Shown here: positions 1 through 54,505 of the stretch, piece after piece | Numbering within the stretch: the stretch's first letter is position 1 | Layout of the letters: each line of letters opens with the position of its first letter | From: an uncultured Thermoplasmatales archaeon | GTDB lineage: Archaea > Thermoplasmatota > E2 > UBA202 > DSCA01 | Direction of reading: 5' to 3' | NCBI GenBank assembly: GCA_964514975.1 | Contig: CAZESS010000016.1 | Coordinates: 1 to 54,505, forward strand | Length of the DNA: 54,505 nt | Translations under genes and position numbers: made by a program | The notes under the pieces: model-generated | What the model saw: only the letters and a program-made list of their open reading frames with translations | Told to the model about the DNA's origin: nothing | Databases searched by the model: none

Positions 1-325
1 GCTGCATGGTATTGATGTCGCCCACGGACACCTGTATCTCTTTTACACGGGTGCCGAGCGGCAGCGGGATGGTGTGCGCCCGGTAGGGCAGCCGTGGTTC
101 TCCCGCCGCTGTTACGTGGAGCCCGGTGCCGCAGTCTATCTGCAGGTATCCGTCCGCCATGGTGCATGTGGGCGCAGCAAAGTCCATGGTTATCGTTTCC
201 GTTGATGGTTCCGCCCGCTCTGGAATGCGTGTGTCGTCGAGGCCGTGGTTCATGCCGGTGATGCCTGCAAATGGTGCAATCACCAGCACGCCGATCGCAA
301 TCATGATGCCTATTTTTGTTTTCAT
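1..325 (-). CDS. Secreted peptidase C25 (gingipain-like) family protein, N-terminal part (signal peptide + propeptide); runs off the left edge
   Basis: Not in the ORF track. Manual translation from ATG at 325 gives MKTKIGIMIAIGVLVIAPFAG...AGEPRLPYRAHTIPLPLGTRVKEIQV, which resembles the propeptide of the C25 protein at 5831..8002 (PGMPRLPARGAIILLPPDA). The catalytic domain is not visible. Confidence 0.7.
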   Translation of the reverse strand, partial: MKTKIGIMIAIGVLVIAPFAGITGMNHGLDDTRIPERAEPSTETITMDFAAPTCTMADGYLQIDCGTGLHVTAAGEPRLPYRAHTIPLPLGTRVKEIQVSVGDINTMQ

Positions 326-415
326 GGTAGCCCTCGGCTGCTAAACAGGCCGCTCTTTATAAAAATATCCGCTGGCGTAAACAGCAAAAAAGGGGGCCGG
401 GGCGACGGGCGCGGG

Positions 416-1009
416 TTACCCGGTCGTGATTTCGATATGGTCGACGCTGCTGACCCAGTTCCGGGAGGAGGTGTAGACGTCGCCTTCCTGGACGACGAAG
501 GCGATGCGGAGCGGCTTGTCATCGTCCTCGAGATCCTCTCCGTCTACTTGGTAGGCAAGAACCGGGGCTGGCGTGGCGGATGTGTTGGTGACGTTGCCCG
601 AGGAATCGTACACGGTCATGTTGCCTTTTAACATCTCGCTGTCAAGGGTCCGGCTGTAGTCATCGCTCGCGTTGTCGGGGTCTGCGATGTCGGTGACGGT
701 GACAGAAACATTGCCACCGATGGGCACCGAAAGCTCATGTATGAGGTCCGAGAACGAAACCCCGGTGAACGTCCATGGTCCCTTTATCGTTCCGATGCTG
801 GTCCGCATGCCGCCCTGGCCGGTCGTGCTGTCCATGTCCTTCAGGTCGCACAGGCTGTATGTCCACTTGTCGCCCTGGTAGGAGACGGATAGCACGGTGT
901 CGCCGCATCCGCCGTCGTCTTCGGGCAGCCGGTAATAGGCGAACACGCCGACCGCCGCGATGATCGCCACGGCGAGAACTCCTGCAACGATTTTTTCTCC
1001 ATGTTCCAT
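416..1009 (-). CDS. Membrane-anchored protein with a sulfite-oxidase/molybdopterin-binding-like fold
   Basis: N-terminal TM helix; motifs WTFTGVSFSDL, LAYQVDGEDL, PLRIAF, WVSSVDHIEI; RBS GGTGA 4 nt before the ATG. Confidence 0.6.
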   Translation of the reverse strand: MEHGEKIVAGVLAVAIIAAVGVFAYYRLPEDDGGCGDTVLSVSYQGDKWTYSLCDLKDMDSTTGQGGMRTSIGTIKGPWTFTGVSFSDLIHELSVPIGGNVSVTVTDIADPDNASDDYSRTLDSEMLKGNMTVYDSSGNVTNTSATPAPVLAYQVDGEDLEDDDKPLRIAFVVQEGDVYTSSRNWVSSVDHIEITTG

Positions 1010-1053
1010 GGTATCACCACGGCATGCAGCAGGCCATATAAAAAAATGACCGT

Positions 1054-2415
1054 TTAGGAGAGAAACACGTAGATGTCGGCCTGCGCATACGCCATGGCGC
1101 CATTCTGCCTGGCGAGTTCGGCCCGGACATGATGCCGTCCGGGTGACACATTGTCGAGCCGCCAGGTATAGGGCGCCTCTTCATCGGAATGCACCAGCAC
1201 GTCATCGAGATAAAAATCAATGGATCCGTTGCCCTCCACATATACGCTGAGCGTCATGTCGCCGATGATCGTGTTCCCCCAGGGCGCCGGGCCGATGCGC
1301 CGCCCGTTCAGGTACAGCCCGGGATGCCAGCCGCTCGGCTGCTCCCAGTACAGCTCGGCATGGCTGACCGGCGGCAGATGCCCGTCGGGGACGCCGGCGG
1401 CCCATGCAGCGGCACGGCGCAGCATCCACCAGTTGTAGGTCCAGTTCGTCTCGATGCCGCCGACCCATTCATAGAGATAGGACTCCATGAACAGGGTATA
1501 TTTCGACCGGCCCGGGTATTCCTCGACATGGCCGCCCACCGTCGTCCGCTCCTCGGGATGCGGGCCGAACAGCGCCACCCTGCCGTCGCCATAGGTGGAG
1601 GCGACAGCGGCATATTGTCCTTCGACATCGGTTACGACGGGGCCGGTCTGCCGCCATTCCCCGCCGGTTTTCTCCCAGAAATGAATCGGCGCCTTCTCGG
1701 AAACCTCCTCCGCGTAGGTGGCGAGCGGGACCACCTCGCCCAGCAGCGGGTCATCGCCACCGGCGGGATACATGCCGGGGCCGCCCTCGTAGCGTATCAC
1801 CCGCGGGTTCGACGGGCTGGCAGCTATGATGGGATGACCGGAGAGCTCACAGGCCACGGGGACGCCGCCGCCGAGCCCCGAGGACTTGTACAGATACTGC
1901 CATTCCTGTCGCTGTCCGTCGTTGACGTAGACGTTGGCGATACCCAGCGACCCGGCGGTGATGACCCGGTCGGGCAGCGACGACGGATGTTTCATGCCCA
2001 TCGAGGCCTCGTTCGCACCGCCGCAGATACCCAGGTAGCCGCCGCCCCCGGCCACGAAGTCCCTGACGTTGTTCCGCCAGCGGAAATCGAGGTCATGGAA
2101 ATACTGCCGGGCGCTCGCCCCGATGACCAGGAGGTCATAGTTTTCGGGTGTCAATGGCTCACGGCCGCGGCCCATGGCCTCCCGCCGCCCGATTTCGGTG
2201 ACGTTGAACCGATATGTAACGCCGTCTGCCGTCCATCCATACTGCAGGGCATACTGCAGCACCTTTACCGCGGGGACGACGGAGGGATACACGGCGATGT
2301 TTTTGTATACCGTTTGCTGCGCCCGGCCGTCCTCGGTGGCATCTAGGGAGGGAGCGACGGGCACGGCGAGCAACGCGGCCACGGCGACCACGATGCATCC
2401 ATGGAATGGCTTCAT
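1054..2415 (-). CDS. Secreted BPL_N / class I glutamine-amidotransferase-like protein with a C-terminal Ig-like domain
   Basis: Signal peptide; nucleophile elbow GGGYLGICGGA; GPHPE motif; C-terminal FYLDD...EAPYTW Ig-like domain. Start set at MKPFHG (ORF track start 2424). Confidence 0.7.
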   Translation of the reverse strand: MKPFHGCIVVAVAALLAVPVAPSLDATEDGRAQQTVYKNIAVYPSVVPAVKVLQYALQYGWTADGVTYRFNVTEIGRREAMGRGREPLTPENYDLLVIGASARQYFHDLDFRWRNNVRDFVAGGGGYLGICGGANEASMGMKHPSSLPDRVITAGSLGIANVYVNDGQRQEWQYLYKSSGLGGGVPVACELSGHPIIAASPSNPRVIRYEGGPGMYPAGGDDPLLGEVVPLATYAEEVSEKAPIHFWEKTGGEWRQTGPVVTDVEGQYAAVASTYGDGRVALFGPHPEERTTVGGHVEEYPGRSKYTLFMESYLYEWVGGIETNWTYNWWMLRRAAAWAAGVPDGHLPPVSHAELYWEQPSGWHPGLYLNGRRIGPAPWGNTIIGDMTLSVYVEGNGSIDFYLDDVLVHSDEEAPYTWRLDNVSPGRHHVRAELARQNGAMAYAQADIYVFLS

Positions 2416-2516
2416 ACAGGCCAATGCAATATCCGGTGATATAAAAGCGTACCGTCGCCATCGGGTTCAAAACCATTTTAACGACATGCTTTTAACCGCT
2501 CCTGCTTTGAGAACCG

Positions 2517-2699
2517 ATGAAGCATGCATGGTTGCTGCCCGTCGCGGTGCTGATACTGCTGTCCTTCGACCCGTGGAACTGGCACCATGAAGCGCTGCTC
2601 TGGTTCATGCCCGGCTGGATGTGGCATGTCGCCACGGTGACCGCGCTGTTCTCCCTCGCCTTTTACCTGGTCGCCCGGTATGGATGGAGGGAACGGTAG
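2517..2699 (+). CDS. Small two-TM protein (DUF3311-like) partnered with a sodium:solute symporter
   Basis: 60 aa hydrophobic protein (DPWNW...WFMPGWMW); its stop abuts the symporter ATG. Confidence 0.75.
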   Translation: MKHAWLLPVAVLILLSFDPWNWHHEALLWFMPGWMWHVATVTALFSLAFYLVARYGWRER

Positions 2700-4103
2700 A
2701 TGCTGGCGCTGGCCGTCATCTATGTCCTGGTTTTGCTCGTCATCGGCATCATTGCGCACCTGCGGGCGGACAGGACGCCGGAGGACTATTTCCTGGCGAA
2801 CCGTGGGTTCGGCTCGCTGGTGCTGTTTTTCACCCTGGCGGCCACCAATTTCTCCGCCTTTACGTTCCTCGGCTTCGCCGGCGCCGCTTACACCCATGGT
2901 ATGGGCCAGTATGGCGTGATGGCGCTGGGCACCGCCTGCATGGCGCTCATGTTCTGGCTCGTCGGCCGGAAGGTCTGGCGGCTGGGCAAAGACAGGGGGT
3001 ACATGACGCCCGGGGAGCTGGTCGGTGGATGCCATGGCAGCCGGGGGTTGCAGCTGCTGTTTACGGGGTTGATGTCGCTGTTTACCGTTCCCTATCTGGC
3101 GGTACAGGCCGTCGGCGCGGGCTACATCCTCCAGATGCTCGTTCCCGGGCTCGGCATGAAAATCGGCGCCGTTGTCGCCATCGTCATCATCTGTTTTTAT
3201 GTGCTGTCCGGCGGGATGCGCGCCTCCGGCTGGACGGATGTCGTCCAGGGCGTGCTCATGATCGTGGCGATGGTCGCCGCCGTCGCATTCGTGGGCCATG
3301 CGCTCGGTGGCTTCGCAGAGGCGAGCGCCGCCGCCCGTGATTCCATGCCGTCGCTGTTTTCCCGTCCCGGTCCCGGGGGCTATTTCACGGTGAAGATATG
3401 GCTGTCTTTTTTTGTTCTCTGGGTGTTCTGCGATCCGATGTTCCCGCAGATGTTCAGCCGGTTTTACACGGCGAAAAGCGACCGTTCACTCAAAACGGCG
3501 ATGGTGCTCTATCCATTGCTTGTCTCGTTTTTCTTTTTGCTTCCGGTGCTCGTCGGCGTCTGGGCGCATGGGACGGGCATCGACGTGGACACCCCGGATA
3601 ACGTGCTGCTGCTAATGGTGGAACGGTTTGCGCCGCCCATGGTGTTTTCATTTCTCAGCGTGGGTGCGCTGGCGGCGTTGATGTCCACCGCTGACTCGCA
3701 GCTGCTATCCTTGTCGACGATGCTGACCGCCGACACCGTGGGGAAAAACGTCACGGCGAGCCGGCTTGTCACCGTGGCGCTATCCCTGTTCACCGTGCTT
3801 TTCGTCCTGTTCGGCTACGATCCCGCCTCGGGTATCATGGGCACGCTGGTGGACACCACGTTTTCCGGGCTGGTGGTGCTCGCGCCGTCGGTCATCGCGA
3901 CCCTGTACTGGCGCCGTGCCACCGCATTGGCATGCATCGCCAGCATCCTGGGCGGCGAGATCCTGGTGTTCCTGTACTATCTGGTGGAGCTGCCAACAGC
4001 CGGCTTTTTGTCCTCGATGGTGGCGCTCGCAGCCGCCGTTGTTATCCTGGTTCTGGTGTCGCTGCTGTTTCCCGTCCGTATGCCTAGCGGAGAAACCAGG
4101 TGA
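2700..4103 (+). CDS. Sodium:solute symporter (PanF/PutP/SSS family)
   Basis: EDYFLANR, ATNFSAFTFLGFAG, GGMRASGWTDVVQG and AALMSTADSQLL motifs; multiple TM helices. Confidence 0.92.
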   Translation: MLALAVIYVLVLLVIGIIAHLRADRTPEDYFLANRGFGSLVLFFTLAATNFSAFTFLGFAGAAYTHGMGQYGVMALGTACMALMFWLVGRKVWRLGKDRGYMTPGELVGGCHGSRGLQLLFTGLMSLFTVPYLAVQAVGAGYILQMLVPGLGMKIGAVVAIVIICFYVLSGGMRASGWTDVVQGVLMIVAMVAAVAFVGHALGGFAEASAAARDSMPSLFSRPGPGGYFTVKIWLSFFVLWVFCDPMFPQMFSRFYTAKSDRSLKTAMVLYPLLVSFFFLLPVLVGVWAHGTGIDVDTPDNVLLLMVERFAPPMVFSFLSVGALAALMSTADSQLLSLSTMLTADTVGKNVTASRLVTVALSLFTVLFVLFGYDPASGIMGTLVDTTFSGLVVLAPSVIATLYWRRATALACIASILGGEILVFLYYLVELPTAGFLSSMVALAAAVVILVLVSLLFPVRMPSGETR

Positions 4104-4551
4104 TGCCCGCCATGACCGCGGTGGTGACAACGACCGCGGCGATGCAGACGCCGACGAAAATATACAGCAGGGATTTTTTGAAGTCGAGCGCGAAGAGGTA
4201 GGCGGCGAGGCTGCCCGTCCAGGCGCCGGTCACGGGGAGCGGTATCGCCACGAACAACACCAGCGCGAGCGACTCCCATCGCTCGATGCGCTTCCGTGTC
4301 TTGGTGCGCGTGTGTTCGAAAACGTGGTCCATCAGTTTCGCCCAGAAATCCCACCGCCGCAGGAACTCCTCGACCGGGCGGAGGAACAGCAGGATGAAGG
4401 GCACCGGCAGAAAGTTCGCGATGATGATAACGGGAATGATGATCCAGGGGTTCATGTCGTAGCCGCCCAGTGCCAGAGGAATCGCGCCCCTGAGCTCCGA
4501 CACGGGTGCCATCGCCAGCAGAACCACCCAGAGCCACGCCGGAATATTTAT
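4084..4551 (-). CDS. Small multidrug export family membrane protein (COG2426-like)
   Basis: PVSELRGAIP and FVAIPLPVTGAWTG motifs. The start is either GTG at 4527 or an in-frame ATA at 4551 behind a GGTGA RBS. The 3' end overlaps the convergent symporter by 20 nt. Confidence 0.85.
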   Translation of the reverse strand: MNIPAWLWVVLLAMAPVSELRGAIPLALGGYDMNPWIIIPVIIIANFLPVPFILLFLRPVEEFLRRWDFWAKLMDHVFEHTRTKTRKRIERWESLALVLFVAIPLPVTGAWTGSLAAYLFALDFKKSLLYIFVGVCIAAVVVTTAVMAGITWFLR

Positions 4552-5792
4552 GATATCACCCGTCCCATCCCCGGCTCGCCGACGAACTCGCCGTCGTCAA
4601 CGATGCGCTCGCCGTGCAGGAACACGTCCCGGGGATACACGGCCGGCCATCCCCCGTAGGGGCTCCACCCGCATTTCGAGCGGGGCTCGATGCGTTGCTC
4701 CTCGAAGTCTATCACGAGGAGGTCGGCCGGCTGTCCGGCGGTGATGTTTCCCCGGTCAAGGTTGAAGCGGCTCGCCGGATTTTTGCAGCACATGTGGTGG
4801 ACAAGCGACAGGGGCAGCCTGCCCTCTTTGACCTGCCGGAGCAGCAGCGGGAGCAACGCGTCGACGCCGGGTATGCCCGACGGCGCTTCCTCGATGTGCC
4901 GTTTTTCCTCCAGGAGATGCGGGGCATGGTCGGACTCGGCGACGTCGACGGCGCCCTGCCGGAACAGCTCCCACAGCCCTGCCCGTGTTGTCTCGCTGCG
5001 AAGCGGCGGGTTGACCAGCCCCATCGCCTCGGTGTCAAAGGAGGACGACAGGGACAGCAGCAGGTGATGCGGCGTCACGCCGCCCGACAGCCCGCTCCGA
5101 TGGACGAGCTCCACCGCATCAGGGGATGACAGATGGCAGATGTGCAGCCTTGCCCCGGCATCCCTGTTGGCCTTCAGCATCCGATGGATGCCCATGAGCT
5201 CGCAGCGCGCCGGCCGATGCCGCTCATGCTCCACGAGGCTGCCAGCGGGCTCCCGCGAGATACAGGATACATGCTCGGCGTGGACGGCCAGCACCTTTCC
5301 CGTCGAAGCGATGTCGCAAAGCACCCCTGGCAGCTCCCCGTCGGACACCACGATGTCGTTGTCCCCCGACAGATATATCTTGAAGCCGACGCAGTCCGAT
5401 GCCATCGTCCCGATGTCGCAGCCCGGGGCTATCCCGGCGTAAAACCCGAGGTCGATGCATGCCCGCCGCGCGGCACGCCGGGCCTTGTCATGCAACGCCT
5501 CCCGGGTGACGGTCGCCGGATGGGTGTTCGGCATGTCCAGCGCCGTGGTGATACCCGCGAGCGCTGCGGCGCGGCTCCCGGTGTACATGTCCTCCTTGTC
5601 GGGCTGGCCGGGCTCCCGGAAATGCACGTGGACGTCGATGCCGCCCGGAAAAATCAGGCTGTCGCCATAGTCATGGTGGCGTTCGCCGTGCAACACTTTT
5701 TTGACGGAGGCGATGCGCCCGTTCTCGATGCCGATACATCCATGGGTGAGGCGTCCATCCAGGTAGAGCTGTCCCTCGACGACCAGGTCCAT
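4548..5792 (-). CDS. pyrC: Dihydroorotase (amidohydrolase superfamily)
   Basis: DVHVHFREPG, DMPNTHP, VHAE, HICHLS, VTPHHL, NPPLR and SDHAPH motifs. Start set at MDLVVEG. Confidence 0.85.
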   Translation of the reverse strand: MDLVVEGQLYLDGRLTHGCIGIENGRIASVKKVLHGERHHDYGDSLIFPGGIDVHVHFREPGQPDKEDMYTGSRAAALAGITTALDMPNTHPATVTREALHDKARRAARRACIDLGFYAGIAPGCDIGTMASDCVGFKIYLSGDNDIVVSDGELPGVLCDIASTGKVLAVHAEHVSCISREPAGSLVEHERHRPARCELMGIHRMLKANRDAGARLHICHLSSPDAVELVHRSGLSGGVTPHHLLLSLSSSFDTEAMGLVNPPLRSETTRAGLWELFRQGAVDVAESDHAPHLLEEKRHIEEAPSGIPGVDALLPLLLRQVKEGRLPLSLVHHMCCKNPASRFNLDRGNITAGQPADLLVIDFEEQRIEPRSKCGWSPYGGWPAVYPRDVFLHGERIVDDGEFVGEPGMGRVIS

Positions 5793-5830
5793 CACGTCCT
5801 GTATCGCCAACGGCTATAATGTATTTTTCA

Positions 5831-8002
5831 TCATGGCATGGCGAAGAGCAGCCGCAGCCATCCAAGCAGGGCATCCAGCAGCGGAAACCGTGGCGTGTAG
5901 GGCATGTGCACCTGCAGTGGCTCCGACCAGTCGGATGTCATGCCGTGGCCGTCCCGGGCGCGCACCCGCACCCGGTAGGTGCCCCTGCTCGTCCAGCTAT
6001 GGGACGCGTTCACCGTCACGTTGCTCGGATAGGGGCCATGCCATTCGCTCACCGTGCCGTCATCCCAGTCCCACTGGTAATATATCCCGTCATCCTCGAC
6101 ATCCACGCTTTTTGTCGTATAGCGGTAGCTGTCCCGTGTTTCGCCGTCCTGCTCGCCCGCCGGCGCTGTCGGCGTCGAGGGGGCGTTGTTGATGCGTAGC
6201 ACAATGGACGGGTCGCCGAACAGGTTGAGGCCATAGTAGGTCCAGCGCATGCAGGAACGGTCGATGAGAAACAGGTTGTCCTCCTTCGAGTCCTGGTTCG
6301 CCCGTCCGAGCGTGGTGATGTTCTCGCCGAACACGGCATCCCAGAACTGGCGCTGGTAGCGCTGCGAGTCCCCGTCGGTCCGGCCGGACCAGAACCATCC
6401 ATAGCGGGCGTTCATGATTGCGGCGAAGGCGCCATGTTTGGTTTTGACGGTGAACTGCTCTGCCATGCAGTCCTCCCGGGGATGGTCGTATCCGCCGGCC
6501 ATGCAGCCCTGCGAGTAGATGAAACACGGCATGGTGTTGTCGAGCCTGCCGAGGTCGTCGGGGGTCATCCGCATGCTGTAGGTGTAGGAGGAATGGCCGA
6601 CATGGTCGACGGCATGGGTGCCCCGGTTTATCTGCCCGATGAGGTCGCCCGCGCTCCAGTGGTCGTCCGGCCAGTCGCGGTCGTAGAGCCGGGTGAGCGT
6701 GAAATCCTGGGATGGGATGCCATGGGTGGTGTAGCCGTCGGCGGTGCAGGTGCCGACGTGCTGCTCGACATAGTTTGCGCCCCAGGAGGCGATGCCGTGG
6801 TCGCCCATGTATTCGCCGGCCATGGTAATGGCGCGATGCGACCTGGATGGCTCCATGTCGAGGTAGCTGATGGTCTTGTCGACAAACGTGCGTGCCTCGC
6901 CCGCGCTGCCAACCGGCGCCCTGCCCACGTATACCTCGGCCATCAGGTCGACGTCGCCTCCGTCGCTTCCATCGGTTGGCTCGCCCCATCGCTGGTCGCC
7001 GTCGCCGTTGTAGGGGCCGTCGAGGCAGCCGTAATAATGGTCGGCGGGGAGATAGGTCTCATAATGGGTGATGTTTTCGTCCATGCCCTCGACCCAGAGC
7101 TGCCTGTCGGGCACGATGTCGCTGTCGCCGCCGAGCAAAACATAGCCGATGTTTTGTTCCTGGTATGCCCGGCGGATGTAGCTCCGTATCATCTCGCTCG
7201 TTTCCCCGGTGGTGTCGAGCGTGACGATGTCCGCCGGCGTGCCATGGCTCTCATGGTATTCCCTGAGCGGTGTGAACGCCTGCTGCAGCCCCATGGTGGT
7301 GACGATGAGCAGGCCATTGTTGCTGCCAGTGGCGGCGGGATAGCCGTTGACGGCCGATGGATTGTCGACCCGCTGCATGATGACCTGTCGGTCCATCATG
7401 GTGCCCCGGTGGTGCTCCGGTGGCTCGTACCCGGTCAGGCCGACGGTAACCTCGAGATGTGGATGATACCGGAGCTCACCTGTCGATGGCACGTATTGCA
7501 CCGGGTAGAGCCGGAGGACGAGGACGCGGTAGCCCCGGCAGCTGTGTATGCCGACCACATCGTGCAGCCGCCCTGGAAACGGCTCATTTGACTCGTAGAC
7601 GGGGCCGGGCGACGGTGCATCTGCGGGCTCCATCAATGGCGTCGCCCGGTCCATGGGCGGGAGACGGTAGCCCCGGCCGAGCGTCGCTGTCCCGCTGGCG
7701 GTGACGGTAACCGTGTCGGCGGTGGCATCGGGTGGCAGCAGTATAATGGCGCCGCGGGCTGGCAGCCGTGGCATGCCAGGCCGGCTCGCCGACACGCCCT
7801 CGGGGATGGACACCTCGTCATATGTAACGCCGGCGATGGCGAGCTGCGCCACCGTTGGCTGCTGAAACCGGTAGGATATCTCCATGTCGCGGTCATCGTG
7901 TGCCGGAGCGGTGGAGAGCACGGATGTGAGCATGCCCATTGCCATCATGCCGGCCAGCGCGATGCTGAGCACCGCTACCCTGGAACGGGATACATGGCTC
8001 AT
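5831..8002 (-). CDS. Secreted peptidase C25 (gingipain-like): signal peptide, propeptide, catalytic domain, PKD-like domain
   Basis: YVLLGGD, ADHYY, EVYVGRAP, catalytic His (HVGHS) and Cys (SQGCMAG), LNLFGDPS; C-terminal YQWDWDDG..SHSW PKD-like domain. Confidence 0.92.
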   Translation of the reverse strand: MSHVSRSRVAVLSIALAGMMAMGMLTSVLSTAPAHDDRDMEISYRFQQPTVAQLAIAGVTYDEVSIPEGVSASRPGMPRLPARGAIILLPPDATADTVTVTASGTATLGRGYRLPPMDRATPLMEPADAPSPGPVYESNEPFPGRLHDVVGIHSCRGYRVLVLRLYPVQYVPSTGELRYHPHLEVTVGLTGYEPPEHHRGTMMDRQVIMQRVDNPSAVNGYPAATGSNNGLLIVTTMGLQQAFTPLREYHESHGTPADIVTLDTTGETSEMIRSYIRRAYQEQNIGYVLLGGDSDIVPDRQLWVEGMDENITHYETYLPADHYYGCLDGPYNGDGDQRWGEPTDGSDGGDVDLMAEVYVGRAPVGSAGEARTFVDKTISYLDMEPSRSHRAITMAGEYMGDHGIASWGANYVEQHVGTCTADGYTTHGIPSQDFTLTRLYDRDWPDDHWSAGDLIGQINRGTHAVDHVGHSSYTYSMRMTPDDLGRLDNTMPCFIYSQGCMAGGYDHPREDCMAEQFTVKTKHGAFAAIMNARYGWFWSGRTDGDSQRYQRQFWDAVFGENITTLGRANQDSKEDNLFLIDRSCMRWTYYGLNLFGDPSIVLRINNAPSTPTAPAGEQDGETRDSYRYTTKSVDVEDDGIYYQWDWDDGTVSEWHGPYPSNVTVNASHSWTSRGTYRVRVRARDGHGMTSDWSEPLQVHMPYTPRFPLLDALLGWLRLLFAMP

Positions 8003-8087
8003 GTCCGGTTACATCTCCCGCCCGTATATATCGGTTGTGTTGTCGCCGGAGGAGGGGATGGCGGCGGGAGAAATAAAAACGTATACA

Positions 8088-8441
8088 ATGGCTCCGATTT
8101 CGGCCCGGCTCAACGAAAAACTGCGGAAGGACATCGAGGAGTACATGGCGGAGGAAAAACTGGACAGGAGCATGGCGGACGCGGCCGTCTTCGCGATGGC
8201 GAAAAAGCGTGACGGGACGGCGATACCGGACGAGGACTACGCGCGGAGCATCGCCGGGGTCAAGGGCATGGACAACAGGGGCACCGTGTTTCTCATCCTG
8301 CGATTGCTCAGACAGGGCGTCATGTCCCCGGGCGAGGCAAAAAAGACGGTTGATGCGATGATAGACCATGGCTGGTACTGCTCTCTCGACCTCTACAAGG
8401 AAATCGTGAACACATTCCTTGACGAGAGCGACCGCAGGTAG
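8088..8441 (+). pseudogene. In-frame fusion remnant of a toxin-antitoxin pair (RHH/UPF0175-like antitoxin N-terminus + DUF3368-like PIN toxin C-terminus)
   Basis: MAPISARLNEKLRKDIEEYMAEEKLDRS is joined to ADAAVFAMAK...DEDYARSIA...GTVFLILRLLRQG...AKKTVDAMIDHGW. The N-terminal half of the PIN domain is absent. Confidence 0.6.
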
Positions 8442-8538
8442 CGACGGCGCGCTTATCTGCAAAAATAGGTATCATGTTCGTCTCCCGTGAAACACGTCAT
8501 AAAGCAAGTATTAAATATGTAGTCCTGTTGGACGGTAC

Positions 8539-8676
8539 ATGAAAGTTGAGCGGCTGGTTGACACGGGAAACGCCCGCCGGTTACGGGAGTGGCTGGAGGA
8601 GCACGGCGACGAGGAATATGCATCGCTTCTCGACGCTGCGGAGCAGGACACCCGCGACCGTCTCCGTTTGAGGTGA
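8539..8676 (+). CDS. Short 45-aa VapB-like antitoxin or remnant
   Basis: Manual translation MKVERLVDTGNARRLREWLEEHGDEEYASLLDAAEQDTRDRLRLR*. An AT-rich TATA-like box lies ~25 nt upstream, and the stop overlaps the RBS of the VapC remnant. Confidence 0.5.
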   Translation: MKVERLVDTGNARRLREWLEEHGDEEYASLLDAAEQDTRDRLRLR

Positions 8677-8680
8677 TCTG

Positions 8681-8784
8681 GTGGTCTGTCTCGACACTTC
8701 TCTTTTTATGGCGAAAACCGGATTGTAACCCGCAACGTCCGACATTTTGAAAAAATCGAGGCCGTCTCCGTGCTTTCCTATTAG
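8681..8784 (+). pseudogene. vapC: VapC-type PIN toxin remnant with a large internal deletion and frameshift
   Basis: RBS GAGGTGA then GTG-VCLDTS (PIN N-terminal motif). A second frame from 8707 reads GENRIVTRNVRHFEKIEAVSVLSY* (VapC C-terminal motif). Confidence 0.7.
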
Positions 8785-8975
8785 CTTTGTTATTGAACCA
8801 TTTTCACCAAAAATTTCGATGACGTTATATAGATGGAGCGAAATAGAATGGCGAGGGCAGCGCCGTGAGCGCGTTCACGTGGAATGCGTCGCGGTGTCAC
8901 CGGTGGATGCATCGAATGGGTGTGTGGATACCGACCCGTTTTCCCCCATAATACCATCATTTTGATAGCAAACGA

Positions 8976-8990
8976 CGAAAAATTTATATA
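8976..8990 (+). promoter_or_regulatory. Archaeal BRE/TATA promoter of the pilin gene
   Basis: CGAAAAATTTATATA ends ~35 nt upstream of the ATG at 9025; a GGTGA RBS follows. Confidence 0.65.
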
Positions 8991-9024
8991 TACCCTGTCC
9001 TATTAGGGTATTGGGTGAACTAAA

Positions 9025-9444
9025 ATGACAAAACCCATAACAAAAATAAAGAAACTCTGGGAAGACAAGACCGGTGTGAGCCCCATCATCGCAGTAATTC
9101 TGATGGTGGCAATCACCGTGGTACTGGCAGCAACCATCTATGTCTGGGTCTCTGGCTTCGGAGGCGGAGGCACAGGAGCACCGAGCATGGCAATGACCGA
9201 CAACGCAGCCGCAGATGAGTTGCGGGTGACAAGCGCTGACTCCGACATCGCCTGGGCCGACATTTCCATCCAGGGCGGGCTAAGTCTATCCGATGTTACC
9301 GCTAGCGGTGGCACCACAGATGGATATGTCCAGGCCGGCGATACCATCGACTACAGCAGCCTAGGAGCAGGTACCCACGACATTACCTTGGTATACAACC
9401 CAGAGAACGCCGAAATCGGAACCTGGACAGTAACCATAAACTGA
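9025..9444 (+). CDS. Archaeal type IV pilin (class III signal peptide, DUF1628/Pilin_N-like)
   Basis: Charged leader ending EDKTG, followed by VSPIIAVILMVAITVVLAATIYVWV, a Gly linker and a small globular domain. Confidence 0.92.
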   Translation: MTKPITKIKKLWEDKTGVSPIIAVILMVAITVVLAATIYVWVSGFGGGGTGAPSMAMTDNAAADELRVTSADSDIAWADISIQGGLSLSDVTASGGTTDGYVQAGDTIDYSSLGAGTHDITLVYNPENAEIGTWTVTIN

Positions 9445-9463
9445 AGGTAGAAACAGGAATAAA

Positions 9464-9510
9464 ACCTCTCTCCTCCCCCCTTTTTGTTTTCTTTTTACTC
9501 GTTTTTGTTT
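9464..9510 (+). terminator. Pyrimidine/oligo-T archaeal terminator after the pilin gene
   Basis: CCTCTCTCCTCCCCCTTTTTGTTTTCTTTTT...TTTTTGTTT just downstream of the stop. Confidence 0.6.
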
Positions 9511-9574
9511 GCCATCTTAGCCATCCAAAATTTTTCGCCTGATATTTATAACACCTGCAACATAGTACATTTGG

Positions 9575-11236
9575 ATGAAGATTAGACTGAAGCCGCTCCA
9601 TTACCTGATTATCGCCTTCGTAACCATCTCAATTGTGAAACTCGTGATATCTCTGTTCCGGTCGACACCATGGATAACCTGGGACGAACTAGCTTATATC
9701 GACGGAGCTGAGCAGATATTTCACGGCCATCCAATATTGATGACCCATACCGATTACACGCATGCCTACCCGGCAGGATACTCATATTTCATCGCGCCAG
9801 CCTTCGCATTGGGAGACATTGGCACCGTCTACTCAGGGATGCTCGCCATCAATGCGTTTCTTTCAACAGCGATAATTTTCCCGGCGTTTTTTATCTCCCG
9901 ACGCTTCCTCGACGCCAAAACATCGGTGCTTCTCTCCGCAGTCATCGCCGTTCTTCCGGCGATAACGCTGCATAGCTTCGCGGCGATGAGCGAAAACGCG
10001 TTTGTGCCGGTGTTTTTGCTGTCAGCCTGGCTTGTCATGAAATCGTTTTCCGATGAATGGCAGGGACACAAAAAAATCATAGGTGACCTCGCCACTGGTT
10101 TTTCAATAATGCTCCTTGTCTTCATCAAGGCCACCGGTGTAGCGATGGTAGCGGCCTTGTTTTCCCTTGTTTTGTTTCAAATCTTCCGAGAGAAAAGTGT
10201 CAAAACCATATGGGATAAAATTTTGGTTTTGCTGCCCTTTATCGCCGCCATTCCCGTCGGCCTGTTCGCATGGTGGTCAGGAACCATTGGAGCCGGATAT
10301 AACATTCCTTCATATTTGACAAGGTTATCCAGCCCTTTCACAGACTTCCATTCATTCATTGCCTTTTTCCGGGTGCTGCTCAGCGAAATCGACTATTATC
10401 TGTTTGCAAGCTATTTCTTCTTCGGCGTTTTCACCCTGTTTTTTGTATGGAAACTAAAAAAAGATAGCAACAAAAATAGAGACGCATCCATCGTTTTTTC
10501 TGTCTATGCACTCGCAACGGCGTTTTTCTTAGCGCTTATAACCACTGTCCACATTTACGGGTCGGTCCTGACCGTATACTCCAGATATGTATATCCTGTT
10601 GTTCCTGTGTTTTTTATCATGGGGGCTATCGGCATCAAGAAATATTTGGAGCGTCCGTCTCCTAAGACAACAAAAGCTATAGCCGTGGTTTTTCTCTCGG
10701 CTGTTGGACTGTTCTGGGCGACGTTTCCGCTCAAGGGAATTAAACTTGTGAACAATCTCGATATCTACAATATCTACATGGCTCGTCCTGATGTATTTGT
10801 GTCAAGGATAACCTTTCCTTTTTTTGTCATGATCGCGCTGCTCATGGCGGTTTTATTTGTGGCATTTATCTATTTTCATCCAAAACTTAGAACGGTTTTG
10901 GTTGCCGTGCTTCTCGCCTCGGTGGCATTGACCGCACCAGCCCTCCATCTACAGTCCCCGGTTGAAATAAAAGAGAAAGAAGACAACCAGATAGTGACAT
11001 GGCTCTATGATAATGGAGCGGATAAGGTGGTAATGGACTCCTCATATCGGGGGCAGATGGAAGCAGCAAATCTCGAAAAGCAACTCGTTTTTTGGTGGCG
11101 GGGCGACATCGTCCATACAGATGTCAACAACACTGGCAGCATAGGGTATTTTCTTTCGCCCGACAACTACAGCTATTCCATTGTGGCGGAGGAAAAAATC
11201 ATCTGGAACACCTGGTATCTCTACGATTTACAATAG
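9575..11236 (+). CDS. Polytopic GT-C-fold glycosyltransferase (PMT/ArnT/GT39-like)
   Basis: Many TM helices; WDELAY in the first external loop; YPAGYS, MSEN, KATG and RYVYP motifs. Visibly AT-richer than its flanks; TTTATAA box upstream. Confidence 0.75.
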   Translation: MKIRLKPLHYLIIAFVTISIVKLVISLFRSTPWITWDELAYIDGAEQIFHGHPILMTHTDYTHAYPAGYSYFIAPAFALGDIGTVYSGMLAINAFLSTAIIFPAFFISRRFLDAKTSVLLSAVIAVLPAITLHSFAAMSENAFVPVFLLSAWLVMKSFSDEWQGHKKIIGDLATGFSIMLLVFIKATGVAMVAALFSLVLFQIFREKSVKTIWDKILVLLPFIAAIPVGLFAWWSGTIGAGYNIPSYLTRLSSPFTDFHSFIAFFRVLLSEIDYYLFASYFFFGVFTLFFVWKLKKDSNKNRDASIVFSVYALATAFFLALITTVHIYGSVLTVYSRYVYPVVPVFFIMGAIGIKKYLERPSPKTTKAIAVVFLSAVGLFWATFPLKGIKLVNNLDIYNIYMARPDVFVSRITFPFFVMIALLMAVLFVAFIYFHPKLRTVLVAVLLASVALTAPALHLQSPVEIKEKEDNQIVTWLYDNGADKVVMDSSYRGQMEAANLEKQLVFWWRGDIVHTDVNNTGSIGYFLSPDNYSYSIVAEEKIIWNTWYLYDLQ

Positions 11237-11537
11237 TCTGACATATCTATATTTCCCTGTGGCTCGACGGAGAACAAGAAAAAAGGCCGGTGCCTTTCTC
11301 TCTCCCATCTTGCCTGCCGTTTTTGCTGGAGCCATCCAGATGACATTATTCCAGTTCGTTCCGATGGCTACGTATTCGCTCCTCGTCTATCGCGCATGCG
11401 AAGGAGCATATCCCCCCGTGGTATCCCGACGCATCCATCTGTAGGTGGAGGTACATAACATAGTTTTTCAATTATTTACGGTGTCATCCACCCAGGCCAC
11501 AAATGTTAACTACGCCCGTCGGATGCCCCCATGTATC

Positions 11538-12929
11538 ATGATCGATGAAGACCTTGCAGCCTACGCGCTCGAATGCGCCAGCCCTGTCGACTACGCTGAA
11601 AGCAGGATAGAAATGGCAAACGGTGGCGCCGTCATGCTGTCAAACGGCCAGGTTGAGGGAGCCGAGCAGACCGAGCAGCACGGCCTCTCCATCCGGGTGC
11701 TCGACAATGGCGCCATGGGCTATGCCGCCACCAACATCCTCACACGGCAGGCCATCCGGGACATGGTGACACGTGCAATCCGTCATGCCCGGCGGCAGCA
11801 TCCCGGACAGCGCATCGGGCTTGCAGACCACCCCGGAAAGACAGCCCGCCGGGAGGTTTCCATGCAGCAGCGGTTTCCCGGCCCCGACGCCATGATAGCG
11901 TTCCTGCAGGATCTCGATGGCATCGCTGCAGAGCATGCCGTCTCCCGGCTGTTCACCATCGAACACACGACCAACCATCGGTATTACCAGAACACCGACG
12001 GCGCATCCATCACATCCATCATCCCGCGGCTCTCCCTCCACTACCTGGTCACCGTCGCGCAGGATGGCGGCACGGAGCAGATGAACCGGCAGTATGGGAG
12101 CACCGGGGGCTGGGAGCACGCGACCCGGTGGAACGTCGACGAGACGCTTACCCATGACCTCTCGTTTCTCAGGCGGCTGCTCCGAGAGGGCACAACCCCG
12201 CCCGAGGGAACCATCGACCTCGTCGTCGGCCCCTATGTCAGCGGCATCATCGCCCACGAGTCCTGCGGGCATCCCTTCGAGGCTGACCGCATCCTCGGCC
12301 GGGAGGCAGCCCAGGCCGGCACCTCCTTCGTCAACCCCGACATGCGGGACACGCGCATCGGCAGCCCCACGGTGTCGGTCGTCGACGACCCCACGATACC
12401 CGGCAGCTACGGCCACTACAGCTATGACGACGAGGGCATCCCCGCCACCCGGCGATACCTGATCAAAAACGGCGTCATCAGCAGCTTCCTCCACAACCGG
12501 GAAACCGCCCATGCCATGGACACGGCAAGCAACGGAGCGGCTCGCGCCGCCAGCTACGACAGAGAGCCCATCGTCAGGATGGCCAACACCTACATCGAAC
12601 CCTCCGACCACACGTATGAGGAGCTCATCGAGGACGTCGACCACGGCATCTACATGGCCACCTTCATGGAATGGAACATCGACGACCGCCGGTACAACCA
12701 AAAATATGTCGGCGAAGAGGCATACCTCATCATCAACGGCGAAATCAGCCATCCCGTCAGGCATCCCGCCCTCGAAATCACCACGCCCACGCTGTACCAG
12801 TCAATCGACGCGGTCGGCGACACCCTGGAGCTTTATCCGGCGACATGCGGCAAGGGCGACCCCATGCAGGCCATCCCCGTCACCACCGGCGGGCCATCGC
12901 TCCGGCTCAGGGAGGTACGCGTCCGATGA
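11538..12929 (+). CDS. tldD: TldD metalloprotease (catalytic subunit)
   Basis: AHESCGHPFEAD zinc motif, DDEG, RMANTY, CGKGDPMQ. Start set at MIDEDL (ORF track start 11445). Confidence 0.92.
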   Translation: MIDEDLAAYALECASPVDYAESRIEMANGGAVMLSNGQVEGAEQTEQHGLSIRVLDNGAMGYAATNILTRQAIRDMVTRAIRHARRQHPGQRIGLADHPGKTARREVSMQQRFPGPDAMIAFLQDLDGIAAEHAVSRLFTIEHTTNHRYYQNTDGASITSIIPRLSLHYLVTVAQDGGTEQMNRQYGSTGGWEHATRWNVDETLTHDLSFLRRLLREGTTPPEGTIDLVVGPYVSGIIAHESCGHPFEADRILGREAAQAGTSFVNPDMRDTRIGSPTVSVVDDPTIPGSYGHYSYDDEGIPATRRYLIKNGVISSFLHNRETAHAMDTASNGAARAASYDREPIVRMANTYIEPSDHTYEELIEDVDHGIYMATFMEWNIDDRRYNQKYVGEEAYLIINGEISHPVRHPALEITTPTLYQSIDAVGDTLELYPATCGKGDPMQAIPVTTGGPSLRLREVRVR

Positions 12930-14230
12930 TCCAGCACGCCATCCGCATCGCATGCAGGGCGGGCATGGACGACGTCATCGCCCGAATGGAGGAACACCGT
13001 GAAGCGCAGATAAAGTTCCACGACAACAGCATCTCCATCATCAAGGACTGGCACAGCCGACGGCTCAGCCTGTTCATGGCAGCCGACAAAAAAATATTTC
13101 ATCTCACGCTGGAAAACCCGGATCGCGACGCCGTCACCCGGGCCATCACACACGCCGGGGACATCATCCCGCTGCTGACATCGAAAAAACGCTACCATGG
13201 CATCGGCCGGCAGCGGATGACACCCCGTAGCGAGGCGCGATATAGCGCCGATGTCATCGACACCGAACGGCTCGTCGACGTCGCACATGATGCCATCGAC
13301 GGGGCGCTCGAGCAGGCCGACCATGTGGCGGGTGTCCTTTCGGCGGGGACGGAGCACATCGACCTTGCCACCTCGGAGGACATCAATGCCAGCGACACCA
13401 ACAGCCGCATCGCTCTCTCCATCCGGGCGTTCAAAAACGACGGCTCGGGCCATGCGGTCAGATGCGTCCGGACGCCCGACGGCCTTGACGGAAATGCGGG
13501 TGGTGAGGCGGCGCGTGACGCATGCCGGGCCGGTCGTCCACGGCAGGGTGAACGCGGCACCTATGACATCGTTTTTTCCAGCCTTGCCCTGGCCAACATC
13601 ATGCAACATGTTGCGGCCATGGCATCCGCGTTCTATGTCGACAGCGGCATGTCGTTCCTCGCCGACGGGCTTGGGCAGCAGGTGGCCGGCGAGCGTCTCA
13701 CCATACGTGACAGCGGCGTCCATCCCGGGGGCATCGCCTCACGCGCCTTTGACGACGAGGGCATCGCGACGGGTGAAACAGCCATCATCGACCAGGGCGT
13801 CCTTGCATCATTTCTGCACAACACCTCGACCGCCCGGGAGCATGACACGGCTACCACGGCCAACGCTGGCCTGGTCGCGCCACATCCATGGAACGTCGTC
13901 GTCGCCCCCGGAGACGGGTGCATGGAGGAAATGATATCCGGGGTCGAGCACGGCCTCCTGGTCACCAACACCTGGTACACGCGGTTCCAGAACTACCGCA
14001 CCGGCGATTTTTCCACGATTCCCCGCGACGCCGCCATTGTCATCGACCACGGCGAGCTCAGCCATGCGATAACGGGTATCCGTATCAGCGACGCCATGCC
14101 ACGGCTGCTCGGCAGCATTGACATGCTCGGGCGGGAGCAACGGCAGATACACTGGTGGGAGGTCGAAACCCCGGTGTTCACCCCGGCGGCGCTCGTGCGA
14201 GACGTGCCCGTCACCCGGTCGTTCCGGTAG
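12926..14230 (+). CDS. pmbA: TldE/PmbA partner subunit
   Basis: ATGA overlap with tldD; FDDEG, TTANAG, GDFSTIPRD; lacks HExxxH. Confidence 0.88.
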   Translation: MIQHAIRIACRAGMDDVIARMEEHREAQIKFHDNSISIIKDWHSRRLSLFMAADKKIFHLTLENPDRDAVTRAITHAGDIIPLLTSKKRYHGIGRQRMTPRSEARYSADVIDTERLVDVAHDAIDGALEQADHVAGVLSAGTEHIDLATSEDINASDTNSRIALSIRAFKNDGSGHAVRCVRTPDGLDGNAGGEAARDACRAGRPRQGERGTYDIVFSSLALANIMQHVAAMASAFYVDSGMSFLADGLGQQVAGERLTIRDSGVHPGGIASRAFDDEGIATGETAIIDQGVLASFLHNTSTAREHDTATTANAGLVAPHPWNVVVAPGDGCMEEMISGVEHGLLVTNTWYTRFQNYRTGDFSTIPRDAAIVIDHGELSHAITGIRISDAMPRLLGSIDMLGREQRQIHWWEVETPVFTPAALVRDVPVTRSFR

Positions 14231-14320
14231 CCGGTTTTTTTCCACGGTGCAGCTACGCGCTAATCTCCTCGCTGCCCGGGGAGCGATGCTGCCTGTAATG
14301 CACCCTCAAAAAAAGAATGA

Positions 14321-14347
14321 TTTAAATAGGATAACCTCCTTTATAAA
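14321..14347 (+). promoter_or_regulatory. TATA-like boxes upstream of the first surface-protein gene
   Basis: TTTAAATA (14321) and TTTATAAA (14340) precede the ATG at 14373. Confidence 0.5.
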
Positions 14348-14372
14348 AAATAGGATATAGGGAGACGTTAAC

Positions 14373-17300
14373 ATGACCCAAAAAAACATGTGTTTTAAAC
14401 GAAGTATTGTAGCGATAGCCGGGATAATCGGAGTTGTGGCCCTGCTCGCCATCGTCGGGCAGGCTCAGGCGGCCACCCACTATGTCGACCCCGGCGACAG
14501 CATCCAGGACGCCATCAACGCCGCCAGCGACGGAGACAACATCATCGTCAACGACTCGACATACACCGAAAACATTATCGTCAACCAGACAGGGCTGGCC
14601 ATCCAGTCCAACAACGGCAGCGTCAGCTGTATCGTCGATGCCGGCGGCGCCATCGGGATAAACATCACGGTGAACAACACCCTCGTTGAGGGATTCACGG
14701 TGCGCAACGGCTCCCGCGGCATATCCGTTCACAACGATTCCTTCACCGTCAAGAACGTCACGATAGACAACTGTACCATATACAATTGTACCTATGACTT
14801 CGGGTACGGCATTTATTGTGACGGCGTTACCGAAAGCACGATAAACAACACGCAGGTAAACGACACACGATCCGGTGTATATCTATCTTCAACGAGTTAC
14901 AGCAACATTACGGGCAACAACATCACCAGCAACTCTCAAGAAGGCATCCACCTCTATGAATCCGACAACAACAACATTACGGGCAACAACACCATATACA
15001 GCAACACCGCCCATGGCATATGGCTGTATAACTCCGACGGCAACAACATCTCGGGCAACAGCATTTACGACAACAGCAACGGAATCATGCTGTCCGGCAC
15101 CGGCAACGCCAACAACGATATTTACTACAACAATATATATGACAACACCGATGGCATTGATTCTACAAGCGGTCCTCCATCATCAACCATAAACGCCACC
15201 CGCAACTACTGGGGAGATGCACGCGGACCATATAATCCCACCACCAATCCATCGACAACCGGGGACAGCGTCATCGACGAGGTGGCATACTGCCCATGGC
15301 TGGACGCAGCACATCCCGGTGGGAGCCCGGTCGGCAAGGTCCAGAACACTAACACCGGGAATTATTTCTGCACCATACAGGATGCGATAGACGCCGCCGT
15401 GGATGGACACATCATCAAGGTAACCCCCGGGACATATGTCGAAAACCTTGTCATCAACAGGGAAATACAGCTCATCGGCGATCCAATTATCGACGGCGCC
15501 GGCGGGATAGCGATAACCGTGGAAACGAATAATACGCTCGTGGAGAACATGACCATCACCAACTGCTCCACGGGTATCTATGTACACAATGTATCCTTTA
15601 CCCTCCAAAACGTGACTTTGAACAACATCACCGTGGACACACTGCTTGGCCCAGTGGACAACGGCACCATCTTCGAGAATGTTAATAACAGCTGGATGAA
15701 CGACACCAGGATTTACAATGCAAGCTCCTTCGCCGCCATTCTCGACACATCCAGCAATATCACCATAGAGCAGAGCAACTGGTCACATAACAGCCATGGC
15801 GTATGGGCTAGTGGTTCCGATAATAACGTCATCCGCGACAATGGCCGATGCATAGACAACAATCAGTATGGTATCTATCTCATGGGAAGTGACGGCAACA
15901 GGATACGCAACACCGACTTCATGTCAAACACCATTTTCTACGGCATCTACCTGCAGGGGAGCGACAACAACATCATCGAAAACACCAACTGCAGCAACAA
16001 CGGCAAAGCAGGTATTTATGTCAGCGGCGGCTCTACCGGTAACCAGTTTTTAAACAATACGTTTTCATCCAATGGCGTAATGGATTTGAATGTGAGCAGC
16101 AGCCCCGGCAACACATTTACGAACAACACTGTTTCTTCATATCCCACCACCTTCGATGTCACCTCGTACAGCGGCAACTTCAACATAAGCGGCGTAGACA
16201 ACCCGCCGGCTATGCCGACAGGTGTAGGCAACATCTCCAAATTCCTGAATATCTCGCTTACAGGAGAATGGATCAATGTTACTATCTGCTATGAGGATGC
16301 CAATCTTGTCGAACCCTCCAACGAAGACACCATGGTCATCTGGAAACACAACGGCACCGGCCCGTTCAACGGCTGGCACAAGTACGGCAGCTGGTATGCG
16401 GACCGGGGCATCGACACCGTAGCAAACGAGACATGGGTGAACATCACCGACAGCGGCAGCGTGTTTGCCCCGCTACAGGACACCGAGGCACCACAGTCCT
16501 CATGTACCGTTGCCGGTCCATACTGGAACAACACGGGTGCGGTTACCGTCGAATGGGATGCCAGCGACAACGTCAACCTGTCAACGGTTCGCATCTATCT
16601 TCGCCATAGCCCCGACAACAGCTCGTTCGGGACCTGGCAGCTGTACACGACCATCCATGTCAATGGCACCTCTGCCAGCGGGTCACAGCATGTAAACCTC
16701 AACCATGGCGAGGGCGTCTACCAGTTCGTGACCAACGCTACCGACGACGCCGGCAACCATGAGGGCATTACCCCATATGACGACGAAATCGGCTACGACG
16801 ACACGCCGCCTGTAACCACGAAAATCGTTGGTTCTCCATCCTATGGCCCGGATAATTTGTGGGTGAACCTTTCCACCGATATCACGCTGTCCGCCATGGA
16901 TTTCAAGGACAATGCCAGCGGTGTGGCCGCGACCTACTACCGTATCTGGAACAGCGACGGTTGGCATCCCAACGCCACTGATGACTCCTATTGTACCAAC
17001 CAGAATATCACCGTGTACAACGGCACCCGCTATTTTGTCTATTACAACGCCAGCGTGGACTTTGGCCCCATCCAGTTCTGCGAGGAATGCGAGCATCAGA
17101 TCGAGTTCTATAGCGTCGACAATGCAACCAACGAAGAAACACCACACAACATTCAACCGCATAATGTCGACGACACGCCGCCAGAGGTAACCAAGGAGTA
17201 CGGACAGCAAAATTATGTTAACGGAACTGGCGCCCTGTTTATCACCAAGGACACGCCTATCTATCTCAATGCCACGGATCTGCCGGAGGCGCCCTGCAAC

Positions 17301-19973
17301 GTGAGCAGCTACCAGATATTCTACCGGGTGTGGAGCAGCACCTACGGCATGAGCAACTGGTATAATGGGGTGGAAAACGAGAGCGTGGAATTCAATATGA
17401 GCGACCTCGGATATGCCGACAACTGCACGCATTACATCGAATATTACGCCGTGGACGACCTCGGAAACAATTATACCGAACCATTAAATCAGACCGTGTA
17501 TGTTGACAACGTTGCACCTGATTTCAATGTCTCCGTGGGCAATCCTAACTGGACGGCGGCAGGACCCAACGCCTATTTTGTCACCAATCACACACCGGTA
17601 TGGATAAATGCCACAGACAACGGGACGGAGCCATGCATCGTTGAATCAGTTAACCTGACCGTCACCGTCGAATATGAAGGGGGGTTGATACACGATGAAT
17701 GGCAGTATGTGGAAGACGGCTGGGCGAGCATCTGCCTCAACCCGGCGGTACTCTTTGCGGACAACTGCACCCATTATGTCAACATCACCGCTGTCGACAA
17801 CCTGGGCAACACCGCCGTGCTCAACTACACCTTCTACGTGGACAACATAGCGCCGGATATTAACGAAACCCTTGGGGAACCACAGTACATAGTTGAGGGG
17901 GGTAGAGATATTCTCTCTGAAGATTTCGAGGGGACGTTCCCTCCGACAGAGTGGACAGTTATCAATAATGGTGGTAATTGTGTATGGCAAAGGAATGATG
18001 TCACAGGAAGAACCAATTATGCAGGAGGAAATGGATACTGTGCTGTTGCAGACTCCGACTGGTGTGGCTCCGGCACAACGATGGACACCGAATTATGGAC
18101 ACCATCATTCAGTTTGGCCGGATTTACCTCAGCGACATTGGAATTTATCGCATCATATAATTATCTCTCCGGTAGTGAGTACGCAGAGGTTGACATAAGT
18201 ACGGATGGAGGAAGCACATGGGCCAATTTACTCCACTGGGCTGAAGACCACGACGACTATGGGCCAGGCGAACTTGTTACACTTGATTTAACGCCATACG
18301 TTGGCAACAGCACCTGTATGATACGGTTCCACTATTATGCACCCGACTGGGACTGGTATTGGGAGATAGATGACGTTAATATTTCCGGTAAGAGACCTGG
18401 CGCGGGTACTTACATCACCAGCGACACGCCTATCTGGGTGAACGCGACGGATAATGGAACCACGCCCGAGTGCACTGTTAGCTCGGTGAACCTGACCGTT
18501 GACGTGTACTATCTCGACGGCGAGATACATACCTATCACTATGACAACGTGACCGATGGATGGGCGCAGATACTGTTCACCATCCCCGAGGACTGTGTCC
18601 ACTGGATAAACATCACCGCGATAGATGACCTAGGGAACACGGCCTGGCACAACCAGACCGTGTATGTTGACAACGTTGCGCCGGATTTCAATGTTACCGT
18701 TGGCAATCCTAACTGGACGGCTGGCCCGGATGCCTACTATGTCACCAATCATACGCCGGTGTGGATAAACGCGACCGACAACGGAACGGAGCCATGTATC
18801 GTTGGCTCGGTGAACCTGACCGTGACCATTGAATACCAGGGAATCGAGATATACAATGTCTCCGACTATGTCGAATACATGGGTGAATGGGCGCATGTGA
18901 TGCCGGACCCGGCGGACGTATTTGCGGACAACTGCACGCATTACATGAACATCACCGCCATCGACGATCTCGGCAACACCGCTCTCTACACTGTGGTGTT
19001 TTATGTGGACAACGTGGCGCCGGTTTCAGCAATAGAGCAGCCTGACCCGTATTGTCGGAATGTGACCGACAGCAATCCATTGCAGATAAACGGATCGGTG
19101 GTTGATTTGCCGGACAACGTGTGTGCGTCGGGCGTGTACAATGTGTCGTTGTGGTATCGGTATGCCCGCTACAATCATTCGTTCACCGACTGGATACACC
19201 TCGCCACAAATACGACGGAGGCAGATGACTGGCAGTATCTGTTTACGGCGCCCAACGGCTCCGGCTATTACCAGTTCTATACGGCTGCCTATGACAACCT
19301 GGGTAACCATGAGCTGCCGCCGAACGGGACATCGATGCCGAAGGCGCTGGTGAGCGTGTCCTACAATCATTCCTTCGACCTGTATTTCAATGCGACCAGG
19401 GATAAGGGATGGAACTGGATGACGCTGCCGGTGAAGCATCCTGATATACTGACGGCGAGCGATCTGGCCATGTATATCAACATGTTTGAGCCGGATGTCT
19501 GCAACATGATTTCTGTCTGGGATCCGGTGGGGCAGATGTATCGGACCTATGTGCATCCCTACAGCATGGGGACGGTGGATGATTTCGTGTTCGAGTATGG
19601 GCAGGGTTTCATGGTGCATGTCCGGGAGAACGTGACCGTGTACATGGAGGCCTGCCTGATCGAGTACGACGAGATCGGCTTCAGGTTGTATGATAGCTGG
19701 AACGTGGTCGGCTGGACCTGTCTCGAGAGTACGGACATGCGGCAGCTGGGCGAAAACGTCTCTGACACCCTGAAGCTGATGAGCTATGATGCGGTGCAGC
19801 AGTTGTACGGGCCGGCGTTTTTCCTTGATCCGCCTCCATGGGCGATGGGGCTGCCGCCAGAGTCCATAGCGATTGGTGAGGCAGTCTTTTTGATGCGGTA
19901 TGACCCGGATGATGCGGTGCCGTCGATGAGCTGGCAGGGCGGCCGCGAGTTCCTCGCACTGCCGCCGCCATAA
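14373..19973 (+). CDS. 1866-aa secreted surface glycoprotein: NosD/CASH-like beta-helices, Ig-like stalk repeats, one inserted cleaved-adhesin-like domain, C-terminal duplicated GWN-type domain
   Basis: Signal peptide; SIQDAINAA..GD and GIYL..S..N.I..N repeats; D(N/D)xxP-delimited Ig repeats; EDFEGTFPP...IDDVNI jelly-roll insert; GWNWMTLPV and LYDSWNVVGW; many N-x-S/T sequons. Confidence 0.85.
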   Translation: MTQKNMCFKRSIVAIAGIIGVVALLAIVGQAQAATHYVDPGDSIQDAINAASDGDNIIVNDSTYTENIIVNQTGLAIQSNNGSVSCIVDAGGAIGINITVNNTLVEGFTVRNGSRGISVHNDSFTVKNVTIDNCTIYNCTYDFGYGIYCDGVTESTINNTQVNDTRSGVYLSSTSYSNITGNNITSNSQEGIHLYESDNNNITGNNTIYSNTAHGIWLYNSDGNNISGNSIYDNSNGIMLSGTGNANNDIYYNNIYDNTDGIDSTSGPPSSTINATRNYWGDARGPYNPTTNPSTTGDSVIDEVAYCPWLDAAHPGGSPVGKVQNTNTGNYFCTIQDAIDAAVDGHIIKVTPGTYVENLVINREIQLIGDPIIDGAGGIAITVETNNTLVENMTITNCSTGIYVHNVSFTLQNVTLNNITVDTLLGPVDNGTIFENVNNSWMNDTRIYNASSFAAILDTSSNITIEQSNWSHNSHGVWASGSDNNVIRDNGRCIDNNQYGIYLMGSDGNRIRNTDFMSNTIFYGIYLQGSDNNIIENTNCSNNGKAGIYVSGGSTGNQFLNNTFSSNGVMDLNVSSSPGNTFTNNTVSSYPTTFDVTSYSGNFNISGVDNPPAMPTGVGNISKFLNISLTGEWINVTICYEDANLVEPSNEDTMVIWKHNGTGPFNGWHKYGSWYADRGIDTVANETWVNITDSGSVFAPLQDTEAPQSSCTVAGPYWNNTGAVTVEWDASDNVNLSTVRIYLRHSPDNSSFGTWQLYTTIHVNGTSASGSQHVNLNHGEGVYQFVTNATDDAGNHEGITPYDDEIGYDDTPPVTTKIVGSPSYGPDNLWVNLSTDITLSAMDFKDNASGVAATYYRIWNSDGWHPNATDDSYCTNQNITVYNGTRYFVYYNASVDFGPIQFCEECEHQIEFYSVDNATNEETPHNIQPHNVDDTPPEVTKEYGQQNYVNGTGALFITKDTPIYLNATDLPEAPCNVSSYQIFYRVWSSTYGMSNWYNGVENESVEFNMSDLGYADNCTHYIEYYAVDDLGNNYTEPLNQTVYVDNVAPDFNVSVGNPNWTAAGPNAYFVTNHTPVWINATDNGTEPCIVESVNLTVTVEYEGGLIHDEWQYVEDGWASICLNPAVLFADNCTHYVNITAVDNLGNTAVLNYTFYVDNIAPDINETLGEPQYIVEGGRDILSEDFEGTFPPTEWTVINNGGNCVWQRNDVTGRTNYAGGNGYCAVADSDWCGSGTTMDTELWTPSFSLAGFTSATLEFIASYNYLSGSEYAEVDISTDGGSTWANLLHWAEDHDDYGPGELVTLDLTPYVGNSTCMIRFHYYAPDWDWYWEIDDVNISGKRPGAGTYITSDTPIWVNATDNGTTPECTVSSVNLTVDVYYLDGEIHTYHYDNVTDGWAQILFTIPEDCVHWINITAIDDLGNTAWHNQTVYVDNVAPDFNVTVGNPNWTAGPDAYYVTNHTPVWINATDNGTEPCIVGSVNLTVTIEYQGIEIYNVSDYVEYMGEWAHVMPDPADVFADNCTHYMNITAIDDLGNTALYTVVFYVDNVAPVSAIEQPDPYCRNVTDSNPLQINGSVVDLPDNVCASGVYNVSLWYRYARYNHSFTDWIHLATNTTEADDWQYLFTAPNGSGYYQFYTAAYDNLGNHELPPNGTSMPKALVSVSYNHSFDLYFNATRDKGWNWMTLPVKHPDILTASDLAMYINMFEPDVCNMISVWDPVGQMYRTYVHPYSMGTVDDFVFEYGQGFMVHVRENVTVYMEACLIEYDEIGFRLYDSWNVVGWTCLESTDMRQLGENVSDTLKLMSYDAVQQLYGPAFFLDPPPWAMGLPPESIAIGEAVFLMRYDPDDAVPSMSWQGGREFLALPPP
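16809..17089 (+). repeat. High-identity repeat, copy 1 (copy 2 at 24799..25079)
   Basis: Ungapped alignment at offset 7990 with scattered substitutions; encodes the VTTKIVGSPSYGPD...DFGPI Ig domain. Confidence 0.9.
19035..19300 (+). repeat. 266-bp exact repeat, copy 1 (copy 2 at 25522..25787)
   Basis: By-eye comparison shows no mismatch from GAGCAGCCTGACCCG to ATGACAACCT; off-frame ORFs 19102.. and 25589.. translate identically over this span. Confidence 0.95.
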
Positions 19974-20018
19974 AACCCCCTTCTTCCCTCTTCTCCCCTC
20001 TCTTTTTCTCTTCTTTTG
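19974..20018 (+). terminator. Pyrimidine-rich terminator
   Basis: CCCCCTTCTTCCCTCTTCTCCCCTCTCTTTTTCTCTTCTTTT immediately after the stop. Confidence 0.6.
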
Positions 20019-20152
20019 ACAGCGGCAAGCCCGCCCGCTTTCAGCGATGCCATCGGTGTCTAACACGGCGACAGCAGAAAGACAAAAAATAACTATTAAC
20101 CGTCTGCAACGCAAGCTTTTCCCGGATAGAGCAATTTTTAAACTACACAAAA

Positions 20153-20160
20153 TTTAAATA
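20153..20160 (+). promoter_or_regulatory. TATA box
   Basis: TTTAAATA preceded by an A-rich BRE; GAGGAGG RBS before ATG 20197. Confidence 0.55.
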
Positions 20161-20196
20161 ATATATACCAAATTAATGGCCAGCGAGGAGGATAGA

Positions 20197-23100
20197 ATGC
20201 AGTCAAAAAATCAACAACAGGATAGCACCGGCTTTCACACCGCAAAAAAGACCATCATATTTGCAGCGATAGCCATCGCGGTGATAGCCCTGCTGGCCTT
20301 CGGCGCCATGCAGGCAGAGGCGACAGCAGATGTTTGGGTCGATGATGACGCCGATCCGAGCTGGTACGATGCAACGCATGTCCGTACAGTTCAAGAGGGG
20401 GTTGATAATGCGAGTGCTGGCGACACGGTCTATGTGTACAATGGCACCTATGTGGAGCAAATAAATGTGACGCAATCATTAACACTGGAGGGTGAGAGCA
20501 ACACCAGCACCGTCATTGAGGGCGGATTTAACGTCACCGCTGATAACACCACTATCACACATTTCAACATCACTACGGGATATGAGTGGGATCCCGATGG
20601 AGCAGGCAGAGGAGGAGCCTATAGAGCCGGCATCTACGCTACATCGTCAAACAACACCTTCTCCAGCAACCATCTCAATACGATATCAGGTGGCGGGGGC
20701 GACGACGCCGAATATGATAGTTCTGGTACTGGCGGCGATGGCGGCGTTGGAGCTGGCATCTACCTCCAAAGTTCGACGGGCAACAACATTTCCTCCAACC
20801 AGATCACTGGCATATCTGGCGGCGGGGGTGGAGACAGCGGCTCAAAAACGCAAGATACTGGCGGCGATGGCGGCGTTGGAGCTGGCATCTACCTCCAAAG
20901 TTCGACGGGCAACAACATTTCCTCCAACCAGATCACCAGTATATCTGGCGGCGGGGGTGGAGACAGCAATTCTGGGGCATCTGGTGGCACCGGAGGAGTT
21001 GGAGCTGGCATCTATCTCCAGGCATCAACGGATAATAACATTTCCTCTAACCAGATCACCGGCATATCTGGTGGTCGAGGGGGCGACGGTTATCATAACG
21101 GTGCTGATCAGGTGGGTTATGGCATCTACATGGACGACGGTTCTCTTGACAACCAGGTTGATGCCTCCAATCTGGTGGGGGGAGAGCCTGTCATCTACCT
21201 CTACAACGAAAGCCAGACAACGGTTGAGGGCTACACCCTCGAGGCAGACTGTAATCCCACCAACTATGGCAAGATGGCTGTAATTGAATCCAAAAACGTA
21301 ACCATTCACAACAACAGCATCGCAAACATCACTGGTAGAAGCGGTGATACCTACAATGGGGTGCAACCTAGCTTCCCTGGCGGCGTTGGAGCTGGCATCT
21401 ACTTACAGGCATCAACGGATAGTAACATTTCCTCCAACACCATCACTGAAATATCGGGTGGTGAGGGTGGTAGCGGCTCCGCTGACGGAGATGGCGGCGA
21501 TGGCGGCGTTGGAGCTGGCATCTACTTACAGGCATCAACGGATAGTAACATTTCCTCCAACACCATCACCAACATATCCAGCGGTGAGGGTGGTAGCAGC
21601 GGAGAAGATGGTTCTGGCGGTACCGATGGCGTGGGAGCTGGCATCTACTTCCAGGGCTCCGCTGAATGCAACGTATCAGGAAATATAGTCACTGGCAACA
21701 AGGACTATGGCGTTTACCTTTCTTCCTCCACCGATTGCACCATCTATAATAACTATTTCAACAACACGATAAACGCCTATGATGCCGGTGATAACAATTG
21801 GAATATTTCTAAAACCGTGGGGGAAAACATTATTGGTGGGCCATATATCGCCGGTAACTACTGGAGTGATTATAATGGTACGGACGATGACGGCGATGGT
21901 CTTGGGGATACAAATCTACCCTATAATTCCTCTGGAAATATTCAACATGGGGGTGATCTACTGCCATTGGTCCCTCCGGTGCAGAACCTGAACACGAGCG
22001 AATACTTCTACTCCATCCAGGCTGCCATCGATGACGACGACACCCTTGACGGGCATACCATCAAGGTTGCAGCAGGGACGTACAATGAGCAAGTCACTGT
22101 GGACATATCCCTTGTATTGAACGGCGTTGGTGCATCCTCTACTGGCACGGTTTTGGAAGGATCTGGTTCTGGTACCGGTATTACAGTTGCTGCTAGCGAC
22201 GTTATTGTGCAAGACCTGAGACTCACCAATTACGCAGATGGCATAGAGCTTAACGGTGCAATATCTAATATCATGTTTGACACAGTATATAGCGTTGGAA
22301 ACACTGTACGGGGTATGACTATCCCCGGCGGAACAGACATAAACAATCTCGTCCTTGAGGGAGTCAGCTTTAGCAACAACAATGGCGATGGCATCCGCGC
22401 CTCGACAGCTTCAAAGGTCGACGGATTTACCGTCAGCGACAGCCATTTTGATGGCAATAGTGGCGATCCTGTAAGCTCCGGTATGGAGATATATCAAAAC
22501 GAAGACACACCGGGTCACTTCAAGAATGTCCTCATCGAGGACACAACATTCAACAACAACGGAGAAAAGGGTATTTACACTGAAAAGCTGAGCCATGCCA
22601 CCTTCGACAATATCACTGTTGATGGCAGCGGCACCAGTGATGCCTACAATTTCAACGCCGGTATCGATATCAACCTCAAATACGCTGACTATGAGGATAT
22701 CACAATAAAGAATTCGGTGTTTACAGGCTGTGGCGAATTTACTGCCCTGCATAACGGCGATGATTTCTCCGGTGCATTGCAGATTAAAGCAAGAGACGAC
22801 GGCAGCTATAGTACTGCCCCGGCAACGCTGACAGATGTTACCGTTGAAGGTAATGAGTTCATCAGTTCTAGCTCTGAGCAAACCGTTGCACTCCGGTTTG
22901 GTGAGCCAGGTGCAGGCAATGCCGGGCCGACCAATGTAGAAGTGCATTACAATAACTTCGACGGCGGTTTCGACACATATGCTCTATGGAATGCCATGGG
23001 CACCACGGTTAATGCCACCTATAACTACTGGGGTGCCGCTGATGGCCCAAGCAATACTTCAATGCAGGACCCCTATACTGGCCAGAATGCCACCGGCAGC

Positions 23101-26100
23101 GGCGACGCCCTGGGCGGCAATGGCAGCAACGTCCATTTCGATCCCTGGCTCTCGGGCCTGTGGTATGGCTATGGCCTGGTGCATGATGTCACGCAGGATA
23201 CCTATTTCGGCGGTATTCAGGATGCCATCGATGCAGCCAATGAAAATGACACCATCAAAGTTAACCCGGGCGAATACCGGGAAAGCCTGACGGTAAACAA
23301 ATCGCTACAGATTGTGGGTGACCCGGTCATCAACGCCAATGGCTCTGCCTATGGCGTGCACATTACGGCGAACGACACTTTGTTCCAGAACTACACCGTC
23401 TACAACTACACCAACAGGGGCATCTATGTGCACAACGCCTCGCATGTCATCCAGAACGTCACCATCGATGACTGCACGGTTACCAACAGCACCGACAACA
23501 CAGGAAATTACGGTATCTACCTGGAGGACGCTATAGACAGCCACGTAAACAACAGCCACGTACAAAATAACACAATCTGTGGAATACACTTGGAGAGCTC
23601 CGACAGCAATAACGTTTCCTGTAACTATATATCTAGTAATAAAAACCCGTCTTCTGCTGCCGAGGGAATCCATCTGTGGGGCTCTGATTACAATGATTTA
23701 ACCGATAATAAGATATACGGGAATGATTACGGTATATCCTTCGAGGAAGCCCAATACAATGCTATTTTCGATAACAAAGTTTATGACAACGATGGAATCG
23801 GCATAGTTATAGACATTTCAGGAGAAAACGATATTTCTTCAAATGAAATCTATGGTAATGTAGGGGACGGTATAGTTCTCCAATCTAGTTCAAAGGTAAA
23901 TATCACCTTTAACCAAATTGAAAATAACACTTGCGGTATCTGTTTGGAGTCCTCGTCTCAGGACGTTATAATGTCTAACTCCATAAAAAATAATTCAAAT
24001 ATCGGTATTGCAGTGGCTATATCTTCATCATATAATGAAATAGCTAACAATATACTGTCCAACTCAGATTCTGATTTATCCGTTTCTGGTAGCCCGGGTA
24101 ACGTGCTGTTCAACAACACGTTTTCGTCCTATCCGACGACGGCGAGCTTCACCTACAGCGGGGATTTCACGGTCAGCGGTGTGGAAAACCCGCCAGAGAT
24201 GCCGGATGGCGTTGCCAACATATCGAAGTTTCTGGATATCACGGTGCTCGGTTCATGGGTGAATGTCACCCTCGGATATGATGACAGCGATCTTTCCCCG
24301 TCGCCTCCCACCGAGGACAACATGACCATATGGAAACACGATACCGGTATCGGATGGGAAAAATATGGTGGCTGGTACACTGGAAGAGGCATCGATACAA
24401 CTGCCGACGAGACATGGGCAAACATCACCGATGGCAGCATTTTTGCCCCGCTGCAGGACACCGAGCCGCCGTCATCCTCGCTTGACATTCTTGGCCCCTA
24501 CTGGAACAACACCGGGCAGGTCACGCTTGACTGGAATGCCTCCGACAACGTCGGCCTGAGCCATGTGGACGTATATCAGAATTACAGCTCTGATAATGCA
24601 TCCTGGACGGGATGGTCACATTTTGCATCCTGGACGGCGTCGGGTACCTCATACAGCAGACAGGATGTTTACACACTTGTCGAGGGATGGCATCGCTTTG
24701 CCATCCGGGCTGTCGACGAGGAGGGAAACGTGGAATGGGAAACAGCTACCCCGATTACCCCTCCGGCGTATGAAGAGGTAGCGGTCGACACCACCGATCC
24801 TGTAACCACGAAAATTGTTGGTTCTCCATCCTATGGCCCGGATGACCTGTGGGTGAACCTTTCCACCAACATCACGCTGCCTGCCACGGATCCCAAGGAC
24901 AATGCCAGCGGTGTGGCAGCGACCTACTACCGAATCTGGAACAGCGACGGCTGGCATCCCAACGCCACTGATGACTCCTATTGCACCAACCAGAATATCA
25001 CCGTGTACAACGGCACCCGCTATTTTGTCTATTTCAATGACAGCGTGGACTTTGGCCCCATCCATTTCCATGAGGAATGTGTCCATTATCTCGAGTTTTT
25101 CAGCGTCGACCATGCCGGCAACGAGGAAGTGCATACCAACCAGACACACTATGTCGATGATACATCGCCCGATTTCAATGTCACCGTTGGCGGCCCCAAC
25201 GTGACGGCTGGCACGGATGCCTACCATGTCACCAACCATACGCCGGTATGGGTGAACGCAACGGACAACGGCACCGAGCCGTGTATCGTGGGCTCGGTAA
25301 ACCTGACCGTGACCATAGAATATCAGGGAACCGAGATCTACAACGAGTCAGACTACGTGGAGAACGCTGGTGACTGGGCGCATGTAATGCCCGATCCGGC
25401 TGACGTGTTCGCGGACAACTGCACGCATTACATGAACATCACCGCCATCGATGATCTTGGTAACACCGCTACCTATAACGTGGTGTTTTATGTGGACAAC
25501 ATGGCGCCGGATTCCAGCATTGAGCAGCCTGACCCGTATTGTCGGAATGTGACCGACAGCAATCCATTGCAGATAAACGGATCGGTGGTTGATTTGCCGG
25601 ACAACGTGTGTGCGTCGGGCGTGTACAATGTGTCGTTGTGGTATCGGTATGCCCGCTACAATCATTCGTTCACCGACTGGATACACCTCGCCACAAATAC
25701 GACGGAGGCAGATGACTGGCAGTATCTGTTTACGGCGCCCAACGGCTCCGGCTATTACCAGTTCTATACGGCTGCCTATGACAACCTCGGCCATCACGAG
25801 CAGCCCCCGACCGCCGGCAGCGACCCCGCGGCCCTGCTGAGCGTCTCCTACAACCACACGTTTGATTTCATGTACAATACGACGCGGGAGAAGGGATGGA
25901 ACTGGGTGACATTGCCGGTGAAACATCCAAATATCCAGACCGTCAGCGATCTCGCCAGCTACATTAACACGTTCCAGGAAAATGCCTGCAACATGATATC
26001 CGTCTGGGACCCACAGGCGCAGCAGTACCGGACCTATGTCCATCCCCATGGCAACGGCACACCCGATGACTTCACCCTCAAATATGGGCAGGGAGTAATG

Positions 26101-26457
26101 GTCCACGTGCAACAAAACGTGACCGACGTTTACATGGAGGGCTGCCTGATAGAGTATGATGAGATCGATTACAGGTTGTATGACAGCTGGAACGTGGTCG
26201 GCTGGACATGTCTCGGGGACACTGATATGCGGCAGCTCGGCGAAAACATCTCCGACACCCTGAAGCTGATGAGATATGACCCGGCACGGCAGGCATACAG
26301 ACCGGCGTATTTCCTCGACAACCCGGAGTGGGCATCGCTGCAGCCGAAACCCGTTGAGATAGGACAGGCAGTGTTCCTGATGAGGTATGACCCCGACGTG
26401 GAAGTACCGTCGATGGAATGGCAGGGCGGCCGGGAGTTCATGCCGCTGCCGCCATAG
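20197..26457 (+). CDS. ~2090-aa secreted surface glycoprotein, paralog of 14373..19973: three beta-helix blocks with Gly-rich loops, Ig-like stalk, same C-terminal domain
   Basis: Signal peptide; TVQEGVDNASAGD, SIQAAID, GIQDAIDAA; GNYWSDY..DDDGDGLGD; C-terminus aligns with the paralog (WQGGREFMPLPP vs WQGGREFLALPPP). Start chosen by RBS (ORF track start 20176). Confidence 0.85.
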   Translation: MQSKNQQQDSTGFHTAKKTIIFAAIAIAVIALLAFGAMQAEATADVWVDDDADPSWYDATHVRTVQEGVDNASAGDTVYVYNGTYVEQINVTQSLTLEGESNTSTVIEGGFNVTADNTTITHFNITTGYEWDPDGAGRGGAYRAGIYATSSNNTFSSNHLNTISGGGGDDAEYDSSGTGGDGGVGAGIYLQSSTGNNISSNQITGISGGGGGDSGSKTQDTGGDGGVGAGIYLQSSTGNNISSNQITSISGGGGGDSNSGASGGTGGVGAGIYLQASTDNNISSNQITGISGGRGGDGYHNGADQVGYGIYMDDGSLDNQVDASNLVGGEPVIYLYNESQTTVEGYTLEADCNPTNYGKMAVIESKNVTIHNNSIANITGRSGDTYNGVQPSFPGGVGAGIYLQASTDSNISSNTITEISGGEGGSGSADGDGGDGGVGAGIYLQASTDSNISSNTITNISSGEGGSSGEDGSGGTDGVGAGIYFQGSAECNVSGNIVTGNKDYGVYLSSSTDCTIYNNYFNNTINAYDAGDNNWNISKTVGENIIGGPYIAGNYWSDYNGTDDDGDGLGDTNLPYNSSGNIQHGGDLLPLVPPVQNLNTSEYFYSIQAAIDDDDTLDGHTIKVAAGTYNEQVTVDISLVLNGVGASSTGTVLEGSGSGTGITVAASDVIVQDLRLTNYADGIELNGAISNIMFDTVYSVGNTVRGMTIPGGTDINNLVLEGVSFSNNNGDGIRASTASKVDGFTVSDSHFDGNSGDPVSSGMEIYQNEDTPGHFKNVLIEDTTFNNNGEKGIYTEKLSHATFDNITVDGSGTSDAYNFNAGIDINLKYADYEDITIKNSVFTGCGEFTALHNGDDFSGALQIKARDDGSYSTAPATLTDVTVEGNEFISSSSEQTVALRFGEPGAGNAGPTNVEVHYNNFDGGFDTYALWNAMGTTVNATYNYWGAADGPSNTSMQDPYTGQNATGSGDALGGNGSNVHFDPWLSGLWYGYGLVHDVTQDTYFGGIQDAIDAANENDTIKVNPGEYRESLTVNKSLQIVGDPVINANGSAYGVHITANDTLFQNYTVYNYTNRGIYVHNASHVIQNVTIDDCTVTNSTDNTGNYGIYLEDAIDSHVNNSHVQNNTICGIHLESSDSNNVSCNYISSNKNPSSAAEGIHLWGSDYNDLTDNKIYGNDYGISFEEAQYNAIFDNKVYDNDGIGIVIDISGENDISSNEIYGNVGDGIVLQSSSKVNITFNQIENNTCGICLESSSQDVIMSNSIKNNSNIGIAVAISSSYNEIANNILSNSDSDLSVSGSPGNVLFNNTFSSYPTTASFTYSGDFTVSGVENPPEMPDGVANISKFLDITVLGSWVNVTLGYDDSDLSPSPPTEDNMTIWKHDTGIGWEKYGGWYTGRGIDTTADETWANITDGSIFAPLQDTEPPSSSLDILGPYWNNTGQVTLDWNASDNVGLSHVDVYQNYSSDNASWTGWSHFASWTASGTSYSRQDVYTLVEGWHRFAIRAVDEEGNVEWETATPITPPAYEEVAVDTTDPVTTKIVGSPSYGPDDLWVNLSTNITLPATDPKDNASGVAATYYRIWNSDGWHPNATDDSYCTNQNITVYNGTRYFVYFNDSVDFGPIHFHEECVHYLEFFSVDHAGNEEVHTNQTHYVDDTSPDFNVTVGGPNVTAGTDAYHVTNHTPVWVNATDNGTEPCIVGSVNLTVTIEYQGTEIYNESDYVENAGDWAHVMPDPADVFADNCTHYMNITAIDDLGNTATYNVVFYVDNMAPDSSIEQPDPYCRNVTDSNPLQINGSVVDLPDNVCASGVYNVSLWYRYARYNHSFTDWIHLATNTTEADDWQYLFTAPNGSGYYQFYTAAYDNLGHHEQPPTAGSDPAALLSVSYNHTFDFMYNTTREKGWNWVTLPVKHPNIQTVSDLASYINTFQENACNMISVWDPQAQQYRTYVHPHGNGTPDDFTLKYGQGVMVHVQQNVTDVYMEGCLIEYDEIDYRLYDSWNVVGWTCLGDTDMRQLGENISDTLKLMRYDPARQAYRPAYFLDNPEWASLQPKPVEIGQAVFLMRYDPDVEVPSMEWQGGREFMPLPP
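20726..21660 (+). repeat. Intragenic tandem repeats encoding GGVGAGIYLQ-x-ST-x-N-ISSN-x-IT-x-ISGG (six copies, variable Gly/Asp loops)
   Basis: Near-identical DNA units at ~20727/20856 (period 129 nt) and ~21378/21501 (period 123 nt). Confidence 0.9.
24799..25079 (+). repeat. High-identity repeat, copy 2 of 16809..17089
   Basis: Direct alignment with copy 1. Confidence 0.9.
25522..25787 (+). repeat. 266-bp exact repeat, copy 2 of 19035..19300
   Basis: Direct alignment with copy 1. Confidence 0.95.
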
Positions 26458-26536
26458 CCATCTCCCGTTCCATGTACGGGTGTTGACGCCTGGTGTAACA
26501 ATGGAGAACGGGATGGATGCCGCGGATGTAGGAATA

Positions 26537-26544
26537 TTTATAAA
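26537..26544 (+). promoter_or_regulatory. TATA box (probably a leaderless transcript)
   Basis: TTTATAAA ends 24 nt before ATG 26568. Confidence 0.5.
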
Positions 26545-26567
26545 CAATACTTCTGTTGTGAGCGACA

Positions 26568-27338
26568 ATGTGTGAAAAAAGAAAAACGCTCGTTGTCGGT
26601 GCGGTAGCTCTCCTGGTTTCCCTTGCTGTTCTCGCGGTAAGTTTCCCCGGGACGTCGGCGGACGAGGACCCATTTGTCATTATCGGGCATGTCACCCGGA
26701 ACGGTGACCCGGTGTCCGGGGTTACGGTTGAGGCGGTCAACCAGCGGACGGACGACGTGCTCTCCGACGATACCGATGCAGACGGGGTGTACATCATCAC
26801 CCTTGGTGGGCCGCCGCATCCATGGGAAATCGGCGATACCATCCTGATGCGGACGACAGGTCATGGCTGTCTGCACGGGGAGACATCGTTTTCCATCACC
26901 CGGTCGGTGGTCGCATCGCAGCCCGTCTGGGCGAACATCACCATGCAGGCATCGCTTGAGGCGGGATTTTCTTTTATGCCGGATGCACCCCGGGCGGGCC
27001 AGATGGTCAACTTCACCGACAAGTCGACGGGTACCGTTACCAACTACACCTGGGAGCTCGGGGACGGCAACCGCAGCTTTGTCTCACAGCTTTCTCATGT
27101 CTACACGGAGCCCGGCAACTACACCGTCTCTCTTACCGTTCGCTGTGACTCGGTTTCCACGTCGGTGTCCCATGTCGTCGCCGTTCAGCCAGCGCATGGC
27201 AACCATTCAGGCAACAACACCAACGGCACCAACGGAAAAAACACTACGGATGACGGCGATGACACGCCCGGTATGCTGCTGCCGGCGGGACTCCTCGCCA
27301 TCGTTGCCGTCCTCGTAATATTTAAAAGATGGAGATAA
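26568..27338 (+). CDS. Surface protein: carboxypeptidase-regulatory-like domain + PKD + PGF-CTERM-like anchor
   Basis: Signal peptide; GHVTRNGDPVSGVTV..TDADGVY; PKD (FTDKS..YTWELGDG..HVYTEPGNYTVSLTV); Asn/Thr/Asp linker; DTPGM + TM + KRWR. Confidence 0.85.
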   Translation: MCEKRKTLVVGAVALLVSLAVLAVSFPGTSADEDPFVIIGHVTRNGDPVSGVTVEAVNQRTDDVLSDDTDADGVYIITLGGPPHPWEIGDTILMRTTGHGCLHGETSFSITRSVVASQPVWANITMQASLEAGFSFMPDAPRAGQMVNFTDKSTGTVTNYTWELGDGNRSFVSQLSHVYTEPGNYTVSLTVRCDSVSTSVSHVVAVQPAHGNHSGNNTNGTNGKNTTDDGDDTPGMLLPAGLLAIVAVLVIFKRWR

Positions 27339-27352
27339 ATGTATATATTGCG

Positions 27353-30300
27353 ATGAAAAACACCGTTTACCTCGTTGTTGTCCTCCTTGTTTTGTCATTT
27401 GTTCCATTGCAGGTGGAATCAGATGGCCATTACACCATCTGGGTGAAGGTCACCCGTGACGGCCAGCCGCAGGAAAACGCCACGGTTACCTTTACCAACC
27501 TTGCGAACAACCAGACCAGCCCGACCTTTGAACAGGGCGATGGATTCTACGGGACGAACCTGGTGAACATCAACTGGGATTACGGTGACACCGTGCTCGT
27601 CGAGGCCGCATATGGCGCCTACACTGGTTCCAACTCCACCGTGCTCACCCGCCAGGGCTCCACGTATGGAGACTGGCTGAACATCACGCTGCTCGCCGAC
27701 CAGTGTCCCAGCCGGCCGTCGAATCCAATGCCGGCGGACAGCGCGACCGACCAGCCGCTCAACGTCACGCTTTCCGTCGACGTCCACGATGACAACGGCG
27801 ACGCCATGGATGTCACGTTTTACAATGCCAGCGGCGACATCGAGATAGGAACCGTTACCGATGTTCCCTCGGATGGCACCGCCAGCGTTTCATGGACCGG
27901 CCTCACCGTTAACACGACCTATACATGGTACGCGGTCGCCGACGACGGCACCTGCACCAACCAGTCAGCCACCTGGCAGTTCACCACCCGGCCGCCCGGC
28001 TATTACATGCTCAACGTGTCAGCGCAGCCGTCGGGCACGGGCAGCTTCACCGTCAGCCCTGATAACGATACCTATGTGGAGGGCACCATGGTCAACGTCA
28101 CCGCCACCCCGGCCGCTGACTACCGGTTCGACCACTGGGATGTCAACGGCACAACGAGCACGGACAACCCTCTTATCCTGGTGATGGACGGCGACAAAAC
28201 CGTCACGGGACATTTCACGCCCGTCCAGTACACGCTCCACACCAGCGTTGACCCGTCCGGCAGCGGCTCCGTCAGCCGCACCCCGCCGGGCAGCAGCTAC
28301 GATGTCAACACCACGGTAACACTCGAAGCCGATGCCGGCGCCGGGTACCTGTTCAGCAACTGGAGCGGGGACCTCACCGGCACCAGCAACCCTGACACCG
28401 TGACCATGAACGCGAATAAAACCGTGACCGCCCATTTCACCGAAAACCAGCCCCCGAGCATCGCCATCACATCCCCGATGCAGGGTGCCGTGGTATCGGG
28501 GACAATCATGATACAGGGCACCGCGAGCGATCCAAACGGAGACGACACCATCCAGGAGGTACAAATAAAAATAGGCCAGGGAAGCTGGACCACGACATCG
28601 GGTACCACCTCCTGGCAGCACACATGGAACAGCACCACGGTTCCAGATGGAAACCATACCGTCCATGCCAGGGTGTCAGACGGCCAGCTTTCCAACACCA
28701 CCTCGGTCAATGTCACCGTCAACAACAACCATCCCCCCGCGGCGCCATCGGTGGACGGCCCGGCGGAGGGACAGACCAACACCTCATACACGTTCGCTGC
28801 GACGTCGACCGACCCCGACAATGACACCCTGCGGTATGGATTCGACTGGGACGACGACGGAACGGTGGACACCTGGACGACCTATCATTCCCCGGGCGAC
28901 ACGGCCACGTGCAACCATACATGGACGGTGGAGGGCACCCATGCCGTCCGGGCCATCGCCGAGGACGAGCACGGCGTGCAGAGCGACTGGAGCACCCCGC
29001 ATTCAATCGTCATCGGCGGGCAGGATACCCTGCCTCCGAACGCAAGCCTGGTATATGGTACGCCGTCGGCGAACCTGTCCCATGATGGCACCACGTACCC
29101 GGCGCTTGCCCCCGTGACGCCGCTCTGGGTCAATGCCACCGACGGCAACGGGACGGGCGCCGCCGCTGTCAACGTTACCGTGTGGCGGAATAGCACGATG
29201 CCCGGCAACTACACCCGGGTTGACACCATGACCGTGGGCGACAACGATGCTAACGACAGCGACCCCCGCACCGGCGTTATCTCTGTGGAGCTGCATTTCG
29301 ACGACGGCGGCTTTTACAGGGTTGCCTGGAATGCCACCGACTACGCCGGCAACCCTTCGACGACGGATTCCATGGATATCGCAATGGATGACGAAGCGCC
29401 CCTTCTCAACAAGACCGTCGGCGAGCCATCCTATGAAGGCCCCGGTCTATATGGCGCCGGCAACTGGACATGGGTGAACTGCAGCACGCCGGTCTGGCTC
29501 AACGTCACCGACAGGGGCTGCGGTGGAGGCGTCGGCGTCGCACGGATGGACATCCAGGTATACTGGAACGAGACCCGGGTTCCATCGGGCCAGGTGCAAA
29601 ACCTGACCGGCATCGGCAATCTCACCATATATGACAACGGGCCGCTGGACAGGGACGGCAGCGCAGGTTCCATCGCCTATACCTTCAGCTTCTGGCGGGA
29701 GGGCTACCATGTGCTCGAGATAGAGACAGTTGACCATCTGAACAACAGCAACGGGTCCACCGAGCATGGAATGGTTGACTGCTCCCCGCCGACGTCCCGG
29801 GTCCAGCACGTCGTTCCCTTTGAACAGCGGGCTCCCTTCAATGTGACCGTCACCGATGCGGCCGATGCCACCTCTCAGGGAGCAGGTGTCAATACGCTGG
29901 CGCTCCTGTATGCCTACAGCCAGGACAACGTTACCTTCAGCGACTGGCGGTGCTTTGCCACATGGAATGTTTCCACGGCCAGCCGGCATGCTGTTTCCAA
30001 CTGGACGGTTTCCTTTGACCCCGATGAAGGCCATGGCTACTACCGCCTCGTCTCGCGGGCATCCGACCATCTGGGCCAGGTGGAGCCGATATCGGGATAT
30101 GACACCATATGCTACAACAACGCCTCGCTGTCCCTCACCTTTGGCGAGCCCTATCATGACGGCTGGATATCGCTGTCCACCCCTGCCACCATCTCCGCCC
30201 ATGTCGAGCCGGAGCCCGCCATCTACTACCGGGTCTACAGCAATGGAAGCTGGCGGCCAGCGCCCGGAGATGGCGTGGGAGACAACGACAGCTTTTACCG

Positions 30301-30877
30301 CTACAACGGCTCATTCATCATGGAGGCGCATGGATGCATCCATGGCAACGGCACCATCGAGTTCTACGGCAACGGCACCGCCATGGGCAGCGCATCGTTC
30401 ATGCTGGACACCCGGCCGCCCACCTTTGAGCAGACAGGCGGGACGTCTTTCCTGGTTTGTGACAACATCTCGCTCGACGTTGTCTGCGGCGACGCGGGCA
30501 GCGGCATCGCCACGGTGGAGTTCTATGCCAACTACAGCATTGACAACATGTCCTGGAACGCGGGAGCGCATGCGGGGTCAGATGGTGCGGCGCCGTTTTC
30601 CTTTGCATATGGATTTCCCGCCGGCGTGGGTTTCTACCGTTTTTCGTTCAGGGCGGTCGACGCGGTCGGCAACACCGCGACCACGCATCCGGGAGAGCCG
30701 GTACGGTTTTTCTCGCCCGACGTCAACGGCGACGGCGCTGTCAACATCCAGGACCTCGTTTGTATCGGTTCATACTGGCAGGACCCCCTCGACCAGGACA
30801 CACATCAGTATGACATAAACGGCGACGGCGCTGTCAACAGGCCGGATCTCGACATCGTAGCCCGGTCTCTCCCCTGA
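27353..30877 (+). CDS. Secreted multi-Ig protein with a C-terminal dockerin-like module
   Basis: Signal peptide; two InlB-B-repeat-like units (YRFDHW, YLFSNWSGD); Ig and PKD domains; C-terminal PDVNGDGAVNIQDL...YDINGDGAVNRPDL duplicated Ca-loop. Start set at MKNTVY (ORF track start 27329). Confidence 0.85.
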   Translation: MKNTVYLVVVLLVLSFVPLQVESDGHYTIWVKVTRDGQPQENATVTFTNLANNQTSPTFEQGDGFYGTNLVNINWDYGDTVLVEAAYGAYTGSNSTVLTRQGSTYGDWLNITLLADQCPSRPSNPMPADSATDQPLNVTLSVDVHDDNGDAMDVTFYNASGDIEIGTVTDVPSDGTASVSWTGLTVNTTYTWYAVADDGTCTNQSATWQFTTRPPGYYMLNVSAQPSGTGSFTVSPDNDTYVEGTMVNVTATPAADYRFDHWDVNGTTSTDNPLILVMDGDKTVTGHFTPVQYTLHTSVDPSGSGSVSRTPPGSSYDVNTTVTLEADAGAGYLFSNWSGDLTGTSNPDTVTMNANKTVTAHFTENQPPSIAITSPMQGAVVSGTIMIQGTASDPNGDDTIQEVQIKIGQGSWTTTSGTTSWQHTWNSTTVPDGNHTVHARVSDGQLSNTTSVNVTVNNNHPPAAPSVDGPAEGQTNTSYTFAATSTDPDNDTLRYGFDWDDDGTVDTWTTYHSPGDTATCNHTWTVEGTHAVRAIAEDEHGVQSDWSTPHSIVIGGQDTLPPNASLVYGTPSANLSHDGTTYPALAPVTPLWVNATDGNGTGAAAVNVTVWRNSTMPGNYTRVDTMTVGDNDANDSDPRTGVISVELHFDDGGFYRVAWNATDYAGNPSTTDSMDIAMDDEAPLLNKTVGEPSYEGPGLYGAGNWTWVNCSTPVWLNVTDRGCGGGVGVARMDIQVYWNETRVPSGQVQNLTGIGNLTIYDNGPLDRDGSAGSIAYTFSFWREGYHVLEIETVDHLNNSNGSTEHGMVDCSPPTSRVQHVVPFEQRAPFNVTVTDAADATSQGAGVNTLALLYAYSQDNVTFSDWRCFATWNVSTASRHAVSNWTVSFDPDEGHGYYRLVSRASDHLGQVEPISGYDTICYNNASLSLTFGEPYHDGWISLSTPATISAHVEPEPAIYYRVYSNGSWRPAPGDGVGDNDSFYRYNGSFIMEAHGCIHGNGTIEFYGNGTAMGSASFMLDTRPPTFEQTGGTSFLVCDNISLDVVCGDAGSGIATVEFYANYSIDNMSWNAGAHAGSDGAAPFSFAYGFPAGVGFYRFSFRAVDAVGNTATTHPGEPVRFFSPDVNGDGAVNIQDLVCIGSYWQDPLDQDTHQYDINGDGAVNRPDLDIVARSLP

Positions 30878-30990
30878 CAGCCGTGCTTTTTAGAAGGGCA
30901 CTCCAGAAAAATATAGAAATTTATTTAAAGAATGAGTATATTCCTTAATCTAACGAATATGCGGATGCATAAGAATAAGGAGGAATAAAA

Positions 30991-33900
30991 ATGAGTAAAG
31001 CACCTAATGGAAAAGATATAATGAACAAGAAAAAGGGTATAGCAATCGTCATCGCTGCGTCGCTGCTGGCGATGGCAGGAGCTTTTATTCTTTCAGTTGA
31101 CACGGAAGCAGGAGAAACCACCCCGCTCACCATAACAGGATACGTCTATGACACCGACGGGACGACACCCGTCTCGGGGGCTACGGTGACCATCAGGGAT
31201 CAGGATACCGGTGCATGGGGCACCAACACCTCTAACGCCACCGGATTTTTCAAGGTCGACATGCGGACCGTGCCATCGGATATGCCATGGTCCGAATGGT
31301 TCATTGGCGACCAGTTGTATGGCGTCGCGACCGACGGTACGATGGATGGCGTCAACACCACCATGACCACCGATCCCAACGGACTCCACTGGATGAACTT
31401 CACGCTGGGCACCCCCGCCACCACCAAGACGGTCGGCGCGCCCGAGCACCTCAAATACAACTATGATACGGGCAGCGCCAACAGGGGCTACCTGGTTTCC
31501 CCCGAGATACACCTCGGCGGCCCGACCGCCACGCTCTCGTTTTACACCTGGTGGCAGATAGAGTCTTCGAACCCGGTCGACAACGACCTCATGAACGTCT
31601 ATCTTTCGACGACGGGCGGCTACCTGGATGGCACCGAGGTGAACCTCACCGAGCAGCAGGACTCCATCAACCCGGGTACCAATCCCGCGGGCGGCGGCCC
31701 GCATTCGTTCCTGACCCCCGCCGGTCTCAACACGATGCCCGGCTCATGGGATTCCATGACATATGACCTCACTGACTGGGTCGGCGAAAACGTCACCATT
31801 ATATTCGAATTTGATACAGTGGATGGTGTGTATAACTACTGGGAGGGCTGGTATCTCGACGACATACGCATCGGTTCCTATGGCACTTTCTTCGACGATG
31901 TTGAAAACGGCGTTGGCAACTGGAGCTACAACGGCCTCTGGCATATCGATGACAGGCGGAGCTATTCCGCCAGCCATGCCTGGTACTATGGTATGGAGCA
32001 CAGCTATGTCACCGAGGAAACGTTGTTCAATATGGCCGCCACCGGGAACTATACTAACATTACATACGATATATGGTACAATCAGACCGGATGGCAGGGC
32101 CCGTTCAACTACACGGAACCATTTAATCTAACCGGCGAATGCAAACATTACATCGAGTTCTTCGCGGACAACGCCTCCTACAACGACGAGCCGCTGCGCA
32201 ACCAGACACATTACGTTGACATGAGCCCGCCGACCTCGACCATGGAGCTCGGCTCCCCGAACGCGACGCTGGAATACGAGGGCGAGAACTTCTCGACCAT
32301 CAGGACGTGCACGCCCATGTGGATCAACGCAACCGATGAGGTTGCCGGCATCGAGGAATGTGCATCCGGCGTTGAATGGCTCAACTACACCGTCTGGCGG
32401 AACGAGGTACCCAACGACTACGAGCTCATAGAAACGGTCAGCATCCATGACAACGACGAAAACGACATGGACAAGCGGCCCGGTTTCATCTCGGCGGAGC
32501 TCCATTTCGACGAGGAATGCTTCCATGAGATAAAATGGGACGTCGAGGACTACGTGGGCCATCGGGCCGACCAGCAGTCCATCGACATCTCCGTTGACGG
32601 CACCGCGCCGACCATCGAGAAGACCATCGGCGAGCCGAAGTATGTCGGCCTCGGCAACTACGGCGCCATCAACTGGACATGGGTGAACTGCAGCACCAAT
32701 TTCACCTTCCACGTCACCGACAGCGGCTGCGGCGGAGGCATCGGTGTCGAGGAGTTCGGCATGAAGATTTACTGGAACGAGACCCGTGTCCCCCAGGGCG
32801 ACGTACAGGATTTCACCCTGATAGAGACCATCGTCGTCCATGACGGCGGCCCGCAGGACCTCGACGGCGAAGAGAACGGCGAGATACTGTATAACTATTC
32901 ATTCAACCAGGAATGCTTCCACGAGCCCGAGATGTGGGCGGTCGACGAGGTCGGCAACGAATACAAGTTCAAAGAAAAAGACATGGTCGACTGCACCCCG
33001 CCGGCGATACGTAAGGATGTCGACAAGGTCGTCGCCTACGAGCAGACGGAGATGAACAACGCATCAGATATCGGCTACGGCGGCGAATGGCAGCGGTTCC
33101 AGGCACCCTGGAGCTACATGGACGCCGTGCAAATCCATCTCTGCGGTACCTTCTATGAGGGTGTTACCGTGCAGGTGTATGACAACCTTTCCCACAATCC
33201 ACTTCGAACAGCCACTCTTGATATAGCGGATGTTCCTGTGAACGAAAGCGACTACTTCTGCGGATGGCTACAGCTTCATCTGGACGAGCGGCTTTACACC
33301 GAGCACAACGCATCATACTGGCTCCACGTTACATATGGCGGCACCTCGGGCATGGTCTACTGGAACGCCAGCGACAATGACCCGTATCCGTGGGGCAACG
33401 GCACCATCGGCGGCAGGCCGAACTGGAATGACAGCCGTGACTACACCTTCAAGATAGAGTATTATCCCGTCGTGCTTGACGACATGACTCCAACCCTTCT
33501 TGACTACATGTTCGCGGAATACAACGAAACCGGCGACTACGATTATCTGCATGAGTCCTGGGTGACCACCGAGGCGTTCTTCAACCTGTCCTCATGGGAC
33601 GAGGGCTGCATGGACGGCGTCGGCCTCGACACGCTCGAATACCGCGTGTGGTGGAACGGCACCTGGACCGAATGGATGAACTACACCGAGCCGTTCAACT
33701 TCACCGAGGAATGCGTCCATTACATCGAGATACGGGCGACCGACCTGCTGGGCAACACCCGCATCGTCAACCAGACCCATTACGTCGATGACAGCCCGCC
33801 CGAGCTGCAGGTGCAGTACCCCGACGTGCATGGCTTCTACAAGGAAAACGACACCGGCAAACAATTTGTCCGCGCGAACAAGACGTTCTATCTCAACCTC

Positions 33901-36900
33901 ACCGACATGCCCGAGGAACCCTGCGCCGTTGGCACGAAAAACTTCACGTTCTACTGGCGGTACGAGTACACCAACTTCACCGCGCCGCTCATAGAAACGC
34001 ATCCGGCGGATGGAGGCGATAATGAGTATCCCGGCGAGCTGGTCTACGCGAAGGGACACTGGTGGTGGAAGCTGACGCAGCCCGAGGACAGGTCCATCGC
34101 GCTGAATTTCACGCGGGAATGCCAGCACACCATCTATTACTGGTATGAGGCCTCTGACTGGCTGGACAACGAAGTGGAAACCGATGTGCAGGAAGAAGTC
34201 ATCTACGTCGATGAGCATTACCCGGAGATGCAGAAGGAGCATCCCGACTGCTACGACACGGTGAACGCCAACGATACCATCTATGTACATCCGTCAGAAG
34301 AACTTGGCATCGATTCCCCGTGGACAACGCCCTCCTATCCGAACAGCTGGATGTCTACCGCTGATTGGACGGAGTTCTACCCCGAACATGGAAGAGAATA
34401 CCTCGGTGTTGACGACGAACCCCATTTCGATGGATTTATCAGCAACGGCAACGACATCGTTGACGACTGCGACTACATCGAGCTTTACGACGTGGAATAC
34501 GGCGTCTACCGGTTGTACCACGTGGAGAACCTGACGGTCACCCTGGAGATATACAACGATACGCTCGACGAGGTCAAGTATGTCGACTTCGTGTCCTACT
34601 GGGATGGATACTGGCCGGCCGACTCGGACTTCGCCGAGATTGAGTCCAGTCCGATTGGCACATTGTGGAAGGAAATGCACGCCGACTTCGGCACCATGTA
34701 CAACCTCACAGCGTATGAATCACAGAATGGATTTAGCAGCGCAACCATCACCCTGAACAACACGGCAACCGGCGAGTGGCACAACTGGACAGTCATGGAT
34801 GCCACCTGGGACCTCGTCCTTGACCCTGTGCCGTTCATCCAGAAATGCGCCAAGATAGACCTCACCGCCAATGACACGCCGCAGATCCTCAAGCTGGTCG
34901 ACCAGTTCCAGAACGAGGGAGCACGAGCCGACGAACTGCAGTTAAAGGACAACATCCCCTACTGGCCATGGGACGCACAGCGGTTCATGGTCACCGAGAA
35001 CGTGACACATATCAACGAAATATGGCTCTACCTCAACTGGTCCGGTCCGAGCAACGTCTCGATATACCTCCACAATCACACGGACCCCGAGTCCTTCACA
35101 CCGGGACAGGAGATAGCGCAGGCGAACGCGACATTGACCGGCGCGGACGACGGCTGGGTCAAGTTCATGTTTGATGACCCGGTACCCGTCGACTCGACGA
35201 CGACCTATGTCATCGATGCATTCAGAAAGCCAAACAGCGCCCAGGTGCAGTGGATCCACTCGGAGAACAGCAGCTACCTCAACGGCTACGCCACGATTAG
35301 CGGCGAAGACGTAACGGATGGCGACTGGAAGTTCTCCGTGGTTGCATACCGTGAAAACCCCTGCGCCAGCGGCATCGAAGACATCTACTACGGCTACGAG
35401 TTCAACGGCACCTATCACCCCATGGACATGGAGGACAACGAGTCCACCTACGGCGATATCGTCAACATCAGCAAGTATTATGACGATGTGGAGATCGAGG
35501 AGGAGTTTGGCGGACGCTATCTCTGGTACACCTACGACCCGGCCAAGGGTGTTCATTTCCATGAGGAATGCATCCACTGGCTGTATTACTGGACGAAGGA
35601 CAACGTCTGCCATCACACCGACGTGCACCGGCAGGTGTACCACGTCGACGAGTACAACCCCGTCGTTTACAAGGAACACCCGGACCATGGCTACTCCGCT
35701 CCCGTGGAGATATCCGTCGAAGAACGCTTTGACAATGCCTCGGATGCCTACGAGGGCGAGTTCCACGTGCGCAACAAGTGGTATAGCTCGTCCACCTACC
35801 CGGACGGCTGGCTACGGAACCCGTCAGGCCAGAACATTTACAAGGACCAGAGCATCGACCTCACCATCACCAACCATGACCTCAACAACGACCTGACGCT
35901 CACCATCCGCGTCGAGGAAGTCGTCGGAGACGAGGGTATCACCCTTGAAAACGGCAGCGACGTCAACCAGAAGACGTACACCGTTTTCGTTCCTGCTGGA
36001 GGCAGCAATGTGCTGACCATCCCCGTCTACGATTACAGGATATTCCTCGAATGGGGCGTCTGGCACTGGGAGGTCGTCAGCATGGAGAACATCACCCAGT
36101 ACCTCCGTGCCGGTGCGAAGATAAACCTCACCGCCGATGACCCCGGCTACTGTGCATCCGGCGTGCAGGGCATCTACTATCGCTACGAGTGGAACGACAC
36201 GATGTACCCGCAGACCAGTCATCCTGCGGCCGTTGACGGCAGCACGCTGTCCGGCGAACCCGAGATAGCAAACTACTGGTGGTATCTCTACAACGACAGC
36301 GAGGACATCACCTTCAGCGAGGAATGTGTCCACGACCTCTACTACTTTGCGAAGGACCGCAGCTGCCACAACAGCACCCTGCACCACCAGGTCTATCACG
36401 TGGACGACTCCGCGCCCGTGGTCGAGGAGGAACTGCCCGACCATGGTGCCATCGGCAACACCACGCAGTCACTATGGGAGGGTTTCTATCTCCCCGTCGG
36501 CAATGGCTGGGCAACCGTGAACGACACGGGCTCCGGCAGCACCCACAGCTACTGGGACCTGCACACCGACGAACCGTACTTTGATTACCACGATTTGACT
36601 AATGCATATAAGGGCGATTACGACGCCCTCGCCTGGACGGACACCGACGGCAGCGCGGATAGCTGGCTTATCTCACCAAAGGTCGCTATCCCCGAGGACG
36701 GCAACCTGTCGTTCTGGTATGCCACCTATCGCACCAGCAGTTATGACGCATCCTTCAAGGTGGCTGTCAACAACGTGAGCACGCAGACGGACACGTCGGC
36801 GTTCACCACGGTCTGGGATTCAGGTCCATTCGGCGACAACACGTACCGGAAGACGGAGATAGACCTGTCCGCGTATGCGGGACAGGAGGTCTACATCGGA

Positions 36901-39900
36901 TTCCACTGTGATTACCTTGAACAGAACTACTGGAGCAGCGGCCTGCTCATCGACGACGTCTGGGTCGGCGGCATCGAGCACGTCGACTGGAAACTCGACG
37001 ACGATGTCGAGTCAGGCCAGGGCGGCTGGACTGTTGACGACCTGACCGTCGACGGCAGCATGTGGCGACAGGTAGACCGCATCCCGGTGTATGATACCGA
37101 CCCGCCGCAGCCGTCCATGTGGTGCGGCGACCCCGCACTTGACAACGGCGACTACGGCTTAGGCCAGTACGGCTGCAACTGGGATGATGTGCTGATGCTG
37201 ACGGAGCCGATAAACATGTCCGATGCCGACCCCGGCGACAATGTATGGCTGGACTTCTGGTTCTGGCTGAACTCCGAATGCTGCGACGATATGTTCATTG
37301 TTGAAGTTACGAACGACAGCAGCGACTGGGCGAACGCGAGCATCGTGTACACGTGGTCAGGGGATTTCACCTCCTGGCAGCAGGAACAAATACTGCTCTC
37401 TGACTTCATCGGCAACGACACCGTCTACATCCGCTTCCGATTCGTCAGCGACGACCATCCCACGGCGGACAACGGCGTGTTCCTCGACAACGTCAGCGTC
37501 TACAACTCAACGATGGATTTCATTCCCATCCAGACGTTTGACAACCCATGGAACAACTGGACCGCGATGATGCTTGAGACCTCCAAATGGCACATCGTGG
37601 ACACCCAGTCTCATTCACCGGACCATTCTTGGTGGAATGGTGACGACGACACGGATATGTACCTCAACTGCATGAACGACGCACTGGTTTCACCGGTCAT
37701 CAACCTGACCGGGGAGGCCTACGAGGAGGCGATGCTCACCTTCTGGCACTGGCGTGACATGTACACCTATGACCACGGCTACGTGGAAATACGCGAGTGC
37801 AACGGTGGCACCTGGTCCGGCTGGAGCACCATGGAAACATACAGCTACCAGCGTGGCTGGGTCCAGGAATTCGTGGACATCACCGACGAGGTTGGCCATC
37901 CGGACCAGATACAGATCCGGTTCCGGTTCTACAGCAACACCGATACCGTTGACCCCGGCTGGTATCTCGACGACTTCCGCGTCGAGTTGCGGAACATCAC
38001 CGGCACCAACCTCACAGAGGACTTCGAGAAAACCTTCCCGCCAACCGGCTGGATGGAAGACGGCAACTATGAGACCAGCCACTATTATGGATGGAATCGT
38101 TACCTTGGCACCGACTACAGCTATGCGGCTGTCCACGCGCACAACAGCTACAACCAGGATGAATGGCTCATCAGCCCGCTCATAGAGAACCTGCCCAAGT
38201 TCTCCAACCTGACCTTCGAGCACCACCGTGACGGCTCCGCGACAACCCGGCTGTACATCTCCACCGACAACGGCAGCACCTGGACACATCTGGAGACCTA
38301 CACGGGCACAATCAGCGGCATCGTCGAGGACGAGGACCTCTGGGGCTACCACGGTCAGGATATCAGACTGGCCTGGCGGTTCACCTCGCCCTCGGGCGAC
38401 GGAACCAGTCCCTACGACGACTACTGGGCCATCGAATGGGCCGAGGTCACCTCAATCGGCTTCCTCCGCGAAGGAGCGCCCATCAACCTGCAGGCATACG
38501 ACCGGCCCGTGAACAGCACATGTGACGCGGGCGTCAGCGCCATCTACTGGCGGTATAGCTGGGATGGCGATGATGACCTCGGCGATGGCGATGCATATGT
38601 GTGGGGCGACGACATACCCGGTATCGCCTCCTCGAACGAGGAGATAGCCGACTATTACTGGTGGAAGATCATGGACAACGGCGAATTCGACGACGATGAC
38701 AGGCAGGGCTACATCGAGGTCAACATCAGCCTCGAAGGCGAGTGCATCCACGACGTCTACTACTTCGCAAAGGACATCCTCTGCCACAGCAGCGAGCTGC
38801 ACGAGGAAACCTATTACGTGGACGGCAGCGCGCCCGACACCTATCTCAACATATCCTGGGGCTCGAATGGTACCCATCCATGGATACCGAAGAACAGCGG
38901 CGGCAGAAACGGCGACGGCGACGGCGACAGACCTACCCAGGGAGACGGGCATGAGCCCATGGACTACTGGTACGCGCCCGGCGAGGACAAGCCCGACGTC
39001 ATCTGCATCCAGGACGACTTCCACTTCTACGCCAATCACACCCACAGCGGCACAGAGCCGTGCATCTATCCGTACAACCATCAGAACAACACGTTCTTCA
39101 GATGGAGATGGTGGAACCCCGAGACCGAGAAATACGAGTTCTGGCCATCGGCGGACAACGCAGACGCCATCAACGGCAGCACCATCACCGTCTCCGAGAA
39201 CGAGGATTACATCCAGTGGAACGACGACTCGTCCTTCTGGATAGACAAGTCGGTCGCTAACTGGGATACCACCTGGGATGACTACATTGAAAACTACTAC
39301 GGCGGCTACATCCAATGGATGCCCTACATGTATCCGGATGAGGAGTTCTTCGAGCAGGGCTGCAACCACACGCTCTACTACTTCAGCAAGGACGACCTCT
39401 GCAACACCGAGATGCCCGTTGAATGGGATGTCGGCGTTGACGACGAGGCACCGGAAACAGAATTCGATATAAACGTGACCACTGGCTGCAAATACTATGA
39501 CGAGGCCGACAACACCTGGTACTTCCAGGACTGCAGCTGGGTGAACATCAACGCCACCGACATGCCGAACAACACCGAATGCAGAACCGGCATCTGGTAC
39601 ATGGACTACACCATCTGGAAATGGAACGCGACCCAGGAAGACATCAACATATGGAAGAGAACGCTGCCGACCCCGTCCAATCCAACAACGGTGTACGTCG
39701 GTACATCCCCGAAGGGCAGCATGACCGACGCCATCGACAACGACGATGACGGCAACCTCAGCTACGGCGACTATGTCCACATCGACTTCGACAGCTCGGT
39801 CAACCTCTCCGACGGCTGGTACTACATATCATGGATGAACATCGACATGCCGTACACCCTGACCGTGCGCGACATCTACAGCGGTGCCGGCGGCTGGGAT

Positions 39901-41829
39901 GTCCTGGTGCCATGGAGCCGCGTCTACGCGAACGACACCAGCGGCCTGCCCACCGGCATCACTGTCGACGGCGGCGCCGACGCAAACTACAACTGGATGC
40001 AGCTCAACATCCACCTCGGCGACCTCAACCCCGGCGACTTCAACTGCGGCAAATACGAGATACACTGGAAGGTCTACGACTACAACAACAGAACCATCGG
40101 CGAACGCAAGCAGGATGTCGCCATCGACTGCACCGACCCGCGCACCTCCAAGGAATTCGGCGAGCCAGTCGTCGAGCAGGAGATATCCGGCGGCGAGATC
40201 ATCCACTGGGTAAATCCCGCCACGACGAAGATATGGCTCAACGGCACCGAGGACTACCGCTGGGACAGCGGCGTCGCAGAGACCTGGTATCGCTTCTGGG
40301 AGGAACAGCCAATCCTGGTCTGGAAGCTCAACAATGCCACCTTCGAGCAGCCAAACTATCCAGGTGTCATGTCCGACAGCAAGCACTGGTTCACCATCGA
40401 CGAAGCAGCACAGATAATGGGCTACGCTGACGCCGAGGACTATTTCGCCAGCAACCCGAATGTCAACGAAAGCAGATGCATCGTCGAGCTATACCACTGG
40501 TCAAAGGACCGTGTCTGCCACGTGGAAGACGGCATGGAAACCAAGCAGCACATCTACGTCGACTTCCAGCCGCCGACCTCACACGTGGAAGAAATCGTGC
40601 CCTACCAGCGGGAGGACGTGCCCATCAACCTGACGGTCACCGACATCATGGACCACGGCTGCGAGGACTCCGGTCCCGTCGGCGTCTGCGAGGTCGAGCT
40701 CTACTACCGCCACAGCACCGACAACGAAACCTACGGCGACTGGTACCTCTACGACACCCTTGACGTGCCATGGGCCGACAGACACGACGTCCCCGACTGG
40801 GATGTTGACTTCGACGCGTCCGCAGGACCCGGCTGGTACCAGTTCAAATCAGTGGCATACGACTGCGTTGAAAACCAGGAGCAGCCACCGTTCGAGCAGG
40901 GAGAATACGACGCGGAATGCGTGCTTGTCGCAGACATGGAGCCACCGGTCATCGAAAAAGAGGACGGCCAGCCCATGGTCCAGCAGACGATCGGCGACGA
41001 GCCCATCTACGTGCTGACCTGGGACACACCCATCTATGTCAACGTCACCGACCAGCCCGACGCGGCCAATGCATCAGGTGTCAACGAGCTCAAGATAGCC
41101 TTCACCACACCCGGTGACACGCCGGGCTCTGGCGACTGGATACCCGTCGACATGTCAGAATGGGACATCATCGAGGCAGGCGACTCCGGCCACTACAAGA
41201 TCGGCTACACGTTCACGCCCGCCGAATACAGCAGCTATATCGACAACGAAACCATCTACCATCTGTATGTCTACGCCGCCGACATGTACGGCCACGAGGT
41301 CGACGAGAAGACCCAGAAGTTCATGATCGACGACACCGCCCCGACGACAACCATCGACGTCAACTGCACCGGCGACATGCCCTTTGACGTGGAAGCCACG
41401 GCGAGCGACGCCATCGTCGACGTCCAGGAGATAACGCTCTACTACCGCTACAGCCCCGACAACGAAACCAACTGGACGGCATGGACGGCATATGACACCA
41501 TCGCGGGCGACAGCCACACCTGGTCGTTCTCAACCGACGACGGCTACGGCTACTACCAGTTCTATGTGTACGCCGAAGACGAGCTCGGCAACCACAAGCC
41601 CATGCCAACAGATACCTACGAGGCCTGGTGCCACGTGCCGGCACCTCCCGAAGACCTCAACGGCGACGGACGGGTCAGCACCGCCGACATCCTACTGGTT
41701 CTCGACTACTGGGGCGAAACCGGAAGTCCGGGCTGGATACCCGAGGATCTCAGCGGTCCGGAAGGAACACCCGACGGAACGATAAACATCTTCGACGTGC
41801 TGGCCATTCTCGACGAATGGACAGGCTGA
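30991..41829 (+). CDS. 3612-aa giant acidic secreted protein: ~14 Ig-like stalk repeats, multiple inserted jelly-roll (cleaved-adhesin/immune-inhibitor-A-like) domains, C-terminal dockerin-like module
   Basis: Signal peptide (KKKGIAIVIAASLLAMAG); recurring D-x-x-x-P ... EC-x-H-x-x-Y repeats; WLISP/GWYLDD jelly-roll motifs; EDLNGDGRVSTADILLVLDYWG...EDLSGPEGTPDGTINIFDVLAILDEW. Alternative start 31021. Confidence 0.88.
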   Translation: MSKAPNGKDIMNKKKGIAIVIAASLLAMAGAFILSVDTEAGETTPLTITGYVYDTDGTTPVSGATVTIRDQDTGAWGTNTSNATGFFKVDMRTVPSDMPWSEWFIGDQLYGVATDGTMDGVNTTMTTDPNGLHWMNFTLGTPATTKTVGAPEHLKYNYDTGSANRGYLVSPEIHLGGPTATLSFYTWWQIESSNPVDNDLMNVYLSTTGGYLDGTEVNLTEQQDSINPGTNPAGGGPHSFLTPAGLNTMPGSWDSMTYDLTDWVGENVTIIFEFDTVDGVYNYWEGWYLDDIRIGSYGTFFDDVENGVGNWSYNGLWHIDDRRSYSASHAWYYGMEHSYVTEETLFNMAATGNYTNITYDIWYNQTGWQGPFNYTEPFNLTGECKHYIEFFADNASYNDEPLRNQTHYVDMSPPTSTMELGSPNATLEYEGENFSTIRTCTPMWINATDEVAGIEECASGVEWLNYTVWRNEVPNDYELIETVSIHDNDENDMDKRPGFISAELHFDEECFHEIKWDVEDYVGHRADQQSIDISVDGTAPTIEKTIGEPKYVGLGNYGAINWTWVNCSTNFTFHVTDSGCGGGIGVEEFGMKIYWNETRVPQGDVQDFTLIETIVVHDGGPQDLDGEENGEILYNYSFNQECFHEPEMWAVDEVGNEYKFKEKDMVDCTPPAIRKDVDKVVAYEQTEMNNASDIGYGGEWQRFQAPWSYMDAVQIHLCGTFYEGVTVQVYDNLSHNPLRTATLDIADVPVNESDYFCGWLQLHLDERLYTEHNASYWLHVTYGGTSGMVYWNASDNDPYPWGNGTIGGRPNWNDSRDYTFKIEYYPVVLDDMTPTLLDYMFAEYNETGDYDYLHESWVTTEAFFNLSSWDEGCMDGVGLDTLEYRVWWNGTWTEWMNYTEPFNFTEECVHYIEIRATDLLGNTRIVNQTHYVDDSPPELQVQYPDVHGFYKENDTGKQFVRANKTFYLNLTDMPEEPCAVGTKNFTFYWRYEYTNFTAPLIETHPADGGDNEYPGELVYAKGHWWWKLTQPEDRSIALNFTRECQHTIYYWYEASDWLDNEVETDVQEEVIYVDEHYPEMQKEHPDCYDTVNANDTIYVHPSEELGIDSPWTTPSYPNSWMSTADWTEFYPEHGREYLGVDDEPHFDGFISNGNDIVDDCDYIELYDVEYGVYRLYHVENLTVTLEIYNDTLDEVKYVDFVSYWDGYWPADSDFAEIESSPIGTLWKEMHADFGTMYNLTAYESQNGFSSATITLNNTATGEWHNWTVMDATWDLVLDPVPFIQKCAKIDLTANDTPQILKLVDQFQNEGARADELQLKDNIPYWPWDAQRFMVTENVTHINEIWLYLNWSGPSNVSIYLHNHTDPESFTPGQEIAQANATLTGADDGWVKFMFDDPVPVDSTTTYVIDAFRKPNSAQVQWIHSENSSYLNGYATISGEDVTDGDWKFSVVAYRENPCASGIEDIYYGYEFNGTYHPMDMEDNESTYGDIVNISKYYDDVEIEEEFGGRYLWYTYDPAKGVHFHEECIHWLYYWTKDNVCHHTDVHRQVYHVDEYNPVVYKEHPDHGYSAPVEISVEERFDNASDAYEGEFHVRNKWYSSSTYPDGWLRNPSGQNIYKDQSIDLTITNHDLNNDLTLTIRVEEVVGDEGITLENGSDVNQKTYTVFVPAGGSNVLTIPVYDYRIFLEWGVWHWEVVSMENITQYLRAGAKINLTADDPGYCASGVQGIYYRYEWNDTMYPQTSHPAAVDGSTLSGEPEIANYWWYLYNDSEDITFSEECVHDLYYFAKDRSCHNSTLHHQVYHVDDSAPVVEEELPDHGAIGNTTQSLWEGFYLPVGNGWATVNDTGSGSTHSYWDLHTDEPYFDYHDLTNAYKGDYDALAWTDTDGSADSWLISPKVAIPEDGNLSFWYATYRTSSYDASFKVAVNNVSTQTDTSAFTTVWDSGPFGDNTYRKTEIDLSAYAGQEVYIGFHCDYLEQNYWSSGLLIDDVWVGGIEHVDWKLDDDVESGQGGWTVDDLTVDGSMWRQVDRIPVYDTDPPQPSMWCGDPALDNGDYGLGQYGCNWDDVLMLTEPINMSDADPGDNVWLDFWFWLNSECCDDMFIVEVTNDSSDWANASIVYTWSGDFTSWQQEQILLSDFIGNDTVYIRFRFVSDDHPTADNGVFLDNVSVYNSTMDFIPIQTFDNPWNNWTAMMLETSKWHIVDTQSHSPDHSWWNGDDDTDMYLNCMNDALVSPVINLTGEAYEEAMLTFWHWRDMYTYDHGYVEIRECNGGTWSGWSTMETYSYQRGWVQEFVDITDEVGHPDQIQIRFRFYSNTDTVDPGWYLDDFRVELRNITGTNLTEDFEKTFPPTGWMEDGNYETSHYYGWNRYLGTDYSYAAVHAHNSYNQDEWLISPLIENLPKFSNLTFEHHRDGSATTRLYISTDNGSTWTHLETYTGTISGIVEDEDLWGYHGQDIRLAWRFTSPSGDGTSPYDDYWAIEWAEVTSIGFLREGAPINLQAYDRPVNSTCDAGVSAIYWRYSWDGDDDLGDGDAYVWGDDIPGIASSNEEIADYYWWKIMDNGEFDDDDRQGYIEVNISLEGECIHDVYYFAKDILCHSSELHEETYYVDGSAPDTYLNISWGSNGTHPWIPKNSGGRNGDGDGDRPTQGDGHEPMDYWYAPGEDKPDVICIQDDFHFYANHTHSGTEPCIYPYNHQNNTFFRWRWWNPETEKYEFWPSADNADAINGSTITVSENEDYIQWNDDSSFWIDKSVANWDTTWDDYIENYYGGYIQWMPYMYPDEEFFEQGCNHTLYYFSKDDLCNTEMPVEWDVGVDDEAPETEFDINVTTGCKYYDEADNTWYFQDCSWVNINATDMPNNTECRTGIWYMDYTIWKWNATQEDINIWKRTLPTPSNPTTVYVGTSPKGSMTDAIDNDDDGNLSYGDYVHIDFDSSVNLSDGWYYISWMNIDMPYTLTVRDIYSGAGGWDVLVPWSRVYANDTSGLPTGITVDGGADANYNWMQLNIHLGDLNPGDFNCGKYEIHWKVYDYNNRTIGERKQDVAIDCTDPRTSKEFGEPVVEQEISGGEIIHWVNPATTKIWLNGTEDYRWDSGVAETWYRFWEEQPILVWKLNNATFEQPNYPGVMSDSKHWFTIDEAAQIMGYADAEDYFASNPNVNESRCIVELYHWSKDRVCHVEDGMETKQHIYVDFQPPTSHVEEIVPYQREDVPINLTVTDIMDHGCEDSGPVGVCEVELYYRHSTDNETYGDWYLYDTLDVPWADRHDVPDWDVDFDASAGPGWYQFKSVAYDCVENQEQPPFEQGEYDAECVLVADMEPPVIEKEDGQPMVQQTIGDEPIYVLTWDTPIYVNVTDQPDAANASGVNELKIAFTTPGDTPGSGDWIPVDMSEWDIIEAGDSGHYKIGYTFTPAEYSSYIDNETIYHLYVYAADMYGHEVDEKTQKFMIDDTAPTTTIDVNCTGDMPFDVEATASDAIVDVQEITLYYRYSPDNETNWTAWTAYDTIAGDSHTWSFSTDDGYGYYQFYVYAEDELGNHKPMPTDTYEAWCHVPAPPEDLNGDGRVSTADILLVLDYWGETGSPGWIPEDLSGPEGTPDGTINIFDVLAILDEWTG

Positions 41830-41848
41830 AATATCTGAGGTGATAACC

Positions 41849-44800
41849 ATGAACGCTACAAGGAAAACAGTGATTGCGGCCCTCCTCCTCTCTTTCCTCT
41901 TTGCAGCAGCAGCCCCGGCCGTGCACTCGGAGAACGGAGCCATATCAGCCACGAATGCTTCCATGACCCTCATGCCCGAACAGGACGCCGTCTACAGCGG
42001 GGAAACGTTCAACGTGAGCGTGTGGATACAGGCCGACAACGTGAGCACCGCCCAGGCACGGATAGGATTCAACGAATCCATATTCCATGTCACCAATGTC
42101 GCCCTGGCAAACACGAGTCTCAACATGTTTCTGCAGCCAGGGGCAGGCATCAACAGCACCGGCATCGACAACGACAAGGGCATCGTGGGCGACATCGTCG
42201 GGTTTGCAACCCCGCCGGTAAACGCATCTGACGGGATGAAAATAGCGACCATCACCTTCGAGGTTATCGCACCTGGCGGGTACACCTCTCTGATACATTT
42301 CATAGAGGCGAACTCCGAAATAGACAGCTACGATGTGGACTACCATAATGCCACCATGAAGGCCAACCCGGTTGACGTCACCATCGAGCCGTCACATCGG
42401 CTCATCGGCAACACGGCCACCACATACAACGTCAACATAACCCCGAACGGAAACCAGATCAGAGCGATGAACTTTACGCCTGCATATGACCCGACATCCC
42501 TCGACATCACAGACGTGACAGCCGACGGTCTGTTCCCGATTGTTACATACAATGCGACCAAAAACGTCGTGTTAGCGTTCCATCCAACCAGCACGTTCAC
42601 CACAAATGGCACGGCAGCTATCATCCACTGCACGCCCCTGCAGAGCGGCATGAGCACCATAACCCTCACGGACTTCACCATCGTCGGAAACAATACCATG
42701 CTCCCCGTCAACCTGGAGCAGCCGGAGGCAACGCTTGAAGCAGACATCGACCCGCCCAATGTTACCATGGAGGTCGGGCAGCCACGCATGGACCCCATCG
42801 ACCTGACCAACAATACCTACGGCATCCGCGCACATCTCTATGAAAGCGGCGCCTTCACGATGTACACGGCGCCGGGCGACCTGTCGCTCCTGTACCCGGG
42901 TGAAACGGGCCACCAGACAATCAGGGTCGACGGCACCAACTACTCAACCATGGGCAACCTGAGCACCCATGTCACCACGCCGCTGACCCAGACAGGCCCC
43001 AACACAGCACATATCGAATACACCCTCCCGGAGAACATCAAGGTGCGGTTTGACTTCCAGCTCATACACAACGCCACCAAGTTCACCATCACCACCGAAA
43101 ACATGGACGACGAAGCACACCAGATAGGCGTGAAATGGTACTATGATACGCAGGTCGCAGACAACGACGGAGCACCCATCTACATCCCCGGCCAGGGCGT
43201 CCAGACCCATGAAAAAACCTACTACAACCCAGCCTTCGAATACTTCTCCGGGTATGACCAGCTCGTCGACCCCACGCTGGTGTCCACCGGATGGATATCA
43301 CCATCGAAGGGTGCCACCACGCCCGACGTGGTCATGCTCAGCTACTGGCCCGACTCAGCCGGACAGGAATGGTGGTACGAGACCGACCCCACGTATGATT
43401 TCACGTCCGACAGCGCCGTCGCCCTGTTCTGGAACGAGACCACCGTCGCGCCATCTGCATCACGAGACATCGTGACCTTCTACGGCATCGGGGAGCCCTT
43501 GGCAACCGGCAACTACAGCATCGTGGACATCTACCTCGATGACCCCACCGGCGAATACCAGGCCGGCGAAACGGCAACCATAAGCGTTGACACCGTGGCC
43601 GCCGGGCAGGCATTCTCCGGCTCCGTCCGCCTGATTGTATCCAATGATGGCACAGAATATTTCAACCAGAGCGCATCGGTATCCATGGACGCAGGTGGAA
43701 TCACCACCACGACATTCGACATGACGGTTCCGAGTCTCTCCGACGAATACCTGGATGTCACAGCGACACTGTACAACCAGACCATTCCCGACATCGACAG
43801 CAGAACAGAAGAAAACATCATGCATGTATCATCGGGTGCTGCCTCCGCTGTCACCGACATAGCTGCAGACAAGCCAACCTACACCGTCAACGAAACAGCG
43901 ACCATTAGCGTCGACGCAGAGGCAACGGGACAGGCTTTCACCGGCTCCGTCCGCCTCATCGTTTCCCACGACGGCACGGAATACCTGAACACCACCCATC
44001 CGGTGTCCATCAACGCCGGCGGTGTCAACACCACGACCTTCAGCCTTGACATCCCCGACCTCCCGGGACAATATCTCGATGCTCATGCAACACTGTACAA
44101 CGACACGGGCGCCGTTGCTGATACACGGATAGAGGACAATCTCCTGTTCATCAGCTCCTACCAGAAAACCTTCTACTACGTGACCAGTGGAACGCCGCTC
44201 TACATCAACGCCACCGATGCCCACAACTTCACCATCGACTACCGCATCTGGAACGGAACCTGGCATGCATACAACGCAACGGACAACGTCACCTTCGACC
44301 TGTCCGGCCATGTCACAGAGGGACAGAAGACCTATTACGTGGAATACACCGCGACAGACGAGTTTGGCAACACCGCGGCAACCGGCAACCAGACCCTGTA
44401 TCTCGATGACACCCCGCCCACGACCACCGCCACCAGGCATCCGGCGACGCCCGACGGCGACAACGGCTGGTACGTCAGCGACGTCATCGTCAACCTGACC
44501 GCAGATGACGGCGACGGAAGCGGCGTCAGCCGCACCTACTATTCCACCGGCAGCCAGTTCCCGCAGCCCTACGACGGCAACATCACCCTCGAGGCAGATG
44601 GCACGCACACCCTCACCTACTATTCCACTGACAACCTCGGGAACACCGAGGGCGACCAGCAGCTCACCGTCAACATCGACCAGACCAGGCCCGAAGTCGA
44701 CCTCACCGCAACCGGCACCCAGAACAACGGATGGTACACGTCCAGCGTCGACGTCACCCTCGAGGCCGATGATACGACATCCGGCGTGGCCGGCATCTGG

Positions 44801-45832
44801 TATCGCATTAACGATGGCGACTGGACAGCCTACGACGAGCCGTTCACCCTGTCAACCGACGGAACCCACACCATCGACTACTACGCGCACGACAGCGCCG
44901 GCAACAACGCATCGGGTAGCGCAACCATCAGGATAGACACCACGAATCCCTCGGCGTCGATATCGCTGTCAGGCCCCCAATCGGGCGGCGTATACACCGG
45001 CACGGTCACCATATCGCTGTCCGGCACCGACACAGGGTCCGGCATAGCGAGCCTGAAATACCGCGTCAACGGTGGCTCATGGAGCACCAGCGGCTCATCG
45101 ACCTCGTTCACCCAGACAGCCGACGGCAGCTACACCGTTGAATGCTACGCGGTCGACACCGCGGGCAACCAGGGCTCGACGACGAGCAGGTCGTTCGAGA
45201 TTCTCAAAAACCAGAAGCCAACAGCCGCCTTTTCCACCTCGCCCGACGACCCGACAGATGTTGACTCGATAACGTTCAACGCGTCCGCTTCAACCGACAG
45301 CGACGGCTCCATCGTCAGCTACACATGGGACTTCGGCGATGGTGATACCGGCACTGGAAAAACAGCCAGCCATACCTATGACGACAACGGCACCTACACC
45401 GTCACCCTGACCGTGACCGACGACAAGGGCGCAACCGATACCGCCACCAAGCAGCTCACCGTGGCCAACAGCCCGCCCGATGCGGTCATCCAGACCACTC
45501 CGACCGACAAGGCGAAGATAGACGAGGAGATAACGTTCACCTCGCTTTCCAGCGACGAAGGCGGAGAGATCGTCAACTACACATGGAACTTCGGTGACGG
45601 AAACATGAGCTACACGGAAAATGCGACTCACAGCTACGACGAGGCAGACGACTACACGGTCACCCTGACCGTAACCGACGATGACGGGGCCACGGACACC
45701 GCCCAGGTGACGCTCACCATAGAGGAGGAGCAGCCCGACTACCTGCTGCCAATCCTCGCGATCATCGTGCTGGTGATCATCGCGGTCATCGTGGTGCTCG
45801 TCTGGCGCCGCAGGAGCATGGGCAGCGAATAA
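41849..45832 (+). CDS. Membrane-anchored scaffoldin-like protein: two N-terminal cohesin-like modules, Ig repeats, two PKD domains, C-terminal TM helix
   Basis: RBS GAGGTGA within the 19-nt gap after the upstream stop; GETFNVSVWI..AQARIGFNESIFHVTNV..IATITFEVI and YNVNI..MNFTPAYDPTSLDITDV..GTAAIIHCTPLQSG; PKD YTWDFGDG/YTWNFGDG; LLPILAIIVLVIIAVIVVLVWRRR. Confidence 0.82.
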   Translation: MNATRKTVIAALLLSFLFAAAAPAVHSENGAISATNASMTLMPEQDAVYSGETFNVSVWIQADNVSTAQARIGFNESIFHVTNVALANTSLNMFLQPGAGINSTGIDNDKGIVGDIVGFATPPVNASDGMKIATITFEVIAPGGYTSLIHFIEANSEIDSYDVDYHNATMKANPVDVTIEPSHRLIGNTATTYNVNITPNGNQIRAMNFTPAYDPTSLDITDVTADGLFPIVTYNATKNVVLAFHPTSTFTTNGTAAIIHCTPLQSGMSTITLTDFTIVGNNTMLPVNLEQPEATLEADIDPPNVTMEVGQPRMDPIDLTNNTYGIRAHLYESGAFTMYTAPGDLSLLYPGETGHQTIRVDGTNYSTMGNLSTHVTTPLTQTGPNTAHIEYTLPENIKVRFDFQLIHNATKFTITTENMDDEAHQIGVKWYYDTQVADNDGAPIYIPGQGVQTHEKTYYNPAFEYFSGYDQLVDPTLVSTGWISPSKGATTPDVVMLSYWPDSAGQEWWYETDPTYDFTSDSAVALFWNETTVAPSASRDIVTFYGIGEPLATGNYSIVDIYLDDPTGEYQAGETATISVDTVAAGQAFSGSVRLIVSNDGTEYFNQSASVSMDAGGITTTTFDMTVPSLSDEYLDVTATLYNQTIPDIDSRTEENIMHVSSGAASAVTDIAADKPTYTVNETATISVDAEATGQAFTGSVRLIVSHDGTEYLNTTHPVSINAGGVNTTTFSLDIPDLPGQYLDAHATLYNDTGAVADTRIEDNLLFISSYQKTFYYVTSGTPLYINATDAHNFTIDYRIWNGTWHAYNATDNVTFDLSGHVTEGQKTYYVEYTATDEFGNTAATGNQTLYLDDTPPTTTATRHPATPDGDNGWYVSDVIVNLTADDGDGSGVSRTYYSTGSQFPQPYDGNITLEADGTHTLTYYSTDNLGNTEGDQQLTVNIDQTRPEVDLTATGTQNNGWYTSSVDVTLEADDTTSGVAGIWYRINDGDWTAYDEPFTLSTDGTHTIDYYAHDSAGNNASGSATIRIDTTNPSASISLSGPQSGGVYTGTVTISLSGTDTGSGIASLKYRVNGGSWSTSGSSTSFTQTADGSYTVECYAVDTAGNQGSTTSRSFEILKNQKPTAAFSTSPDDPTDVDSITFNASASTDSDGSIVSYTWDFGDGDTGTGKTASHTYDDNGTYTVTLTVTDDKGATDTATKQLTVANSPPDAVIQTTPTDKAKIDEEITFTSLSSDEGGEIVNYTWNFGDGNMSYTENATHSYDEADDYTVTLTVTDDDGATDTAQVTLTIEEEQPDYLLPILAIIVLVIIAVIVVLVWRRRSMGSE

Positions 45833-45874
45833 CCCTTTTTCCCCCTGTTTTTTCTCTTTTTACATTTTCTTTTC
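45833..45874 (+). terminator. Oligo-T terminator
   Basis: CCCTTTTTCCCCCTGTTTTTTCTCTTTTTACATTTTCTTTT after the stop. Confidence 0.65.
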
Positions 45875-45886
45875 GATTCAGTGAAA

Positions 45887-45894
45887 TTTAAATA
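45887..45894 (+). promoter_or_regulatory. TATA box
   Basis: GAAA-TTTAAATA upstream of ATG 45941. Confidence 0.55.
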
Positions 45895-45940
45895 GCGGTA
45901 TCCAATACAACGTATAACAACACACAGGGGGTTATCCACC

Positions 45941-48286
45941 ATGAAAAAAACATATCATGTCCTGAGTAGTCTATCAGTAGCGTGTTTGCTTGTCCTGGCA
46001 GCATTTTCCGGCGTTATAGCCGATGCCGCCGCTCCAGTGGCTGCAACGACGACCATGAGTATCTCTCCGCAGGCCCAGACAGTGGCGGTCAACGACACGT
46101 TCACTGTCGACATCGACATTACTTCATCGGAGGCGTTACGGCTCGGGCAGGCCGGTCTCATGTTTACCTCCGGCATCCTCGAGGTCACCGATGTCTCGGA
46201 CGGTGGCATGTTCGATATCTGGGCGCCCGACATGAGCTCAAACGTTCTCAATATCAGCAATCAGAACGGCACCATCAAGGGGATGATTGGGATGAGCCCG
46301 GTCAACCCGGTTTCCACCGGAACCCTTGCCGTCGTTACCTTCAAAGCCACGGCAGCGGGCACAGCCGACCTGCAGTTCATCCTCTCCGATGACCAAACCA
46401 TCGTGAACACGGCAAACGAGACCTACATCCCGGCGACCCAGAACGGCACGGTTACCGTCACCGCTGGCAACCAGCCGCCGTCAACCACGATTACGAGCGG
46501 TCCCACGGGCACCATCTACACCCGCAACGTCTCGTTCACCTGGACGGGCAGCGACGACAACACCTCGGCAGCCAATCTGACCTATACATACCAGCTTGAC
46601 GGCCCCGGCCACGGCGGATGGTCCCGGTGGACATCTGCAACAACCGTGTCATATACCTGGCTCGACGCCGGCACCTTCACCTTTTCAGTCAAGGCGCAGG
46701 ACCACGAGGGCGCCACGGGCGACCCGGCCACGCGAACGTTCACCGTGGCAGACGACACGGCACCGGTCATATCAGAGGTCACCGTCCACAAACAGCCGCA
46801 TGATACAACCGCGACCGTCAACGTTTCATGCAGCGTTTCCGACAACTTCGCTGTCGGCTCCGTCACCCTCCAGGTCACAAGAATCGGGGACGGCGTCCTT
46901 TTCAACAACAGCATGTATTCAACGAGAGGCGGCTACTACTACTACTACTCATATGAATATGGCGAGGGCAACTACACGTTCACCATATGGGCTCGCGATA
47001 CCAGCGGCAACATGGCATCCCGTCAGGACAGTTTCAATGTTACCGGGGCAGACGTCACTCCGCCCACGATATCAGATGTCGAGGCAAGCCCCTCCCCCGC
47101 AGAGGCCGGCGACACCGTCGTTATCTCCGCCACGGTCACCGATGCACGGAGCGACATCGCCGACGTATACCTCGACCTTACCTATCCCAACGGAAGCGAG
47201 CATCACAACTTCTCCATCCTGCAAAACCTGAGCGGCGAAAGCCTCTACTTCTATGAGCACGCCTACACAGACCTCGGCAACTACACCTTCTTCATCTACG
47301 CCGTCGACGGGGAAGGCAATGGCAACACCTCCACGCTGCAGACGTTCGAGGTCGAGGACACCACGCCGCCATCCATCTCCAACGTCACGGCGTCACCCTC
47401 GCCGACGAGTCCCGGTCAGGCCGTCAACATATCCGCAGAGATCGACGATGTCGTCTCCGTCGACGAGGTTTACCTCGAGATAACCGACCCCGACGACGAC
47501 GTCACCAACCACTCCATCACCGGCAATGTCACCGGTGGCACCTACTACAGCAGCCGTACCTACACCGGGCTGGGCACCTACCAGTACACCATCTACGCAA
47601 TCGACGACCATGGCAACGCCGTCACCTCCCCACAGCACACGTTCACCATCCAGGATGTCGCCCCGCCAGCGGTTGACCTCCTCGCGCCCAACAAAAACCG
47701 CAATCTTTCCGGCACCGTGGACATCACATGGAACGCCACCGACAACTATTACGATGCAGCAGACCTCGAGGTCACCCTCAAATACAGCGCCGACGACGGC
47801 TCATCATGGCAGACCATCGTGGCCAACCTGGCGAACAACGGCACCTATGAATGGAACACCGCCGGGCTGGACGACGGCACCGAATACCTGGTGAAAATCA
47901 CGGTTATCGACCCATCGGACAACCAGGGAACCGATCTTTCCAATGGCACCTTCACCCTGGACAACACCGACCCGACCTTCACGCTGGATAAACCAAACAC
48001 GGGCAACCTCTACCTCTTCGACCGACAGGTCCTCCCGGTTCTCCGCAACAAGGCAGTGGTCGTCGGAAAAATCACTGTCACGGTGGCGGCCAGCGACGCA
48101 ACATCAGGCGTCGACTGTGTTTCCTTCCTCGTGGACGGCGTCGAAAAGAAATCAGACCAGGCAGCTCCCTATGAATGGCTCTGGGACGAAACCGCGTTTC
48201 TCTCACACACGCTCAAAATAATCGTCTACGACCACGCCGGCAACCGGGCTGAAACATCCGTATCGGTCAGCATATACAACCTCTAG
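45941..48286 (+). CDS. Secreted protein with an N-terminal cohesin-like module and about six Ig/FN3-like domains
   Basis: Signal peptide; ISPQAQTVAVNDTFTVDIDI..AGLMFTSGILEVTDVSDGGMF..GTLAVVTFKATAAGTADLQF..NGTVTV; D(T/V)xxP-I-S repeats; C-terminal LYLFD..FLVDG..APYEWLWD domain; no TM anchor. Confidence 0.85.
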   Translation: MKKTYHVLSSLSVACLLVLAAFSGVIADAAAPVAATTTMSISPQAQTVAVNDTFTVDIDITSSEALRLGQAGLMFTSGILEVTDVSDGGMFDIWAPDMSSNVLNISNQNGTIKGMIGMSPVNPVSTGTLAVVTFKATAAGTADLQFILSDDQTIVNTANETYIPATQNGTVTVTAGNQPPSTTITSGPTGTIYTRNVSFTWTGSDDNTSAANLTYTYQLDGPGHGGWSRWTSATTVSYTWLDAGTFTFSVKAQDHEGATGDPATRTFTVADDTAPVISEVTVHKQPHDTTATVNVSCSVSDNFAVGSVTLQVTRIGDGVLFNNSMYSTRGGYYYYYSYEYGEGNYTFTIWARDTSGNMASRQDSFNVTGADVTPPTISDVEASPSPAEAGDTVVISATVTDARSDIADVYLDLTYPNGSEHHNFSILQNLSGESLYFYEHAYTDLGNYTFFIYAVDGEGNGNTSTLQTFEVEDTTPPSISNVTASPSPTSPGQAVNISAEIDDVVSVDEVYLEITDPDDDVTNHSITGNVTGGTYYSSRTYTGLGTYQYTIYAIDDHGNAVTSPQHTFTIQDVAPPAVDLLAPNKNRNLSGTVDITWNATDNYYDAADLEVTLKYSADDGSSWQTIVANLANNGTYEWNTAGLDDGTEYLVKITVIDPSDNQGTDLSNGTFTLDNTDPTFTLDKPNTGNLYLFDRQVLPVLRNKAVVVGKITVTVAASDATSGVDCVSFLVDGVEKKSDQAAPYEWLWDETAFLSHTLKIIVYDHAGNRAETSVSVSIYNL

Positions 48287-48387
48287 CTCTTAGCTGCGGT
48301 CTGCCCACCTCGTTGCCCGGGCCGTTTTTCCTCATCCGGAGAACGTCGTAGGTATATGCGGTGCAGACAGCGGCCAGGCCATCCTCC

Positions 48388-48434
48388 AAAAAATCGTAGA
48401 GTAGCGTTTGATAGAACAGAAGACGCGCTACCCT
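48388..48434 (-). terminator. Hairpin followed by a T6 tract downstream of rpl11
   Basis: Minus-strand AGGGTAGCG/CGCTACTCT 9-bp stem (one G.U), 19-nt loop, then ACGATTTTTT. Confidence 0.45.
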
Positions 48435-48453
48435 CCAGCGTCAAAAAGCCAGG

Positions 48454-48933
48454 TCAGGATGCAAAGGAACCGTCGTATTCTCCATCCGCTATCTCTTGCT
48501 CGACCTGTTTCGGGTCCTTGTTATCCACCTTAACGCCCATGGAGACACAGGTGCCAATAACTTCCTTCGTTTTCTCCTTCATCGATTTCCCCAGCAACCC
48601 ATCTTTCTTCATCTTCGCGATGTCGATGGCATCCTGCATGCTGATGCTCCCCACCTTTTCCTCGCGGGGATTCGACGAGCCCTTCTCGATACCTGCCCGC
48701 TTGAGTATGAGCGAGGATGCCGGCGGCGTACCGATCTCTATTTCAAATGCCTTGGTTGCCGGGTCGATGGTGATCTTGACCGGCACCGTCGTATCCTGAA
48801 AATCCTTCGTTTTCTCATTTATCTCGTTCACGACCTCCATGATGTTGACGCCATGGGGGCCCAGCGCAGGCCCGATCGGCGGGCCGGCTGATGCTTTTCC
48901 TCCTTCTACCAGCACTTCTACAACTTCCGTCAT
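48454..48933 (-). CDS. rpl11: 50S ribosomal protein L11 (uL11), archaeal
   Basis: GGKASAGPPIGPALGP, TPPASSL, VIGTCVSMGV. Confidence 0.98.
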   Translation of the reverse strand: MTEVVEVLVEGGKASAGPPIGPALGPHGVNIMEVVNEINEKTKDFQDTTVPVKITIDPATKAFEIEIGTPPASSLILKRAGIEKGSSNPREEKVGSISMQDAIDIAKMKKDGLLGKSMKEKTKEVIGTCVSMGVKVDNKDPKQVEQEIADGEYDGSFAS

Positions 48934-48936
48934 TGT

Positions 48937-49413
48937 TTACTCCTCTTGTTTTTTGAGCACTCGTACCTGCTCGCCCCGCACCGTAATCGGGATTGGCACC
49001 ATCGCCTCCAGCAACTCAACGGTGATCTCCTCCTTCGCGTCATCGATGCGCGTCACCTTTGCCTTCTCACCCTTGAACGGCCCGGATACGAGCTCGATGA
49101 TATTCCCCTCCTCCACGTTGGCGACCGCCGACGGCGGGAAGAGGAAATGTTCGATTTCTTCGAATGCGACATCCTTGTCGAGCACATCGCGGGCATAGCG
49201 CATGTGCCGTATAAGTTTTTTGATGATGTCGACGTCATAGCCCTCCACGAAGATGTAGCCGCGCAGCTCGCGGGGCGCCAGCACCGACAGCACGTCCACC
49301 TTCTCCTTCTTCACCATCTTGTACAGCATGTTCGCGACGTTTTCCTCCTGCCCCACCTGGGTTTTCACCACGAAAACCTGCGATGGCTCCTGCGTTTCAG
49401 ATGATTCCATCAT
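48937..49413 (-). CDS. spt5: Transcription elongation factor Spt5 (NusG family)
   Basis: KTQVGQE, LRGYIFVE, KOW motif VSGPFKGEKAKVTRID, PIPITV. Confidence 0.97.
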   Translation of the reverse strand: MMESSETQEPSQVFVVKTQVGQEENVANMLYKMVKKEKVDVLSVLAPRELRGYIFVEGYDVDIIKKLIRHMRYARDVLDKDVAFEEIEHFLFPPSAVANVEEGNIIELVSGPFKGEKAKVTRIDDAKEEITVELLEAMVPIPITVRGEQVRVLKKQEE

Positions 49414-49414
49414 C

Positions 49415-49681
49415 TTACAGCCCTACAAGGTCTCCGATCCACGGTGCCACCTGGCTGGCCAGCAGATAGATGGCGAAGCCGATGACGCCGATGATGGCGA
49501 TGCCGATAGCCGCCATCTGGGCGCTCTTCACGTATTCCTCCTCCTCCGGGTTCCGGGCCATCTTCAGCACGCGGCCATATTTGCCCTTACCCATCCGCTC
49601 CGTTCGCTTCTCTATCCTGTGCTGCAGCTCCCAGGCGCGCTCCATCGCTGGACTCATTTCCTTGCCACTTTTGTTGCTCAT
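49415..49681 (-). CDS. secE: Protein translocase SecE/Sec61-gamma subunit
   Basis: YGRVLKMARNPEEEEY + single TM; conserved position between ftsZ and spt5; GGTGA RBS. Confidence 0.93.
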   Translation of the reverse strand: MSNKSGKEMSPAMERAWELQHRIEKRTERMGKGKYGRVLKMARNPEEEEYVKSAQMAAIGIAIIGVIGFAIYLLASQVAPWIGDLVGL

Positions 49682-49694
49682 AGGTATCACCCGT

Positions 49695-50819
49695 TTATCT
49701 GATGATGTCGATGCCGTGTTCCTTCTTGGCTTTCATCTCCGCCTCGGATGACCTGCCCAGGATCTGCTTCGATTTCACGCCGGTGACGACCAGCATGACC
49801 TTGATCTCCCGTTTCAGGTTCTCGTCGATGGAGGTTCCCCAGATGATGGATGCGTCGGGATTGATACGTGAATACAGCTCCTCGACGACGCCCTCCGCCT
49901 CCTTGATGGTCATGTCCTCGCCGCCGATGACGTTGACCAGCGCGCCGGTTGCCTCGCTCACGTCGACATCCAGCAGGGGAGACGACAGCGCCTCGGTCAC
50001 CGCCGCCGTCGCACGGTCCTCGCCGTCCGACTCGCCGATGCCGATCATGGCGACGCCGCCGCGCTGCATGATGGTCTTCAGGTCTGCGAAGTCCAGGTTG
50101 ATGAGACCGGGCTTGGTAATCATCTCGGTGATGCCCTTGATGCTCCGCATCAGTATCTCGTCCGCCATTTTGAAGGCGGCGTTGAGCGGCATCCGCGGCG
50201 CAACGTCGAGCAGCCGGTCGTTTGGAATGACGATGACGGTATCGCAGGTATCCCGCAGCCGGGAGAGCCCCATCTCGGCGTTTTCCCGCCGGATGCGCCC
50301 CTCGACGCTGAACGGCATGGTCACGATGGCGATGGTCAATGCGTCGTCCTCCATGGCGTTTTTCGCGACTACCGGGGCGGCACCGGTGCCCGTTCCGCCG
50401 CCGAGCCCGCAGGTCACGAAGACCATGTCCGAGCCCTCGAGTTTTTCGCGGACTTCGGCCTCGCTTTCCATCGCCGCCTCGCGGCCCTTCTGGGGCATCG
50501 AACCGGCGCCGAATCCCTTGGTAACCCGTCGCCCGATGAGGACCTTGTTTGGGACCTTGGCGTGCAGCAGATGCTGCGCGTCGGTGTTCATCGCTATCAT
50601 CTCGGCACCGAACACCTTTGCCTCGACGCATCGCGCGATGGTGTTGGTTCCCGCACCGCCGCAGCCGACGACCTTGATGTTGGTGGTAAGACCCGCGAGG
50701 ACTTCCTCCAGCTCCTTGTTGCTCCTTTCAAGCTCCCGCATGTCGTCCTCGTCCATCCTGACCTCTGGAGATTCACCACTATTAGCACGTGACATTGCTT
50801 CTTCGACTATCTTCTTCAT
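49695..50819 (-). CDS. ftsZ: Cell division protein FtsZ (FtsZ1-type context)
   Basis: VVGCGGAGTN, NTDAQHL, GLGGGTGTG, INLDFAD; AGGTGA RBS. Confidence 0.98.
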   Translation of the reverse strand: MKKIVEEAMSRANSGESPEVRMDEDDMRELERSNKELEEVLAGLTTNIKVVGCGGAGTNTIARCVEAKVFGAEMIAMNTDAQHLLHAKVPNKVLIGRRVTKGFGAGSMPQKGREAAMESEAEVREKLEGSDMVFVTCGLGGGTGTGAAPVVAKNAMEDDALTIAIVTMPFSVEGRIRRENAEMGLSRLRDTCDTVIVIPNDRLLDVAPRMPLNAAFKMADEILMRSIKGITEMITKPGLINLDFADLKTIMQRGGVAMIGIGESDGEDRATAAVTEALSSPLLDVDVSEATGALVNVIGGEDMTIKEAEGVVEELYSRINPDASIIWGTSIDENLKREIKVMLVVTGVKSKQILGRSSEAEMKAKKEHGIDIIR

Positions 50820-50966
50820 CAAATCACCTATTTAAAAGGTAAAACGACAACATTTATTAAAATGTTTTGCTAATGCAGCGCCCGTTCCATCTGAACCCAT
50901 GCCGCGGTATTCATTTTCCCGTGCATAAATGAAAAAACATGTATATGGGCACCCGATAAAAACCAT

Positions 50967-51803
50967 GTGACATTCGAACCGCTTGACAACGAAACCGTCA
51001 AAACACGCCTCACGCCGCACGTGCTCTCATTCCTGCATCTCCACCTGCTCTGGGCCGTCCCGGTCATGTGGAGCATTTTTCTGCTCTGGCTGTACAACGC
51101 GCCGGTCTGGGACGCCGTCAACCTCGGGCTCGACGCGCCGCTCGCCATCGTCGTCTGGGGAGCCGGCCTGGCGCTCATCGGCATTGCTGCCTCCATCGTG
51201 CTGGTGAGATGGCGCATCTTTTTCGCCTATGCAGCGGTCATCGCCATCGGCCTCGTCCTGGCATGGCAGCTCGGTCTCTGGGATGACACCGGGCTGTTCC
51301 TGCCCGCGTATACGATGCTCGTCTTCCTTGTCGGCCTCCCGCTCGTAGAAATCTACCGGCATACCCACCGCTACGTGCTCACCGACCTCCGCATCGTCCT
51401 CCAGGGCGGGCTGTTTCGTTCCAGGCAGCGGAGCATCCGCTACGAAAAAATATCCGACATCGACTCCTCCCAGGGCATTCTCGGCAAGCTGTTCGGCTTC
51501 GGCACCGTCATCCCCATCACCGCCTCCGGCTTCGGCATGGGCGACGATGAATCATTCGCGGGCGGCGGCGTCGCAGCCAGCTCCGGCAAAAAAATCGGTT
51601 TTTTCGGCTTCGCCGGAGGAGAACGAGGCGTCAACACCCCCCGGACGAGGAGCTACTACGAACTGCATGGCATCCACCCCTACCGTGATGTCCGCGCGAC
51701 GCTCGAGGAACTCGTCCAGCAGAGCAGCGTCGCCCCCTACCAGCGGGAGCAGATATCGCTGCAGCGCGAAATCCTGGACACGCTCCGCAGCGGCAGAGAA
51801 TGA
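50967..51803 (+). CDS. Membrane protein with a bacterial PH (bPH_2-like) domain
   Basis: About four TM segments followed by RYVLTDLRI..IRYEKISDI..QGILGKLFGFGTV. Confidence 0.75.
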   Translation: MTFEPLDNETVKTRLTPHVLSFLHLHLLWAVPVMWSIFLLWLYNAPVWDAVNLGLDAPLAIVVWGAGLALIGIAASIVLVRWRIFFAYAAVIAIGLVLAWQLGLWDDTGLFLPAYTMLVFLVGLPLVEIYRHTHRYVLTDLRIVLQGGLFRSRQRSIRYEKISDIDSSQGILGKLFGFGTVIPITASGFGMGDDESFAGGGVAASSGKKIGFFGFAGGERGVNTPRTRSYYELHGIHPYRDVRATLEELVQQSSVAPYQREQISLQREILDTLRSGRE

Positions 51804-52789
51804 ACATCCTGTTCGAGCTCTCCGGGGAGCATCCCACGCTGCCGGCAGCCGAGGCCCGCGCCGTCCTCCGGGCGAGCGATGTTCCATGCACCGTGCAGCG
51901 GCATGGTCGCTACATGACCGCCGAGACCGATGCATCAATGGCAACGCTCCGCAATATAGCCGGTCGCCTCGCCCTCACCCATGCCATCCACCATGTCCAT
52001 GCATCGGGCACCACGGATGACATCATTGCCGCGGTACCATCCATCTCGTTTTCCGGTACATCCTTTGCCCTGCGCGGCCGCCGCGCCAGCGGCAGGGAGA
52101 GCACCAGCTATCTCAAACGGGTCATCGGCGATGCTATCTGCCGCGCGACGGACATGGTTGTCGACCTGGACGCGCCGGACGTGGAGCTGCATGTGCTCGT
52201 CGACGACCGGATATATCTCTGCAGCACCATCGCCGGCGTTGACAGAGGTCAGTACGAACGGCGGAAGCCCCATCATCGCCCGTTTTCGCATCCCATCTCG
52301 CTGCACCCCCGCATCGCCCGGGCGCTTGTCAACCTCTCACATGTTGTCCCGGGAGAGCGGCTGCTTGACCCGTTCTGCGGCACCGGCGGCATTCTCATCG
52401 AAGCGGGGCTCGTCGGCGCTCGCGTTGCAGGAATCGACGTCAAAGCAAAGACCATCGAGGGATGCCGGAAAAACCTGGAGCACTACGGCATCGATGAATA
52501 TACGCTCAATCAGGGGGACGCCACCGTCATCGAGCTCGATATGGTCGACGCCATCGTCACCGACCTCCCCTACGGCCGGTCCACGGTCACCGGCAGAGAC
52601 ATGGAGATGCTGTACCAGCGTGCCTTCGAACGGTTTGCCCAATGGCTCCCGCGGGGACGACGCGCCGTCGTCGGCGTGCCAGAGCGGTGCCTTGCAGCGC
52701 AGGGAGAACGGTTCTTTACCCTTTTAGAGGTACACCCCCTCTATGTCCATCGGAGCCTCACGCGCCATTTCTGCGTGTTTGAGCGATAA
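51800..52789 (+). CDS. trm11: tRNA (guanine-10,N2) methyltransferase Trm11/TrmG10 (THUMP + SAM MTase)
   Basis: LFELSGEHPTLP, RPFSHPISLHPRIARALVNL, LDPFCGTGGIL, TDLPYG; ATGA overlap with the upstream gene. Confidence 0.9.
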   Translation: MNILFELSGEHPTLPAAEARAVLRASDVPCTVQRHGRYMTAETDASMATLRNIAGRLALTHAIHHVHASGTTDDIIAAVPSISFSGTSFALRGRRASGRESTSYLKRVIGDAICRATDMVVDLDAPDVELHVLVDDRIYLCSTIAGVDRGQYERRKPHHRPFSHPISLHPRIARALVNLSHVVPGERLLDPFCGTGGILIEAGLVGARVAGIDVKAKTIEGCRKNLEHYGIDEYTLNQGDATVIELDMVDAIVTDLPYGRSTVTGRDMEMLYQRAFERFAQWLPRGRRAVVGVPERCLAAQGERFFTLLEVHPLYVHRSLTRHFCVFER

Positions 52790-52792
52790 AAA

Positions 52793-53368
52793 TTACCGTG
52801 ACACCAACGGGTTCCCCTCGACATAGAAGCGCAAATCCCTGGGTAAATCCTCGGTGACGCCGATACGCCGCGACGTCGCCACCATCCCGTCGCCGATGTT
52901 TTCTCCCCGCGCGATATGGACGGGTGACTGCTGGCTGTAGACCAGCCGGCCGTTGTCGGATCTGTCGATACCCAGGGCGATGGTGAGCTTGCCGGGCCCC
53001 GACGTCAGATCGCGGAGCTGCTCGCGGTCGCGCCGCCGTTGCATCGTCTCGATGCCCACGAGCGGCTCGACGGCCCGTATCAGCACACCCGACGGCGTTC
53101 CCTCACTCTCCGTTATCACGTTGAACAGCCAGTAGCCATGCACCATGTACACAAACGTGGTGCCGGGGGCATCCCACATCCATCTGCTCCGCTTGCTCAT
53201 GCCGTCCTGCGAGGCCCGCGAGGCAGGATCGGACAGGCCATAATAGGCCTCGGTCTCCACGATTTTCCCTGCAAGACGCTCGTCCTTGCAGACGACAAGG
53301 GTCTGGCCGAGCAGCTCCCGGGCAACCACTGCCGGATCGCGGTCGTAAAACGTCTGCGGCAACGGCAT
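52793..53368 (-). CDS. mpg: 3-methyladenine DNA glycosylase (MPG/AAG family)
   Basis: FYDRD..VARELLG, IVETEAY, VLIRAVEP, SGPGKL, RIGV. Start set at MPLPQT. Confidence 0.93.
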   Translation of the reverse strand: MPLPQTFYDRDPAVVARELLGQTLVVCKDERLAGKIVETEAYYGLSDPASRASQDGMSKRSRWMWDAPGTTFVYMVHGYWLFNVITESEGTPSGVLIRAVEPLVGIETMQRRRDREQLRDLTSGPGKLTIALGIDRSDNGRLVYSQQSPVHIARGENIGDGMVATSRRIGVTEDLPRDLRFYVEGNPLVSR

Positions 53369-53372
53369 GGTG

Positions 53373-54505
53373 CTAGTAGCCGCCGATTTTGAGCGATGGG
53401 TCGCCAAACAGCGCGAACTCCTCAACGGTCTTGTAGTCCAGTACCTCGCTCGTGGGAAAATGCTCGTTGAGATAGTCGGCCTGCGCGCCGCCGTGTATCT
53501 CCCCCAGCATCCGGTGTCCGTCCGCGCCGTACTGCTTGAAGACATGGACGTTCATATACCCGGAGAGCCGCTGAACGCAGTCGGGAATGCCGTCCTCGTT
53601 GCCGTCGCCGATGCTGAACCAGTCATAGCCCGTGTAGGCCAATGTCGCAATCGATCCCCCGCCAAAGGTGCGGGTCAGCCACCACGCCCAGCATTCCGGT
53701 GCCATCTCGCCGTAGTAGATGTAGTCCAGCCATCGCTGCCCCTCATACACCTTGAGCAGGTTGAGCAGGCTGACGTTGAACTGCCCGTTGTGGCAGCCGC
53801 CGACCACGCAGACAGGATACATGCCCTCGTTGGACAGCCTGGTCATGTCTCCGAGGGCAAGGCCGTCAATCCATGTGTCCTCGTCATGGGGCGGATGCGT
53901 CGACCAGCCCATCGGGTTGCCATGCCCGTCGAAAAACAAAAAGCCGCAGCCCTCGTCGACGGCATCGATGACATCCTGCGGCCCGGACAGCGAGCCATCC
54001 GACGTCCACAGCTTCACGGGCGTGAAGCCATCCATGTAGTCCAGCGCCACCCTGTTTTCCTCCTCGCCCTCATAGTAGGGGTCGCCGTCCCGGGGCGCAG
54101 AGTCACCGCCGACGACCACCATCCGGCTGAACCAGTCCGAGCCAGCGGTCGTGGTCTCATAGGTGATGATCTTCTCCACCATCTTTTCCACCTCCAGACT
54201 GTTCCGGCAGGCGAGCCGCCCGACATAGACATCGGGATACAGGTCGACGTTCTCCCGTGTCATCTGGGTGTACTCGGCGAAGCGGTCGTTGCCGTTTTTA
54301 TCCCAGCTTGCAAACACGACATCGCCGTCCTCCTGCCTGTAGATGTCCCCAAAGTAGAGGTCGCTCAGGAATTTTTTCTCGCCGCCGTCGTCGGCATAGG
54401 CGTAGCGCACGGGGCACCACCATCGCTCCTGCAGGAGGCCGCCGTGGCGTCCGCCGACGAGTGTTACGTAGCTGATGCCCCAGTTTTCGAGTGCGTTTTT
54501 GATGA
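53373..54505 (-). CDS. Peptidase C25 (gingipain-like), C-terminal catalytic part; 5' end lies beyond the window
   Basis: The frame stays open to the right edge (IKNALENWGISYVTLVGG...); SDLYFGD, VYVGRLAC, catalytic FDGHGNP and GGCHNG, LFGDPSLKIGGY. Confidence 0.9.
   Translation of the reverse strand, partial: IKNALENWGISYVTLVGGRHGGLLQERWWCPVRYAYADDGGEKKFLSDLYFGDIYRQEDGDVVFASWDKNGNDRFAEYTQMTRENVDLYPDVYVGRLACRNSLEVEKMVEKIITYETTTAGSDWFSRMVVVGGDSAPRDGDPYYEGEEENRVALDYMDGFTPVKLWTSDGSLSGPQDVIDAVDEGCGFLFFDGHGNPMGWSTHPPHDEDTWIDGLALGDMTRLSNEGMYPVCVVGGCHNGQFNVSLLNLLKVYEGQRWLDYIYYGEMAPECWAWWLTRTFGGGSIATLAYTGYDWFSIGDGNEDGIPDCVQRLSGYMNVHVFKQYGADGHRMLGEIHGGAQADYLNEHFPTSEVLDYKTVEEFALFGDPSLKIGGY

Follow-up and report, generated by a model that had tools for sequence, protein, structure and literature searches.

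Ig-like repeats apparently split by changing passenger domains in giant surface proteins of an uncultured Thermoplasmata-type archaeon

Results

Three proteins encoded in the window, gA, gE, and gF, share one building block, a divergent OmpL47-type Ig-like repeat. The window is the whole stretch of DNA that was analysed (54,505 nucleotides), and its source is an uncultured Thermoplasmata-type archaeon. All features given with coordinates here are on the + strand. gA (14373..19973, 1866 aa) has a signal peptide, two NosD-type beta-helix regions, seven Ig-like repeats, one of which is split, and a C-terminal tail. gE (30991..41829, 3612 aa) has a signal/TM segment, a prealbumin-like domain, 14 host repeats, and a probable C-terminal dockerin. 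gF (41840..45832, 1330 aa) has a signal peptide, two cohesin-like modules, a split host repeat, three OmpL47-type repeats, two PKD domains, and a C-terminal transmembrane anchor. An earlier note on this DNA spoke of a filament, but these are single polypeptides, and nothing points to polymerisation.

Certain single copies of the repeat begin with a short N-terminal strand segment (N-part), which complete foreign domains, 130 to 670 residues in all, separate from the remainder (C-part). This sequence architecture is well established. An HMM trained on seven empty copies gave 42 domain matches in seven neighbouring proteins (domain E <= 0.01), and at least 43 ORFs of the genome match it. Full-length copies have E values of 1e-27 to 1e-34. 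Insert-bearing copies align to the HMM only from about position 15-57 onward, and the missing positions are found before the insert. Empty repeats have a hairpin of 7-13 residues that links the N-part to its own B strand. Aligning the stalk repeats, as the earlier note had envisaged, placed the gA passenger of ~168 residues between the two expected flanks: 14 empty-repeat rows match the N-part before it and the B strand after it (alignment A2). With a strict motif, the spacing from G-x-P to the B strand is 9-10 residues in three empty gA copies, compared with 176 and 464 in the filled copies of gA and gF; it is 14 in gD.

ORFs, translations, and HMM thus agree with the earlier proposal of a repeat that takes up passenger domains in a loop, and the insert coordinates given then hold within a few codons. 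The strings at which the host was said to resume are all present (YITSDTPIW at gA aa 1347, YVTEETLF and FLREGAPIN at gE aa 339 and 2491, YVTSGTPLY at gF aa 780). The proposed stalk consensus fits the gA-type copies, but the gE copies are degenerate; they are missed by the literal motif and found by the HMM only.

Relatives of the host repeat are the OmpL47-type family NF047446 and Leptospira OmpL47 (NF047441). Against NF047446 (cut-off 40 bits), gF scores 165.7 bits in three stretches, and gA scores 44.8 bits as a whole protein, with no single stretch passing alone. gE is under the cut-off at 30.8 bits, and its repeats are related only via our own HMM. The B strand is the first element of the curated profile, which is silent on inserts. 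A sequence search for a solved relative of the host repeat found none, its one match having an E value of 0.28.

The split repeat of gA carries a jelly roll of the choice-of-anchor J / cleaved-adhesin-like / MAM-like type. Its N-part (17838..17900, aa 1156-1176), delimited by alignment and model, comprises strand A and the first half of the hairpin. The passenger follows (17901..18404, aa 1177-1344), and then the C-part (18405..18665, aa 1345-1431), with the return strand and strands B to G. The C-part matches HMM positions 28-116 (E 1.1e-19). For comparison with the earlier insert coordinates, the passenger was delimited slightly more narrowly, at aa 1178-1340 (17904-18392). The passenger scores 47.5 bits on profile positions 2-162 of choice-of-anchor J NF038128 (cut-off 30). 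In fold it matches the gingipain cleaved-adhesin structure 4itc_A (Z 16.7, rmsd 2.5, 149 aligned residues, 25% identity, model range 136..298), and the next matches are reelin and MAM domains. The Cleaved_Adhesin likeness is one of fold only, as Pfam gave no sequence match to that family at E <= 0.1.

Five of the host repeats of gE (r1, r4, r6, r7, and r8) are split by domains. r1 (31411..32214, aa 141-408) has an N-part (aa 141-154), passenger p1 (aa 155-335), and a C-part (aa 336-408). p1 is choice-of-anchor J-like, perhaps with a circular permutation: its BLASTP segments are in permuted order, and it scores 38.1 bits against NF038128 on profile positions 50-162 only (cut-off 30) and 37.4 bits against PF20773. 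It is conserved in four orthologs. r8 (36403..38820, aa 1805-2610) holds four tandem choice-of-anchor J domains, p8a-d (aa 1822-2488), between its N-part (aa 1805-1821) and C-part (aa 2489-2610), and gE as a whole scores 132.6 bits against NF038128 in four stretches. The cut-off of this profile is passed by the gA passenger, p1, and p8a-d. r7 (35647..36402, aa 1553-1804) has an N-part (aa 1553-1569), passenger p7, an MG/Ig-like beta sandwich of 131 residues (aa 1570-1700), and a C-part (aa 1701-1804). The repeat and its passenger are conserved in nine matches from eight relatives.

r6 (34210..35646, aa 1074-1552) is split twice. Its N-part leads into p6a (aa 1090-1275), which is followed by the B strand (aa 1276-1292); p6b (aa 1293-1452) occupies the B-C loop, and the C-part is aa 1453-1552. 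p6b scores 21.0 bits against DUF4082 PF13313 (cut-off 28.4) and 24.9 bits against choice-of-anchor R NF041539 (cut-off 30), both under the cut-offs. r4 (32989..33783, aa 667-931) has an N-part (aa 667-682), passenger p4 (aa 683-829), a return segment of ~30 aa, and a C-part. Family scans gave no significant match for p4, with choice-of-anchor R at only 12.8 bits, and its DUF4082-like assignment comes from alignment with p6b-type passengers. At best p6b, p4, and the corresponding passenger of a same-genus gA ortholog (genome G004) would be relatives of DUF4082 / choice-of-anchor R. At curated cut-offs no family was found for p4, p6a, p7, or the first gF passenger domain.

The boundaries of split repeats do not always appear clean. 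In r4 the segment between passenger and B strand is matched by the HMM as a second N-part, and it is not conserved in orthologs. The N-part of r4 is conserved in the four orthologs aligned, and the r4 ortholog of genome G035 has an extra MAM-like passenger in that slot without the return segment. Of the other repeats, r9 (38821..39435, aa 2611-2815) carries low-complexity sequence (roughly 25-45 aa) in loop 1, and r10 has extra length in a later loop, in the later part of the domain. The inserts listed in the earlier note were all found; its list lacked these two features and p6b.

The split repeat of gF has an N-part (42740..42787, aa 301-316) that aligns with the N-part of seven orthologs. 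The passenger block (42788..44173, aa 317-778) consists of a ~240-aa domain without a family and two CARDB/A2M_BRD-like domains (CARDB 27.2 bits, A2M_BRD 28.8 bits), and the same genome encodes another surface protein with an N-terminal head 30% identical to this block. The C-part (44174..44404, aa 779-855) matches HMM positions 24-116. The slot is empty in all seven orthologs (7-aa loop), two of which are syntenic, and the C-part is 48-52% identical to their repeat.

Models support co-folding of the flanks into one Ig domain in gE r7, the one socket read out, in line with what the earlier note had supposed. The AlphaFold2 model of r7 has a mean pLDDT of 85.2. Among its best 50 PDB matches, 25 lie on the passenger only (model residues 23-28 to 154-157), 23 are single Ig/PKD/FN3-type domains that bridge the passenger, and two are mixed. 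The bridging matches start at residue 3-12, end at residue 260-270, and have 76-104 aligned residues; examples are 4u7k_A (Z 6.7, rmsd 2.5, 83/86 residues) and 4xed_A (Z 6.2, 87/97). Their Z scores of 5.9-6.8 are middling, and the ranges give the first and last aligned residue only.

In the gA model (mean pLDDT 87.7), strands E120-125 and E129-141 of the N-part have pLDDT of about 90, and the split repeat shows the same strand series as the adjacent empty repeat. The long strands 129-141 and 287-306 are unbroken over the host-passenger boundary, which structural matching places at 136..298. Strand continuity and pLDDT, rather than contacts, suggest that the gA flanks pair. The AlphaFold2 alignments for both gA and r7 include empty repeats that span the insert, which tilts the models towards nesting.

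Slot polymorphism among orthologs is established, and it comprises the insertion, loss, and exchange of passengers at loops of the host repeat. In up to eight orthologs of gE, the lengths of r2, r8, and r10-r14 are constant (r8 is 781-821 aa in the six orthologs measured), while r3 (127-212 aa), r4 (258-572), r5 (138-304), r6 (422-698), r7 (250-401), and r9 (147-378) vary. The insertion points behind these differences were checked by alignment. All differences in the r9 loop fall at one point: G030 and G019 have it empty, G003 has ~135 aa more, and G023 has ~215 aa more. Across relatives, the loop of a single orthologous repeat comes in four states: it is just 5 aa long in L006, whereas it carries a domain of choice-of-anchor J type in L011, a divergent jelly roll in L019, and a DUF4082-like domain in L021.

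Comparison of gA with its G004 ortholog gives an exchange within a genus. The C-part is identical at 70/86 positions (81%) and the next repeat at 80/87 (92%), compared with 28/127 in the passenger. The gA passenger is choice-of-anchor J, whereas that of G004 is DUF4082-like at 27.4 bits, which is under the DUF4082 and choice-of-anchor R cut-offs. A slot left empty by gA carries a further 166 MAM-like residues in G004. Diversification was earlier ascribed to cassette insertion rather than end-to-end addition. Cassettes do turn over, but whole repeats are gained or lost too, and the paralogs gA and gB are three whole repeats apart (1503 nt).

At least three loops are in use, and not one and the same loop as first proposed. 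The tip of the first hairpin serves as the main slot, alongside the B-C loop and a later loop. B-C loop passengers are found in gE r6, in L014 (twice), and in the r7 orthologs of G035 and G002 but not in the other nine aligned. These passengers lie unambiguously within the host fold. The later loop is filled in repeat 3 of G019 and G013. Other proteins (L013, L015-L018, and Chloroflexota L001-L005) carry passengers of the same type in plain tandem, and the passengers appear to be movable modules.

Discussion

With a probability of about 80%, these proteins have a shaft of Ig-like domains, some of them split to carry passengers, with slots that change over evolution. The chain would form the first strand and half of the hairpin, exit to fold one to four passenger domains, re-enter beside the exit point, and then finish the Ig fold. 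The passengers would be choice-of-anchor J / MAM-like jelly rolls, DUF4082-like domains, an MG-like sandwich, and CARDB domains. The shaft would be continuous, with passengers held off axis and perhaps projecting sideways. Slots could gain, lose, or swap passengers over evolution, so that the binding repertoire shifts and the shaft is not rebuilt. The passengers are probably ligand- or glycan-binding modules.

An unlikely alternative is that the N-part completes the preceding domain or swaps between neighbours, with the passenger between two strand-stapled domains. Because the preceding Ig domain was not part of the r7 construct, nothing in that model could compete for the N-part, and the gA model, which includes the preceding domain, was read from strand continuity and pLDDT. 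However, the preceding empty repeat in the gA model already has a full strand series with its own N-part strand (E8-13 to E105-114), which is repeated in the split repeat, and the short hairpin of empty repeats ties the N-part to its own B strand. Unlikely, too, are plain tandem 'beads on a string', in which V-D-x-x-x-P is a linker after every domain and the passengers are ordinary serial domains. The tandem occurrence of the same passenger types in other proteins would fit this, as would the apparent second N-part after p4 and the start of the curated NF047446 profile at the B strand without the N-part (gF 966-1029 on profile positions 1-65). Against it stand the first 15-57 HMM positions, present before the insert and absent after it, and the structural matches that span the r7 passenger. 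Strands A and B precede the B-C loop inserts and strands C to G follow them, and the ortholog indels are exactly bounded by N-part and B strand, which also argues against serial domains. Assembly or gene-calling artefacts in repeat-rich metagenome bins are a highly improbable source of the apparent inserts and presence/absence differences: all genomes are MAGs, with many short contigs that break off within these genes, but reading frames are open over every junction, six genomes assembled independently (L044-L049) share a colinear gE architecture, and the empty gF slot recurs in seven independent orthologs.

The split-domain shaft favoured here is a design already known in bacteria, and the present case is an archaeal, non-RTX variant of it. 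Gram-negative RTX adhesins with Ig-like 'split domains' include A. hydrophila AhLap, V. cholerae FrhA, and M. primoryensis MpIBP (PMC12077191, PMC10865825, PMC5550230). One account describes ligand-binding domains projected from Ig-like split domains that are exited after the first strand (PMC12077191). Common to both systems are an Ig-like shaft domain exited after its first strand, a complete domain folded there, and a host fold finished on return. Lectin-like beta-sandwiches are among the passengers, and extender domains are the rest of the shaft. In gE r7 an Ig-like host is likewise predicted to be interrupted and its fold completed later, and the strand series of the gA model suggests the same. 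Passenger termini that lie side by side are a further RTX trait, and in the gA model the two long strands, which may pair, cross the boundary.

There are also differences from the RTX adhesins. No RTX family is present among the Pfam/NCBIfam matches (E <= 0.01) of gA, gB, gD, gE, gF, and gG. RTX repeats or a type I secretion signal were not found in these proteins, which have Sec-type signal peptides and dockerin, cohesin, or membrane anchors; they end in a dockerin, an unnamed tail, or a TM anchor. The proteins are archaeal, and the host is a divergent OmpL47-type repeat. The RTX slots are described as lying only near the distal end, whereas here they occur along the whole protein, in at least three loops, and with up to four passengers per slot. 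Passengers of the same type are known from choice-of-anchor J NF038128, the gingipain cleaved-adhesin domain (4itc), and MAM, but here they are nested inside another domain.

Among the titles and abstracts searched, no description of archaeal split domains was found. Split domains currently serve to mark the ligand-binding modules of bacterial RTX adhesins. The occurrence of the design with another host fold and another anchoring system, in archaea, would make it a general way of decorating a rigid shaft. In the many giant archaeal surface proteins that lack annotation, it would also provide a simple rule to locate the functional parts, which probably bind ligands. The ortholog series, in which a slot can be empty, filled, or differently filled at >80% flank identity, is a natural experiment on domain-insertion tolerance and on the evolution of surface specificity in uncultured sediment archaea.

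Recombination may be the mechanism of passenger exchange. A more tentative idea, which we consider possible but rather doubtful, is that the slots are cassette-exchange hot spots, in which the conserved coding sequences of N-part and B strand, present many times in the genome, would serve as recombination arms. In this way binding modules would pass from one paralogous surface protein to another and from species to species, and choice-of-anchor J would have crossed the bacteria-archaea boundary; the module is 55-62% identical to Chloroflexota proteins. If this is true, these archaea would own a rapidly re-programmable surface-binding repertoire, seen as the within-genus swap at 81-92% flank identity.

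Cohesin-dockerin contacts probably keep the proteins on the cell surface: gD and probably gE end in dockerins, and gF combines cohesin modules with a membrane anchor. This resembles cohesin-dockerin scaffoldin systems of the cellulosome-like kind, except that here there are no attached glycoside hydrolases, and the proteins that would be docked are giant shaft proteins. Residues 1-316 of gF score 29.3 bits against Cohesin PF00963 in two stretches (cut-off 24.1). Against dockerin PF00404 (cut-off 22.9), gD scores 39 bits and gE only 17 bits; the probable gE dockerin (41626..41826, aa 3546-3612) has two Ca-loop segments, both conserved in five orthologs and in gD. The C-terminal tail of gA (about 220 aa) is common to gB.

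Giant proteins and their host repeat

Very large secreted proteins are encoded in a row on the plus strand of the window, and some of their Ig-like repeats appear to hold whole domains inside the repeat fold. The genes are gA (14373-19973, 1866 aa), gB (20176-26457, 2093 aa), gD (27329-30877, 1182 aa), gE (30991-41829, 3612 aa), gF (41840-45832, 1330 aa), and gG (45941-48286, 781 aa). NosD-type beta-helices form the N-terminal parts of gA and gB, dockerins form the C-termini of gD and gE, and gF has cohesin-like modules at its start and a transmembrane helix at its end. A hidden Markov model (HMM) of the host repeat, made from seven empty copies (those with a short loop), has 42 domain hits (domain E <= 0.01) in seven neighbouring proteins of the window. 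The nearest NCBIfam family is the OmpL47-type beta-barrel domain, with 165.7 bits for gF, 44.8 bits for gA (cut-off 40), and 30.8 bits, under the cut-off, for gE. An empty repeat searched by sequence against the PDB gave a single chance-level hit (E 0.28).

An empty copy consists of an N-part (V-D-x-x-x-P, a strand, and G-x-P-x-Y/W), a loop of about 7-13 residues at the tip of the first hairpin (loop 1), the B strand, and the remaining domain. The B strand of gA-type copies reads T-P-I-W-x-N-A-T-D. The motif written out in the earlier note describes these copies literally and fails for gE, whose copies are degenerate. N-x-S/T sequons are dense, with 99 in gA and 108 in gE. The N-A-T conserved in the B-strand motif of gA-type repeats (for example, aa 1079-1081) forms an N-glycosylation sequon in its own right, and a glycan may therefore adjoin the slot. 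The source organism is an archaeon, and Thermoplasmata MAGs contain the best named relatives of the host repeat. In the source genome (G000) the repeat HMM matches 43 ORFs of at least 300 aa. Counting split repeats genome-wide from the HMM start position proved unreliable, as partial matches come from other Ig types.

Passenger domains

Inserted passengers separate the N-part of the host repeat from its B strand. The split repeat of gA spans aa 1156-1431, with 176 residues between N-part and B strand, and past the insert the match to the repeat HMM begins no earlier than position 28. In gE, whose copies are numbered r1 to r14, an insert likewise parts the N-part from the B strand in r1, r4, r7, and r8, and r6 is split twice. 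In gF 464 residues lie between the N-part motif and the B-strand motif. The insert coordinates proposed earlier were accurate to within a few codons.

The passengers are of several types. The gA passenger and four gE passengers (p8a-d) are choice-of-anchor J domains scoring above cut-off, and p1, the passenger of gE r1, has a partial match to this family (38.1 bits, profile positions 50-162 only). Passenger p6b has a weak likeness to DUF4082 and choice-of-anchor R, under the cut-offs, and p4, which by itself hits no family significantly, is of the p6b type by alignment with other passengers. By fold, p7 is an MG/Ig-like sandwich. The gF block consists of one unnamed domain and two CARDB-like domains, and family scans assigned p6a to no family. 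Pfam scans of the passengers for inteins found no Hint-type family at E <= 1. The jelly-roll of p1 (window 31453-31995, aa 155-335) is apparently circularly permuted: its residues 19-145 match residues 62-161 of p8c (E 3e-05), and 168-185 match 30-47 (E 0.001). A narrow passenger HMM from an alignment of repeats around the gA split unit, meant to test this permutation, was overly specific and of no use.

The GC content of the gA passenger is 0.476, the lowest of the segments measured, compared with 0.53-0.54 in its flanks, a weak hint of recent arrival. Passengers of gE and gF have the same GC content as their hosts. The gA passenger (17904-18392) is 51-62% identical to domains in Chloroflexota/Anaerolineae MAG proteins (L001-L005), where they lie between PKD domains, and many archaeal copies are no closer to it. 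The likeness may reflect transfer between bacteria and archaea. On a larger scale, GC content is 0.47-0.54 at window positions 8000-26000, versus about 0.62-0.64 in the flanks. This low-GC stretch takes in gA, gB, a 553-aa multi-pass membrane ORF (9575-11236), and a pilin-like ORF (9025-9444), whose N-terminus has the look of a class III (prepilin-type) signal peptide.

Folding of the split repeats

Structure models are consistent with the segments on either side of a passenger forming one Ig-like domain. For gA, aa 1043-1445, comprising one empty and one split repeat, were folded with 31 aligned rows (mean pLDDT 87.7). The series of strands in the split repeat equals that of the empty one, and long strands at model residues 129-141 and 287-306 cross the host-passenger boundary, so that the flanks are predicted to pair. 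A wide PDB fold search with this model returned the passenger in all 50 best rows, and the split Ig domain was never aligned alone. For the passenger (model residues 136-298), the top match is the K1 cleaved-adhesin domain of Lys-gingipain (4itc_A; Z 16.7, rmsd 2.5 over 149 aligned residues), with reelin, MAM, and carbohydrate-binding modules coming next; the earlier label of this passenger, cleaved-adhesin-like, is thus correct by fold.

The check proposed in the earlier note, a predicted structure of an insert-bearing repeat, supports co-folding for gE r7. This repeat (aa 1545-1815) was folded by itself, with the preceding domain outside the construct, using 23 rows (mean pLDDT 85.2). The best 50 rows of a wide PDB search comprise 25 matches to the passenger only, 23 to single Ig/PKD/FN3-type domains, and two mixed. 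The 23 Ig/PKD/FN3-type rows (Z 5.9-6.8) align 76-104 residues over ranges, given as end points only, from model residue 3-12 to 260-270, leaving out the 131-residue passenger; the alignment behind the model included empty repeats that bridge the insert.

Plain tandem arrangement was the first reading of gE r4, from an HMM match to a second N-part after p4. It was dropped because the segment after p4 is not conserved in orthologs, and the one in genome G035 returns straight to the B strand. The curated profile NF047446 begins at the B strand and was therefore set aside as evidence for counting the N-part within the domain.

Insertion also occurs at other loops. In L014, a homolog from genome G021, a choice-of-anchor J domain with 72% identity to that of gA follows the N-x-T-D that closes the B strand and precedes the C strand, an arrangement found twice. 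Passenger p6b of gE r6 occupies the same B-C site, and r7 orthologs in G035 and G002 carry a further domain there, DUF4082-like and about 150 residues long, which is absent in the other nine aligned r7 orthologs. In G019 and G013 a later loop of repeat 3 is longer by about 80 residues. A single loop shared by all passengers, as first proposed, is therefore not borne out. However the domain is defined, the B-C inserts fall within its fold, and the case for domain insertion thus holds whichever way the N-part is interpreted.

Variation among orthologs

Orthologous slots differ in whether they are filled and with what. The gF slot is a 7-residue loop in all seven orthologs found (G016, G028, G038, G035, G030, G037, and G034), compared with about 460 residues in gF. 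Complete gF orthologs have 876-885 aa, and a gE ortholog adjoins two of the gF orthologs. Another surface protein encoded in the source genome has an N-terminal head, in plain tandem arrangement, that shares 30% identity with the first part of the gF block. Between gA and an ortholog of the same genus (L052 in G004), the C-part is identical at 70 of 86 positions and the following repeat at 80 of 87, while the passengers align at just 28 of 127. The G004 passenger is DUF4082-like (27.4 bits, slightly under cut-off) instead of choice-of-anchor J. The repeat after the split unit is empty in gA and has 166 extra residues in G004, with an InhA-like MAM match (29.3 bits). The content of one orthologous repeat varies among relatives: L006 has it empty, L011 has a choice-of-anchor J-type domain, L019 a divergent jelly roll, and L021 a DUF4082-like domain.

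Host-repeat unit lengths of gE were measured in up to eight orthologs, one of which, L051 (G026), is colinear with gE only in part. Lengths are 121-126 aa for r2 in six of seven orthologs (214 in L051), 127-212 for r3, 258-572 for r4, 138-304 for r5, 422-698 for r6, 250-401 for r7 (585 in L051), 781-821 for r8 (134 in L051), and 147-378 for r9; r10-r14 are unchanged wherever found. Ortholog alignments locate the differences in r4, r5, and r9 at loop 1. In the r9 ortholog L046 (G023:C21) the slot passenger has about 215 residues and by eye is unlike a beta sandwich; it may be an alpha/beta domain.

Comparison with known adhesins

The archaeal host repeats match the design of split domains in bacterial RTX adhesins. 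The chain of an RTX adhesin exits an Ig-like domain after the first strand, a ligand-binding domain folds, and the host fold is then finished, which keeps the binding site off the shaft axis (PMC12077191; split domains are also treated in PMC10865825 and PMC5550230). Neither RTX repeats nor a type I secretion signal appear among the Pfam and NCBIfam matches of the window's giant proteins, which places these proteins outside the RTX family. Among literature judged by title or abstract, no paper on archaeal split-domain adhesins was found. The split-domain design was already known, and the proteins of the window would be an archaeal, non-RTX variant of it. By analogy, the passengers would be binding modules projecting from a continuous shaft, probably anchored through cohesin-dockerin pairing. 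Docking of gF aa 30-305 with gE aa 3540-3612 and two Ca gave scores of 0.01 and 0.12 (mark 0.32), which is evidence neither way.

Gain and loss of whole repeats

Entire repeats have also been gained or lost. gA and gB are paralogs, with colinear 3' parts (18650-19966 and 25137-26453) that are 73-90% identical in DNA and include a C-terminal tail of about 220 aa without a family. Between two common anchors gA exceeds gB by 1503 nt, or three repeats. Cassette insertion, which had been proposed in place of end-to-end addition, is upheld as a process and is therefore one mode of diversification among others. Further giants with the host repeat are encoded in the source genome, all on the minus strand: proteins of 4629 aa with 22 repeat hits (G000:C15:6085-19971), 2389 aa (G000:C7:44292-51458), and 3115 aa (G000:C7:54080-63424).

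Follow-up and report, generated by a model that had tools for sequence, protein, structure and literature searches.

In the window, by which the whole analysed stretch of 54,505 nucleotides is meant, five genes follow one another on the plus strand (26568-27338, 27329-30877, 30991-41829, 41840-45832 and 45941-48286). A hydrophobic, signal-like segment lies at the N-terminus of every encoded protein, in agreement with the run of secreted proteins that an earlier note on this DNA had proposed. The first gene (26568..27338) encodes a small surface protein of 256 aa with a signal-like N-terminus, a CarboxypepD_reg-like domain, a PKD domain (Pfam PKD_4, 57.6 bits) and a C-terminal TM segment followed by KRWR; its hydrophobic segments comprise residues 5-23 and 232-250. 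The product of the second (27329..30877) is a secreted adhesin-like protein of 1182 aa, composed of InlB B-repeats, Big_7, PKD and OmpL47-type barrels, that carries a canonical type I dockerin at its C-terminal end. The third gene (30991..41829) encodes a secreted giant of 3612 aa, in which a CarboxypepD_reg-like head, an InhA-like MAM domain, four choice-of-anchor J domains, OmpL47-type barrels and a C-terminal dockerin were recognized, together with eight copies of the motif 'EC.H...Y...D'; approximately two thirds of its length have no Pfam match. The fourth (41840..45832) encodes a membrane-anchored two-cohesin protein of 1330 aa (1327 aa if the ATG at 41849 is used), termed P0004, that is built of a signal-like N-terminus, cohesin 1, cohesin 2, an A2M/Ig-like region, three OmpL47-type barrels, two PKD domains, a TM helix and an RRR tail, in this order. 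The last protein (781 aa, 45941..48286) is secreted and consists of a signal-like N-terminus, one cohesin and the Ig-like domains Y_Y_Y, Big_13, DUF7743 and Big_7; neither a TM helix nor a dockerin was detected in it by hydrophobicity and Pfam scans.

Directly upstream of the locus, also on the plus strand, there are two paralogous giants of the NosD/right-handed β-helix type (1866 and 2093 aa, 14373..26457). Since β-helix proteins precede dockerin-cohesin pairs also on contigs C4 and C5 of the same genome, these giants may be part of the same surface cassette. The surface proteins are acidic (D+E 10-17.5% vs. K+R 2.7-5.9%), and their density of N-x-S/T sequons is 3.0-5.3 per 100 aa. A gene for an archaeal type IV pilin is located within the window, and an L11/Spt5-type gene pair adjoins the locus. 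The L11 of the window shows 62% identity to L11 of a Thermoplasmata archaeon MAG and 60% to that of a Thermoplasmatales archaeon MAG; both genes of the pair likewise adjoin the locus in genome G004, and in genome G030 L11 only is in view.

The type I dockerin is a duplicated segment of about 22 residues, each consisting of a 12-residue, EF-hand-like Ca loop and a helix. Both dockerins are present where the earlier note had placed them, with the support of Pfam Dockerin_1 (PF00404, curated cut-off 22.9 bits), and the duplicated loop-helix feature is complete in the 1182-aa protein and partial in the giant. The dockerin of the 1182-aa protein (30719..30871 in the genome scan, plus strand) comprises two 12-residue Ca-loop motifs, DVNGDGAVNIQD and DINGDGAVNRPD, each followed by a stretch that reads as helix-forming, and scores 39.0 bits in the whole protein (E 9.2e-10), 46.5 bits as an isolated module and 45.8 bits in the genome scan. 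The dockerin of the giant (41650..41826, plus strand) ends with WTG; its first loop, DLNGDGRVSTAD, is canonical and followed by a helix, and its second loop contains a 5-residue insertion that is absent from all seven orthologues in the alignment, so that this dockerin may be weakened. It scores 17.0 bits in the whole protein, below the cut-off, vs. 25.8 bits as an isolated module, above it, and 22.2 bits in the genome scan (41650-41802) or 26.2 bits with its neighbours in frame. In the dockerin fold, two Ca-loop/helix units pack antiparallel to each other. The model of the last 75 residues of the giant is of middling confidence (pLDDT 71.4) and contains two helices (27-40 and 63-74); Foldseek ranks dockerins first with this model, yet with E values of 0.74 or more. 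In a search of the PDB with the profile of dockerin orthologues the best match was a true dockerin, 2y3n_B (E 2.1e-10).

All three cohesin-like modules described in the earlier note were found in place, on the plus strand: cohesin 1 (41951..42367, residues 38-176) and cohesin 2 (42368..42754, residues 177-305) of P0004, and the cohesin of the 781-aa protein (46064..46459). Pfam Cohesin (PF00963) has a curated cut-off of 24.1 bits, which is exceeded by the module of the 781-aa protein (29.5 bits isolated, E 9.5e-7; 29.1 bits in the genome scan), and the isolated modules of P0004 score below it (16.4 bits, E 0.011, and 23.2 bits, E 8.4e-5); whole-protein Pfam scans at E<=0.01 list Cohesin for neither of these two proteins. 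The HMM searches proposed in the earlier note thus bear out the dockerin of the 1182-aa protein and the cohesin of the 781-aa protein, carry the giant's dockerin over the cut-off only when isolated or taken with its neighbours, and leave both cohesins of P0004 below it, their identity coming from the fold instead. The aligned orthologue modules in genome G003 reach 54.6 and 38.0 bits, and the profile of orthologues of the P0004 cohesin region matches cellulosomal cohesins in the PDB (best 4ums_A, E 5.8e-7).

The cohesin fold is a flattened nine-stranded β-sandwich of the jelly-roll type. The AlphaFold model of residues 38-305 of P0004 is all-β with a pLDDT of 91.6, and its structure was compared with 48,161 representative PDB chains. 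For cohesin 2, ranks 1-16 are occupied exclusively by solved cohesins (Z 13.7-16.1, rmsd 2.0-3.4 Å over 121-130 residues); the best match of any other fold, 7me6 (Z 11.2), trails them by 2.5-5 Z units. The best fold match of cohesin 1 is a type III cohesin, 2zf9_A (Z 11.8, rmsd 2.1 over 123 residues), and the top Foldseek match of the model is the cohesin dyad 3l8q (E 3e-13). Since the fold comparison settles the matter, the two low-scoring modules of P0004 were accepted as cohesins, and the jelly-roll on which the earlier note had made its proposal depend is seen in the model of both, with cohesins as the best matches (Z of 13.7-16.1 and 11.8). The dockerin and cohesin modules of the locus are genuine.

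Cohesins 1 and 2 of P0004 show no significant similarity to each other (BLASTP E 5.5), and the two dockerins of the locus are of different types (31% identity over 45 residues); two divergent cohesins and two dockerin types would fit one socket per plug. P0004 has the architecture of a membrane-anchored scaffoldin, as had been proposed: a signal-like N-terminus, two mutually divergent cohesins and, at the C-terminus, a hydrophobic stretch (approximately residues 1301-1322), i.e., the TM helix YLLPILAIIVLVIIAVIVVLVW, followed by the basic, predicted cytoplasmic tail RRRSMGSE (45740..45829, plus strand). This type of TM helix and basic tail is kept in seven of seven P0004 orthologues with a complete 3′ end, and in four of the six cohesin proteins of the genome. 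The two dockerin proteins lack a second hydrophobic segment, consistent with their description as anchorless, and in all six full-length dockerin proteins of the genome the hydrophobic segment is N-terminal only. The ribosome-binding site of the scaffoldin gene and its likely start (41839..41851, plus strand) are GGTGA at 41839-41843 and ATG at 41849. Since the stop codon TGA of the giant occupies 41827-41829, the gap is 19 nt, which confirms the spacing and the separate ribosome-binding site noted before; the GTG start at 41840 given by the ORF tool falls within the ribosome-binding site. Where both genes are present (seven loci), they overlap by up to 13 nt or are separated by up to 28 nt.

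Profile scans of the contigs revealed seven dockerin and about nine cohesin modules in the genome. In five cases (C16, C4, C5 twice and C14), the gene directly 3′ of one with a terminal dockerin begins with a cohesin. The locus is therefore not unique, being one of at least five dockerin/cohesin pairs. In a sample of 41 genomes of the order, dockerins occur in 36 and cohesins in 37. For at least 50 of the 122 dockerin matches in this sample, in at least 30 of the 41 genomes, the 700 nt 3′ of the dockerin include, on the same strand, the start of a cohesin (random expectation about 0.14); these genomes are kin and not independent, and the 50 pairs belong to a few conserved pair families. Adjacency is no rule, since 63 of the 122 dockerins have no adjoining cohesin among the matches listed, a number to which short contigs and 25 unlisted cohesin matches contribute. 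Synteny in related genomes, a check suggested in the earlier note, is found in all eight fetched loci, from two families of the order: the giant with its dockerin, the two-cohesin/TM gene and the one-cohesin gene follow in this order, and the position of the P0004 gene directly 3′ of the dockerin giant is kept across both families. In the class as a whole cohesins occur in 67 of 151 genomes, and such systems are common there. Segment-wise identities across orthologues reveal no clean co-variation of dockerin and cohesin. The conserved layout of paired genes predicts which modules would pair.

The cargo contains no recognizable enzyme. No enzyme domain was found, and HExxH is absent from all seven surface proteins of the locus, in line with the earlier note, which had seen neither a glycoside hydrolase nor this motif. 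The dockerin-tagged peptidases for which it had proposed a scan of the genome did not come to light: none of the seven dockerin matches of the genome lies in a protein with a catalytic Pfam domain, PhoD_N and Pur_ac_phosph_N on these proteins being non-catalytic, fn3-like domains. Peptidase_C25 genes are present, two in the window and one beside the dockerin gene on C7, and a dockerin is absent from all three peptidases. In relatives, 37 dockerin proteins matched 46 families, of which the 25 seen most often all have a binding or structural character (DUF11 15, FG-GAP/propeller 7, CARDB 7, PKD 5); no glycoside hydrolase is among these 25, and NosD/β-helix occurs in only two of the 37 proteins. 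The term 'cellulosome-like', used in the earlier note, hence fits the coupling of modules and not the function, since no examined dockerin protein has a recognizable enzyme domain; CBMs are also missing, and a chain carries only two cohesins.

Taken together, the locus probably represents a non-cellulosomal cohesin-dockerin module for cell-surface display in an archaeon of the Thermoplasmata type. From modules, topology and gene order we infer that neighbours would bind each other, which dockerin would enter which cohesin and what the assembly might do. After export, the TM helix at its C-terminus would keep the 1330-aa protein in the membrane, the RRR tail facing the cytoplasm, and two different cohesins would be presented at the opposite, N-terminal extremity. 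The giant of 3612 aa, secreted without an anchor, would insert the Ca-binding dockerin at its C-terminus into one of the two, and the 1182-aa protein is probably handled in the same way; its partner is a guess, because the next gene encodes the giant and not a cohesin protein. Large, acidic, adhesin-like proteins, predicted to be heavily N-glycosylated, would thus be tethered non-covalently to the cell. The anchorless, single-cohesin 781-aa protein would be a further partner, perhaps in the role of adaptor or competitor. The binding and structural nature of the cargo makes adhesion, capture of particles or substrates, or formation of a surface coat the likely role.

One may ask if the partners are indeed neighbours. 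The profile of cohesin 1 joins P0004 with the 781-aa protein (E 6.7e-29) and a protein encoded on C26 (E 4.8e-24), and the giant and a 2381-aa protein from C7 are brought together by the 'WTG' dockerin profile (E 1.9e-14), so that several plugs and sockets of one class coexist and could cross-bind. Real dockerins might then use cohesins encoded elsewhere, e.g., the C26 receptor, or those on other cells, be they conspecific or of a different species, with cell-cell adhesion instead of self-display as their role. The 63 dockerins without an adjoining cohesin among the matches listed would agree with this, as would the suggestion that ANME archaea may interact with bacteria through dockerin/cohesin pairing (Chadwick et al., 2022; PMC9012536). 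However, dockerin-then-cohesin order is in strong excess of expectation and the synteny extends over the order, both of which point to neighbours acting together, and secreted dockerin proteins without an anchor of their own need some cohesin on the producing cell, which makes non-neighbour partners unlikely.

It is quite improbable that no complex is formed at all, i.e., that the dockerin-like ends are EF-hand pairs that stabilize the protein or bind a non-protein ligand, and the cohesin-like modules are β-sandwich spacers. The dockerin profile does match EF-hands of calmodulin and troponin C in the PDB (E about 1e-4 to 1e-3), two of the three cohesins stay below the Pfam cut-off, and β-sandwiches are common, with pilins and Ig-like adhesin domains appearing from Z of about 11 downward. 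Yet the E value for a true dockerin is lower than those for calmodulin by at least five orders of magnitude, the first 16 of 48,161 chains for cohesin 2 are cohesins well separated from 7me6, and the co-occurrence and adjacency of both module types would be left unexplained. The unannotated two thirds of the giant, the C25 peptidase genes and the β-helix proteins upstream of the pairs, whose fold is common to polysaccharide lyases, could be taken as signs of a true multi-enzyme complex, a 'proteolysome' or cellulosome analog with enzymes hidden in the giant or dockerin-tagged elsewhere. The lack of catalytic domains in the genome's dockerin proteins, of dockerins in the C25 peptidases and of HExxH in the seven surface proteins, together with the binding and structural families (best 25 of 46) of the relatives' dockerin proteins, makes such a complex highly improbable.

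Cohesin-dockerin pairs are among the tightest protein-protein couplings known and find wide use as building blocks in biotechnology; to our knowledge, almost nothing is known about their roles outside cellulosomes. In this locus and its relatives, across an archaeal order, plug and socket genes lie next to each other, with a plain membrane protein as the socket carrier and adhesin-like giants, not enzymes, as the cargo. This offers a candidate explanation of how large adhesins may be held on the surface of uncultured, protein-degrading sediment or mat archaea, a pairing map that is concrete and can be tested (at least four dockerin types with presumed cohesins in one 2-Mb genome) and a source of possibly orthogonal cohesin-dockerin pairs. 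A broader reading, which is tentative and carries a modest chance only, is that this coupling would be the general mode of building the cell surface in the order and part of the class. If so, at least three or four mutually orthogonal plug-socket types would exist here as adjacent, co-translated pairs, giant glycoproteins of 3000-4000 aa on TM-anchored sockets would form the outer coat and adhesion layer, and gene adjacency would amount to a code from which the specificity of archaeal cohesin-dockerin pairs can be read. Such a code is still missing according to the ANME literature (PMC9012536).

The system is a non-cellulosomal archaeal cohesin-dockerin system, with modules on non-cellulolytic surface and secreted proteins; systems of this kind have been described before from Archaeoglobus and ANME archaea, and no new principle is revealed. 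A literature search returned no description from Thermoplasmata, as the earlier note had supposed. Measured against a cellulosome, the genome has no carbohydrate-active cargo (0/7 dockerin matches in a protein with a catalytic domain), no primary scaffoldin with many cohesins and a CBM (at most two cohesins per chain, apart from a third, weak match in a C4 protein with E 0.098; no CBM match) and no SLH or sortase wall anchor (no SLH match; C-terminal TM and basic tail in 4/6 instead). Like the anchoring scaffoldins of clostridia and ruminococci, P0004 is a cell-fixed cohesin protein predicted to hold secreted dockerin proteins. Its best Foldseek match, 3l8q, is the tandem cohesin dyad of Acetivibrio cellulolyticus, and cohesin 2 matches 3ul4 and 4dh2, the OlpA and OlpC cohesins of C. 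thermocellum, with Z of 13.8-13.9. Unlike in those cellulosomes, glycoside hydrolases and CBMs were not found, a C-terminal TM helix replaces SLH or sortase anchoring, a many-cohesin primary scaffoldin is lacking and the host is an archaeon without a clostridial cell wall.

The best structural matches of cohesin 2 (2vo8_A, Z 16.1; 2w1n_A, Z 15.1) belong to a set of entries (2vo8, 2w1n, 2o4e and 2ozn) for modules of the GH33/GH84 cohesin-dockerin toxin complex of Clostridium perfringens. That system is likewise non-cellulosomal, with single cohesins on large multi-modular secreted proteins and one-to-one pairing; however, it links secreted glycoside hydrolases, whereas here no enzyme is found and one partner is membrane-anchored. 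The A. fulgidus cohesin, represented by 2xdh, has the same fold as cohesin 2 (2xdh_A, Z 14.5, rmsd 2.6 over 122 residues) and is matched by the orthologue profile of the P0004 cohesin region (E 0.0039). Both systems are archaeal and unconnected with cellulose degradation. Here, in contrast, the modules belong to multi-domain proteins of very large size (781-3612 aa), a TM anchor is present in the cohesin carrier, and the system comprises at least five gene pairs per genome, with conservation throughout the order. The non-cellulosomal cohesin and dockerin proteins of A. fulgidus were described earlier (Bayer, 1999; Haimovitz, 2008, as cited in PMC9012536), and specific binding is reported for archaeal pairs in the same source. 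According to the ANME study, ANME-1 and ANME-2 are uncultured archaea with many cohesin/dockerin proteins, as is the archaeon analysed here; their pairing partners are still to be found, with no experimental work mentioned there, S-layer-domain proteins and the substrate-binding proteins of ABC transporters are common in their cargo, and there are proteins that combine up to five cohesins with a dockerin (Chadwick et al., 2022; PMC9012536). Compared with ANME, the cargo here consists of adhesin-like giants, each TM-anchored chain has one or two cohesins, and the genes of plug and socket are adjacent, hence their pairing is predicted.

The locus is best read as a non-covalent surface display system, in which cohesin proteins with a TM anchor, encoded directly downstream, would keep anchorless secreted giants attached to the cell that makes them, with several plug-socket (dockerin-cohesin) types existing side by side in each genome. 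It consists of five consecutive genes on the + strand (26568-48286; 256, 1182, 3612, 1330 and 781 codons), and all five products start with a hydrophobic, signal-like segment; the coordinates that the earlier note assigned to genes and modules were all accurate. The stop codon of the 3612-aa giant (30991-41829, +) is separated by 19 nt from ATG 41849 of the gene for the 1330-aa scaffoldin, and GGTGA is placed five bases 5′ of this ATG, which is the short gap with its own ribosome-binding site that had been described; GTG 41840, the start chosen by the ORF tool, falls within this site. Scans with bacterial-type models gave 14 promoter-like sites (8.6 ± 3.1 in shuffled sequences) and 11 terminator-like sites (14.0 ± 4.5), counts that say nothing about an archaeal host.

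From the N-terminus, the 1330-aa protein contains the signal-like segment, cohesin 1, cohesin 2, an Ig/A2M-like stretch and three OmpL47-type barrels, then two PKD domains and finally a hydrophobic helix of 22 residues with RRRSMGSE behind it. This order predicts a type I membrane protein whose sockets lie at the greatest distance from the membrane, and the C-terminal TM and RRR anchor noticed earlier is present. Neither dockerin protein of the locus, i.e., the giant and the 1182-aa protein (27329-30877, +), has a second hydrophobic segment, in agreement with the view that both are secreted without a membrane anchor, and no NCBIfam match to a PGF-CTERM/archaeosortase sorting signal was found in the five proteins. 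The giant is composed of a CarboxypepD_reg-like head, an InhA-like MAM domain, four choice-of-anchor J domains and OmpL47-type barrels. The seven surface proteins encoded between 14373 and 48286 are strongly acidic and carry 3.0-5.3 N-x-S/T sequons per 100 residues. In the small PKD protein and in all full-length dockerin proteins checked on the window and on contigs C4 and C5 of the same genome, a CarboxypepD_reg- or MG2-like domain directly follows the signal-like segment (window 26568-41829; fetched loci L004, 8943-11444, and L003, 211-1737 and 10592-11527); with scores under the cut-offs (E 2.7e-5 to 1e-4), it may represent a conserved N-terminal 'head'.

Two paralogous NosD/beta-helix giants are encoded upstream (14373-19973 and 20176-26457, +); they have in common long near-identical stretches and a C-terminal region with the end ...FLMRYDPD..PSM.WQGGREF. 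A beta-helix protein of contig C4 ends in a different motif, SFDSY.(V/I)GVSPP.YDF, a near-identical version of which is located near the C-terminal end of the contig C14 cohesin protein. The window also contains a gene resembling those of archaeal type IV pilins (Pilin_N, 39 bits; 9025-9444, +) and, after it, one for a polytopic membrane protein of 553 aa that matches no Pfam family (9575-11236, +), both in a stretch of lower G+C (0.50-0.52 vs 0.62-0.64 in the flanks).

Only the module of the 781-aa protein exceeded the Pfam Cohesin cut-off (29.5 vs 24.1 bits), the two modules of the 1330-aa protein scoring 16.4 and 23.2 bits, and the whole-protein Pfam scan listed Cohesin for neither protein. 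A profile built from the two-cohesin region of the 1330-aa protein and six orthologues (19-36% identity) retrieved PDB cohesins from cellulosomes (best 4ums_A, E 5.8e-7) as well as 2xdh, a cohesin of Archaeoglobus (E 0.0039). AlphaFold2, given a 24-row alignment, modelled the region as all-beta and two-domain (pLDDT 91.6), and the top Foldseek match was the cohesin dyad 3l8q (E 3e-13). When this model was exhaustively compared with 48,161 PDB representatives, ranks 1-16 were cohesin modules, all on module 2 (Z 13.7-16.1, rmsd 2.0-3.4 Å over 121-130 residues). For module 1 the closest structure was a type III cohesin, 2zf9 (Z 11.8); non-cohesin folds set in at Z 11.2. Since fold comparison, profile and model all match cohesins, the failure to fold as cohesin jelly-rolls that would have spoken against the scaffold was not seen for the two modules of the 1330-aa protein. 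Compared with each other, these two modules show no significant similarity (E 5.5). A word-based homologue search with residues 38-305 returned one protein, 95% identical, and a search of 1.84 billion representatives with the orthologue profile described above gave 13,121 proteins at E ≤ 1e-3, of which 102 reached E ≤ 1e-30. Within the top 150 of these relatives, P0008, P0022 and P0048 (1860-2276 aa) have 8, 11 and 9 stretches matching the dyad and are, judging from these matches, scaffoldin-sized multi-cohesin proteins. A search of genome contigs with the whole 1330-aa protein gave 70 loci, mostly of Bacteroidota, all 70 matching only the C-terminal OmpL47/PKD part (779-1329).

At its C-terminus the 1182-aa protein has a textbook pair of Ca-loop/helix repeats (DVNGDGAVNIQD... 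and DINGDGAVNRPD...), with Dockerin_1 scores of 39.0 bits for the whole protein and 46.5 for the isolated end (cut-off 22.9). For the giant's end the corresponding scores were 17.0, under the cut-off, and 25.8, and the genome scan gave 22.2 bits at 41650-41802, or 26.2 together with in-frame neighbours. Its loop 1 is canonical, and loop 2 has a 5-residue insertion found in none of seven orthologues. The profile of this module matched the dockerin 2y3n_B in the PDB (E 2.1e-10), which makes a convincing case for a predicted dockerin; the structural model was middling (pLDDT 71.4), with two helices at the expected places, and in a fold search dockerins ranked first without significance (E ≥ 0.74). 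The two dockerins of the locus are of different types (31% identity over 45 residues). In 26 of 40 fetched dockerin ORFs of relatives (L088-L127) the sequence ends exactly in ...WTG, like the giant and a protein of contig C7, and in nearly all 40 the dockerin is the very C-terminus; the ...WTG end looks like the mark of a lineage-specific dockerin subtype.

The arrangement recurs within the genome (1.96 Mb, 66 contigs, of which the window is all of contig C16). At E ≤ 0.1, 7 Dockerin_1 and 11 Cohesin matches were found, and ORF calling with Pfam placed a dockerin-ending gene directly 5′ of a cohesin-starting gene in five cases: in the window; on C4 (833 aa, then 891 aa with two cohesins, the genes overlapping by 4 nt); on C5 (311 aa, then 655 aa, again with a 19-nt gap); at the C5 start (508 aa, then a cohesin truncated by the contig end); and at the C14 end (a truncated dockerin gene, then a 1861-aa cohesin protein). 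A C-terminal TM segment is present in four of the six full-length cohesin proteins vs none of the six full-length dockerin proteins. Lineage-specific HMMs detected no further hidden cohesins in the genome and placed module 1 of the 1330-aa protein with the 781-aa protein and a C26 protein, and the giant's 'WTG' dockerin with that of the 2381-aa C7 protein. The C5 and C14 dockerins are 68% identical and the cohesins 3′ of them 77%. The 1022-aa C26 cohesin protein (L005, 90-3158, −) has a TM at 913-931 and then a cytoplasmic tail of ~90 residues with a weak Prok-RING_1/zinc-finger match (E 1.3e-4); such a 'receptor' could be signalling or recruiting partners inside the cell. After the C4 pair lies a DUF7289 gene (L004, 4910-6274, −; 34.9 bits), whose N-terminus, …ERGQVGVVVAILMV…, resembles an archaeal class III (prepilin-type) signal, and a similar start is found in genes after the pair in relatives G002 and G003 (L085, L084).

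Of 41 genomes (the window's own and 40 relatives of the same genus, family and order, two being more distant members of the class), 36 gave Dockerin_1 and 37 Cohesin matches, and the genomes without a match include some of 60-97% completeness. When 122 dockerin matches were compared with the 150 cohesin matches listed (of 150 + 25) and three weaker ones of the own genome, a cohesin started 63-687 nt downstream on the same strand for 50 of the 122, in 30 of the 41 genomes; 9 more share a reading frame with a cohesin directly before them (fused cohesin-dockerin proteins), and for 63 neither arrangement was seen among the cohesin matches listed. Random placement would give about 0.14 downstream pairs, and the 50 observed, coming from non-independent kin and a few conserved pair families, show conservation rather than 50 independent events. 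Around giant-type dockerins eight loci were fetched, two of the same genus and six of a second family. In all eight a cohesin protein directly follows the dockerin gene (13-nt overlap to 28-nt gap); it has a TM helix and basic tail in the seven loci with a complete 3′ end, and a single-cohesin protein without TM comes next wherever the contig continues. The gene for L11 follows the cassette on the opposite strand in two loci, as in the window, and Spt5 is also visible in one. L11 of the window shares 62% identity with the protein from a MAG titled Thermoplasmata archaeon, 60% with its counterpart in a MAG titled Thermoplasmatales archaeon and, in a partial match, 44% with that of a Poseidoniales MAG, which supports 'Thermoplasmata-like' and nothing finer. 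At class level, Cohesin occurs in 67 of 151 genomes, including 30 of 68 in one sister family and 0 of 32 in another; in the former, Dockerin_1 is present in 16 of 41 genomes, and the dockerin-then-cohesin order is found there too. Two of its members, G153 and G166, have 35 and 21 Dockerin_1 matches vs 1-13 in the window's own order, and these sets are large expansions.

The window's giant is closer to orthologues of the second family than to that of the congener G003 (30991-42754 vs L076-L083). Identity over the stretch before its dockerin is 45-50% for five second-family loci and 38% for the sixth, L083, vs 35% over 228 aa for G003; for cohesin 2 it is 39-40% with two of these six loci and 27-33% with the remaining four, vs 26-27% for the two congeners. 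The same genus is the closest for the scaffoldin's C-terminal part (53-56%) and for the remainder of the 781-aa protein (59%). The comparison suggests that the cassette's outer part was replaced in an allele-like manner.

Room for a hidden enzyme complex, a reading ranked below surface display, would lie in the giant, over about two thirds of which there is no Pfam match and whose residues 930-1830 gave best scores of 0.82 or lower against the ESM Atlas, in the chance range. No catalytic Pfam domain was found on any of the genome's seven dockerin-bearing proteins, whose families are Ig-like, PKD, fn3-like, MG2, DUF11, CARDB and FG-GAP/propeller, and HExxH is absent from all seven surface proteins between 14373 and 48286, as had been reported for the cargo. 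Dockerin-tagged peptidases, which the earlier note proposed to look for in the genome, were not present among the seven dockerin matches. Three gingipain-type Peptidase_C25 genes lie nearby, none with a dockerin: one complete, with propeptide and PKD domain (5831-8002, −; 172.6 bits), one cut by the contig end (53373-54410, −; 126.4 bits) and one beside the C7 dockerin gene (L002, 15697-17871, −); they fit a protein-degrading lifestyle. From the relatives, 40 of 115 dockerin matches were hand-picked, excluding a conserved ~840-aa family, giants and very short frames, and three ORFs with masked residues were dropped. The remaining 37 proteins contained Dockerin_1 (35), DUF11 (15), FG-GAP/propeller (7), CARDB (7), PKD (5), Cohesin (3) and NosD/beta-helix (2), with no peptidase or glycoside hydrolase among the 25 most frequent of 46 families. 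The proposal of a cellulosome-like cohesin-dockerin surface scaffold was thus largely right as to architecture, the coupling being predicted from the modules, and fails as to function, since no catalytic Pfam domain is found on the genome's dockerin proteins.

Also ranked below surface display are the readings that the dockerins bind partners other than their neighbours, as in cell-cell adhesion, and that no cohesin-dockerin complex forms at all. Across the eight orthologous loci, identities of the dockerin, cohesin 1 and cohesin 2 segments do not vary together in a consistent way; L083, for instance, ranks first for the dockerin (53%) with 28% in cohesin 2, and L080 shows the opposite. A complex prediction of the dyad with the giant's dockerin and two Ca gave 0.02 vs a mark of 0.32 and weighs neither way. 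Speaking against both readings is the conserved order in which an anchorless dockerin protein precedes an anchored cohesin protein. For surface display, the 1330-aa protein offers two unlike sockets that would suit the two unlike plugs encoded at the locus, an assignment that we infer; for the anchorless 781-aa cohesin protein, both gene order and missing TM are conserved.

Cohesin and dockerin modules outside cellulosomes, archaea included, are already established. In the literature outside subscription journals and supplements, most of it judged by title and abstract, no description of such a system in Thermoplasmata was found, as the earlier note had supposed. Passages of Chadwick et al. 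(2022; PMC9012536) state that archaeal cohesin-dockerin pairs bind specifically (citing Bayer, 1999; Haimovitz, 2008), that large archaeal scaffoldins were not found in earlier surveys (citing Peer, 2009) and that ANME archaea have many cohesin/dockerin proteins whose pairing is not known, and a passage of a 2026 paper describes NosD-like proteins adjoining dockerin domains on ANME-related contigs (PMC13452462). Beyond these systems, the present locus contributes a plug-socket layout that is operon-encoded across the order and from which partners can be predicted.
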